Notes under the pieces: model-generated
The model's database searches: none
Seen by the model: only the letters and a program-made list of their open reading frames with translations
Told to the model about the DNA's origin: nothing
DNA from: Vicugna vicugna
Taxonomy: Eukaryota
Length of the DNA: 61,874 bases
Reading direction: 5' to 3'
Assembly (NCBI GenBank): GCA_013265495.1
Contig: MU058206.1
Span: 684,001 to 745,874, forward strand
Shown: positions 1 to 61,874 of the stretch, one piece after another
Numbering within the stretch: the stretch's first letter is position 1
Layout: each line of letters begins with the position of its first letter
Translations under genes and position numbers: made by a program

Positions 1-68
1 CTGTTGGTTTCCCTTGTTTACCCCACTCTCCTTCCCCTGGCACTCCCCAGCCACCCTTTTGCTCGTAC

Positions 69-203
69 CTTGAAAGACTCCAGGAATCCCCCATGGCCCC
101 CACTCTCAAACTTGTCCTCTTCTGGGCCCAGTCCCAGCATGGCCTGCGTGTGGGCGTGGAGTTCGTCGTGAAGGTTGTCCAGGAGGGCTGCCTTCGTCCG
201 GTC
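69..203 (-). pseudogene. RAP1GAP2: RAP1GAP2 exon, 135 nt ([45 protein letters not shown]); acceptor mutated
   Basis: Translation matches recalled RAP1GAP2. Donor AAG|gtacga is intact. The acceptor reads ttcccttccaa|GAC, i.e. AA instead of AG. Confidence 0.92.
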
Positions 204-564
204 TTGGAAGGGAAAAAAAAGGGTGGGGGTGGTTAAGCTGGCACTGAGAGCAGAGATGTGCCCCCCCCCCGGAGGCTCCAGACACCTGGCCCAAGGGCTG
301 TGAATCTGGCCAGCTACATCCCAGCAACAGTGTGGACCTATATCCAGGCTGGGCTTCATGCTCACAAATGCTGCAGCTAACACTACAGCTCCGTGCCCTG
401 CCCCCTGCTCCCTTCTCTCTGTCCCTTCTCCCTGGGCCATCTCGCCCTCCCATGGCTCTGCCCTGATGACTCCCAGCCCAGATCTCTGCCCCAGGCACCA
501 CGTCCATGTACCCAACTGCCCATAGCTCCTCTCCATCCAGGTGTGCATCCAAGGTCACATCTAC

Positions 565-583
565 AGCCACCAGGGGGCGCCAT
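565..583 (+). promoter_or_regulatory. Strong CTCF consensus site
   Basis: AGCCACCAGGGGGCGCCAT matches the CTCF core CCACCAGGGGGCGC exactly. Binding is not shown. Confidence 0.55.
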
Positions 584-779
584 TCACACAGACCAGGACC
601 AACCCTTTCAGCAACACAGCCTTTGCCCGTGCCTCCAAATAGCAGGTCCAGACAGTGTTCCCATGTCAGCAAAGAGCCCAAGCCAAAGGCCCGGGTGGCT
701 CCCCACAATCCCACTTCTCCCCACTCTTATATACAAGAGTCCATCAAGTCTTCCTGACTCTGAGCACTTCCTGTGCTGA

Positions 780-1370
780 AGCAAGCTGCCACTCTGCCTC
801 TTGGACTCCTGTAATAGCTTCTAGCTGGCCCCCTTCCTGCCCTCCTGCCTTCAGGCTGACCGTCACCTCTGCCACCTCCTCCTGTACTTTATTAGGGCCT
901 TATCACCTCTAGCTCAAAGCCTTTCTTGATCTGACCCAACCAGCATCTGCAGCTGGTCCTCCCACCATTCCATCCCCCTCATGAATCCAACCCTCTGGAG
1001 CTCCCTCACGAAGTCATGCTCTGAATCTGCCCGGCCTTTTCATGCTGATTCCCACGCCTGGAATAACCCTCCCCAATCTTTCCTCGTGGCAGAAGTCTCA
1101 TTAGATATCCAGATTTGGCAGCTCCAAGGCCACCTCCTCCAAAAAGCCTTCCCTGAACACACCTTCCATTCCCCACAGGCAGAAGCAGCCACTACCCTGA
1201 GCCACAGCCCCTGCTGGCCTCCGTCATAGTCCAGGGCACTCTATCATACCTGTCTCCACCAGCCGGTGAGCTCTGTAGGGGCAGAAACTGTCTCACTTAT
1301 CCCAGTTTCCCAGGGAACAGAACAAAGCACAGTACACAGTAGGTGCTCAATAAGTAATCAGCGAATGGTT
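780..1370 (+). mobile_element. L2 LINE 3' fragment
   Basis: Ends with a typical L2 3' end (gtgagctctgtaggggcaga...cacagtaggtgctcaataagt...gaatg). Boundaries approximate. Confidence 0.6.
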
Positions 1371-1547
1371 GACTAGACCTAAAGTTTGGAGGGAGTTCCC
1401 ACAAGAAGAAAGAGCTCCACATCAACACAATGCTGAAGGCTTAGAGGGGCAAAGATGGTGCTTCCCACCTTAAATAGCCCCCAAGAATAGACCCTCGAGA
1501 AAGGCTGGCCCGGTGGGCAGGAGGAAGACCAGAAACCTCGTGCTCAC

Positions 1548-1643
1548 CTCCAGCTTCGCAAACTTGTCTGACTTGCAGCAAGCGTTCTCCGCGTTGGTGA
1601 GCTTGGTGGGCTTGGTGAGCAGAAACTCTCTGAACTCTGGGCC
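1548..1643 (-). pseudogene. RAP1GAP2: RAP1GAP2 exon, 96 nt ([32 protein letters not shown]), with a 9-nt tandem duplication
   Basis: Acceptor ttccag|GGC and donor GAG|gtgagc. Carries an extra PTK relative to the conserved [11 protein letters not shown]. Confidence 0.92.
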
Positions 1644-2124
1644 CTGGAACAGACAAGATGCTCCATCCTTAGCTGCTGCCACAGGGCTTTAACCACAGTA
1701 AGAGGCAGGCAGTTCAGGGGGCCTGGGGGGAGAGTCTACTTCTGACACTGCATCACTTTTAGCCCAGCCCAAGCCCACCTGCTAAGATGCCAACATGGAA
1801 ACCAGCTGCCCTGGTGCTAGCAAATCCACTTTCCACACCCACCATAGCACTTCCGGGAGTGGTGGCCACTTGTGCCCAAGGCGCCTGGGACTGGCGTACA
1901 GCATAAAACCCTCCTCTAAGCAGAAAGACAATCCCAGTGTCAAACACCCTGACAAGAGGCCTTGTGCTGGGCTAGGCTGGCAGTACAAGGAGAGGTGGGG
2001 ACAGACACCAAGTAAAGGAGGTTCTCAAGTTCCCAGCCCAATTCGTCCCCCCTGCAACCACTGCCACTCAGGCGTGGCAACCTGGAGTCTCAGACATGAG
2101 GGAGGCAGAAGGAGAGTTTCTTAA

Positions 2125-2195
2125 CTTCTGGAAAACATGGGGCTGGGCAGAGGCGGGCCAAAGGCAGGCACGTATTCCCGGGCAGTGACTGCAAC
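2125..2195 (-). pseudogene. RAP1GAP2: RAP1GAP2 exon, 71 nt (VAVTAREYVPAFGPPLPSP/VFQK); frameshifted, donor dead
   Basis: Acceptor gtttcag|GTT. Length 71 between phase-0 neighbours. Donor reads AAG|ttaaga. Confidence 0.9.
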
Positions 2196-2694
2196 CTGAA
2201 ACACAGGGACTCAGTGTGGGCCACCAGAGGGGAGACACAAGCTGAGGATGAAGAGCGTTCTGAGTCCTGGCCCTGGGGGAGCCCCCTTCCCACGCAGATC
2301 TACTCCCCTTCCCAGAATACAAAGAATGTCCCCTGGGCCAGCGCCAGTGAACCCAAGTCACTGTTCCTAGAAGTGGGGCTGGACTGTGCAGAGCCATCCA
2401 CACGCCCTCATCTGCATTCCAGGAGGCGGGAAGCAAGTTTGGCAAGATGATGGGGCGGGGCTGAGGAGCAGCCTGGAACCCTAACTCTAATGCAGTACCA
2501 AGAGCCCAGGAGATGCTATCTCTTCACCTCATTTGACGGGATGCTCATCCTACAGAGAAGGCGCAGGGAGAATGGTCAGCCCTGTACTCCTGATAAGGAT
2601 ACAGACGCCCAGAGCCGTGGAGCCCTCCCTCCAACGGCACACAGGAGATTAGCCCCGGAGATGAACAGACGATCCAGAGCTCTCTAACCCTGCT

Positions 2695-2865
2695 CGGGGG
2701 TTCTCTACCACAACACTGACTCCCATGACTGGCCATACATTAGAATCACTTCAAGTGTTTAAATACTAGTTACATGGGCTCCACCCTAAACCTACTGAAT
2801 CAGCAGCTCTGGGGTGGAGTCAGGACTCTGCAACTGTTTGAGGCTCCTGAGAGAATCTGTGCGGT
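2695..2865. mobile_element. MER5A-like hAT-Charlie DNA transposon
   Basis: cattagaatcac...ctactgaatcag...ctctggggtggag motifs typical of MER5A. Confidence 0.55.
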
Positions 2866-3182
2866 CGGTACACTGGTGTTTGGGAGCCCTGGCCCCGCAC
2901 ACGGGGTCGGTCTGGGTGAGGCTGAACTCACAGAGCACCAGGGCCCAGGGTGGGAACTGGGGGCAGGGGGACATGCAGGTGCTCTGCATGGGCATGCAGG
3001 CTGGGTGTGGGGTGTGCACCTCTGGCCACCCTGGTGAGGGAGGAACTAATGGAGAGAGGGCACCAAGGTGTTCTTCGTGGGGTCTCCCAGGCTCAGGACA
3101 GGTCCCGCACCTCCATCTCCCCTCTCTGCCTGGAGATGCCCTGGTTTCACCTGTTCTCAGCCCACGAGGCTGCAGGCCTCTA

Positions 3183-3219
3183 TGGAGACCCTGCCCTCTC
3201 CGGAGACCCTGCCCTCTCC
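3183..3219. repeat. 18-bp tandem duplication (ggagaccctgccctctcc x2)
   Basis: Seen directly. Confidence 0.85.
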
Positions 3220-4489
3220 CTTCCCAGGGAGGCTGCTGACATGAGCCCAGCCCTGGTGCGCTGCCAGCCTCCTGGGCCCGGCCCGTGACGTAGGGCAGAT
3301 GCAGAGTCTGCCAGAGCGGGTGAGCAGGCACCTCGGAGCCAGGCCAGGCCGGAAGGGCCCTGCCAGGATCTGGAGTGCAGGGGAGCGGGAGAGGGCTGGT
3401 CAGTACGGCTTTCTCTCCCCCAGCCCCAGGCTGTCCACACGGCCCACACCATGGTGCCCAGAGTCGGAAAAGACTGATGTGATTTCTGGCTGCTTCCAGC
3501 TGCCACACCGTCCCCCTCCACCACCCACCATCACCCTCAGCACAACTCAAGAGTTCCACCCACAGAGCCAAAATCAGGAGGAGGGGACGGCCATGGAGAG
3601 GCTGCTGATGGGACCAGCCCAGAGGCCAGGTTCAGCTCCCCCATCTTCCCACCCCGACGCCGCCTCCTTCTCGGGCTTGCACTGGAGTGTTCTGTGCTGG
3701 CTGGGTGAGTGGCTTCGATATGTTCTGAAAGCAGCCTGAGTCTCCCAGCTGGAAGAGCCCACGAGCCAACTGCCCCGCAGCAGCCGGGTCAGAAAGGCGG
3801 GGGACGGGATCTTCCCTTTGCTGGCTGTTCTCTAACCCCACGTGCTCCCTCCCGTCCAAATGCCCGGGCCTTTGTGGTTCCCTCCTCTTGGGGGCGGTTG
3901 GGTTGCTGGGCTGAAAGCAGAAGCTGCCTGAACACAACCTCCCCTTCCTACTTTCTAGACCCAGCCAGGGCCTCCTGGCAGGGGCCGGGAAGGAGAGAGG
4001 CAGCAGGTGACTCTGGGGAAAAGGCTCTTCAAGACCGGAAAGTGGAAGGAGGCACGGGTGTGTAAGAAGGATGTTCTAGGAGTGGGGGTGCCTCCAAGAT
4101 CTCCAGACTTGATAAGGTCCCCACGCATGCCCAAGGGTGGCCTGGAAGCCCTGGAGGACCATGACGTCACTCAAGCGACAGATCAGCAGTGAGGGGAAGG
4201 GGGCACACAGCCAGGAGCCGGCCCCCTGGTCAGCTTCGTGTAAGACTCCTGACACCTTTGCAGGACTTCCGGAGTCGGGGCTGGGTGAGCTCAGACAGGG
4301 AGGGGAGGGCGTCCTGGTGAAGGCTCAGCTGAAATTTCCTTCCAGTCTGGCAGGATGGGGATGAAATGTGTGTCTGAAACATAATTTGATGTGATGTTTC
4401 ATGCACACCCCAGATGATGGGTCCAAGTTCCCACCTGCTGTGACGGCTCCATGAGGAAGGCCACAGTCAGACCCGGACAGGACTCTGGC

Positions 4490-4990
4490 TCCACTGTTTC
4501 CATGCTCTGTGGCCTCAGATGTTAAGAAACCTAAGCTCTTGGCTTCAATCTTCCCCCTGTAAAATGGGGCTAACAGGAGGCCTATCTGACTAGAGGCTTG
4601 TGAGAATTTAAGAAGACTGCTTTTAAGGGCCTGGCACAGTGCCCGGCACAGAGCCAACACCCAGTAAGGAGTAATCATTGTCACTCGGTGCTTTTTTAAT
4701 TTTCCCTGCTGTTCTGCACCTAATAAAGGATGAAATACTACAGAGTTTCCCCAAACCACTTCCTAATCCAACACACACACACACACACACACACATCCCT
4801 CTTCCTCTCCTCCTCCTCCTCCCTCTCCACAGCATGTCAGGGCTGGAAGGAGTTCAGAAGTTGTCTACTCCAACTTCTTCATTTCACACAGTTGGAAACA
4901 GAGGCCCAGAGAGGGAAGGAACTGGCCCAAGGTCACACAGCAGTCAGAGGCAGGGCCAGGACCAGAACCCCAGGCTCCCAAGCCGCTCTG
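4490..4990. mobile_element. Two oppositely oriented MIR fragments flanking a (CA)n microsatellite (~4771-4794)
   Basis: MIR core ctgtaaaatggg at ~4557; reverse core gaaacagaggcccagagagg...cccaaggtcacacag at ~4895-4940. Confidence 0.65.
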
Positions 4991-7187
4991 TCTGAGGTCC
5001 TTTCTTGTACATTCCCACCCCTGTCCTTCCCCCTTCCCTCTCCTTCCTGTTGTTTGTCCTCCCTGGTGGGGGCCTCCTGGGGCACTGCTCAGTCCCTGGG
5101 GAACTCTCACCCTCCTTTGCCACAAGCCATAAGCCTGCAGGGGTCAGCTGAGGTCCACGTTACCTGGACCCCCCGAGGGGTCTAACCAGGTCCTCCTCAG
5201 TCCGCCCATCACTGGATGATGCACAGAGCTTTGGGGGCACCTTAGAAGGCTGATCTCCCTCCCTGTCCTCTGCCCTGACCCACAGGTCCTGCCTTCCAGC
5301 TTGGATGTCTGCCTGGCAGGTAGAGTTCAAGGTCCCACATCCCCGTGAGCTCTGCTTCTCACCTCTCTGAGGACAGTGCTTCTCCCTGGACCAGAGATTG
5401 TGGCTGGGGAGACTTGGTAAAGACTTCTAGCATCTGTGCTGGGGGTGGGGTGGTGCTTCTCTGATTTTTCTCTATTTTCCTAACTCTACTAAAGTTCTTG
5501 GGAAAGGGAAGAAGCCAGTTAGCTGGACTCCATTTCCTACCAGGAACTTAAACACTAAACATCCGCAGGAGGCCTCATTCTGCCAGCAGAGGCCCAGCGG
5601 ACGAGCCCCACATACATCCGAGACTGCCTGGCAGGGCCCGGGAGCCCTCCTATCACACAGTTCTATTCTGAGCATCCTTCTGTGTTGCGCTCTCCCTCCA
5701 AGAGCCGTTAAATGAACCAGGTGGCTGGCTGACCTGTGCTCACAGCCTCTTCTGCCCCTTCCCTGAAGCTGGTTCTGTACGTCACTTCCACGTGCCCGCA
5801 CAGTAGGCACTGAATGAGTACGCTTGCTTCCACCAACAAAGTAATTAGGCAGCTGATGGACAGGCATGCCCGTGTGGGTCAAAGCCTTCAAGGAAACACC
5901 CAAACCATGGGTTCTCCAACTTTTCAGCTAAAACTGCTCAGTGACAGAGGAGCGTGAACACGGGCCTGTAAAGGAATCAGTTCTCCTCCATAGGACAGAG
6001 TGTGGGGTTTCTTTTGTGTTTGGAAGCCTCCTATTTGGTTTTTAAGCGGATGTGACTTTTGCACTTAATATACCTGGATTTGTACTGATAAAAAAGTCAT
6101 GTAACAATTATAGAACATCGTTTTTCTTTCCCAGAATATTCAAACCAAATTGATACTTTGTAAAGAAGGCCATGAAGTGCTACGGCCTCCTGAACCCTGG
6201 AACCAGCTTTGGCCTAAGTTAATACACAGGAAGCCTTGCAGGCCTCAGGGTTTCCCAAGAGCTCCTTTGCGCTCTCCCTGACAACACTGGCTCCTAACAC
6301 TGGGGGGCGCAGGGAGTTCTGAGAATTTGAGCTACAGCCTCTCTCCTCTGCAGACACAAAGCAGCACGTGAACTCCACAGTTTGTACCTATCTACCAAGG
6401 GTTCAAAGACTTATCTAACATCCACTTTAAAACCCCTGCCTCAGTCTATGTCCCTTGGGTCCCCTGCTCCCCTCACCACTGTGTGACAGAGAAACTGTGG
6501 CCCAAGAGGTTGGAATCGTTTCTCACAGTTAAGGCGAGGGATAGTGACACAGCCATCAGGAGGTGTGGGGTGAGGGCCCGAGGCGCATCTGCATCAGTGA
6601 GGCGTCTGAGAAAGTCCACTCGTGGGTCAGGAGCTGAGACCCAGGTGCTCACAAGCCCACCCCACCCCCGCCCCCAGGAGTCTTCAAATGAACGTGGCTC
6701 ATTTGCCCAGAACAGCTAAACCAGAGGGACCCCCAGGGGGCCAGGGTCTACCAGGACCCCTGCCCTCCACTTCTCATCATGAACATTTCTCCTTTTTCTT
6801 TCTTCCTTTTGTCTGTTACTGTCTTTCTTCCTCTCCTCTCTCCTGACAGTCCTCTCCACTTTCTCTTTTTTTCTCTCCTGTGGCTCTGCCTTACCCTAAC
6901 AAACAGCATTACCAGACTTCAAGTAGGGACAAGGGAGCCTTCTCAACCCTTGAGGTAGAGGCTGTCCCATCTGGAGGCAGCAAGACAGACCAGGGAACCT
7001 GAGAAGGTGCTCTCCAAGGGTCTAACTCCCAAATCTCAGAGACCCAAGAACTCATGGGAAATCTATCACGTGTTAGAGACCGGTCTGAGGAGCCACTGAG
7101 AACTGGTGTTCCTTGACATCACTGATTCTGTTAAGTGTGGTGAGGTGCCTGGGCCCCCCGCTTCCTCCAATGAGATCTTCTCCTTAC

Positions 7188-7343
7188 CTTGTAGGATGGG
7201 GTCTCCATGCCCAGGTTCTCAGCCTGCACTACAATGTAGGCATGTAAGAAGTTGGATGCAATCATATCTGGGACAAACGGTGTGTTTTCTTCTTGGAAGA
7301 TGATGGCCACAAAGTCATTCCCAATGTGTCTCTTTCTCTGGAG
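7188..7343 (-). pseudogene. RAP1GAP2: RAP1GAP2 exon, 156 nt ([52 protein letters not shown]), containing the catalytic Asn-thumb motif
   Basis: Acceptor tttag|CTC and donor AAG|gtaagg. Open frame with the KRHIGND RapGAP signature. Confidence 0.95.
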
Positions 7344-8639
7344 CTAAACAAAAAGTGTTCCATTGTTATAAGCCAGTTAGGAACATCCTGAAAACAGAAT
7401 AGAACAGAATACAGGAAATTCTTCTTTGTTCTATCTTTATACATAAACCTGGAACACTGAGATCTCTCTCTCCAGGGAGCTTTTTCTTTCAATCTTTAGA
7501 AGCCACTAAAAAGGAAGAAAATGAGGAAGAGGCCTAAGTTGCTAGGAAGAGGCTAGCAAGCCTCTGACTGAGCTCTGCAGCATGTAGAGAGCCCTGACTT
7601 GGGACTGGTGATATAGTTAAAAGGTGATGCCAGGTTTTACCCTGGGAGAGCCTGTATTGGATCAGGGAGAGACACAAACACAGGTGGAGCCCCTGGAGAA
7701 CACTAGCAAAGTCACCAGGCAGCAAGTGCTGAATCAGCCACTGCCTACGTAGTGCCTAACACTATAGGAGTAGAGAAGAGGGCAAAATCAGGGGCCTGAT
7801 GGTAATCTGAGAAGGCTTCCTGGAAGAGGAGATTGGGTGAGGGGGGAGCACTTGATGGACATGTGGATGAGCAGGGAGGAGGGGGCAGATTATCCTATAC
7901 CAGAAGGGAGAAGAACCATACTTAGAGAAATATGGACACGCTGGCTTGGTGGAGGTCATGGGGGAAGACAGAAATCCGGCCCCAATTCAGCTTCCCACGC
8001 TCAGCCAGGTGCTGTCACAGGCGATCCCAATCACCAAGCACCTACTGTGTGTCAAGAACCATGCTGGGCTGTTCACATGCATGATTTCAAATGTTAAGGC
8101 CCTCCTGGAAGCCAAATCCTGGCTCAGTGCTTACCTACACATTTGTTCCTTTATTAAGCACCTACTGCATGCAAGCCTGATGTTTCATGTGGAGTTTCCC
8201 ACTTACTAAGCACCTGCTATATATTAAGCCTCATGCCAGGAACTTTTATAAACTGTCTCACTTATTCTGCACCCATCATCTCATTTCTTAGCAAAAGGAA
8301 ATGAATATTTATTCGGTCCTTGCTGAGAGCCAAGCTCTGTGCACGTCCCACTTAACTGAGGTGACACTGAGAATGAGCCAGGCAGAGACCAGCCCTCAGC
8401 CTCAGGCTAGGGCACGGGGTGAGGGGGGCCGTGAGGGAACAGAGATTGAAGGTGAAACACTGAGAGAAAACCCTCTTTGGAAACAAAAGGAATCCTGCTT
8501 CTATTTGTTTCTGGAACATTCAGTAGTTATTTTAGAGCCAAATCGCAGTCTCCTTTGCCAATTTCCTTTTTTCCTAAGAAGCCAGGCACTGTGTTTACAA
8601 TGTGACTTCTGTGCTCCCTCCCAGTTCTCTACTCGGAAA

Positions 8640-8870
8640 CATGGATCCGTTAGGAAGCCTGCCACAAGCCAGGCATTGTACTGAGCCCCACATTTGGACC
8701 CTTATGTGATCCCCACAACAACCCTCTGATGTCCTTGGTGTTATTCCCATTTTACAGATGAGGCAAGTGAGGCCACAGGGTTAACCGGTTTGCCCAGAGT
8801 CACAAACCCCTAAGTGGCAGAGCTGGCTTCAAGCCACCATCTGCGGACCCTGTCATGTACTCTTCACCAC
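8640..8870 (-). mobile_element. MIR SINE
   Basis: cccattttacagatgaggcaagtgaggc...tttgcccagagtcaca...gtggcagagctgg. Confidence 0.75.
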
Positions 8871-9209
8871 CACCCTACACGGTCTGGGCACCTGGGCTCT
8901 GCTCTCAGCTCTACCCCTGATCACTTGGGAAACAGTTTTTTAACCATATGGAGCTACGATTTCCCCATTGGTCATAGGGAGATAACCAGGGGCCCTGTCC
9001 TGTCTTCCACACAGGCTGCTGACCTACGGCCTTGGTGAGATAACGCAATAGCATGGGCTTTGATAGGAGGAATGAAGCTGAACAGACGGGCCTCTTGATT
9101 ATGAAAACAGGGAAGGGAAGGGGGCCTTAGTCCCTTGGGGAGACCAGACCAGATGCAGGCTCTCACCTCGCACACCCTGGTTTCCCGAAGCCCTCCCGAA
9201 CCTGGTTAC

Positions 9210-9339
9210 CTGCTGGGTGTCTCCCTCGGTAGACGGCAGCTTTGTGGAGACATGAAACACGGTCTCTGTGTCCCGGAATACTGTGTACAGTGATTCTACC
9301 CCTGTCTGTCCGTGCGTCACGTCCAGGCCTCCTCGGAAA
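9210..9339 (-). pseudogene. RAP1GAP2: RAP1GAP2 exon, 130 nt ([43 protein letters not shown])
   Basis: Acceptor caag|T TTC and donor CAG|gtaacc. Contains the FRGGLD and FHVST RapGAP motifs, with substitutions at conserved sites (EIMFHV>ETVFHV, LPFT>LPST). Confidence 0.93.
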
Positions 9340-9399
9340 CTTGGTGAAGCATTCAAGTGCCAGGGGAGGGAGGGGGGAGGGAAGGAAAGTGGGGAAGTT

Positions 9400-9613
9400 T
9401 GTAACAACCAACCGCACCCCCTCCTCTGTTTTTTTGTGTAAAAAGAGCCTGAATTCTGACTGGGGGAGGATGGTTCTCCAAGATATTTAGTTGGCCATCC
9501 TCTCCGTCGGTCTGCCTGCTTTCCGAATAATGTCGCTATTCCTTGCCCCAACACCTCGTCTTCCGATTTATTGGCCTGTCGTGTGGCCAGCAGAACGAGT
9601 TTGGACTCAGTAA
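9400..9613 (+). mobile_element. 3' half of an ERV1-type LTR at the RAP1GAP2 breakpoint
   Basis: TATA-like and PAS-like (aataat) remnants, and an end typical of these LTRs (attccttgccccaacacctcgtc...ttattggcctgtcgtg...tttggactcagtaac). Family not assigned. Confidence 0.6.
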
Positions 9614-12600
9614 CCCCCAGACCCCTCCTGCCTGTTTCTGGGTTTCTGGACCACAGGATGATGGTTCTGCAGCTGCTGACAGCTCTCCTCCCCATGCCCC
9701 CCAATCCAGTCTCCTGAAGGAGGAGAGTCCAGCTCTTCCTAGCTGGGGATCTCAGCCTGAATTGGAGAGACAGCAGAGGGGCTGCATCAGAAGAGCACTG
9801 GGCCAGGAGCCCAGCGGTTCCTGGCACACTGGCAGTGGGTGCTCAATAAACATTTCTTGTTTGGAGAATCACAGCATTGGGGTCTGGTCTCCCCTTGGTG
9901 GCATGGTGAGGGTGCAGGTCCTTCCCTCCCTCCCTCCCTCTGCACCCATCTCCTCTCATCAATAAGTGTGGAGGTGGGGGAGGGGCCACAGTTTAGCTTC
10001 TAAACCCTGGGGACACAAGCTGGTGTGCAGGCAGGGGAGGGGTGGCCTCTCCGTGGGAAGGGCGCCTGTCCGGACAGGCATCTCTCCTGGTTTGCTGGGG
10101 GAGGGAGGGGCAGGCAGGCTGGAGGGTGGGTGGGGCCCCAGCTGTGTCAGCCTGTGAGTGGAGTCACCCAGGCCAGGAGCAGGAGGCGCGGTGACTCAAT
10201 TGGCAAGGCCTTGCTATCCCCCCAACCCGCTCAGGGCAGGGCAGGTCAGGGGTTGCTCGGAGACCCAACTCCAGAATACAAGAATCCTGTTGCTTGGGGT
10301 GCAACCTGATGGGCTCCTGAAGCTCTGAGATGGAACCCTGGGGGGGCTGGGTGCAGGTAAGGGGGGGTGACCCGGGAATAGACATTCTCTGGAGAGGTCC
10401 TGACCCTCCTTCCCCTCCCCCTCCACGGGCCCCTGGTATCTCACCCTGGCCCGTGCTATTTCTGGCCCATTCTATCTCTGTTTTCTTGTCTCCCTGTTTT
10501 CCCTTTGACATTCCATCCCCACCCACACGCCTTGCAGTGAAGTGTGGCTGGAGCTGCCTCTGTAATTAAGAGCCCTCCCCTGGCCAGCCAGGCACACACC
10601 CACAGGACCAGGCCATGGGCAGCCTCTGGTGTCAAGGCTCCTCCCCTGGACAAAGGGCGGCAAAAAATGGCAAGAGCACCCCATCCTCAGTCCTGGGGCC
10701 TGCACCGTCCTGCCCTGCTGCTCCTGCTCCCACTGATGCCAGGGCCCACTCCAGCCAGAAGCCTTTGGGAGGCACTTCTGCCACCAATATCCTCTCCCCA
10801 GGCCTGAAGGGGACCCCCTCAGCAAGTTCCACCACCCAAGCACCAGTGGGCAGGGGCAGCAGTGCAAAAGGAGTCCCATGGAGAGAGATCTAAACAAGTT
10901 ACGAGCCAAGCTAACTGTTAAGTAAGACACCGGACCAGTATACCTCCACAGGGACCTGAAAGGCCGGATAGAATTGAGAATTCTGACTCCTTCTCAGAAC
11001 ACGGCAGCCTCTGGCAGCCTCGGGGAAAACTGCTCCCTGGCCTCCAGCCCCTGGGCCATCCCCTTCACACCCCTGGCTCCCCCAACACCACAAAGGGCCT
11101 CCAGCATGCGTGTAGGCACCCCAGCTCGCGTGTCCCTGGTGTGTGCGTCCCTTTCCCACAACTGCCCCTCGTCACCTCTTTGCCTGAGTGTGCACACACC
11201 AAGCGGTGCTGCTGTCCGAACAGGAGGAAGAGCCCAAGTAAGAGACCCCCCAGGCCCCTGAAGCAGGGTCGGTGCCGGGCACGTCCCCGGAGTGTGGTCT
11301 CCGAGGGGAGAGGTGCGAACTCTGTGTAGGCTCGTCCCCTTGGCCCTGTGTGGAGGGGCGCAACCCCGGGACGACGAGAGCAGGGGCCTTCTTCAGGGCA
11401 GGACCCGGGACAGAGGCCCCCCGCCCCGAGTCTAAGGCTGGCTCTGCCCCGTCTGCCACCAGGAATGGCTTCGGTCTGTGCTCCTTCCCCGCTGCTGCGA
11501 CGCCAGGGGAGAGCGGCTGTGTGCTGAAAAGGGACCAGCATCGGCCTGAAGTTTAGCTTTGCATCTGTTCACCAGTTCTCCCCATATGGAGGTGCCATCC
11601 CCGCTTAGGCTGCAGAGGAGTGAAGAAGGGTGTGTGTGTGTGTATCTGAGTGGGCTGGGGAGAGAGCGCTGACACGGCCTGCATTTGTGTATCTGGATCT
11701 GTGTCCCTGCATGTATATCACTAACGTGTGAGCATGGAAGTTTGTATGTGTGTGTGTGCATGTAGTGTGTGCAGATCTACATGTCTGCTTGCCTCTGGAA
11801 AAGGGGACCCCACAGAGAAAGGGCTGGTTGTGAACACACGCAGAAACTCTTGCACCTCCTTATATGGCCCAGAGGCCTCCTGGAGGATGAGAAGGGAGGT
11901 GAGCAGAGGAGGGCAGCCTGGCTGCCCGTTCACCTTCCCCAGGAAGCACCTCCCCACCTTCCCACAAGCTCCCCTCAGTGGATCTCTCTTTGCCAGTAAC
12001 TCCTGTCTCTGGGATGACTTGGGTGCCCTTTCCTTCTTTACTCTGGGGCCCCAGAAAGCTGCAAGGTTGAATTAACCATATGTGTTCTTGGGGGCCCAAG
12101 GAGTCTGTTTCCATGGAGCTCTGGGCAGGAGAAATGAGTTTAAATCACAGGGATGCGAATTGAGGCTAGACTTCAGAAGGAATTTACCGGTGTTAGAATA
12201 AGGAGACAAGGGTATTCATATAAGGGAGGCTGGAGAATCTCTTTTCCTGGAGATTTGTCAAACAGAGAAATCCCTGCCTTTAAAAGCTTGGAGGTAGGGG
12301 ACTGGGTACGATGACCTTTTCCTTCAGGTTCAAGCTACAGAGTGACTCTCCTCCCTCTCCCCGGGCACCTCCTTGCCCCATGAAACCGCATCCCCCCTGA
12401 TTCTAGTAAACATCACTTTCTGATTCTTTTCTGTATCCTACAGAGGAATGAATACTCAGTGACTACCAGGCAATAGTAGGTGCTTAGTAAATGTGCAGAG
12501 GACCCCTTGGTCTGGGAGGCACAGCTCTTAGCCCAGTTATTCCTGCTGCAGTGGTGCCTCCACCCAGTCCCAGCCTGAGCGCTGAGCTGTGGGGCCAGCT

Positions 12601-13750
12601 TGTTACAGCATGTTCCAGACTGACATTCAGGGCGCATTCTGGGGAGACACACAAACACACACATGCAGGCTTTATTCTGAAGCCTTATTTCTGCCCCTCC
12701 AGCCCAGCCAGGCCCTTCCACTCCTCTGCAGTCAACCAGCCCTACTGCCTGTATGCTGAAGTCAGGAGAAAGGAAGGGGTTAAGCCAGGCTTAGGGTGGG
12801 AAGTGGGTGTGTGTCTGTGTGTTGTGTTTGTGTGGGGTGTGTGAAGTGGGCAGGGGAAGATGGGAGGTGGGACAGGAAATAAGTGAAGCCCTGGTAGGGG
12901 CAGGGGCCTAGGACTGGGAGCTCTTTTCCTCCCAAGCTGGGGTCTGCATGGCAGGGTGGCAAGTGGGTGGGTGGAGCAGGGATAAGGTGGGGAGAAAGAT
13001 GCTGAGATAAACTGGAAGATGGGGAATAAGGGAGACAAAACAAAGGGCAGTGGCCCTGGCGTGTTGATGGTAACTGATCAGGGATGTTGATGTCTCCCTG
13101 GCCCCTTCTTGGATGGCACAAGCCTCAGAAGTAAGACTCTCACCATCATTCCTTTCTCTGGTGGAGACAGTCAAGAATGCTGCTGATGTACCTTCCCCCA
13201 GTGCATCGTGCATGCTAGCTTTGGGAAGATAAAGCTTTTTTGAGGGACCCTTTCCGGAACAACCACCTGTCTGATACCAATGCACCCAGAGTGACTAAGA
13301 TGACCTATTTACACTTAACTCTCTGGAAGCCCTTGGAGGGTTGGAGTCATTTTGATTTTCTGTGTCACCAGTGTCTAGTCCAGTACCTAGCATATAGCTG
13401 GTGCTCAATACTTATGTGTTGATGAATGAGTATCTATAAGACCCTTAGCATGCTGTACAGCCACCAGAAGGCATTCACTTCATCAACCACAGAAAGGAAA
13501 GACCCTTGTCTATTGGGAAGCTCTTTCTGATTACTGCCCCCAGGCTCTTCCGCTACTGAGGGGCCCGCTGCCCCGCTTCTTTTATGCCAGTGATGATTTC
13601 CTTTAGATCTGCTGCCTCTGGGATTTTTTTTTTTCATAGTAACTCTCAGTCGTGCAACACAGTGCTCTCCTCCTTCAGAGGGAGATAAGGATTTGAAAAT
13701 GTGGAAGCAAATAACAATAATAATAATAAAAAGTTAAAAGCCTGTGGCAA

Positions 13751-13838
13751 GGGGTGTAGAGCTCAGTGGTAGAGTGCATGCTCAGCATGCAGGAGGTCCT
13801 GTGTTCAATTCTCAGTATATTTATTAAAAAAAAAAAAG
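13751..13838 (+). mobile_element. tRNA-derived SINE of camelid Vic-1 type with poly(A) tail
   Basis: A box (agctcagtggtagag), B box (gttcaattc), tRNA-Ala-like body and A12 tail. A 15-bp direct repeat aaatgtggaagcaaa lies at 13697-13711 and 13839-13853. Confidence 0.85.
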
Positions 13839-14056
13839 AAATGTGGAAGCAAACTGAATGGGGGAAGAGGGTAAACAACACAGATAAGGGAATTTAAAGG
13901 AAGAATCAGAGGCTCCAAAAGAGGACAGATTAGACTGCTGGGCATGAAGGGGATGCTGGGGGTCACTCTGCGTGGAAGCCTCACTGTTCTGGGTTACGTG
14001 GGCGGGGAAGCAGCTGGTAAGGTGGAAGCAAGAACTGGTCTTCTTTCTCTCCACAG

Positions 14057-14249
14057 GGTAAAATGCAGGCTGCACTGTGCAGGCCGGCCACTCTCCTGCT
14101 GGATGACAGGGTGCCACATGGGATGAGGCAGGGTACAGGCCTGTGGTGAGGTCACTCCAGAATTCCTCTCCTCACTTCGGAATTCTTCATTTCTTTTTCC
14201 TCTTGCCTCCACTTCCTGTTATTTTCTTCCCTTTCTGTTTACAAATAAA
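14057..14249 (+). pseudogene. LYZL6: Orphan last exon of LYZL6 (lysozyme-like 6): CDS part 14057-14126 ([W]VKCRLHCAGRPLSCWMTGCHMG*), then 3'UTR and AATAAA at 14244-14249
   Basis: Acceptor tctctccacag|G. Peptide matches the recalled LYZL6 C-terminus (WVEWRLHCSGRPLFYWLTGC). It lies directly upstream of RDM1 in the same orientation, as in human. No upstream LYZL6 exons found. Confidence 0.85.
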
Positions 14250-15024
14250 ACTGACCAGAGCCCCAGAAATACATGGTGTTCTAGGGCTTCATCCTTGTTC
14301 CATCTAGGTCCGGGCCCCTGGTTCCCTGACTGTCATTTGCAAACCAAGAAGACTGTAATGAAGAAGTTCCTATATTTTTGGAATTAGTAAAGCATTCCTT
14401 GTGCAAAGCCTGTGTTAATGTATTCATTATTAATTCCACGTGTATTTGAGTACCTAACAGAGTAGGAGTGTGTTTGGGACTAGAAGACAAAGCATAACTG
14501 TTGTTCATGAGGCGTTCATAATCTAGCTGGGGAAGCAGAGACATATATGCATGATGGAGACAATGAATGGATACATACAATGAATATAATGGTAATAAAA
14601 TCTATAGTTACTGGTTTTAAACAGTACCAGGATTTAAGTTATTCCTCCAAAGCCAACTATTTTTGAAGAAAGCTCAGGGGTAGGTCATGGGTGGGGCTAA
14701 GGGTCTGGTATATTGCGGTGGAGAAGGTAGTGAAGGGGAGGGGAGAAATGGTGCCAGGTGCCAGTGATTTAGGGGTACTTTGGGAGAATAGACTAGAATC
14801 AAGATGATTAAAAAAGCTTCAGGACCTGCTTTGCTCGGAAGGTGCTGATGTGGAGTAAAACCTGCTTAAGGACACTGCAAAGACAGAAAAGGGACAGTTG
14901 GAGGAATGCCCTATAGAGAGCCACCATCAGTCCTGTCTGGCTAAACTAGGGTTTTATTGAGCCACTCATAATCCTACTCTGAGCTTTAATTCCTTCAGCT
15001 ATAAAATGAGTGATTTGACTATTC

Positions 15025-15345
15025 AATGATTCCCAGACTTTTGGATTTCACAGACCAGTAAAATGTCAAAGAAAAAAAACTAAGACTGTGAAAGTTTCTA
15101 ACTTCTAATTTTAAAGCCCAAGTATTAATCAAAACAACTATCCTTTATCAGTATCTCTTCATAAGACAATTTTTAGCATCAAATTGAAGGAAGGTCATAC
15201 TTGTAGGATAATACAAAGAAATAGATTTTGTTCCATGGAAAAAAGATTAAACCTTGATTATACTGTCCTTTTCCCATTTTGCTGAGAACTAGTAAAAACT
15301 TCATCACAGCGCAGCATGGGTCTGAAGACCATTGTTTGGAAACGT
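15025..15345. mobile_element. hAT-Charlie-type DNA transposon remnant
   Basis: Ends resemble hAT TIRs (caatgattcccagactttt ... gtttggaaacg) around an AT-rich interior. Family uncertain. Confidence 0.4.
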
Positions 15346-16117
15346 CAAGGGATCTGCTCTATTTCCCTGGTAACATAGGATAACACAGGTAACGCCTGAC
15401 TTTTAGGATGCCTAGAACATCCCTTCTCAGGCACCATGAGCTCCAATGTTGGTGCCCTAATTGGACCAACTTTTTCCAAACTTATCTCTCCTTCTCACTT
15501 TGCCTCCCAACTTCCACGTCATCTGACCTCCACCAGATCACATGTATAATTCATCAAAATCATGAAGGAAAGGGAATTCTTCTTAATGATTTCCTGTTAT
15601 GACAGTTGATAGATTTAATGAGCTATACCTTGATATATTTAAAACTCATGCAAACACTCTTAGGTCAAAGGATTTCATCTTTAGCGGTTACATTCCACAA
15701 AGAGTTGGGAAATTTAAATTTTTAAAGTTCTGTGGGTATTACTGGTAACTACTTAGTGCTCTAGTTTTCTGTGGGAATTTGAAAATGAAGCCATCTGCTA
15801 TAAAGACATCTGCACTACTTGATCCTGTGAACTCACCCTTTGGACTCTACCCTAAAAATACACTTGAACAGAAGCACTAAACCCCAGACCTAGAGGCTGC
15901 GAGGTTGGCAGAGGGTCACTAGAGGCCAAGACCCGCTCGGAGCGGGAAGGGCGAAGGAGAGGTCAGAGCACCGCCCTCGCTCCACCCCCGCCGAGCTGGC
16001 CCAGCCCCTCTCACCAGCCCCTTAAAAAAAAAAAAACAGAAAAACAGCGTGGGCGATCCTTGCACAGGCGCAGGGCTGCTGGCGCTTGAGCGCGCACACG
16101 TGGTGACTAGTAGTGGG

Positions 16118-16213
16118 ATGGCGGAGTTGGTGCCTTTTGCGGTTCCCACCCGGAGTGACAAAACCTTGCTGGTGTGGGAGCTGAGCTCCGGACCCAGGAC
16201 CGAGGCCTTGCAG
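16118..16213 (+). pseudogene. RDM1: Orphan coding exon 1 of RDM1 (MAELVPFAVPTRSDKTLLVWELSSGPRTEALQ)
   Basis: Good Kozak context gggATGG, 96 nt, donor CAG|gtgagc. Matches the recalled RDM1 N-terminus MAELVPFAVPIESDKTLLVWELSSGPTAEALH. Exon 2 (HSLFTAFSQFG...) was not found. Confidence 0.9.
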
Positions 16214-16849
16214 GTGAGCTGGCCAGGGTGGAGGGAGGGATGCAGAAAGCCGCCCTCGCCCCAATACCTGGGAGTCCCTGGCCAGGTGACAACACCCCCC
16301 CCCGTACGAGCCTGGCGCTGCAAGGTGACCCCCACTCCGCACGAACAAATCAATAAAGAATAATCCTTTGGCTGGGTGTGGGGTGCGGGTGGGGAAGGGA
16401 GCGCGTAGTAGTGGCGGGGCGGGAAGGCGGCGGTGGTTCAGCCCGGGGCGCTCTCGACCGCTCGCGCGCACGCACGCTGGTCCGTCAGCCCACTCGGGGC
16501 CGAAGGTGGACTCAGCGCTGAGCCGCCGGCCCAGGCCCAGAAAGGCGCCGGGCGGCAGCTAGGGTGCGCGGGCGAGAGCCTTTTACCCACCGGAGCTGCG
16601 AGGGAGGGAAGAAGCGATCGGAGAACGGAGGGGGCCGCCCGCGCGCACGCGCGCCGCACCCCGCCTGCCTCGTCCGCCTGGCTCCGCGCAGGAGGACGGA
16701 GAGGGAAGGGTCAGGCCGGAGTGCCCTGGTGCCGCGGGTCCAGTAATGTGCCCCTCGCGCGGCGCCCTGGGGGCGAGGCGGGTTCCGGTGTGCTGCGATT
16801 TCCCCCGCCCTCGGGCGGCGGGAGGCAGGCGGTGCTGTGCGCAGGCGCG

Positions 16850-16990
16850 CCTGGCAGAGACCACCCCCGCCCTGCTTGGGGCGGCCCGAGGTGGCCGGGG
16901 CAGCGGCGAAGGCCTCCAGCTCCCCCCGGGCGGGGAGCGGCAACGGCAGGGGAGCCGGCGGCGGGCGGAACGGCGGCTGCCGCTGTGGAG
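16850..16990 (+). other. Candidate non-coding first exon of a second gene, possibly ARF2/ARL17-like
   Basis: Lies downstream of the NRF1 site and ends ...AACGGCGGCTGCCGCTGTGGAG|gtagga (splice donor). The ARF2/ARL17 resemblance is from memory only, and no ARF coding exon was found. Confidence 0.35.
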
Positions 16991-19519
16991 GTAGGAGCCC
17001 TGGTCAGGACCCGCTTCCCTACCCCAGCCGTGTGCCCGACCATGTACTCAATCCGCAGGCCCCTGGTGCCTGCGTTCGGCGCGGCCTCCCGTGGCCTCGG
17101 CATGTTGGGTCAGTAGCGCCTGGGCCCTGGGACTGCAGGGGTCAAGAGGTTGGGGTACCGAGTGTGGAGGAAGGGTGATGGGGTATGAGGAAGAGAATGG
17201 TGGAGGCAGAGTAAAAGGGGAAAGGAGCTCCGCTGGGCCAAGTGGTTAGCGGTGGCAAGTGGGAGTGTAGCGGAGTGATGGGAGTGCAGAGTGGGGAGTA
17301 ACTGGGGACCGCTGTGGTGTTTAGGTGTGGCTTGGAGCAGGTCTGTTGTCATCGGAGGTGAGGGGTGCAGAGTAGCTGGCTTCGTAGCGTGAATTAGAAT
17401 AGGAGCAGGGTGAGACCTGGTGTGGAATAGAGAGGGGGAAGGGGCCAGGGGCTGTGTTTGAGTAGTGGGACTAAGGACAGGTCTTGAGAACTGAGCGAGG
17501 GACTGTTTGCTCAGAACAGAGTGATGTGTTTGTGGTGTTCTTTACAGAGAGGGAGAGACCCAGGAACCTGAGGGGAGTGCCCTGGGGAGGCGTTCAGGAA
17601 GGGCAGGACCGAAGGATTGTTCCCCCGTTGTCTCCTGGGCCCCTTCTTCCCCACCCAGCAGAAGATGACAGAAGATGACTCTGGTGAGAAAGGTCTTTGT
17701 GAAGAGAGGGGCAGGTCCAGGTCTCTAGGGGCTGTTACAGTTTTGGAGGGCCCAGCAGGCTTTTGGGGCTCCAGTGCCCCAGTGGTAGGGGATGGGATTG
17801 TCCCGGTGTCTTGAGTCCCTTCCAGTGTTGGCTGCTTTGTTCCTCTCCTGTTGCCTCGATATCTGCTTTTTCTTTTGTCAACACCTTACAGAATCAGGTT
17901 TTGAGGCCAGTGCCTCACACAGGGGCTCCCCTAGACCAGCCTTCTGAAGGCATGGGTGGGGTGGGGTGGGGAGGATCAGCCCAGGTCAGATTGATCTAGA
18001 TCAGGGGAAAGCATGGAACTATGGGGACCAGGGCTAGGGTGGCTCCCTTCTCTCTTCATGGTCTTCCTTTAGTAGGGGCTCCTCTGCTGGTTCCACTTCC
18101 CCCAGGGAGCCCGCAGTGAGAAGGAAGCCCACTCCCAGCCTGGGCCAGCCCCAGGAGTCCAGCCAGGGGTGGGACCCAGCCTAAGGCTGACTCTCCTACC
18201 ACCTAGCTTCTGGAGCAGATTGGACACCTGGGACTGGTCCCTTCGTGAGGGAAGAACCATCCTGTGTGTATCCTCAAGGAAACACTTGGCACTGTTGCCT
18301 TCCCTGGGCAGAGACTTGTAATGATTTTCTTGTCTGCCTCTTTGTCTGTGTCCTTTTTTTTTTTTTATTTTTTTTTTTGGAGGAGTTGACTGCATCTTCC
18401 CATCTTTTGGGCAAGAAGACTGGATGAAAAAAAGAAAAAAAATAATGCTTTGACTTTATTTGTTAAATTTTTATGAATATACTTCTACACTACATCCTAT
18501 CTAAAATTGAAATAGAGATATAAGAAAGATCTAGCAATGTAAGAGATCCACAGTAATGTGTAAGTTATTTAGAGAGTTGGTGAGATATTTACACTCAAAG
18601 AAGCTTGCTAATGCAGATGATGCTAAAAGAGTGCTAATTCTTTTAGTTGTTTATAAAATGTATAGAGGTATGTGTGTTCCTTCTCACAGGGGTTAGTAAC
18701 TAGGGGAGCAGGGCTGCTACAGATTCAGGTCCTACTTCAGTGGCAGGTCCGTCTTATCTCTTCAGGTCATATTCTCAGTCAGTAGCTACAGGATGACATT
18801 AAAAAAAAATAACAGAAAGAATATGCCAAGCAGTGTGCCTAGTGTTGTGAACTCAAAGATGGGTAAGACGGAGCTCCTTCTAGCAACTCCTGATCTCACA
18901 GGGAAAATAAACATAAGCTCAGACCATCATGCGCAAGCACTGAGTGGATGACAGGGTGCTGCAGAGGCGTGGAAAAGGGAGCTGTGAAGTAATAGACCTA
19001 TGTTTCTCCTAAAACAGTCGTTTTCCTCCTGTTCACTCCCCAACTAATTGTTTATTTTTAAAACTGTCTGACTTTGCTTAATGTCCATGCATTGGCTTTA
19101 AACATGATAGACAATGCACATGAGCAGGTCTAGCCCATACCTTCAAGGAGTTTATACTCAGAGGAAATGGGCTGCAAAAAAAAAGCTATATAAGAAAAAA
19201 AGAAGTGGAGAGGGGCAATGAGAGCTCTAAGTTGGTTTTGGAGCTCAGAAGAGGGAAGAAAGACTTCAAACTGCATCAGGGAAAATGTTATTAGAGCAGT
19301 GCTGTTTGAACAGGACCTCAAAGAGCCCCTGTATGTCATCAGACAGACATCTTGGGAAGAATAAATTTGAAAAAAGAAGGTAGGAGAGAGGCAAAACACA
19401 GGAAACATGCTTTGAGTACCTGGAGAGTACAAGTAGGAAGAGTAGGAGATTAGGGCCAGGTCATCGAGGGCTTCGAAGGCCACGCCTAGGGTAACAGGCT
19501 AGGCTGCCCCGTTCCCACA

Positions 19520-19670
19520 GCAGTGCTCTTGGACAGACTCGAGCCTGCAGCAGAATCAGTCATTTGGAGGGCTTGTTAAAGCACAGGTTGTGCCCCACAG
19601 TTGCTGGTTCAGTTGGTCCAGAGCAGAGCTGAGCGTTTCTTCAGTAAGTTCCCAAGTGAGAACCACTTCG
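19520..19670. mobile_element. MER5A-like DNA transposon
   Basis: cagtgctct...cagaatca...ggagggcttgttaaagcacag...aagttccca...tgagaaccact. Confidence 0.6.
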
Positions 19671-20357
19671 GGAGAGTTAATCCGGTGACTGTACAGGATG
19701 GCTGAGAAAGGAAGAGACTACAGGTGCAAACACCAGTCAGAAGACAGTTACACCCACCCAGGAGAAAGGAGAGACTAAGAATCAGTGGAAGTAAGATAGC
19801 CAGCTATAGTCAAGTGTGGGTGTTTCAAATAAAAGTCAGTATTTTAGTATAATACTCAATTAGTTCAAATTACACATTAATAAGAGGAGTAATCCCTTTC
19901 AAGTCGTGTGAAAGGCTATCTTTTATTTCTTCTGGTATTGAATTGGCATAGAAAATCAGAATTAAACTGGGAGGTGTGTAAATAGGAGAGTATTGCTTTT
20001 CATATTAAATATAATTATATATTGAGGTTAAAAACTTTGAGCTTATAATCTAGAATTTTTTGAGACCACAAAAGTTTATCTAATCAGTTCTGCTCTGAGG
20101 AAAGATTACCTCCAAAATCTACCCAGATCTATATAGGTGTATGTTTTATTTATGAACATCATGAAAGTGAGACTCTTAAGACAAGTGAGGGCAGGGTTAG
20201 GGGCTCTAGAAGGTTTAAATAACAATTCATAAGGTTTAGAGGTTATGTAGAACTGACTTATTCATTATTATTATTCTAACCTCTACTAGTTATTCCTGCT
20301 GATGAGATACCTAGTAGCTAATTGAGGCAATATATATTTTCCTTTTCCTTTTCCTAG

Positions 20358-20429
20358 AGATTTATCCTGCAATAAAATACAGCTTATTGAAAGTGGTGTA
20401 TTTGAATCACTACCTTTTCTGGAGTTTCT
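20358..20429 (+). pseudogene. LRRC37A: LRRC37 LRR exon, 72 nt ([23 protein letters not shown]); donor dead
   Basis: Acceptor ttttcctag|A. A 72-nt phase-2 LRR exon matching recalled LRRC37A [23 protein letters not shown]. Donor reads ataagt (GT>AT). Paralogue (A or B) not resolvable. Confidence 0.88.
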
Positions 20430-20564
20430 ATAAGTTACAAATATAACTTAATTGTGTTTGGGATTTGTATAAAACTTAATTTTTATAAAATTAATTTGAT
20501 ACTCACTTTGAAACAATTTTAGCATAGAAAGCTACTAGAATTATGTAGCTAATCCTTTTTGTCA

Positions 20565-20740
20565 CTAGCAAAGATTTGTACTCAGATGACACTTGGCAAT
20601 GTCTGGAGACACTTCTGGTTATCAGAACTATAGATATGCTGCTGCCATCTGGTGGACAGAGGCCAGAGATGCTGCTAAACCCCCTACAGGGTGCTAGAAC
20701 TATTGGGCCCAAAATGTCAGTGGTACTGCCCCTTGCTAGA
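20565..20740. mobile_element. MER20 DNA transposon carrying a CTCF motif (20641-20658)
   Basis: ttggcaatgtctggagaca...gaggccagagatgctgctaaac...gggcccaaaatgtcagtggt; the reverse strand reads TGTCCACCAGATGGCAGC. Confidence 0.75.
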
Positions 20741-20987
20741 GAAATAAGGATCACTTAACACAAATATTGAGAATTTACTGTTTTGTGTATATATATTGTG
20801 TATATAATCATGAAAATATAAATCATAAACAGCTATTTTCCACAGTGAGATTTCTTTAGTGTCTGGAAGGGATAATGAGGTTATGTTTCATTGTATATAA
20901 ATCAGAATTACTGCCAAAGGATAATGTTCTGAAAGAATATTTCTTTCTGTTTTTGCTTTTGTCTTTTTTTTTTTTCCTTTTTTGTAG

Positions 20988-21069
20988 AAATCTTGGTTGC
21001 AACTTAATCATTGGTCCTGAGTTTTGGAATGTTCCGGGCCTGGCATGGAATGCAGTTTTTACACAACGT
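20988..21069 (+). pseudogene. LRRC37A: LRRC37 LRR exon, 82 nt (NLGCNLIIG/LSFGMFRAWHGMQFLHN), with a 1-nt insertion
   Basis: Acceptor tttgtag|A and donor gtaagt are intact. Matches recalled LRRC37 NLxCNxITELSFGTFQAWHGMQFLH once one base near 21016 is removed. Confidence 0.88.
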
Positions 21070-22847
21070 GTAAGTGAAATAGATGAATACATGTAAAAAA
21101 TTATGTGTTTTGGTTATTCGTAATTGTTTAGCTGGGTGTAAGCTCATTATGAATTCCAGAAATTATGTCTTGAGATCCATTCTTTTTTTTTGTTTGTTTT
21201 TTTTTAATGAGAAAACTAAGGTACAAAGAGGCCAAGAGACTTGCCTAACTCACATGATGGAACACTTTGCTTTCCCTAGTACTGATCTTTGGCACAAGCA
21301 ATAAAATAAAAGGCACCCGACAGAAACACTCAAATTAGCATTGTCATGGAATCCCATTGTTGCTGCTCCAAAATGCGAATGGTACTTGAAATTCCACTTT
21401 TGAGTTTAATTCCTGCTCACGTGCAAAATTCCTAACTGCTTAAAATGTATGCAGCACAGAGCTGTAAAGAACTAAGTTTAGCCTAAAATTCTTCAGGGAG
21501 CAAAAGATATGGGTGCTTCCTCAGGTGTTAGCTTCTTTGAAATGGTAAAGCAGAAAGAATTCCTGAACACCCACCACTGGGCACCTCTCTTCCCAACCAC
21601 CCAAAACATTATTTTTCAAAAAGTATATATGTCTGTAGTGAATTATCTGTGGCCAGTAGGAACCTTTGAGGTGTGGATGTTTGTGTTACGCTGTACTGTG
21701 AAAAATATAAAGGAGATTCATTGCTATCGCCTAATTCTGTGTACTTTTATTCCTGACTACTACTACTAAGTGTGGACTTTTCAGAATCTTGAAAATTCTG
21801 TGACCTCTCCATGTCACAAGCAGATCACAGCGGGTAGGTTCAGTGGCCTGAAGGGGATTTTAGACTCAAGGTGAAGAGCCTCCTCTAAATCAGGCTTTGG
21901 AAAAGACTCTCCTATTTGGTGGTTCAGAAATCCAGTTTCACACAGTTCACTTTGGGTTAATGAAGGTGTTGAGGGTGTGTTGAGCTGGATTAGCAGTTCT
22001 GCACATGCCCACCAGTGGCATCTCCCTCCCCTCTTCATTAGTTTGCTGGTGCCTAACTTGCGGAAAGAGAACAGAGGGTCAGTTTTTCTCCTGCCAGCAC
22101 ACCAGAGAGGGGGCTCGTTAGGTCCCTCCACCAGGAAGTTTTAGTAGCATCAGTACCATGTCTTAAACTCGTGACCTTTTGTAAACATTTTATAACACCG
22201 AGAATCTCTTATAAGAATCTGAGTTTCATTATAGTTATGTAGGCAACCCAGGGGGAAAATTGTGGAATCACAGTTGATAAAAATTAATGAATTTATTCCA
22301 AAACATTCACTGAGTGCCATGGGCACTGTGTGTCTGCCCTGCCCTACGTGCTGGGGTTACAAAGAAGAATAGGCCAAAGACTTTGTCCCCAAGAACCTTT
22401 CATACTGGAAGAAAATTGATGGGAAAACTTACGAGAGCCATGCTAGCATCTCTGCAGGAGGGTAACAAGCTAGAGGGGCAAGGAAGTAGAAAATGGGTGG
22501 TGGGTTAGAAAAGATGGTCGTGGAAGAGGCACGAGCCTGTTCCTCTTGTATTTCTGTGTTCATCTTAAATGGCAGAAAAAGTTAATGAAAGAATCAGAGG
22601 TGGTGTTGGAAATAAATTAATACTGTACTCCTAAAATTCATTCACAGTTACTTTCAAAAGGTGGTCAGAATACAGTAGGTGTGTATTGGGGGCTGGGCTC
22701 CTCCTTTGTTCTGTGCCAAATAAAAAAAGTCTAGATGGTGCCACCCCTTGAGTTGTCATTTTGTTGCCTATAATGACATATTACTGGGGTGTTTATAAGT
22801 TGAAATAATATTTTCCCCTGTATTAAATGTCTGGAAAAGGGCCTCAG

Positions 22848-23035
22848 CTGAGGTGGATGTATCATGAATTAAATGAAGCTGAAGCTGCAGGGCTCACCAC
22901 TTGCCTAGGTCCCTTCCAAGGTCTTAGGAGGGGTCCTAGCAATTTTTATGTTCATAACTTTGCATGTTTTTATTAGATGGGATTTTTCCAAAGTAGATGA
23001 GGTTCAAGCCCCACAAAACCTTGATTCATCCCCAC
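22848..23035 (-). mobile_element. MER53-like hAT DNA transposon
   Basis: gaggtggat...aatgaagctgaagct...cccttccaagg...caagccccacaaaaccttgattcatcccc resembles the reverse of MER53. Confidence 0.6.
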
Positions 23036-23199
23036 AAAACCTTGGTTTCAGGTAATTATAACTCAGTAGGTTTCTTGATTCAAACCTCTATGTTACTGAC
23101 AAACACCAGGTGAACAAGTGAGAGGTGTGCTAGAGTCTACTTTGAATCTGAAGTCCACCTCAAAGACAAGCCAAGAGCTAATTAGTTAATAAAGTACCG

Positions 23200-23450
23200 T
23201 TTTTTAACTTTGTTTTGTTTTGGTGGTGGGAGGTAATTTGACTTATTTGTTTATATATTCTCCGAGGTGGTACTGGTACTGCTAAGTTTAATTATTTCCT
23301 CCTTATCTATAATTTTTGTCGCTTTGATTACTATGTGACTTGGTGTGCTTCTCTTTGGGTGGATCCTGTGTGGGACTCTCTGTGCTTCCTGGATGTGGGT
23401 GACCATCTCCTTTTCCAAGCTGGGGAAGTTTTTGGTTATTAGGACGTGGG
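23200..23450 (-). mobile_element. 3' tail of a camelid SINE followed by an L1 fragment
   Basis: Reverse strand reads ccagtaccacc...aaacaaataagtcaaattacctccc plus an A-rich tail; then L1-like tgggactctctgtgcttcctgga...ggggaagttt. Confidence 0.5.
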
Positions 23451-23929
23451 CTATTTTTCAAGGCTCCCACTGGCATGGAGAGCAAAGGTCTAGGACAAGT
23501 TAAAGCAACACAGATCTCACTGTCCCGACAGAAGTTAATGTGTTTTTCTTAAATAAATTGCTCCTCAGATTGCTGCAAGCCTGTTGATTAAATTTCCAGA
23601 GTTCTGAGAAAGTTGATTCTGACCATCTTTGCCAGTTTTTGTTGTTGTTTTATGGAGGGATGAATTTTCAGATGTCCTCACTCCACCGTTTACTGATTAG
23701 CCTGCAACATGGTTTAAAATCTCTAAAGCCTCAATGACTATAGGCTAATTAAATATTTAATCATGGGAGATAATTGAAGAAAAGAAATAAGAGAGAAAGT
23801 GTAATTCTCATAGAGGCTCTCCCAGGTGGGGAGATGAAATTTGAAAAGGTATTTCTATATTTAGTGCCCTCAGAATTAAGGTTAAAGTAACAGTTATTTT
23901 AAACACACTCTTTTTTTTTTTTTTAATGC

Positions 23930-24140
23930 AGGTTAAACACAGGCTTTGGAGTCAGAACTGAGTTCAAATTCCAGCTCTGCCTCTTACTAGCTTGATGACT
24001 TAGGACAAGTTACATAACTTCTCTGTGCCTTGGTTTCCTCATTTGTAAAATGGGATAATATTATCTATCACATAAGGTTACAGTGAGGATTAAATATTAA
24101 ATGTTGATCATAGGTACCTGGCAATCCAAAGGGTGTTAGT
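23930..24140 (+). mobile_element. MIR SINE
   Basis: ggctttggagtcaga...ttcaaattccagctctgcc...gtttcctcatttgtaaaatgggataat. Confidence 0.85.
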
Positions 24141-26704
24141 TGTGATGATCTTTATAATATAATGTGAAAAGTACACTAATGATTCTTGAGTAGAGTTAAT
24201 TAACTTAAAGGCAGATTTTCTTTTCTTTCTTCCTTTTTCCTTTGGGTTTTTAAATTGTTTTTCTTTTTCTTGTTTGTTTTAAAGAATTGAGAAGAAAATC
24301 TATTCCAGCACTTTGGAATAAAAATTTGTTTCAGAAAAATGAATTTGTCACTGTTGATATATAAACAATATTATTTATTCAACAAACATTTATTAAGTAC
24401 CTAGTAAACATTGGGCTCTGTGTCAGGCACGGAGATGACAATGACAATAAAGTATACTCCCTGCTCTCACGGAGCTGACAGTCTGGGACTGACAAGTAAG
24501 CAGTGACCCCACACACGGCAGCAGAGGCTCTGATGGAAGCACACACGGGAGTGTGCGGTGGGAGTGTGGGTCTCCCCAGCTCCTCTTGTATTCTTTTCAG
24601 CTCCAGAACCAAGGGATTGGTCCTACTTTTGTCTTTCACTGGGTAGTTTAAACCATGAAATTTAAAAAATTTCTAGAGATGAAAGAAAAATGCCTTGAAT
24701 TATGGAGGACACTAAAACAGTATTTCTTACAGAGGAGGGGCTTCCTACCAGCATAGTCCCTTCTAGGGTTTTTGACCTAAAAAGTTCTTTGACTTTTTTT
24801 TTCTTTGCTATCCATCTTTTTTCCCTATTTTTTTCTTTCTGTTCTCCACTTTATTATCTAGACACCTGGGTAGTTCCCATATGAAGAGTGCTTTATGAAT
24901 TCTAAGGGTGATTTGTAGGTAAATTCAGAAAAAAATTTTTTTTTTACCTTCAAGTTCCATATCAAAATAATGAATATAAACTTTCATGGACATTATTGAA
25001 GTTCCTCTCCATGTTCCGGACCGCCTCTGCGCTCCAGTGGGAGAGAACGCTGCAGGAGAGAGAGGGGCCTCCCACCACTTCCTCTACCTGTGCTGGGTGG
25101 TCCCACCTGCCCTCCACTTGGGGGCGAGGAGTTGGCCCTTATCCCAGGAAGAAAAGTGATCCCTTCCTGGTGAACCACCCCGGTGTCAGTGGGGAGCCCA
25201 GAGCCCAGTGCCCAGCCACCAGGCAAGGAAGCAGTTGCCGGCATCTCCAGGGGAGGGATCACAGGACCCTTGAGAGTCCATCCCCATCTCTTCCCTCTCC
25301 CACACTTAACCACCAGCTCCCCCTCCACCACGGTGAACTCCACCTAAGTTAGGAGAGCATGAGGAAGGGGAACCACCAACTCAGCAAGGCTCCCAGGGGA
25401 GGTCACATGTGGTCTGGGCCTTGACAGAGGGGAGGACCTTGCCAGAGCAGGGAGGGGAAGCCATTCTGAGCAGAGGGGCTGTCTGAGAGAGGGTGCAAAA
25501 GCGTGGAAGGAGGGGCGGTGTGCGTGAAAATGCTGAATCATCAGTTTGGAGACAGCACAAGGGATGGGAGAGCGAGTGGATTGAGATGGAGCTGGCCTCG
25601 CACGTTGGGGGCACCCTGGATGCCCCCCGTTCTTGTGGATCACCCTCTGTGCTTGAAATGCCCATCCTGCCCTGGGGGCAGCCAGCAGGACCCCAGGCAA
25701 AACCTCCTGCTCCTCTGAGAACCTCTCCCCATCCACTCTCTCCTTCCAGACTTGGTGGCTGGAGTCTGGCTGTCCCTGGGTGTGTCTGGTTGCCATCACC
25801 CTTGTCCGCAGGCCTCTCTCTCCCCGGCTGCTTTGCTAGAATGTGCGTGTATGGCCAAACCTCGGGCGCAGCCTCCCCTACTCTCCCGTGGTTCCGTGGG
25901 CCGCAGTACAGAGTGCAGCCCAGACAAGCCGCCTGGCACCTGCTGCTTCAGGAAAGAAGTTTGGCCAGGAGAGGAGAGGGGGGCTGGTCTGACGTGAGGT
26001 GAATGGGATACCTGACCCCGATCCCCCCCGAGTCTTGAGTCCCCGCTTCTCAGAAACATATTCACCCAAGCAGCCCCCGGGCCTTTGGCCTTACCTCCTT
26101 CATTCTACTTTTAGAAAAACCAGGGACTCTGCAGCAGGGAGTAGCCTATTTTGACAGAGTCCAAGTGGAGCAGCGTGGGGAGGGGTAACCGAAGGGGCGG
26201 GAAGCGTGTCTCTGTTGGCGGGCACTGCCTTGCCCGGAACTCGCTTTTCTTCCCCAGTGTTAATTATCAAAATTAACTGAACAGTATAAATAACTCAACT
26301 CGGAGACTTGAAAAGCCTCACTTCTAATTAATTCATTTTCAATCAAGACACTTCTGCACGCCCCCTACCCTAGAATCTGAGGGATGGGAACCTCATTGTG
26401 CTGCTTTTTAGATATCGAGTCCCTTGCTCCTGAGATGTGAAAGCTCAAAGAGAAAAGAGAGAGAGGAAGGAAAAACACTCAGCTTCCTTGGAAGGGGACA
26501 GCCTATAAATAACCCCATATTGGTGCATTTGATGGACAACATTCGTGTCTAGATTGGCTTTTGTCGAGATGAGGAAACATGGAGGGTGGGGGTGGGGTGC
26601 AGAGACTTCCATCTGCCGCCTCCTTTACTGGGCAATAAATTTAAAGCAAGACTGTGAGCACCGTCCAAGGCCTCTGTGTTGGCTAGAGCTGGGGAGACTG
26701 ATCG

Positions 26705-26900
26705 ATAGAGAAGGAGGAGGAGGAGGGATGGGGAAAGGGGAAAATAGAGAAAGAAACGACAGGGAAAATGCAAGCCCTAGGATGAGTGCAGGGAATGGGG
26801 GGAAGAGAAGGGGAGAGGAGGGGAAAAGAGGGAAAAAGGAGGGAGAAGAAAGATGAGAAAAAAGAAGGGTCGAAGGGAAAAGAGTGACAGGGAGGGGCAG
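26705..26900. repeat. Purine-rich low-complexity tract (a second one lies at ~27235-27378)
   Basis: Almost entirely G/A on the plus strand. Confidence 0.7.
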
Positions 26901-27439
26901 ATGGGAGGGACATTTCCATCCCCACCTTGTACCGTGACCCTTGCCAGACACCCGGGGAGCTGCTCCAGGGCTGTCCTGCCTTGTGTCCAGCTGCCTCACG
27001 CCAACATCCCCCAGTGTCTCCCCTCCCAGGCTGCGGGCATCCTCTCCTTCGAGAAGTCATGTGGCCTCTGTGCCCCACCCAAGTGCCCTGGCAGCCCCCA
27101 GCAGTAGACCATGGCGCTGGCTCCCTGCCAGGAGGAAGGGACCCAGGCCAAGAGCAAGCCAGCCTCCCGGGGGCTCTGCTCCTTGCCTTCCTGAACAAAG
27201 TGCCCTGCTGGACGTTGGCCTGGCCGAGGGGAGCATGAGACAGAGATGGAGAGGGACAGGAAGGAGGAAGGAGGCAGAAGCAGAGGCACAGAGAGAAGGA
27301 CCAAGTCCAAGAAGAGATGAGAGAGAGAAGAGAGAGGCAGAGGCCTAGAGACAGACAGAGACACAGGGAGAGAGAGGGTTCAGGCTCCGGGGGCCTAGGT
27401 CCCTTGGGGTCCAGATCGCGGGGCCAGCTGGAGCTGAGG

Positions 27440-27630
27440 CCTGGGAGGCCAGTGTTGGGTGGGCTCTGTCGAGCGCCGTGACCTTGGGCAGACGACTGCC
27501 TCCTCTTTCCACACCTGCAAAATCGTGGTAACGTCAGCCCTTTCCTCCTCCTGGGGTGGTTGTGAAGACGACACGAAGTTAAATCATCACCAAACTTTTA
27601 ACCAGGGGTCTGGCCCGATATGAGAACTCA
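27440..27630 (+). mobile_element. MIR SINE
   Basis: gtgaccttgggca...cacctgcaaaat...ggtggttgtgaagac. Confidence 0.55.
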
Positions 27631-30600
27631 ATTCTAGACGGCGGTCGTGATTACTAGCAGTACTAGTAGTGGCAGAGCTAGTCCTAGTAGCAGGGCTGGG
27701 TTTCCTTCCTCATCACACCCTCCGGCTGTGAGCGCCCCCAGGTGGACACACAGTCTTCTGCAGCAGGTGGACCATGGCCCCAGCCTCCCAGCTCACCAGG
27801 CTGCGGCTCCAGCTCGGCTCCCCCCTCACCGGCCCTGTCCCGGCTCCAGTGTGGGGGCTTCAGGGGTCGAGTCTCTTCGGGTGGGCTGAGAATCCCTCTC
27901 GGGGTGGGGGGTGCAGCCCAGGTTCCCTTCTGCTCCTGAGTGCACCTCCCTGGCCCTGTATGGCCATAGGGCCTGGGGCTTAGGGCAGGTTGTCGACCTC
28001 TGGAGCCCATGGCCACGGGGGCTGACGCCAGCCAGCCTCTGCTTCCTCCCCACTCCACCCCCCACCTCCAGCTGCCTCCCGTTGGATACAGTCCACCTGG
28101 TCTTCCTCCTCCAGCTTCCATCGCGTCAACTCTAGCTGGGATTAAGGCCTGGACCAGGTGGGGAGAGTGGCCCTTCCCAGCCACATCCTGTCTCCGGGCC
28201 TCTCCTTCCAGCAGGCTGCTGGGAGCCAGCCCCCCAGCAATCTGATCTCCATTAGCTCTTTCTCTGGTTCTCATTACTGTAGCCCAGGCAGCTTCGGAAA
28301 CGTGTAATTTCCCCGCTGACTTTCTCTTCTTCCTTTGCCTTTTGAGGTCCCTCCCCCGCCCCCAGACCTCCTTGGAGGCCCCTCCTTCAGTGGACCAGCA
28401 AAGGGGGAATAGATTCACCTGACATTTATGGGGGTGCCTATGATGTGACCCTCAACCTCAGCCCAACTCTGGGTCTCAGGGAGCATAACTTGGCCTTACC
28501 TCCTAAATTAAAAAATAAATGCCCCCTCACCTCTTCCTGCCCCTTGGGTCCCCTGATCCTCCCCTCCCCTACTCGCCGCATACACCCCAGAGCCTGAGGC
28601 AGGGCTGCTGGCAGCTCCACTGAGTCTCTACAGAAGGTCTCTGTTGGGCTCCACACAAGGGAGGCAGGCAAGAGTGAATGAGCTGCCTGAATGGTCAAAC
28701 AAGTGAACGAAGACATGGCAGCAGGGGAGGGGAAAGAACTCAGCCAGGAAAAAACCCAAAGCCCATGAGACTTATCGCCCCTCTCTATTTCTCCAGCCTC
28801 AGCCGCTGTGTCCCCATTTAGAACCGCCTCACTCCTTCCTCATTTACAACTCAGCACAGGAATCGCCTCTTCCTAGAAGCCCTCCATTTTGTCCCAGCCT
28901 ATGTGACCCATGGGGACCTCAGGCACCCTGCGCGTTCCAGACCCCCATCACCATCACACTGTGGCGCGGTCGGTGGTGGCCTTCGCTCTCCGTCTGGATG
29001 CCGAGCCTCTCGGGGAGGAGAGCGAGTGTGTCTGTTAACCATCTGGTGGCCTCCTTGCCCAGCACGGCCCTGTGCAGCAAGTACTCAGTAACTGTGGGTA
29101 AATGAACGTGTGGATAAAAGAATCAATGAATGAAGGAGATGAACCAGCAGCAGCCTGAACAGCCACTGGCGGAGGACCGGGGGCGTCAAAGAAGGCGATG
29201 CCCTTCATGTAGTCGTTAAACACTCCCCTAGGACGCAAGGGGCAGCCCGGGGAGAGGAGTAAGGAGGACAAAGTGGAATTGCAACTCTGTCTAAATTCAG
29301 TATGCCATGTGTCCAAGAACCAGAAGGGAGCCATTGTGTTTTTTTCCTTTTAAAAAAGCCTCCTTTAATGTCAGAATATTATGTTTACAATTCACAAGTG
29401 ACTTTTTAAGGACATTCTGATGCCGTTAGGGGCAGGGAAGAAGCCCAAATGAACAGGAGAGACTGTGGCAGGGACTTCCCGATCACCCCCTTCTTAGGTC
29501 TCAGGCTCCTCACTGTTTCCAGCCCCTTCTCCAGGACTGGACATCGGCCTGGCCAAGCCCCAATTGCCTGGAGGAGGGAGAGAGAAACCTGCTTGCAGGG
29601 GAGGGCAGCTGCAGAGCCCAAACCACCTTGATTAAGTGTCTAAATGGACAGGCCTGGGCAGTGCCCAGATGGAGTATGGCAGACATTGTCCCTGCCCTCT
29701 GGGGCTTCCAGGGTGATCCAGACACACAGATGGGGATGAGCATGGATGGGCAGCCAAGGGTGAAAATAAAACAGAATGTAAAATCAGACTCTGTGTGTCG
29801 ACACGTACATATAAAGTGACCTTCTCTGTTCTCTCTACCTGGTGAACTCCTATTCACCCTTCAAGGCCCAATTCATTTATCCAGTCATTCATGTATTCAT
29901 TTGTCTGTTGCTCAGCACCATTTTGCCCTTATTAGCTTATGGGAAACCTCCTCTTCCCAACTCTTCTGTGGGGGAGAAGCTTACTTTCACACTACCTTCA
30001 CCCCTCCTCCCACTCTGGGAATTGTCCTGTGATCAGAGCCTGGTGAATTAGTGTATACAATACCCCTAACCACGTGATTGGTTTAAGGATGTTTGTATCA
30101 CTAAACCCACCCACTGAGAGTCAGCCCTGGGCTTCCTTTGGGGCCACAAGGAAAGAAGTGCTTGCTTTGTGCTAGGATGCCAAGCTAGAATACTGAGCCT
30201 TCTTACCATCCTTTGGGGAGAGCCTGACTGAGGATAAAACCAACACAAGAAGAAAGCAGAGCCAAGAGGTGCTCACTGGTGACAATCAGCACCCGCACCT
30301 AGTTTTGCCTCGATACTGACCCTCATATTATACCCTACTCCAGGAAGTTTCAGTTATGTTATGCCATATTCGCCTGGCTGAGCTTGATGGCGGAATCCAA
30401 AGATGACTAGGGCACAGCCCCTGCCTTCTAGAAGCTCAGAGTCCAAATGCTGCCCCTCTGTGCTACCTGGCCAACTTCCACAATGGGTCCCCTTCTCCCC
30501 TCTGCTTCCCAGCAGTACGTCCACATTATTCATTCAACAAACATTCATTGGCTACCTTCTACCCAGCAGGCTATGTGGTTCCTCGATTGTCCTAGTGTTG

Positions 30601-32479
30601 TAGACTAAATCTACATTGGTCTTTGCCTCTGCTTGTTAGACTGGGAGCACTCTGATGTTGGGCACCATTTTGGTGAATCCCCAGTGCCTGACGCCTGCCT
30701 TGCTCCTGTTTGTTGAATGAATGAACGAGGGCATGCCTCTGTGTTAGGGGAGGCAGTGGACAGCCAACGGGAAGTTGATAGTTGATGTAGAGCAGAAGGT
30801 CCTGGAGGGCTCTAGATCCAGCTAGAGCTCCACCAGAAAAGCCAGCCCACAGCTCTGATCCATCCAGCAAGCCTTCCTGCAGAAGCAGTCCACACACTTG
30901 CCCCAAGGGTACCCCCTTTTCTCTTCCTGTCTCTCCTTCATCCTCCATTCTTTGTCCTTTTCCTCATCTATATCTCCAGCTCTCCCATCTTCCCACTGGG
31001 TCAGTCCTGGTCCATGTCTGCAGCTGGGTAAATTTCTGTAAACAATTAAATCTGTAATAAATTCAGTTGTATTACATCCTTATTAGAAGTTTATAGCATT
31101 TGGGAAGAGGGACTTGGGCGGCTAAGAGGCTGATATCCTCTCTGACGGCTGAGTGCCTGGAAGTGGAGTGCTCCCATTTTCAAGTTAACTTGAGCTTTAC
31201 ATGTTTCATTATCTCTGCACATTTCCCCCTGTTGAATCATCCTGAGCCTCTCTCCTTCCTCTCTGCCTAAGAGAATTTCTCCTCCTTTACCTTCTTCTAG
31301 TCCCAGGAGATATTCTTACAGCAGGAAGGATGCAGGTTACACAACAAGAACTTCCATTCAATAGCACACTAAAAGAATCCTTAGGCAGAAGGACAGGAAG
31401 GGAGGAAGGTGTAAGTGTCTCCATCCATGGAGAACTGTGGTCACAGGTGAGAGAAAGGAAGGCCTGCTCTCTCAACCGCAAACCTGGGGACCTGAGACCC
31501 CCCAGAGCAGCTGACATGATTGGGTTGGAGAACCCAAGACTGGATGGGAAGTGGGGAAAAACAGCTGCACACGTCTGGAAGATACTTGCCCAGCTCCATT
31601 AGCCCCGGCACCAGCCGGACCGTGTTTGATGTTTGATCTTGCCCTCAGCTCAGGGAGGAAGCCAATGAAATGTCAGGGACCACTCATGGAGCCACCCCCT
31701 GCTACCAGCCTGGCTTCCCTCCCCAGATCCCCTGACAGCCCACGCCAACTTCCAAGGCATAAATGAAATGCCAGAAAACCAAACACTGACCTCCCCCAAC
31801 CCCTGATCCTCACAACAGTGGAGACAGAGCCAATTCCCCGTGGGTAGGGGGGGGGTGTGCTGGAGCTCCGACCAACTTGCACCCCTCCCCATGCTTTCTT
31901 GTCTGTCCCAGGCCCTAGGAGAGAGGCTGAGTGCCAGACCACAGTCACGCCTCATTTTGGTTCTTTTTGCAGAGGGCAGGTAGTTGATGGAGACTTTTTT
32001 TAGGGAGGTGGGAGTGAATCTCCACCACTTACTTGGAAAAACAAGTGTTTGCGGATAGCTAGGTAAAACAGCAAACTTCTATTAAGTAGGACTAGAATGA
32101 ATAGCAGGGAATGCAAAGCTAATGTGCATTTACTGAGTGCCTACTACATGCCTACATACAGAAGTGAATAAAATGGTCCACCGGGGAGGTAGATATAAAA
32201 GCAGACATAAATAGGGTGACAAGGACAGTTACGGCACCAGGAAGTAGCTGGAGGCATTAATTCACCAGGGGAAGAAGCAGAGGGCTTCACGGAGTCAATG
32301 ACACTTAAGCTGGGCTGAGAAGGGTGAATAGGAGCAAGCAAGGCAGAGATGAAAAGGAGGAGACTTCTGGGTGGTTGGCGGGGAAACTAAGGTAAGCCCT
32401 GGACAGCAGCAAAGCATGTGAGAGTGCAGGGGGTGGTGTGGGCGGAGGCAGTGCTGGAAAAAGCTCATATCTAATAACC

Positions 32480-32690
32480 TTCACATTTATACAGCACTGG
32501 ACATTTTGTAAGGTGCTTTTCAAAGCCACAATCTCATCTAACCTTTTCCACAACTTGTGGGAGGCAGGTTTTAGATGCCCAGTGCAGAAACAAGGAAACT
32601 GAAGCTCAGAGAAATCAAGTGACTGATCTGAAGTCACACAGCAACTGCTCAGGCTGCATCTGAGCTGAGCAAGCCCTGTGCAGTCTCTGG
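32480..32690 (-). mobile_element. MIR SINE
   Basis: ggaaactgaagctcagagaaatcaagtgact...aagtcacacagc. Confidence 0.65.
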
Positions 32691-33194
32691 CCCTTGTGGG
32701 GCTTTTAGATTGGGGGAAGACAAGGTGGGGTGAGTGAACAGATGGATGCACCTGGGACCCCAGCCTAGGCCCAGGAACAAAGAATCAGCTGGGAGAATGA
32801 AGGGGGCATTGTGGCAGACTTCCTGGCAGAGGGAGCCGCAGAGTTTTGTTGGGCTGGAGGAGGGGTGGACAGGGGCTGGGGGGAAATAGCTGATGTGAAA
32901 AAACTTAGTGAAGGTGGTGGTTAAGAGACAGGGAGAGTTATGGTGGCACAAGGGAGGCACCGGAACTGTGTATCAGACTGAATTGAGCCAAAGTGGGATG
33001 AGCTGGGATGACAGCAAGGGGAAGAAGGGCTTAAGGCAGCCCTGAGGGACACCAGGCACGCGAGGCAACAGGGGCTCCCCACGGGAAGCTGTGGGGGGAA
33101 GTGGTTAAGAGTGTGCTTTGGAGACGAAGATGCCGCTAGTCCCCATGTAATGGCCTGATCTCAGAGTTGGGCCCAGACAGGTGCCCGGGTATTC

Positions 33195-33238
33195 AAAAAA
33201 AAAAAAAAGAAAGAAAGAAAGAAAGAAAGAAAAGAAGA
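33195..33238. repeat. Poly(A)/(GAAA)n microsatellite
   Basis: Seen directly. Confidence 0.85.
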
Positions 33239-33704
33239 GTGGACTTTGGAGAGGGAGGGAGCTGGGTTCAAATCCTAGCTGCACAACTTTCTAGCTCCCA
33301 CCATCTCAGAGGAGTGGGATTTAAGTAGGTCAGTGCTGAGTACAGTGCCTGGTACTTGGCATGTGCGTTCATTTATGGGATGTCCCATGAAAATTACGGT
33401 AGAAATGAAACTTTAAAAAAATTAATATCTATTGAATAACAGCTGTGTGGTAAAAGCTGTTTAAGATGCTTCTACACGGGTCAGAGTTTCCCAGAGCTGC
33501 TGGGTCATGAGGCTCACTGGGGTGACTCAGATCCTCTGGGGGGACTAAGTATTTTTAATAAGGGTCCCAGGTGATTGTGACGTCAGGCAAGTTTGGGAAA
33601 CACTAACAGGTGAGCAAAGCTAAAGAAGGCTGGTTCTAGCTTTGAGGGGGTGAGGAGGGCAGTTGCAGATGGGGTCCAAGTCAAAAGGACAAGGGACTAT
33701 GGGG

Positions 33705-34212
33705 TAAATTAGTTACCTGTTGCTGTACCACAAACTTACCCTAAAACTTAGAGGCCTAAAATAATTTCAGCCAATTAGTACCTCATACAGTTTTTGAGGA
33801 TTGGGAGCAACTAGCTGAGCAGTTCTGGCTAGTGGTCTCTTGAGAAGTCACAGTCAGGTGTCACTGCAGTCATCTGAAGGCTTGGCTGGAGCTGGAGGGT
33901 CCACTTCCAAGATGGCTACTCGCCTGGTGTGCCGGCCATTGGCTGGGGGCCTCAGCTCCTCGGCATGTGGCCTCTCCATGGCTGCTTGAGTGTCCTTACA
34001 ACATGGCAGCTGGTTCCCCCCTAGCAAGTGATCTAGGAAAGAATAAGGATGAAACCACGTCTTTTGTGACCTGACCTCAGAAGTCACACACTGTCATTTC
34101 TGCAGTATTCTGTTGCTTACACCCCTTGAACCTATTCTGTGTGGGAGGGGAACTCCGAACATGAAAACCAGGAGGTGAGGTTCGTGGGGATCACAGTGGA
34201 GGCTGGCTACCG
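33705..34212 (-). mobile_element. MLT1 (MaLR) solo LTR
   Basis: attagttacctgttgctgta...gtcatctgaaggcttggctggagctggagggtccacttccaagatggct...gaagtcacac...ggaggctggctacc. Subfamily not certain. Confidence 0.8.
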
Positions 34213-36016
34213 TGTGGGATCTGATCACCTCTATTTCATGGATGGAGAAAACTGAGGCTTGCCAGGGTTGATCCAGTCCCCCAAAGCAGAGGCTTGAACC
34301 CAGATTTTTTCCCCTCTGTGAGCCCAGCAACTTTCCACCCCCCACCCAGGCTCCTTGGGGAAGAAGCCACTGGTGGTAGAGCCTAGATCTGCATGCCCCC
34401 AGCTGGGCAGAGGGGAGGGGTGGCAATCAGGCCTCCCAGGCCTGCGAAATAAATATAATCACATGTTTGCCTCAGCAGAAAAAAAGCAGTAGGGGAGGGA
34501 GAAGGCTCTCTTCATCTAAACATGCTTCTGCCCTGACGGGCTGTGTTTTCCATTTAAACCACACTCGAGATGGCTGGGAAAATATGCTTGATCCTAGGGC
34601 ATTTTTCAGAAATTCAACCTGTTGGGCTCCTTGCCCCTTTCCTGGTGCCCCCAAGAGTGGGCTTATCCCACCCCCAACAGCCTTAGTGCCTCACTCACAG
34701 GGTGGTCTCAGACCCCTGTCTCACCCTATCTGAGCCCCCAGGAGCTGGGGCAGCTGCCAAGTCTCTCCTGGTGTTGGAGCAACATCAGTCTTCATGTGAT
34801 GTCAGCAGACCTCGGGGAAGAAATTCTTAGGCCAAGGAGACCTCTGCTTTCAAGAGGACCCGAGGGCCGGGGCTGGGCCTCCGCCATTAGACTGAGGCTC
34901 CCAGTAAGTGGTAGCGCCCAGAATGGGGCCATGCCTCCTTCCTCAGTTGACAGTGGGTAGGGGTTTGACAGGCAATGGCTGACACTAGAGCAGGATAGGG
35001 AGGTGACTGGTGGGGAGGGGTCCTCCTTCCCTTCTGCTGCTTGCTTCCCACGCCCTCTCTCCAGCTTTCCTACTGCCAGTTAGTTAGCAGGGCTGGGCTT
35101 GGGGAAGAATGGAGTCAGCAAAGAAATACAATGAGGAGGACCAGAGAGTGGCCAAGGTGACGGGTCTCAGGATGGAACTGCAGCTTCCACCCAGCTCCCC
35201 TCTGTGGGCACGCCCCATGCTTGTGTCTGGACATTGGTCCCTCCCCCAGATCTCCAGCTAGATGGGTTTCACAGAATCAGCAGCTGCAGAGTTGGAAGAG
35301 ACTCTTGGTTTCACTATGCAAATGGAGGAACTGGGGCTCAGAGAAGGAATAAAACCCGCCTCTTGGTGCGGACACAGGGTGGAGCCAGCAGCAGCCACTA
35401 TCAGGATCAAAGGTCACCAGCTTCCTCCAGAAGCCCAACCCTCCTGAGGGGAAAGAGGAGAAGAGAGGAAGAAGCACAGGGAGCATCAGAAATCTCAGGG
35501 GATCCTCTTGGCTGGGGGTGGCGGGGGCGTTGGGGCTCAGGTCTGTGGTGGAAGCTTGCGTTGGGACCCCTGGGGTTTGGGGCAGGCAGGAGCAGCAGGA
35601 GGAACCTGGTCCCTCAGCTTTAGATATGTAAAACCAACCCTCCAGGCCTCAGTTTTTCCATCCAGAAAATGGGGATTTGTTTCTCCAGTCTGGCCCCACT
35701 ACTTGTAGATAAGAGCTGTTCCTTGCTGGCCCTGTCCTCTAAGCACTGAGGATATGAACTTGGCCTCCCCTCTTCTGACCCCTGGCCTCCAGTTTCCACT
35801 GTAGTGGCATCAGGGGACCAGAAATAAATCCTGAGGGAGGATTAGGGTCACTCAGGTCACTTAAGAGTTCAGATTGCAGCAGAGTGGCTGGATACTAGGT
35901 TAGAAGGACTTCCTGGCCTAGTGGGCAGCGGCCCTGCAGGGCGTGGCTACCCCAGCCACCCCCCAGCTGGGAGGGAGATCCTCTCTCCCAAGATAGCCTC
36001 CTTTTGTGTGTGTGTG

Positions 36017-36522
36017 TTTTTTAAATTGAAGTACAGTTGGTTTACAATGTGTTAATTTCTGGTGTACAGCATAGTGATTCAGTTATATATATATATATGT
36101 TCCTTTTCATACTCTTTTTCATTATAGGCCATTACAAGGTATTGAATATAGTTCTCTGTGCTATACTGTAGGACCTTATTGTTTATCTATTTTATGTATA
36201 GTAGTTTCTATTTGCAAATCCTGAACTCCCAATTTATCCCTCTGCATCTCCTTACCCCCAGTAACTATAAGTTTGTTTTCTATGTCTGTGAGCCTGTTTC
36301 TGTTTTGTAAATAAGTTCATTTGTGTCATTTTTTTGAGATTCCACTTATAAGCAATATCATGTAATATCTGTCTTTGTCTGACTTACTTCACTTAGTCTT
36401 ACCATCTCCAGGTCTACCTATGTTGCTGCAAATGGCATTACTTTATTATTTTTTATGACTGAGTAGTATTCTGTGGGATATATGTACCATATTTTCTTTA
36501 TCCAATCACCTGTCAATGGACA
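36017..36522 (-). mobile_element. L1 3' end (ORF2 C-terminus and 3'UTR)
   Basis: Reverse frame DWIKKIWYIYPTEYYSVIKNNKVMPFAAT; ttgaagtacagttg tail. Confidence 0.9.
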
Positions 36523-37033
36523 GATTTCTCCCATGACAGGTTGCTCCCATGTCTTGAAAACAGTCTTTTTCTGCTCCTCCTCCCTGGGGACAGAGAAGGG
36601 GTGTGGTGGCGTGGATGGGGCTAGACTCCTGGACACTGCTGGGATGCCCCTCCCCACCAGCTCCATGAACCCACAAGCCACACCTGTCCCATTACAAAGC
36701 CACAGAGAACCCAGGCTGGGAGGGACCACCCTCTGGTGACTGCCCTCCCACCACAGCTCTGGCCCTAGGCTTCCTGCTTGGCAGAGGCAGTGGGGCAAGA
36801 TGAGGTGGGGCAAGATGAGGTGGGGTGAGAGAAGGTCTGTGAAGAGGATGGAAAGGCCATGGAGGGGCAGCTGTCCAATCGTAAGGGAAAGACATGGAAA
36901 TGATAAACATTTCCACAAAATAGAAAAGAAGGAGGAGGGAAGAGGAGGAGGAAGAAGGAGAAGAGGAAGAAGATTCTATGAGGAAAAGCTGGTGGCAAGC
37001 CCTGCCTTTTGAATCCTTCATTCAACCCTCAGA

Positions 37034-37781
37034 TGCTGGAACAGACCCAGACACCCCTGGAAAACAGAAGACAGTACAGGGAAAGCTTGGGGGACAGGAC
37101 TCTGTGGCAGGGGCAGATTTTTAAGCAAGTAATTTAAGAATTTATGAGGTACTCTTAAGGGCTTTAAAACAGCAACAGATGGATGTGGGAGCCCATGATT
37201 GGGTTTACAAATTGTAACAAACCCAAGCGGCCTGTCACCTTTAAGAAAAACAAATGAGCTTAGTAATTGCTTTGCAAGCAGGCACCTGTGCATCTGCATT
37301 CCTGTCTTCTTGCCGTAAAAAGCAGAGACAATGCCTTGCTTGTATACTTGAGGTTTTAGACAACACTCTGCAAGTTGCAAAGCAATGACCCAGGCCTTCA
37401 GCTATAAATGCTGGGCGTGCCTGCTGTTAGATAGTCTTTTATCCCGTAAACAAGAAACTGGCTGGTCTGGTGGTCTGCTTTGTAATTAATATACTAAAAA
37501 TGTATCTTGTTTCCCTTTTCTCATGACTTCCCTAAAGATAAGCCAAGCCTTTATACTCATTGTGGATTCTACACTTTTCATCTCATCCTGTCTTGCCCTA
37601 AGTTCCTGCATGCCATCACATAACTGTTAATTTTTTCCTTTGATTATACACAAGAAATGCGCGAGCATTTGAGAGGCTGGTGAAGTTGGCTCCCGACTCC
37701 CTCTTGCTCTCTTGACTTTTCCCACAGAGTCTCAAGTAATTCATGCCGTCTCCGTGGGACTTCTGCCGGCCAGAACCCACA
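37034..37781 (+). mobile_element. 5' LTR of a betaretrovirus-like ERV
   Basis: TG...CA ends (5' start approximate), TATA-like tataaa at ~37403, followed directly by a PBS and gag. Confidence 0.7.
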
Positions 37782-37783
37782 AC

Positions 37784-37801
37784 TGGTGACCCCGACATGT
37801 C
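37784..37801 (+). promoter_or_regulatory. Primer-binding site resembling tRNA-Trp
   Basis: TGGTGACCCCGACATGTC versus the Trp PBS TGGTGACCCCGACGTGAT: the first 13 nt are identical. It begins 2 nt after the LTR's terminal CA. Confidence 0.7.
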
Positions 37802-37964
37802 TGACTACACAGCGACAAAACGACACGTTTCAGCTGGAGAGAAAAACTGCATCCAGATCCCCATAAATTTCATCCTAGTAAGGGAAACAGCAACGCCCGC
37901 TCGGGATAGTTGCCAACGTGCATAGATTTCAGCGAGAGCCTTGTTTTTCTTTCTCTTTCTTACT

Positions 37965-38726
37965 GTGGGTCAACAACTATCTAATAAACAAATGATCTAC
38001 CTCCACACATTGCAGCAGCTACTGAAAGCAGCTCATTACACCATGTCGGAAGAGCAACTTATTAAATTGTTACAAATGGTACAGGAGACTTGTCCCTAGT
38101 TTCCAGACCATGAAACAATCGATTTAAAACTCTGGAAATGGGTTACTAAAAATTAAAAATGTAGGCATCAGCAAGGGAGAAAATCCCCACTTCCATTTTA
38201 ACTACCTGGAGTTTGGTACGCACTGCTCTATGTCCCTTGTATTCTTCCTCGCAGAATAATTGTGCTGAACCTGCATCTCGTTCTCCCCCTTCCTCTCCCC
38301 CTACTTCTTCTACTCCAGTCCTTTCTACACCACCTGCCTCTCTTTCGCAGATAATCTGCCGCTGCCACCTCCCCCTCCCTCTCTTGAGGAGTACGATTGT
38401 AAACTGCTATGAAACAATGTTTCAAAGAAGGCGTACATTTGGGAGAGCTACATGCTTATCTGGTGATTGCAGGGCATGGGCAACATGTTAAGTATGAGGC
38501 TGTCCCTTTCTCAGTATTCAAAAAACTAAGAACTAGTATTGTATAAAATGGTACCCAAAGTTCATTTAGTAAAGATATTCTTGATACATTTGGAAATGCA
38601 TATGTTATGACTCCTTGGGATTGGAGAGCTCTTGTAAAAACTGTCTTAACTCCTTCTCAATTTGCTGTTTGGTCTTCTGAATACCATGAAGGTTGTCTCT
38701 TAGGAACTGCTTGTAATGCTAATGCT
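37965..38726 (+). pseudogene. gag: Defective betaretroviral gag (matrix and capsid N-terminus), HML-6-like, 3'-truncated
   Basis: (GTG)GQQLSNKQMIYLHTLQQLLKAAHYTMSEEQLIKLLQMVQETCP*FPDHETIDLKLWKWV ... YEAVPFSVFKKLRTSIV*NG...MTPWDWRALVKTVLTPSQFAVWSSEY. Contains stops, frameshifts and a lost ATG. Confidence 0.85.
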
Positions 38727-39110
38727 GGCGAGGGAGGTAGCCTGAGGCCAGATCATATTGGGCCTTGTAAGGGTAAGGCAAGGAGGTTGATTTTTCTGCT
38801 AAACGTGATAGAAAACCACTAGAGGGTTTGGATTTGATTTACGTATTTGAACGATCTGGCGGCTGTGTGGAGAATGGATTCTAGGTGTCAGCGTGGAGGC
38901 TGCCAGGAAAGGCCGGACCCGGGCTGTGGCAGTGTCGGGCTAACCAGCCGCTGGCAGCAGTGGAGACAGAGCCCGATTCTGAGCTTGGTTTAGAATTAGA
39001 GCCAGCAGGCCCTGCTGACCACTGGATATGGCTGAGGGTCAAAGGGAGGAATGGAGATGGCGCTTGGGCTTTTGGCCAGAGCAGCTAAGAAGCTGGTGGT
39101 GCCTCACTGT
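38727..39110 (-). mobile_element. L2 fragment abutting the truncated ERV
   Basis: ggccagatcata...gggccttgtaagg...ggctgtgtggagaatggatt...tgctgaccactggatatgg. Confidence 0.55.
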
Positions 39111-41039
39111 GGACTGTATTCTCCATTCATCTCCTTCTGTCGCCGGCCCGGGCCTCCCTCTGCAGAGGCTGCAGGACAGTTGTTCATTCATGGATTCCTG
39201 CAGGAGGTATTTCTGGAGCTCAAGCCGGGCCCCCTCCAGCCCCCAGCCCTACTCTGACTGGACCCTGCCCAGCTTCTGACAGCCGGGCCGGACCGCTGCC
39301 CTCCCCTCCAGCCTGGTGGGTCTGGCCTCATACGCTGCTGCCCAGATGTGGGGTAGAGACATCAGGGGCCTTCCAGGGCTTGAAAATCTCTCTTTGTAGT
39401 GAGATGCTCTGGAGGAGGATAGGGGAACACAGTGGGTGTTCCTGTCCAGGGAATGGAGGCCCTGCCAACCCCTGTACCAGGGGAGTGTCCCTGATAGACA
39501 CTTGTCATTGTGGAGGGTAATGAATGGCAGACAACACTCCTAGGTCCTGGGCGCCTGGACCAAGACAGTGTCAGAGGAAGGTCCCCAAGAGTGCCTCTGC
39601 CTGGGGATGACAGTTTTCTACTACAGGTCCTGAGCTGCGGAGACTCAGACGGCTAAGATCACAGCAGTTCTTCAAGCGAAGCCTCAGGTCGCCTTTGCCT
39701 CGCTCTGGGCAACTTAGGAGGAAGCTTCAGGGCGCTATCCTGCGTACCTCTGCTCAGAGTCACCAGCCTCATCTCTCAGTTCCCTTCCAGCCCAGTCCTC
39801 ACTTGCCCAAGCCTTTCTTCTGCCCTCAATGTTCTTCCTGTTTTCCAACTGCCTCCTACCCCCTCGACCACTAGAAGACCACTCCTCACCACTCAACACC
39901 TGCCTGGATATCCCCGTGCTTCTCCCTGAGACCCAGCCCAGGCCCTGGCTGCCCTCGGATGCCCCTCTGTGGCTGGGGTGGGGTCAGAAGCATCTCCGGG
40001 CAGCTCCGGGCCTGGCGTCTCCGTCCCCGCCCCCACCTCGGAGCCTCAGTCTGTCAGCAGTGATGGATGCCGGGTAGCAGTCCCTTGGAACAGATCCTGG
40101 ATCTAAAAGCCTCATGCAGCCATCCTGGATGGGAGGCGGGGGAGGGACACGGGGGTCCCCCAGAGCCAGGCTCCCTGCCATGAATGAAGCGGCCTGCAGA
40201 GCCAATTAGCGCAGAGAAGAGCCCAGCGATGAATCATGAGCCCATTAGTCCTGCCAGCTCGCCCCTCCCCCCACCCAAATGGGGCCCTGGCGGTGGGGGT
40301 GGGGTGGGTGTCTTTCCTCCTTCCAGCCGGCCTCTTCCTCCCCAGAGCCCCTCCCTCTCAGAACTGCTGAGAAGACCCTTGTACCCGAGAAGCACGTCAT
40401 GGCAGAGGGTATTGGACGCTCCCAGACGGGACACCCTCTACACACCCCCTACTGCCAGCCAGACTGGTTCAACTTGAGAAGAGACCCAGTGAGTGACCTC
40501 TTAGCCTGGCTCTTTCCCCCTTTCCTCCATTCTCCAGGAACTGAGGGCTAGACCTGGGTTGTCAGGTTGTCGGAAAGATGAGCCCTGGATGAGGCTTCCA
40601 GCCCAAGTCAGCCCCAGTGATCCAAACTTGCCCCTCCTCTGAGGGAGGAGGGAGATGAAGATCACAGAAGGTTAGGGGCTTGTCAGTGACCCAGCTCAGG
40701 CAGCGGACATCCACACCCTGCCAGCCCAGCCCGTGCCTCACCACCTCTCCTAAGCCCGTGAGGGTCTTTGTGTCGATGTCAGTCACAGCAGGCTGATGCC
40801 TCAAAGCTGGACTCTGGTGACTGGTCGGTGGTTGGCATCAAGTCCATGCCGGGCAGCGGCAGAGGAGGAAGGGAGCGAAGGAAGGATCCTCTGTCTGGAC
40901 ACTCTTGGGTGGGATCAGATTTGGAGAAGGTGTGGTTGCAGTGAGGGAGTCCGAGAAGGCGGAGGGAGACACAGCCACAGCTCTGGATGCCATGTGCTAG
41001 GTGTTGGCCGGTGACTTGACCTCATTTCTCCTGCTGTTA

Positions 41040-41180
41040 CTTTCTCTGTTTTACAGATGAGATGACTAAGGTTTGGAGAGGTTAAGGGACTTGTCCAAGG
41101 TCCCAGAGCAAGAACATGGGAACTGGATTTGAACCTCAGTCTGTGACTTCGGTGCTTGAGCAGATGCCTTCTGAGCCACA
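41040..41180 (-). mobile_element. MIR SINE
   Basis: ttttacagatgagatgactaagg...gaggttaagggacttgtccaaggtc...ggatttgaacctcagtctg. Confidence 0.75.
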
Positions 41181-42409
41181 TCTGGGACTCTGATTCTGTC
41201 CAGAACTGGCTTCATTTATCCCGCTGCCTAGTTGACATCACCGACCAGCTGTCCGGTAGGGGCCTCTAACTCAACGTGCTGAACTCTGAGCTCATTAGCC
41301 ACCCTCCCCAGCCTGCTCCTCCCTCCTGCAAAAGGTACCTTCCGTCATTGGCTGCCCAAGCCAGCAACGTGGGGATCCTCCCTCCTCCCTTTCTTCCTCC
41401 ACGTCCAACCAGGCATGAGAGTATGGAATCTGGTCCGTCCCGTCTGTGAAATGGGCCCATCACTGGGCGCCTCCTCCCCAGCTGTGCGGCAGGGATGTAG
41501 CTCAGGCCCTGAGCCTTTCTCACCAGCATAATTCCCAGACTCTCCCAAGACTCTCCAAATGGACCTCCAGCCTCCCCTCAACTCAATTCCTTCCTCCATG
41601 TGGCTGTCAGAATGCATGTTTCCAAGTACAATCTAACCCTTCATTTTCATCTTTAAAAATGTTGGCTCCCCGTCACTTTCAAGATAAAACATTAAGAAGT
41701 AGGCCCAGCAGACCTTTCTAAACCCTCCTCTGACCACCTCCCTCTCTCATCCAGTGAGCTACTGGCCACGTGGGATTGCGCACCTTGCCCAGGATGTGCC
41801 AAGGTTTTCGTTCCCCTTGACCTTGGCTCCAACTGTACTTCTGCCCAGAAAGCCCCCTTCCCCATCTCCACCTGGCAAACTTGTACTTCTCCTTCCAAAA
41901 TGGTTGAACGTCGTCTCCTCGACGCAGCTTCCCCTGCCCCGCCCCGCAGGATGAACGGCTCCCTCCTCTGTGCTCCCACAGAACTTTGCTCAAACTGCTG
42001 GCCCAGCACTTCCACACCAGCAGAGCCCTTAGCAGGTGGCTGCCTGTCCTTGCCTGAGAAGGGGGGCGGTGGGCTGCTCGGCTCTGCCTCCCTGATGGGG
42101 TCTGGCACAGCAGAGATGTTCAATAAAGGCTTGAGAGACTAGTGGACGGCCCTCCTCTCACCTCCTTCTCTAGTCTCCAACTTCCTGTTCTTCTGGCCTT
42201 GCTCCCAAGATAGTTTCCACCTGGAAACCATCCAGTGAAAAAAGTCTTGCTGGAAGGTGATCTGAGGAGTTGGCCATGGTCTGTGTGACCCCTGGAACTC
42301 AAGTAATCTGATTTGGACCAGAAAACACAGATTGTAGTTGGGGAATCTGGATTCTGAACAAAACCGCAAGACTCGGACACGTCACTTCTCTTCTGTGGGC
42401 CTCAGTGTT

Positions 42410-43646
42410 CTTTTTGTGTTTTTTTGAATTAACTTAATTTTAATTGTGGTAACATTGATTTATAACATTATAATAACATTATATAAGCTTCATGAGTACA
42501 GAAGTGTATTTCTGCTTCTGTATACCCAACACCATGCTCATCACTAAACATTTATTTTCCATCTGTCACCACACACTTGATGCCCTTTACTGATTTCACC
42601 CTTCCCCCACCCCCACTTCCATTCCAGCATCCTGTACTTTGCATCTATGTGCTTGTTTTCGATTGATTTGGTTTTGTTTATTTGTTTCTTAGTTTTATAT
42701 TTCACTTATGAGTGAAATCATACCGTATTTGTCTTTCCCCGTTTGACTTATTTCACTTAGCATAATACCCTAACGTCCACCCATGTTGTTGCAAATGGCA
42801 AGATTTCACCTTTTTTACAGCTCGGTAATATTCCTCTGTGTGTGTGTGCGCGCGCGTGTGCGTGTGTGTGCACATGCACCACGACTTTTTGAGATATAGT
42901 TGCTTTGTAAAATTATATTAGTTTCAGGTATACAACATAATGATTCAATATTTTTGTAGTTTATACTCCATTTAAAGTAATTATAAAATATTGATTATGT
43001 TCCCTGTGCTGTACATTAAAACTTTGTATCTTACTTACTCTATATCTAATAGTTTGTACCTCTTAATCTCCTCCCCCTACTTTGCTCCTCCCCCATCCCC
43101 TCTCCCCACTGGTAACCACTAGTTTGTTCTCTATATTTGTGAGTCTGTTTCTGTTCTGTTATATTCATTTGTTTTATTTTCTAGATTCTACATGTAAGTG
43201 AAAACATACGAATTTTGCCTTTCTCTGACTTACTTCACTAAGTATAATACCCTCCAGGTCCATCTATGTTGTTGCAAATGGAGAATTTTTATTCTTTTTT
43301 TATGGCTGAGTAGTATTTCATATTATGTATATACTTTACATCTTCTTTATCCATGCATCTTTTAATGGGAACTTCGGTTGCTTCCGTATCTTAGCTATTG
43401 TAAATAATGCTACTATGAACATTGAGGTGCAGGTATCTCTTCAGACGAGTGTTTTTGTATTCTTTCGATAAATACCCAGAAGTGGGATAGCTAGATCATA
43501 TGGTAGTTCTATTCCTTTTTTTTTTCCCCTCTTTTCTGAGGAAACTCCATGCTGTTTTCCATAGTGGCTGCACCAGTTTGCACTCCCACCAGCAGCATAT
43601 GAGGGTTCCCTTTTCTCTGAATCCTCGCCGACACTTGTTATTTCTT
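42410..43646 (-). mobile_element. L1 3' fragments (nested or tandem) inserted into a MIR, with an internal (TG/CG)n tract
   Basis: Two copies of the L1 segment tttcacttagcataataccc...catgttgttgcaaatgg. Flanking repeat gcctcagtg at ~42399 and ~43647; the MIR resumes afterwards. Confidence 0.85.
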
Positions 43647-46601
43647 GCCTCAGTGATTTTATGTTAAGTGAGGGTATGAGTAGAGGGCAGATGACATTCT
43701 AAACTCCCTTCCAGCTCTGATGTTGTATGAATTTTTTGCTTTATGATTCCATGGCCTGCGGAGGATCCTGGATAGTTGGCATGGTGTGTGAACAAGAAGC
43801 AAGAGCTGTATCTTGAGGGGTGGACTGTCCAGGGCAGACAAGCAGCGGTCCTGGGAGGTGACTCCCAAGAGAAAGAGGGATCGGTTGGAGAGAAGGGCAG
43901 GTGGACACACACTGAGAGGATGGCTCTAACTCTTTGGATTCAGTTAATTGTGAAAATCAATGGTCTGGCCAGAGGCAGGAGCCAGGGAAAAGCCTGAGGG
44001 ATGGAGACTCCCAGAGAATGAATGGATGGGGTGTGGCATCCTTTTTGCATCTCTCTCCCAGAGCTGACCCAGGGGTTACTATAGGCAAAGTCCAGGGGGG
44101 CTGGTGTTCAGGGGAGGAGCAATGCAAGGGGAAAGCCCGCTATTAGAATTTGGAGGGGAAGGACGGGGAGAATTGGGATGAAGTGAAAAATAGTCATATG
44201 CAAATTAAAGAGAACCTCAAGGCCACACATTTAAATAGACACCGGGTGCTGGAATAAGACCTCGCCCGCCACCAACTCCAGACCCAGACCTGGGATCTAG
44301 TCCTGGCTCTGCCACTGCCTCGTGGTTGTGTGACCTTGAGCAAGTTCCTATTTGCCTTTGAGCCTCTGTTTCCCCATCTGTAAAATAATGGGGTGTTCTG
44401 GACCATCTCTGAGGGCCATGGGTTGGCACACTAACTACAGGGTCCCATCAAGGGTCCTGCCAGCTTCAGCTCCCAACCCCCCTTGTTTACCCCCTTGGAC
44501 CCCCCAACCTAAGCGTCCACTGTGAGGCCCAGGGTTCTTTCCACGCCTGGCCGGCTTTTCTGGGCTCCTCCCCAAAGCGGCCCCTGCCTGCCTCTGCTTC
44601 CCTGCTTCTACTTCCTACTTCCAAGCAAGACTTCCAGCTTCTCCAAGATCCTGGATTTGAACCAGTCAGCCAGCAGAACCAACTGATTTTGATTTTCACA
44701 GTGAGGCTGGTGGGAGCACAGGCAGCCAGCCTGACCTCCCTACCTTCCTCCCTTCTCATCTCTCCGCTGCTGCCACCCCAATCCTCTCTCACCCCACAGG
44801 AGGGGAGGACAGACCTGGGTGTCCTAGGGGAGCGGGGAGAGGTGGACCCTGGTGGTGGCGGGCAGGAAGGAGGAGCAGGGGGCTGGAACAAACCACTCTC
44901 CTTCAATCAGCAGCCTCGGGATGAGATAGTCCATTAGGTGGGACAGAAAGGAGGTGCCAGTGTTGAGCCAGAAGCTGGAAGGAGCCATCACTTGGCAGTA
45001 AGCCCCCGGCCCACCACTTTGATTGACCCTCATTCACTCCCTCAGAGGCCGTTAACATCCTTTACGGGCCTGGGGACACGGCCAAGACTCTCACCTCATC
45101 TGGGGCCCTGGGCGGCCGCCTTTGTGCTTCTCCCCATGCCCGGCGCCTGCCATGGGGGACCGACCTGGCCCCGCTTCCACAAGGACTGTAAGTGAGCAGC
45201 TCTCAACCTTGGAGTAGTTCGGTGATCTGAAGTAGCAGTCTGAGCTCCTGGGGAGCTCCCAGTCTGATGGGGGCAGGTGGGACACCCATGTCGGCTGACA
45301 GATTGAAGAGACAGAGCTGAGTGAGGGCCTCAGGCGGGCTTCCTGGAGGAGGAGACAAGGAGAGGACAGGGGAGCAAGGCCAAGGGAAAGAGGGTCAATG
45401 ACGAGACTGGGAGAGGGAAGAGGGGCCTCCAGGGCAGGTGTGAGTGGTTTGTCCATCCGGAGTGTGGAAGGGGCGGTAGGCGGTGGGTGGGGAGGTGGCG
45501 CTGCTGAGGCTCAGTTGACGCATCTGTACAAATGGGCCCACACCTGCCTCCCCAGTTGCTGTGAGGATTAGCCGGGACCCTGTCCCTCAAAGCCCTGGCT
45601 GAAGATCACACTCCCCCCTCCCTTACTTCCTGTCCTTCCTTCATCCCCCAGAGGGGCCAGCCCCCTCCCCATTCCGCAGCATCTGGCCTCATCTGGAAAC
45701 GTGTGAGGTCCCAGTTGAGGTTCTGAAGGAAGAACCGGTGGAGGACAGGGCTGAGGCGGGGGCAGTGGCTGGAAAGAGCGGGAGCTGCATCTTCCTCACC
45801 GCCACCTCCCCCGGGCCTCATTCAGCAGCCCTTCATCTCCTCACTCTCGGCTGCCCCCGACACACACCTGTTTTCTCCCTCAGCTCCTCGGTGCGGCCCC
45901 TCCACGGCCTCCGGCGGGGCTTCCGCTTTCCTTCCTCCAGCTTTGCCCACAGTGGCTGCCCCGTGATAGATTCTCCAGTTTTGTTTCCAAAATTCTAGCC
46001 AATTTTGTATTCTCCTCCATAACACATCCAGGATGTCTGTGTAAGAATATTTTATTTTCAGTTAAATTACCAGACTTTTCCCTGAAAAATCTTTGAATGA
46101 GAAGTGGTGCCATTTTTTTTTAACCCCTTGGCTTTGCCAGCTCAAAGCACCTGATGAGGACTCAAGAGGCCCTGTGTCCTGCTTTGAGCCACATTGTGGG
46201 GCTCTATGGGGACACAGAATGCCCAGAGCCCTCTGTCCCACCCCAGGAGAAGAAGGTAAGGGCTCTGGGTGGGGGAGAGATACCTGGAGCCCCAGCCTTG
46301 ACTCCCGGAGGAGCAGGACTCTAGCCTGGTGGGGGGTGAAGGGGCTTTGGGGAGGGTCAGAGTTAACAGTAGAGTGGGCAGTTCTCATCTGTGACAGAAG
46401 GAGGTGTGGTCCTCCTGTGGTCTGACCTGATTCCATCCTGCTTCAGAGGCAGAATCTTGGGCTCATAAAATGTTGCCAAAGATGACTTTGGGGATCCTGT
46501 CGTCCCATTCCTCCGATTTCAAATGGGGCCACACAGGGATGTCATTTGAGATTCCAAAAACCTTCCTTCCTTCCAAATTAATCCACTCTCAGTTTCCAGG
46601 G

Positions 46602-47056
46602 TGTGGCAGGCAGAATAACGCCCTCCCCCAAAGATGTCCATGTTCTAATCCCTGGAACCTGTGAATATGTTACCTTCCATGGCTAAAGGGACTCTGCATA
46701 TGTGATTAACTTAAGGATTTTGTGATTTCCTGAGTTGTCTGGATGAGCACAATGTCATCACAAGGTCCCTATAAGGGAAAGAGGGAGGCAGGAGAGTCAG
46801 AAACAGGTGACAATGGAAGCAGAGGTCAGAGTGATGCAAGGAAAGAGCCATGAGCCAAGGAATGCAGGCAGCTTCCAGACATGGAGGCAAGGAAACAGAC
46901 ATGCAGGCAAGGAAACAGAGATGGCAAGGGACAAACTCTCCCCTTCCGAAGGATGCAGCCCTACTGACCATTTTAGACTTCTAACCTCTGACCTGAATTT
47001 ATATCTTTTCAGCCATTAGATGTGTGGTAATTTGTTACGGCAGCACTAGGTAACTA
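46602..47056 (+). mobile_element. MLT1C/D-like MaLR solo LTR
   Basis: tgtggcaggcagaataa...aaagatgtccatgttctaatccctggaacctgtgaatatgttacctt...gtggtaatttgttacggcagca. Confidence 0.85.
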
Positions 47057-47289
47057 GTTGCTAATCAAGTACTAGTTACACAAGGCTTTGTTGGCTCAGG
47101 TGGGGACTCTAATAAACCCGCCCCTTTCATTCTTCCTCCCTCCACCGCTGGCATTAATTACGCATCTCTTTAGTGTCAGGCAAGTAACAGTAACTGTCCC
47201 AGCCCCTGCCTTGGAGCAGTTTAGGATTTGCAGGTCTGCAGACAGGCAAGCACATGAGAACCATATGGTGAAACAGTGAAAACTGGTTA

Positions 47290-48517
47290 CCAGGTGGGGC
47301 GTGGGTACAGACAAATTAGAAGTATGGGATAACAGCTACAAACTGCTATATATAAAATAGATAAGCAACAAGGATTTACTGTATAGCACGGGAAATTATA
47401 CCCAATCTCTTGTAACAACTTAAAATGGAATGTAATCAGAAAAAAAACTGAATCATGAGGCTGTACACTTGAAATTAACATAACACTATCAATCAGCTAT
47501 ACTTCAATTACAGTTTTAGAAGAGTGGCTTTTTCCAAAATATACAAACAGCTCATAGAACTTAACGACAAAAACCAACCCAATCTAAAAATGGGCAGAAG
47601 ACCTAAACAAGAAATTCTCCAATGAAGGTATATAAATGGCCGATAGACACATGATAAAACGTTCAATATCACTAATTATCAGAGAAATGCAAATTAAAAC
47701 TACAATGAGGTACCGCCTCACACCAGAGTGGCCATCATAAAAAGTTCACAAACAATAAATGCTGGAGACAGGGTAGAGAAAATGGAACCCTCCTGCACTA
47801 TTGGTGGGAGTGTATTTTAGTACAGCCATTATAGAAAACAGTATGGCGATTCCTCGAAAGGCTAAAACCAGACTTACCCTATAATGCAGCAATCCCACTC
47901 CTGGGCATATATGCGGAGGGAACTGTAATTCAAGAAGATATATGCACCTCAATGTTCATAACAGCACTATTTACATTAGCAAAGACATGGAAGCAACCTA
48001 AATGTCCATCAACAAATAACTGGATAAAGAAGTTCTGATATATATATAATGGAATACTACTCAGCCACAAAAAATAATATAATGCCATTTGCAGCAACAT
48101 GGATGGACCTGGAGATTGTCATTCGAAGTGAAGTCAGCCAGAAAGAGAAAGAAAAATACCATATGATATCTAAAACATATGGAATCTAAAACAAAGACAC
48201 AAATGAACTTGTTTACAAAACAGAAACAGACTCGCAGACATAGAAAACGAGCTTATGATTATCGGGGGGAAAAGGAGGTGGAAAGGGATAAATTGGGAGT
48301 TTGAGATTTGCAGATACTAACTACTATATATAAAATAGATAAGTAACAAGTTTATTCTGTATAGCACAGGGAACTATATTCAATATCTTCCAGTAGCCTA
48401 TAATGAAAAAGAATATGAAAACAAATGCATGTATGTATATGTATGACTGAAACTTCATGCTGTACACCAGAAACTGACACAATGTTGTAAACTGACTATA
48501 CTTCAGTTTAAAAAATA
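47290..48517 (+). mobile_element. Two L1 3' ends: a short one (~47290-47515) and a longer ORF2-end/3'UTR (~47534-48517) inserted in its tail
   Basis: L1 ORF2 C-terminal sequence; the 3'UTR tatataaaatagataag...tatacttca occurs twice; imperfect target duplication agtggctttt at ~47523 and ~48538. Confidence 0.9.
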
Positions 48518-51500
48518 CTACACAATTAGGGGGAAAAAGTGGCTTTTGGTGGAGGGTAGGGGGTATGCACAGCCTGCATGGGACAGGAGCTGGAAGCAAC
48601 AAGGGAGCTCCACTCCTGGATGTTCAGCTTTGTGACCATGGACAAGTCGCTTACCCTCTCTAAGCCTCAGCAAAGTAGGATGAATTAGAACACTTACTTC
48701 GTGGGATTGTGAAAATGAAGTAGTGGTTCACGGAGTGTGCTTGGCCCAGTGCCGGCCACATACATCATAAATGCTCAGAAAAGGGAAAGCTTTACAGAGG
48801 AGTTAGAATTTGAGCCCAGACTGGAAGACCAAATAGGAATCTGTTGGGTAAACCAGCTGGAGGAAGATGTTCCAGGCAGAAATAATAGTGTGTGTGAAGT
48901 ACGGTGGGGTGGGGCATGGAATTTTGGGGGTGATTGCAACAAAATGCAGGAGGCTGGAGCCTAAAGTGACCGAGAAGCAGGAGAGATGCTTGAAGAATAT
49001 CAAGGGTTCTTTATGCCACTTCCAAGGATGATTTTGTCCTGAAGCCAATAAGGAGCCACTGAAGGTTGCTGAAGAGGGGAGCGACTCAATTAGATATTAT
49101 GCTGCAAAACAAACCTGTCTTCTGGGTTGTTTCCAAAAAAAGAGGAGAGACTGGGGTAGGGAATATCACTCAACTTCAGCCTGTGGGCACAGGGAGGAGA
49201 AAAAGTTTCCACTGCCCCCAACTGTCAACCCAGAGAAGACTTCCAAGGAGGAGGGGGCCTCAGGATCTCAGCAAGTCAGAGGACAAGGCTCAAATACCCA
49301 TTGTCTATATGAGGTCCAAGGTAAGCTAACAGCCATGACACCTGGATGTCTAGCCAACCTGGATGCAGAGACTTACTTACGTAGAGTGGACAGTCTCCCA
49401 TGTCGACTCTTTGGAGGGATGGTGAAGGGAGTTTTTGTTCTTATCCAGTTTGGGGGGGACGTGGTTGCTGCCTGAGCTGCCTGGGGAGGGGGCTGCTGCA
49501 TTAGCGCCATTTTCCCTTAGCTGGAGCTGCAGAGTGGGTGTGGGACATGGCAGGGGTGGGGAAAGGGCAGAGTGCCAGTCTTACAGTGTCCTGCCCCCCA
49601 GCCTGACTGAATCTAAGCTGTCCTCAGCAGTGTCAAGAGACTGGACCTTTGACAACATGATAGACTGAAAATAAACTAGGCGTTACCACTTAAACCTTGG
49701 AACCAAGCCTCCCAACTTGAGTTTCAATGCCCCAGTGAAGTGGTAAGCTGACCGCCATCTTTCTTTTGGTGAAGAATGCTGAGACCATCAACCCCACCAA
49801 TGAGGGTGAAAAATATCAAAGGACCACCTGACTTAATTTACTGATTCTTGAAAAGAGAAAGGAGAGGAAGCCAGCCAAAGCCGCTGGCTGCCGCTGACGT
49901 TTGAATAAGGCATCAGGAGCCTTCTTGGATGGACATGCGATTCAATTTGCGCACTTAGCACCTTCTGCCCTGGAGGAGAGTTCCTGGTGGGACCTCAGCC
50001 TCCCGACTTGACTGCAAGCTCACTGAGGACAAAGACCTTGGTTTGCCACAGAGCCTGACCGGCAGGAGGGCTCTGCTCCTCTTTGGCAGACTTGATTCAG
50101 CCTCCGAAGTGCTTTCTCTGCTTCTGTCTTGGCTCCTGCAAACCACTCAACAGTCTTCCTAAACACTGCTCAGACCCTCTGACTCTGCTTAAATGCCTAT
50201 GGGGACTCTCCACAGTGGCAGCAATAATTCCCAAAGTGCGCCCTAGGGCACTTCAGTCCCAAGAGATGCTCCAGAAGAAGTTGTTTGAAGGCCTAATAAG
50301 TTTAGAAAATACTCTTTTTTGGAGCTTCCCACCCTTTTGAGATTCACATTCTACCTGAACATAATAAAGGCTCTGAGAAGTCCTGCAAGTTAGTGTGCAA
50401 CCAGGTTACCATGTTTGACACAGCTTCCCCAAACTTAGTCTATCATGCACAATCTTTTTATTATTATTTGCAAGAAATACCTCTAAGCAGCTCAAGAAAC
50501 AGTCCCATGCTTTGGGAAGCAGTGAACTGAATGGTAAGTCCATTCGGGGAAGGGAAGGGCAGCTGTGACACGACAAGTCCCTGCCTGAGGGGGTGGGTCT
50601 GTAGGAGCACATGGGGAGCAGCAAAGGCTCGGGAAGCCAAAGAGGAGGTGAGGCTGTGGACGGAGGTGACAGAGACTGTGGGTCAGAGATTCCATTAATA
50701 GCTCCCTCCTCCAGGTTGTTTCCTCATCTGAACATGGATGTCCCAGGCAACTGTATGCACTTCTGAGCCTGGCATATCCGAAATAATCATGGCCTCTCAT
50801 TGGGCCCAGAAGCCCCTGACCAGGGAGTCCCTGAGATGTTATGCAATTATGAGGTCTCCCCCCCAAAAGAATATTCCAGCGAGTCAAGTGGACAGTCACG
50901 GCGGCCACGTCCCAGTGGAGCGGCTACAGCAGGATCCTTCTATGGAAAGAAAAGCCCAGGATTTGGAGGTGGAATCCCGGCTTCCCATCCTGATCCCATC
51001 ACTTACTGGGAGCCGCGAGGCCATGGAGAAGTGACTCAATCTCTCTGAGCCTTCTTCCTCATCCGTAAAATAGGAAATAACAGCTGCTCATAGGGAGTCA
51101 GGATTCAAACAGAGTTCTTGATGTCTCCAAAGCCAATTTGGTTCATTGCCCTGTGATTTGCTCACCACCTCCAGGGCTGTAGACATTCCCAAGGGTAGGA
51201 TTAAGTTTCATCATTCATTCATCCATCATTCATTCAATCCAAACATTTATCAGGTACCTACAATGTGCCAGGTGTGGGGGGAACATCGCCAGGAAAAACA
51301 AGCCAGGTCTCCACCTGCTTGGAGCTCAGTCTGGTGGGGACTGAATCACTAATGTATTTATTCAGTCCTGGCCAGTGGGCCAGGCACTGTGATGGGCTCA
51401 GCACTGTATTGAGTGCACTGTATTGACAAAGCACCTTCGCCATCACCCTTTCATTTGTTCCCAATGACAGTCTGGTGAGAAACAAAGTGCAGGGATTACA

Positions 51501-52959
51501 ACCCATTTTGTGGATAAGAAGCTAGAGACTCAGGAAGACCAAGTGGAAAGCTGGGCTGGGAACCCAAACCTCTTCTCGCCACAGGGACTCACAGAAGGCG
51601 TGCTCTGGGCTGGGCTCTGTCACATGCGGTGCAGAGGTCCAGTCTGGCTGCCTTTGCCTGTGTGTCGTTGTGGTCCCTGTTCCTCGCCAGACTCTGACTC
51701 TCCCCGACTCTGAACCCTCAGCCACGAACCCTCCACACAACAGGGTGCATGCTCACTGATTCCTCAAGTTGCAGTCCCTCAGCCATCCCCCCTTGCAGCC
51801 CAGGAAAGCCTTCCTGCACTTGAATTTCCATACCTTAATAGGTCAAGGCTGGCTCCTCCTGGGGACCTCCTTTGAGTGGAGCAATTCTCATGGAAAACCA
51901 GGATGGTCCAGTTCCTTCACCAAGTCCAGCATGTAGGCACACGGGACCCTGGGCCACCAGCCAAGTGGTGCTCACTCTGGGGCTCCCCTGGGGCTGGGGG
52001 CAGGAGCAGGGTGGGGGCAGGGAGCCAAGCGTGCAGATCTTCCAAAGCCGGTGGTGCTAGCAACTGGAGTGGGAGAGGAGGAGAGAGAAAGGGAGGAGGG
52101 GTGCAGACTGATGAGCCCACCATCATTTCACTGGGGGTCTGGAAACTGACAGCAAGATGGGATCCTGGAGGGAAGCACTGTGTGGGGCGGGGGGCAATAT
52201 CACCTAACACCCAGCTCGCTGTCAACTTAGATGAGTACATCCCAGCTGCGCCAGAGAGGGCTGACAAATCCGGCAGTTCCAAAGGCCTTTCTGAGTGCCC
52301 CTCCTCCTCACCCACTTCCACCTCCTCCCAGAAGACATCTCAGATCACCTCCACCCCACAGGAGGGTTCCCTGTGTGTCTGCCCAGCTCCTGTACCCTCC
52401 ACTTCTCTATTTCCTGGGTGTTGTCTCCATCAAACATGGGGTCGAGGCGGTGGACCAACATCCATGGCCCGTGAGACTGTGGCGGTTTCTGGAGAGCATC
52501 TCCTCTGCAGGTACAGAGCATGGGATCTCCTTTGCAGCTGCGTCCCACGCCAGCACCAGCTTCAGAGACCACCCTCTCATCTCCGCCAGACCCTGACTGT
52601 TCTGCAGGTGTTTGCAGCCTCTCTCGTGCTCCTGGCACGTGGCCCTCCGCCTGCATCATGTCTCTTCTCCCATCCCCTGCCCCTGGTTCTTACCAAGTTA
52701 TTCCTCTAGTCCCTTTGGCAGCGAGCAGTCTCACCTGAATCATACTCATTGCAGTTTAAGATGCTCATCTTCTTAACTTCCAGGCTCTGTAGGGGCAGGG
52801 GTGGCCTGGGGGACTTGGGGGAGATCCAGGGTACAAGTATTTGTAGGGCGTAAGCCATGCTATTCTCATAGTTCTCTCTAATGTCTTCCTGAGAAGAACT
52901 TTGGTCTCTATTAATTCAGTTATTTCCCAGAGAAAGTAGAGCTGCTTCTTTCCTCTTCA

Positions 52960-53680
52960 CAGGTGGAAACCCCTGCAGACAGGAACCCAGGAGTCCTCCT
53001 TGTCACCACCCTCCTTCCCTTACTAACTCCCTGCCAACTCCCAGCTCAAGCCAGCATCAGCCCTTGCCTGGACCACAGCCAACACCTTCTAACAAGTCTC
53101 CCCACCTCCATTCTCATTGCCCCCAACCTGCAGTTGCCCTGAAATGATCATGTCACCCCTCTATCGCAACCCCTAAATGCTAAGTGGCTGCCACCGCTCT
53201 TCAACCAAGGTTTTAAACATGACCCAGAAGACCTCACATGGTCTGTTTCTGCCCACCTTTCCTGCTCCCTGTCCCCTTTGCTCTTTGAAATCCAGCCACA
53301 ACCACCTTCTCTCAGCCCTTTACACCCCCTCTCCCACCACAAGGCCTTTGCATGTACTCTTTTCTCTGCCTGGACTGTGCTCCCATTCTCCCAGGTTTCA
53401 GCCTGGGCGTCGCCTCCTTGGGGAAGCCCCTCAGTCTCCCTGGTCAGATGCTCTGTATATATATTCTCAGGGCGTCATGTCCTACCCTTTCTTTGCACTG
53501 ACCGCGTCTGCCATTCTGACTGCATTTGTGTGACTATTTAATGGACATCTGCTCCCTGCTAGGTTGCAGCCTCGGTGAGGGCAGGAGCCAAGATGGGTTT
53601 GCTCCCTCTGTATCCCCACGGCTGGCACAGTGCCTGGCACATAGTCGGCTCTCAGTAAATAGTTGCTGTTTGAATGAGTG
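52960..53680 (+). mobile_element. L2 3' fragment
   Basis: tgatcatgtcacccct...ggcctttgcatgtact...ctggcacagtgcctggcacatagt...tgaatgagtg. Confidence 0.8.
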
Positions 53681-54479
53681 AGGCCCGGATGAAGGATGCA
53701 CTTGGTGGATTGTCACCCAGGGAGGCTTAACCAAGCCAGGACCGGGAACTCAGAGCCCTTGGGGTAACTCCCAGGGACTCTCAGGGGAAGCCGCAGCGCC
53801 ATGCCCTGCTGGAAGAGGGTCCTTCCATCCCTCTGCTTTGCTAGCAATTTATTGCTATTTGAAAACAGAGTTTGCCACATAACTGGCAGCCCCCCATGGA
53901 CCAGATGCAGAGGAGGGTACCAGCTAGAGCCACGAACCCCACTGCAGTCCGCACTGCTGCTGCTCCCTCTCAGCACTGCTCTGCTCCCTGGCCTTGGGAG
54001 CCCAGTACGTGCCACGCCTTCGCCTTAGAAATGGTTCTCCTCAAGCCCATCCTAAAGCAGAGAAGTGGGAGGCTTTGGTTTCTTCCTTAAAGGGTGGAGA
54101 TCTAGCGGGAGGAAGAGGAAGGAAAGGAAAGCCAGAGCTCCCATGAACAACTCAGGGTGATAGGAGACAGGCTCGTAGGAGCCATCGGGGGAGGTGCCTC
54201 CGGGAAATGACTTGCCCTGTCTGGTCCTTGGCTTATCCGAGGGAAGCATCACAATCTCCCTCTTTAGCATCTCTCCCGTGGAAAGGGAGAGTCAGAGAAA
54301 AGGCCATCTGCTGTCCAGCAGGCTCCTCTGAGCAATCCTGGAGGGCTTCCTGGAGTAAGAGGGTATTATAGAATCCACAGGCGGATTGGAAGGGTAGCTA
54401 AGAAGCAGAAGGCTGCAGGCAAGGAAAGGCTGTGTGACCAGAGTAGAAGGCAGAGTGCAAGGGAGGCAGGAATCACCCT

Positions 54480-54990
54480 GTTGCATTAATATGTTGCGTC
54501 CTGTCAGTCTACACTCAAAACCATCCAGAGGCTCCCATCTCACTCAGAGAAAAGCCAAAGACCTTCCTCCCTACCCTCATCTCCTCTTCACCTCCCGCCC
54601 TGCCTCCCACTGCCCCGCCATGGTGGCCTCCTCCCTGCTCCTCAGACACTTGGTCATGCTGCGTAGGCTGCTGCCTCTTCCTGGAACCGTTTCAGCTACC
54701 CCACTCCCACCCCCGTCTCACTCCGTCACTGGCAAGGCTTTGCTCAATGAAACCTCCCCTGATAATGCTGTTTAAAGTCATCCCCAACCTTGGCACCCCT
54801 ACTCCCTTTACCTTGCTGCCCCCCCTCCCCAGAACACTTAACAATCTCCTAACCGCTCCATAACTTACTTATTCTCTCTCAAGAGAATGTGAGCTCCATG
54901 GGGTAAGAAAAAATTGTTGGTATGCTGATACATCCTCAGCACCTGGGACAGCGCCTGGCACACGTAGGTCTTTGTAAATATCAACTGAGC
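54480..54990 (+). mobile_element. L2 3' fragment
   Basis: ctcaaaaccatccagaggctcccatctcactcaga...agaatgtgagctccatg...agcgcctggcacacgtagg. Confidence 0.75.
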
Positions 54991-57900
54991 AACCCACTAG
55001 GGGCTGAGAGCCTGGGAATGGAGTGGAAACTCATTTTTTCAGGCTCCTTGATCAGCTAGGGGTGAGGAGCTCCTGGGTAGTCACCCAGCATGCCAGGAAC
55101 AGAACTGTCCCCCTCACCGTCACGTCTGTCCCAGCTCTCCCTCCTCCCTCCCTTCAGGGTCCTCTCTGGGTGATTGTTCTCCTGGCATCTGGCATCCATC
55201 AGTCCCTTCCAGAAGCCTCTGTGAAACCAGGGGGCTGACTAAAGCGATCTCAGATTGGGGACAGGCAGCAGTGTACAGGCCCCTGTCTGCCCCAGCCCTG
55301 CCCAGAGCTGCCAGCCCACTGACTTCACCGCCCCCAACACCCCATGGGCCTGGAGGAGGCTTTTGCCAACCACACACAGCTCCTGGCTCCAGATTTGAGG
55401 GGGGAGGAGGGGAGCCGGCAGGAGGGAACAGGGGCAAGCAAATGGGACCTGACAGGGGCTGGGCACCTCGAGCAAAGAATGTAAATAAAATTCAGTAAAT
55501 GTTTAGGGGAAATGGAACGGGAAGTGGGAGAGGGAAGGGTGGAGGGGATGTGTTGGATTTCCAACATCTGGAGGGCAGGCCCCTCCTCCTCCTCCCCCAC
55601 AACCCACCCCACCCCACGTGGGGGCTCACAGTGTGAGAGAGGGTGCCGGCTCTCGGGTTGTACGTCTGCGCCAGACTGTCTGGATGTGTATATACGTGAG
55701 GGTGAGTTTGATGGTCTGGAGTGTTTGCCCGGCCAAGTGCACACAAGACAAGCCTTACTAGCCCCAAATCGAATGCTTCCTTCCAAGTCTCTCCTGTCTT
55801 GCTTTCCACAAGGCCCGGCTGTGAAACAGGCAAAGGGCATTCTGAGGTGGAACGATAGGGTCTCCTTCCTCAAGGAATTTCTAAGTGAAAGGATGATCAC
55901 AACACTGAAAGAGGCCTGTGACAGAAGTCAGCTCAGGGGCTATGAACGCAGGCCAGGCCATAGAGACACTGAGATCAAGGAGGGCTTCCTAGAGGAGGAG
56001 GATTATGAAAGTGCAGGGAGACATGGATGAGAAAAGAATGGGTGTGTTGGAGGGGAGGTTCATTTCCAGGGAGAGGTAGGAATACAGAACATCTACGCAC
56101 AAAGTGGCAAAAAACAATGAAGCAGGGGGCAAAACAGCGTGGCCCAGCCCCGGGAGAAAATCCAGATCAAGAATCCAACTGTGTAGCCAGGGTACAAGAG
56201 GGGACATTGCCAGGCTCCATCTCCTCACCCTTCTCTTCCATAACTTCCAGATGAACATTTTCCCGGAGAGGGGTGATCTCTGTCCCTTTCTCTGGAGCTT
56301 CTCCTGGCAGTCAGCCCTGGGCTCTGCCCCAGCCCTGCTCAGCCCTGGGAACACAGCTCAGAACCCTGGGGCCTGCGGTACCTCCTGAGTCCCATTCCTG
56401 ATTGCTCTGCACCACTTCAGGCTCTGTCTCGGGGACTCCATCCATGTATGGGCTGTTGGCAGATTATGTGCGATTACCAGCGTGCAGCCCACCGCTGCGC
56501 GCTCGCCCCCACTCTGCCTGCTACTTCAGCAGACACCGCTGATGTCCTTGCTATGGCCCTTCCCACCTGGACATTGGCTAGCTCAGGTATAATCAAAAGG
56601 GAACCCCTGAACTGGGGACGGACATGCCAGGATGCTGATTATGCCCAGCGTAGATGGAAAGTGCGAGAAGACCCAGTCCAGGCCCTTAAGAGAACCAAGT
56701 ACAAAACCTCATAGCACAAAAGCGAGGGGATGTAGACATCCATTTATTTAGTTAACCAGTTTTAAGCACCTACAGAGACCTGGCTCCTGGATGCACAGGG
56801 AGCAGCATGAAGCAGAGAAGTTTAAAGCAGTGTTTCAAATTATGTTTTGGGGACCCTCCCCCACCAAGGATGCTGCCTTGGGGGTTGGGGGATGGGTAAA
56901 GGGGCTTGAGGTGGTCTCTTCCCCCACCCCCGCAATTCCACCACCTCAACCAAAGTAGCTCCCATCTGCATCTGCTTTACTGATCAGACTTCTAGGAAGA
57001 TTTTGTTTGAAGGCTCCCAATACCATTGGGGAAAAAATACTGAAAATCACTGCTCTCCCAGGAAATAGAAGACAAGACTCCCCCCCACCCCCAAGCAGAG
57101 GTCACTGCTGAACAAGAGAAAGCAGAGCGAGTCTGCTTCTACCTTCAGAGCAGTGCCTTCAGCGTCCCAAGTTTGAGGTTAGACCCTAGGAAGGACTTCT
57201 TAACAGATATTCCAGGCTTTGCCCTTGGCCTCCCAGTTGGACCAGCCTCCCTCCGTGAGGCCTGCCTCACTGCACTGCTGAAGCAGCATCAGCCAAAAGG
57301 GCAGGGCTTTTAAAGAGCGCCCGAGGATTGGAGTGTCATCCTCCCGCCTCCTGGTTCCAGGCCGGAGAACAATTGAGCCCTTTGTCCAATAGGAAGATGC
57401 CCAAAGGGTGAGGTCACCCCCAACATGGCTGTCTTTGTCCTAGAGCCATGGAGACACCAAGGCTGAGTCCAGGCAGCATCCCCCTGTCCCCAAACAGGGG
57501 TATCCTTCTTGGGTACCCCCCCCGAAGAAGGGCTTTCCCAGGGGCACAGGAAGGGGCACTGACAAGGAGAGAAGCTGGTGCAGCAAGCACTGGTTGATGA
57601 TGGAATGTTTGAGATGGGTACAGACAGGGAAGAGGGCTGAGAAAATGTCCCAGCTTAGAGGGTGACCCTTCCTTACAAGGATCTCCAGGCTGTCATGTGG
57701 CTTGGCCTACAAAGATGGTTCCAAACCCAAAATGAAAAACTAAGGGGTCGGCTCGTAGAGGCTCCAGTAGCTTGCCTCAACCTTTGACCACCAGGCCTTT
57801 GAGAAGAGGGTGAACTGGGAGTCCCACAGGTACAGTCATCAGGAGGGTTTTGAGAGGAGCAGAGGGAGTCTGGGGCCCAGAGCGTAGGAAAAGCTGGGGG

Positions 57901-60859
57901 TTCTGGGGGTGCAGAAGGCACGGGAAAGTGTCCACAGCCTGGAAGAGCAACAGAGCCAGAGTCTGAACCAAAGTTTCTGCGGAGCTGAGACGCGAGGCCT
58001 TTGGGAGGCTCTGCTGTCAGGATGGGGTGAAGGCAGATAAGAGGGACAAGAGGGGCAAGGCCAGAGGAAAGTGCGTCTGAATGGAATTTGGAGGAAGTGT
58101 CATTGTGGTGTCACTGGGCACTGGGCAGGGAATCAAGGGCACTGGGTTCTAGTGCTGGTTCTGCCTCTAACTCACCCAGGAACCCTTGTTTTCTCCTTTC
58201 TGGGTCAGTTTCGCCATCTGTGCAGTGAGATCCTCCCAGAGCCAAAGTTCTAGTGGTCCAAGACTAAGAAGCTCTAGGAAGCAGAGTGCAGATCCGGGGC
58301 ACACGGTGACGGGGCCTTGTGGTCACCTGATGAGACATGGTGCAGCACGGCAGGCAGGGAGGGCCCCTGAGAGTTTCAGCCAAGGCAACAGCAGCCTTAG
58401 GGAGGGAGGGGCAGAGCCATGCAGGACCCTGACAGGGAAGACAGCGGTGCAGTTGGCGGAGAGTGCAGCTGCCCAGAGGCCACCAACAGAGCTGGACGGG
58501 TGGGTCCACCCCTGCACCCGTCTGAATGGACTGCCAGAGAGGGCCAAAAGCACGCTAGAAATAGAGGCCAGTGACGGGACACGGAAGGATTCTCAGACTT
58601 CGGGAGAACCCTGCCTCCACGCCCCTCTTCACCCGATTCATTCTCATGCAGGCCCCACCCCATCTTGGTGGAATGTAGTGTGAGCTGAGAATAGTCATTG
58701 CTGGGGTCAAGGAAGGGAGGGTCACTGGGGACTAACTGCCCTAAATAAATGAGCAATTAAGGCTGTTACAGGAAGTATCCAGACCCCACCTCCACCCACC
58801 ACCCTGAAAGATCACCATGGCAACCACTGCTGGCTCCGCCCCAGGAAGGCATCAGCCACCTGGTTGGCCCACACGGCTGTCATTCAGACAGCGGTAGGGA
58901 GAGTGTGGCTTCAGTCAAGGAAAGCGGAAGGATAGAGGTAAAAGACTGCCCTGGAAAGGAGGCAGAGGGATGAGTGGGGTGACCTCTGGCTGAGGATTCT
59001 GGGAGATTCCTCCCAGTCGGTGAGGAAGAGCGGAAGTCTGGAGCACACTCCATGACAACAGCCTTCAGGACAGCCGCCTGTGCGGTAGGGGCTGGGGGGC
59101 TGGGGGGTGCGTGACAGGAGAAGTAGACCTTGCCAGACCCCCATCTCCTCTCAGCACCCCGGCCCCTCCCCCTACACTTCCTGTAATGGCGTCTCCAATG
59201 GGGAGGCCATTAGTCCTGCTCAGGGCAGCGCCTAAGTACTGTGGCTGATAAATATAACATGAGCCCATCGATTAGAATCCTCTAGTCCTGCAGCAGCTCG
59301 GCTCCCTAATGGCTCCCCCTCCCCTCCACACACTGACTACCCACCCCCACCCCCACCCGGGGCTGCTTTTCTTGCTTACTTGGGGCTGTGAGGCAGACGT
59401 TGCTAGCGGGGCAGAGAGAGGTGATGGAGGCAACACCCCGAGCCCAGGTGAAGGGGCTGCTACCTGGAGACAGGCTGGATCAGTCTGGACCTAAGGCACC
59501 CTGGAAGCCCCTCTGTCACTTGCAGGGAGCAAGGGGAGGGGTGAGGGTGCCGGCCCAGCACACAGGACGTGCAGTGCAGAAGGCAGAGGGCTCTGCTCCA
59601 GCTCCTACCTTGGGGGCTCTCCTGGGTGACTATTAAAAGAAGTCTACAGTGAAACCATCTCACACCTTGTCACCACACTCTCTTCTCCCCTGGCATCTGC
59701 CATCACCACCAACATCCCTGCCGCAACTGTCCCAGCCCATCCCAGCAATCCCCTCCCTGTCTCCCCCAAACTTGGTGTTCCCACCTTCATTTCACCCATC
59801 TCCAGAGGTGCTCACAGTCGCCTGTCAGATAGGGAGCCCTGAGCACAGGGGCTGTGTCTCCCCGCCAGCCTGGGACCCCCTGAGCAGCAGAGACTTTCTC
59901 TAGAGTGGGGGGCTCTGGGAGTCTTGAGCTATGCCCCCACACCCCTAAATCCAGCCTGGGAACTGCAGATGGTGGAGTGTGCCCTCCATAAAGTAATCAG
60001 ACCAATTAGACCTTCGGACTTTGTTAAGCATCAGCGCTCAGAGCTGAGACAGCAGAGCCAGGACAGCTCTGCCCACCTGCCCCCAAACCTGAGACACTCT
60101 CAAGGCTCTGGCCAGCTGCTCAAAGATATCTGGAAGGCCTTGGCAAGAGGCACAGGAACAGCTCCTGCCTGGGCGCCACAGGGGGCTTTGGTGGGTGGGT
60201 GGGGGCCCCGGCCTGGGAGGGGCCTATGGTTTTGAAGAGGCGTGTCTCTGGGCAGAGGCTGCCCACAGAATCCTCTAAAGGAAGGCTGAGCCAGGCTGGC
60301 TGCAGCCAGGAAGTTAATCCTTAATGTGCCTCTGGCCTCACTGCTGTGCTAACTCACCAATTAAACACTCCAGGCTGGTGGGGATGAGCCACAGAGCCCA
60401 CACTCCTCGGGGTGGGGTTGGGTACCACAGCAAGCTCAGTTCCAAGGATGCTATGTGTGCTCTGGAGGTGCCTGTCTGCCTGAGTAGCTCTGTATAAGAG
60501 GATTGGGTATGTAAGAGGCCAGGAGTGGGTCCATTCTCTGCTGTGTCCCCTCCCCCACCTCTGTGTCTCACTTAAGCCTCTGGTAGGCACTCCAACGAAG
60601 AAATGTATTTTTGCAGGTTGGGGGTTTGAGCACCCTTCTTTGCCACGTGTCCAGTTGCAGCTGTAGTGATTGTGGCTAGTCTGCAAGAAGAACTTCCTCA
60701 TACGTGTTAGGTGGGAGACTAGAGTAAGCATCTTTTAGGGAAGCAAAGGATTCCCCCTTTGAATACATGTCTGGAAGGGAAGCTGCCTCTGGGAGAAGTG
60801 GGCGAAAGCATGGTAAAGGGATGGGCAGGCTAGTTATGCTTCCAAGACGTCCTAGCTCC

Positions 60860-61146
60860 AGCCTCCGTAAAAAAAATCACAGACTGGGGGGCTTAAACAA
60901 CAAAAATTTATTTTCTCACACTTCTGGAGGCTAGAAGTCCAAGATCGAGGTTCCAGCCATTGTGGTTTCCAGCGAGACCTCTCTCTCTGGCTTGCCGATG
61001 GCCTTTCTTTGGTGCATGTGTGCAGGAGGGCAGAAAAGTGACACATTCTCTGGTGTCTCTTTTTATAAGGACACTAATCCTATCAGATCAGGGCCCCACC
61101 CTTATGAACTCATTTAACCTTAATTACCTCCTTACAGGCCATGTAC
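60860..61146 (-). mobile_element. MLT1A/B/C-like MaLR LTR, cut by the gap
   Basis: gcttaaacaacaaaaatttattttctcacacttctggaggctagaagtccaagatc...cttatgaactcatttaaccttaattacctcc. Confidence 0.85.
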
Positions 61147-61751
61147 NNNNNNNNNNNNNNNNNNNNNNNNNNNNNNNNNNNNNNNNNNNNNNNNNNNNNN
61201 NNNNNNNNNNNNNNNNNNNNNNNNNNNNNNNNNNNNNNNNNNNNNNNNNNNNNNNNNNNNNNNNNNNNNNNNNNNNNNNNNNNNNNNNNNNNNNNNNNNN
61301 NNNNNNNNNNNNNNNNNNNNNNNNNNNNNNNNNNNNNNNNNNNNNNNNNNNNNNNNNNNNNNNNNNNNNNNNNNNNNNNNNNNNNNNNNNNNNNNNNNNN
61401 NNNNNNNNNNNNNNNNNNNNNNNNNNNNNNNNNNNNNNNNNNNNNNNNNNNNNNNNNNNNNNNNNNNNNNNNNNNNNNNNNNNNNNNNNNNNNNNNNNNN
61501 NNNNNNNNNNNNNNNNNNNNNNNNNNNNNNNNNNNNNNNNNNNNNNNNNNNNNNNNNNNNNNNNNNNNNNNNNNNNNNNNNNNNNNNNNNNNNNNNNNNN
61601 NNNNNNNNNNNNNNNNNNNNNNNNNNNNNNNNNNNNNNNNNNNNNNNNNNNNNNNNNNNNNNNNNNNNNNNNNNNNNNNNNNNNNNNNNNNNNNNNNNNN
61701 NNNNNNNNNNNNNNNNNNNNNNNNNNNNNNNNNNNNNNNNNNNNNNNNNNN
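61147..61751. other. Assembly gap (605 N)
   Basis: Run of N. Confidence 1.
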
Positions 61752-61874
61752 NGCTTCAATCTTTCTCTACTAACTGATTTTCCAGTTCACTAATCCTCTC
61801 TCCTACTCCTCTAAATTCCTAATTTCAGGCATTGTATTTTTTCCATTCAAGGATTCCACTTGATTCTTTCCTCT

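Follow-up and report, generated by a model that had tools for sequence, protein, structure and literature searches.

A decayed member of an old camelid segmental-duplication family built around LRRC37

The first 25 kb of the Vicugna vicugna DNA analysed here (61,874 nucleotides, positions 684,001 to 745,874 of contig MU058206.1, assembly GCA_013265495.1; hereafter the window) are a decayed member of an old camelid segmental-duplication family built around LRRC37 (window positions 1-25,000). The module common to this family is very probably the ancestral LYZL6-RDM1-LRRC37 interval, and the explanation as a whole, including the order of events proposed below, is held at the same level of confidence. 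In the compound represented by the window, the order is RAP1GAP2-[LTR]-JUP-upstream-LYZL6-RDM1-LRRC37.

The initial annotation had described a mosaic of RAP1GAP2, LYZL6, RDM1 and LRRC37 pieces with introns at 69..25000. All four named genes are present with introns and the mosaic stands, while the left limit does not, since the block begins 4.9 kb left of the window. The count of at least four gene sources is also correct, but a fifth (P3H4-JUP intergenic DNA, 9.4-13.6 kb) had been missed. The picture of a camelid, multi-copy, LRRC37-centred mosaic with foreign flanks is confirmed: the closest named proteins are from Vicugna and Camelus, and comparison of copy number and parent loci within this assembly reveals multiple copies at 82-92% identity, with donors mapped. 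The proposed exon shuffling, on the other hand, is not upheld for the window copy, in which frameshifts and lost splice donors leave no intact chimeric frame. All coding pieces of this copy are broken and it now encodes nothing intact; most likely it acts as a transcribed pseudogene, with transcription suggested by annotation.

Composition of the duplicated block

An internal piece of RAP1GAP2 occupies 1..9404 on the reverse strand, continuing 4.9 kb beyond the left end of the window, and comprises introns and five exons (9210-9338, 7188-7343, 2125-2195, 1548-1643 and 69-203). Positions 3-9404 share 90% identity with the intact gene at C3564:7,496,397-7,505,749, at a K2P distance of 0.074 over 8,401 sites (~7%). 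Two of the four exons scanned matched Pfam Rap_GAP, and the other two were identified by protein alignment. In the exon at 2125-2195, one base pair is deleted and the splice donor is gone, and the exon at 1548-1643 carries a 9-bp duplication. With the parent gene mapped on C3564, the suggested recruitment of RAP1GAP2 into an LRRC37 block is borne out, but the parent is not far away in this genome, as the match to its last exon ends 32 kb from the C3564 hub copy. RAP1GAP2 also lies next to LTR/JUP-upstream DNA on C4155, with a different breakpoint and 6.8% divergence.

Orthologous RAP1GAP2-like models occur in Vicugna pacos, Camelus bactrianus, Camelus dromedarius and Camelus ferus, and they carry the derived residues of the window. 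The Camelus isoforms have their final exons in unique DNA left of the duplication, which indicates that this junction predates the split between Camelus and the South American camelids; judging from annotation, spliced RNA of the fragment would run on into this flanking DNA. It is very unlikely that a new coding gene was made here, that is, a truncated RapGAP protein of 144-229 residues under selection. Such a gene would agree with the RefSeq models in four camelids (up to nine isoforms), with the open first two exons and the motif retained in them, which we presume to be catalytic, and with a pN/pS of 0.048/0.147 relative to the parent. However, the parent itself is conserved, so that a neutral duplicate would show about equal pN (half the intron distance of 0.074, or 0.037), and the comparison covers only 95 codons. 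Moreover, the third exon is frameshifted in the window and in the alpaca and camel models, the C-termini vary freely among isoforms, and the N-terminal third of the Rap_GAP domain is absent. In the neutral terminal exons, Camelus and the window differ at 8 of 147 residues, or ~2.4% at the DNA level with a wide error; the RAP1GAP2 and CIC events lie at ~3x and ~4x this distance, a scale too coarse to give absolute ages.

The RAP1GAP2 junction falls inside the 3' part of a solo LTR (9394..9614, forward strand), which has many dispersed matches at 83-88%; a fuller element lies just past the P3H4-like 3' end on C10464 and also on C4155. The next piece, at 9615..13625 (unstranded), is P3H4-JUP intergenic DNA from upstream of the JUP promoter. 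It is 88-91% identical to C10464:363-372 kb, where leprecan-family exons flank the donor on one side and plakoglobin exons on the other, and it shows a K2P of 0.062 and a 4.4-kb deletion at 10,011/10,013.

The LYZL6 3' end and the LYZL6-RDM1 spacer, which includes the RDM1 CpG promoter, follow at 13614..16117 (forward strand), with the last LYZL6 exon at 14,057-14,126 (forward) and a poly(A) signal near 14,244. Paralogs on C8008, C9185, C3564 and C10464 have a Lys-domain exon ~2 kb farther upstream, and the C8008 paralog has upstream LYZL6 exons (Pfam Lys). An Atlas search gave "lysozyme-like protein 6" at 0.85 as a lead only, and the exact name LYZL6 is in part our assumption. RDM1 coding exon 1 (16,118-16,213, forward) matched no family in the Pfam scan and was identified by protein alignments; a profile-free search with it was uninformative, its matches being confined to long repeat proteins (31-58% identity). 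Exon 2 fell to a ~2-kb deletion near 16,280-16,340; searches with this exon gave no match in the Atlas and one dolphin protein among homologs. On C8008, the exons after RDM1 exon 1 match RRM_1 and DSRM_RDM1. The rest of RDM1 intron 2 (18453..18800, forward) ends at a 13-18 kb deletion, sized from gaps in the paralogs C8827, C5342 and C10464, which removed RDM1 exons 3 onward together with LRRC37 exon 1; LRRC37 exon-1 repeats occupy the gap in those paralogs.

LYZL6, RDM1 and LRRC37 had been regarded as shuffled partners, but they are native neighbours that deletions have shortened. In the gene lists of cattle and sheep, the order is PLEKHM1, RDM1, LYZL6, RPRML, GOSR2, and fuller paralogs in this assembly show LYZL6-RDM1-LRRC37 as continuous DNA, with no break. 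Alpaca and dromedary LRRC37 models start at RDM1 exon 1, and a dolphin model likewise fuses RDM1 to an LRRC37 upstream exon, so that this read-through is not camelid-specific.

The pseudogenic LRR region of LRRC37 (18816..25000, forward) is 86-92% identical to seven other copies, giving eight LRR-region copies in the assembly at this level of identity. Of its exons, those at 20,358 and 20,988 align with camelid proteins that carry the name LRRC37, the first (20,358-20,429) having a dead donor and the second a frameshift; one LRR exon matched no family in the Pfam scan, and its identity comes from protein alignments. LRRC37 is cut ~35 bp ahead of its next LRR exon. There, with 5-bp microhomology, it meets a younger inverted duplicate of the start of its own scaffold (C1629:2,896-12,792), placed at 24996..35950 on the reverse strand with a provisional right end. 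This duplicate has 96-98% identity with a 1-kb indel, and its K2P is 0.013 over 4,773 sites, as against 0.06-0.11 for each piece left of 25 kb. Among the eight LRRC37 matches, none is a reciprocal 3' piece that would begin at the 25.0-kb break, which leaves the division of one LRRC37 gene by a simple inversion unsupported.

A CIC-derived CpG island in RDM1 intron 2

Two CpG islands, those of RDM1 and CIC, lie at 16-17 kb of the window. The latter had been noted as a second CpG promoter; the island is real, but it is the 5' end of CIC, and its promoter activity is only a candidate property. The general statement that the pieces are DNA duplications rather than retrocopies fails for this one, which is bounded by a target-site duplication and carries an A tail. 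The insert, the retroposed 5' end of the CIC short isoform (16371..18426, forward), is 85% identical to C6399:738,102-739,860, where capicua HMG-box exons come next. It consists of a CpG-island leader, coding exon 1 at 17,042-17,108, which is open over its 22 residues and has kept its donor, and 1.3 kb of intron 1, with a K2P of 0.098 between the intron part and the parent. "Exon-like" stretches at 17.5 and 18.1 kb were rejected, as they are CIC intron.

The insert is flanked in RDM1 intron 2 by the two copies of a 16-bp target-site duplication (16355..16370 and 18,437-18,452, both forward) and ends in an A-rich tail (18,427-18,436, forward) that is not in the CIC parent. The left copy in the window has one mismatch to the perfect pair on C8008, and the repeat is present at both ends in all four copies in which both insert ends were examined. 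Within the 605,664 bases searched, its eight matches with at most one mismatch are all at insert ends, and none was found in the CIC parent. The non-templated tail, short and degraded (~7-15 bases), occurs in 5/5 copies compared. The L1 endonuclease has the consensus target TT/AAAA; the duplication begins in an A run after T, and the target AT/AAAG differs from this consensus at two positions. The insert begins just 3' of the CCAAT boxes of the parent, without them, and its exact 5' start lies within a 218-N gap of the parent. It fits two of the three L1 hallmarks given in PMC7692494. Unlike a normal retrocopy, it retains an exon-intron junction and is not an intronless spliced copy, since CIC exon 1 continues into 1.3 kb of intron 1. 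Given the retained intron, it is classed not as a processed pseudogene but only as an L1-type RNA-templated insertion, the L1 mechanism being one that we infer from the hallmarks.

Alternatively, the CIC piece may have been captured as DNA, by templated insertion in double-strand-break repair or by a small duplicative transposition, the repeat resulting from a staggered break. The kept intron, the lack of splicing and the absence of a canonical poly(A) signal visible by eye ahead of the insert end in the parent would agree with this, and the DND1/BPTF promoter captures in primates are described as segmental duplication. A literature search for a precedent of templated sequence insertions found nothing relevant. 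The tail foreign to the parent, the position of the repeat, the start downstream of the CCAAT boxes and the fit to two L1 hallmarks all speak against capture as DNA, which is therefore considered unlikely.

CIC-derived DNA is present in nine hub copies, including all four with LYZL6 exon 2, and these copies radiate almost star-like from the parent. Most of the leader is deleted on C8008, and another copy is 5'-truncated. The leader kept its CpG island: CpG decay (CpG to TpG/CpA) reached 12/68, 8/68 and 10/70 in three copies, compared with 51/135 in RAP1GAP2 introns, which are younger (Fisher p of 0.004, 8e-5 and 4e-4), an imperfect control in which age and context differ and the GC-rich leader has many other changes. 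No CIC-LRRC37 fusion protein was seen, with 0/141 LRRC37-search proteins matching CIC-derived DNA, and the LRRC37 transcripts in the annotation suggest use of the RDM1 promoter, not of CIC. It is possible, though doubtful, that the retroposed CIC 5' end gave camelid LRRC37 copies a broadly active CpG-island promoter just before expansion, in convergence with the primate DND1/BPTF capture, and that several mammalian orders have made independent use of the RDM1-LRRC37 interval as a duplication core. If true, promoter capture would drive core-duplicon spread rather than result from it.

Junctions and proposed history

The five junctions flagged initially are all sequence breaks: 9,394-9,404, 13,614-13,628 (previously placed at ~13 kb), 16,355-16,371, 18,426-18,452 and 24,996-25,000. 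Two more, at 10,011/10,013 and ~18,800/18,816, are both deletions. The 13.62-kb junction is spanned by matches on C3564 and C8827 and is thus common to diverged copies, while those private to the window (10.0, 16.3, 18.8 and 25.0 kb) come from a single assembly. The window lies at a scaffold end adjoining an N gap, hub copies are concentrated on small scaffolds and at the ends of scaffolds, the right flank repeats the start of its own scaffold at 96-98%, and the 25.0-kb break lacks its reciprocal LRRC37 3' piece among the eight matches. If a fragmented short-read assembly had been misjoined in this repeat-rich region, such a pattern could result at some or all junctions. Nevertheless, this is very unlikely: mis-joining cannot explain the 6-11% divergence of the pieces from their donors, junctions are seen again in other copies and in gene models of Camelus, and the joins show 4-6 bp microhomology. 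Most plausibly, an artefact fits only the 25.0-kb join, for which a divergent haplotype is the alternative.

In a separate run search with words sampled from positions 9,000-18,999, 14 DNA-type runs (7 studies) contained 0.43-0.50 of the words and 6 RNA-type runs 0.07-0.18; these word matches are silent on junctions and expression.

The favoured history, a duplication family grown from the LYZL6-RDM1-LRRC37 interval, would begin in the stem camelid, where L1 machinery probably reverse-transcribed an unspliced, early-terminated CIC short-isoform transcript and inserted it into RDM1 intron 2, at a site observed to lie 5-7 kb upstream of LRRC37 exon 1. The module would then have been copied to several sites on the HSA17-like chromosome, including beside RAP1GAP2 and P3H4/JUP; the positions of copies are observed, and the direction of copying is deduced. 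Later copies probably took along neighbouring DNA by accretion, giving the compound described above. Finally, the window copy would have lost RDM1 exon 2, RDM1 exons 3 onward with LRRC37 exon 1, and the LRRC37 3' half, the last through the much younger inverted duplication.

Relation to known duplication systems

By analogy, the block appears to work like the primate LRRC37 core duplicon (PMC3530683, PMC3371713, PMC6920530), with which it shares the central gene, dispersal on the homologous chromosome, mosaic flanks, fragmented copies and a foreign CpG-island 5' region upstream of LRRC37. However, the camelid lineage is independent and has its own partners, namely RAP1GAP2, P3H4/JUP and, in Camelus models, SMTNL2. 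Its foreign 5' region comes from CIC with retroposition hallmarks, whereas the primate DND1 and BPTF promoters are described as duplicated; its copies are older (86-92%), and its promoter is only a candidate. The core-duplicon definition quoted in PMC3530683 and PMC6920530 asks for a single module common to most intrachromosomal duplication blocks of a chromosome; among the blocks detected by searches seeded with this window, RDM1/CIC/LRRC37 DNA is recurrent. The mosaic flanks include mapped RAP1GAP2 and P3H4-JUP donors, with SMTNL2-LRRC37 fusion models in Camelus as a further case, and single-chromosome dispersal is indicated indirectly, for those scaffolds of this assembly that can be placed, by LRRC37, RAP1GAP2 and RAP1GAP2-like models on equally long contigs in each species. 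Cow and dog have one complete LRRC37 each (PMC3530683), the cow gene being single-copy in the RDM1/LYZL6 syntenic region; whales have several LRRC37-like models.

A complex copy-number variant on dog chromosome 9 (PMC4053742), with DNA orthologous to LRRC37, RDM1, ARHGAP27 and VPS13D, likewise joins an unstable RDM1/LRRC37 interval to a foreign gene in a non-primate mammal, and its authors already proposed instability of this interval across mammals. The dog case is one locus, described without mechanism, age or promoter capture, whereas camelids have at least eight dispersed copies. Equid LCORL retrocopies (PMC10249811) resemble the CIC insert as an ancient L1-mediated insertion later multiplied by segmental duplication in an ungulate family. 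They are, however, gene retrocopies supplying most of the transcripts of that gene, while the CIC insert covers 2 kb of unspliced 5' sequence and codes for 22 residues.

In the window, the copy is a mosaic of pseudogene pieces. The family to which it belongs suggests that the same core gene may have expanded independently in camelids, with other neighbours recruited, and that a foreign CpG-island 5' end entered the camelid LRRC37 module ahead of the burst. According to a 2019 review, it is an open question whether only the human lineage shows core-duplicon expansion, and what role cores play in duplication. Camelids would thus provide a natural replicate for testing whether open, germline-transcribed core chromatin drives duplication, for which long-read assemblies and methylomes of camels and alpacas, as well as testis RNA, already exist.

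Composition of the mosaic block and its native gene order

The window forms the terminal 62 kb of scaffold C1629, and searches of the 2.03-Gb assembly, seeded with window 1-15,100 and 15,000-25,100, resolve the block into pieces from different donors. These are a RAP1GAP2 piece (1-9,404; 90% to C3564), a piece from the P3H4-JUP side (9,394-13,628; matching C10464:363-372 kb), the LYZL6 3' end with RDM1 exon 1 (13,614-16,340), the CIC-derived "second promoter" of the initial annotation (16,371-18,426), and the LRRC37 LRR region (18,816-25,000), which has 7 further copies at 86-92%, copy counts being lower bounds from the portions of the paralogous scaffolds that were covered. From 24,996 rightward the sequence is an inverted duplicate, at 96-98% identity, of the beginning of C1629. 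The pieces from RAP1GAP2 through LRRC37 carry 0.06-0.11 substitutions per site, and the inverted duplicate 0.013. Short microhomology is present where the pieces meet at 9.4, 13.6 and 25.0 kb; the joins private to the window are seen in one assembly. The closest named proteins are camelid. The multi-gene mosaic described initially is real, and the window copy itself is dead sequence. Elsewhere in the window, 37,184-38,730 is an endogenous retrovirus remnant with an LTR and a gag-like part, matched at 78-89% by numerous dispersed copies, and 59,561-61,146, beside an N gap, is 95-97% to the starts of the small scaffolds C7590 and C9632, representing either a further young duplication or unmerged haplotypes.

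Gene tables in PMC7655849 and PMC9104502 list PLEKHM1, RDM1, LYZL6, RPRML and GOSR2 consecutively in cattle and sheep, and cow LRRC37 is given as a single copy at chr19:45 Mb (PMC3530683). Fuller paralogs in the assembly carry LYZL6, RDM1, LRRC37 exon 1 and the LRR exons, all in one direction; C5342 holds an LRRC37 exon-1 frame of 1,118 codons and a C-terminal frame of 693 codons. The proposed camelid LRRC37-centred hub thus survives as a multi-copy mosaic but not as a shuffling of LYZL6, RDM1 and LRRC37, since bovid gene order and the unbroken fuller paralogs speak for native neighbours: LYZL6-RDM1-LRRC37 is the native order. Relative to these paralogs, the window copy lost RDM1 exon 2 to a deletion of about 2 kb, and RDM1 exons 3 onward with LRRC37 exon 1 to one of 13-18 kb.

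RDM1 exon 1 opens the alpaca and dromedary RefSeq LRRC37 models, and a dolphin model likewise joins RDM1 to that LRRC37 upstream exon, so that annotation has LRRC37 reached by read-through from the RDM1 promoter. On C8008:1,040-1,050 kb (stretch L033), RDM1 exons 1-3 are open, the exon-4 donor is doubtful and a later exon is frameshifted; the LYZL6 exons there look open. None of the hub copies read as sequence holds an intact RDM1, and camelids may therefore have lost the gene. At C1629:642 kb (L039:400-1600) and C8808:498-500 kb, LRRC37 exon-1 and C-terminal-exon sequences lie adjacent in opposite orientation, a layout resembling 5'-inverted retrocopies. Camelus models (proteins P0159, P0278-P0282) fuse SMTNL2-like sequence with LRRC37 exons; SMTNL2 is, from these models, another neighbour recruited to LRRC37.

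A CIC-derived insert within RDM1

Only one match to the "second promoter" has neither RDM1 nor LRRC37 around it: C6399:738-740 kb, which runs on into exons of the capicua HMG box (PDB E 2e-39). The piece is thereby identified as capicua (CIC) 5' sequence. CIC presumably lies on a different chromosome from the hub, given human synteny (19q13). The CIC-S isoform arises from an alternative promoter, and the 20 bases of the mouse Cic-S exon-1 guide given in PMC13390769 agree with the parent exon at 18 positions and with the window at 17 (compared by eye); the copied exon is accordingly identified, from this match, as the short-isoform first exon. The CCAAT boxes of the parent lie upstream of the copied part, whose exact start falls within an assembly gap.

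On C8008 the insert sits between RDM1 exons 2 and 3 within a perfect 16-bp direct repeat, an A run preceding the right repeat copy. Both repeats are present in all four copies with both insert ends available, two truncated copies retain one repeat end, and each of the 8 near-exact 16-mer matches obtained from 605,664 searched bases falls at an insert end. Neither the repeat nor an A tail was found in the CIC parent, and the initial statement that the pieces are DNA duplications rather than retrocopies therefore fails for the CpG promoter. The insert keeps intron sequence, unlike an intronless retrocopy, and shows no canonical poly(A) signal, so its capture as DNA rather than via RNA is a minor rival. 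These features are best read as the L1-type insertion of a CIC transcript that had not been spliced and had terminated early.

CIC-derived DNA occurs in 9 hub copies (7 of them read as sequence, the other 2 known from matches), among them 4/4 of those with LYZL6 exon 2, and the copies branch from the parent almost at once, which places the insertion shortly before the family expanded. The CpG-island leader has a CpG o/e of 0.87-0.90, and its CpG decay is 12-18% vs 38% in younger RAP1GAP2 introns, an imperfect control, which suggests that it is unmethylated in the germ line. Against a promoter role count the absence of CIC-derived peptide from 141 proteins and the loss of most of the leader by deletion in one hub copy. 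A second, more decayed hub fragment at C1629:646-648 kb (L039:4900-6900), 38 kb left of the window, holds RDM1 exon 1, the left target-site duplication, CIC leader, an LRRC37 intron piece and inverted CIC exon 1. At the end of C9185 (L010:1000-1500), a 5'-truncated CIC insert is fused to another gene's CpG island.

Probable captured neighbours: RAP1GAP2 and P3H4-JUP sequence

RAP1GAP2 is complete at C3564:7,406,489-7,519,722. Where the alpaca and Camelus ferus proteins differ at one site, its exons side with alpaca, which points to a South American camelid. The last of its exon matches stops 32 kb away from RDM1/CIC/LYZL6 matches on the same scaffold, so it is not the far-away partner first supposed. 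The JUP-side donor, C10464:363-372 kb, has leprecan-family exons (Pfam TPR_leprecan) on one side and, on the other, a CpG island with plakoglobin exons behind it; the distance to another hub copy is about 30 kb. By position, the leprecan-family gene is taken to be P3H4. The four genes named as sources initially hold, and the JUP-side DNA at 9,394-13,628 is a further source that was overlooked. Beside JUP, at C10464:372-375 kb (L036:5600-8101), the P3H4-like 3' exons contain substitutions and what looks like a frameshift, so P3H4 may be broken or duplicated here, at a hub insertion site.

To the left of the window the RAP1GAP2 duplicate runs on for 4.9 kb, up to unique DNA. C4155 holds a second partial copy with the same RAP1GAP2-LTR-JUP-upstream order and different breakpoints; this arrangement must then go back to a common ancestor of two copies that now differ by 6.8%. 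The simplest reading is that RAP1GAP2 and JUP-side DNA would be neighbours captured by secondary duplication.

Annotations of alpaca and of all three Camelus species include RAP1GAP2-like models, probably on RNA evidence, given the annotation style of such isoforms. These models share derived residues of the window, and DNA to the left of the RAP1GAP2 exons matches five Camelus terminal exons, 4 of them in the unique flank; the left junction thus predates the camelid split, put at 11-25 million years. The third exon is frameshifted and the nonsynonymous rate fits neutrality, both of which favour a transcribed pseudogene. At 9318-9320 (minus strand) the window encodes Val where alpaca and Camelus models start with Met, a difference that may stem from polymorphism, from reversion or from how the models were annotated. 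Camelus RAP1GAP2-like models take as a terminal exon one monomer of a ~250-bp tandem satellite that lies inserted in the duplicate at C1629:679,378-679,689 (L029:5378-5689).

Relation to the primate core duplicon

The camelid family resembles the primate LRRC37 core duplicon, as described in PMC3530683, PMC3371713 and PMC6920530, in its core gene LRRC37, its apparent location on one chromosome, its mosaic flanks and its foreign 5' region. By this analogy it appears to work like that duplicon and is a candidate core duplicon. That the RDM1/LRRC37 region can be unstable in a non-primate has already been published for the dog (PMC4053742), as has, for equids, the multiplication of a retro-inserted sequence through segmental duplication (PMC10249811). 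No paper on a camelid LRRC37 family was found among the matches listed in a library with few subscription journals. Together with its CIC insertion, the camelid family would repeat, in a separate lineage, what is described for the primate core duplicon.
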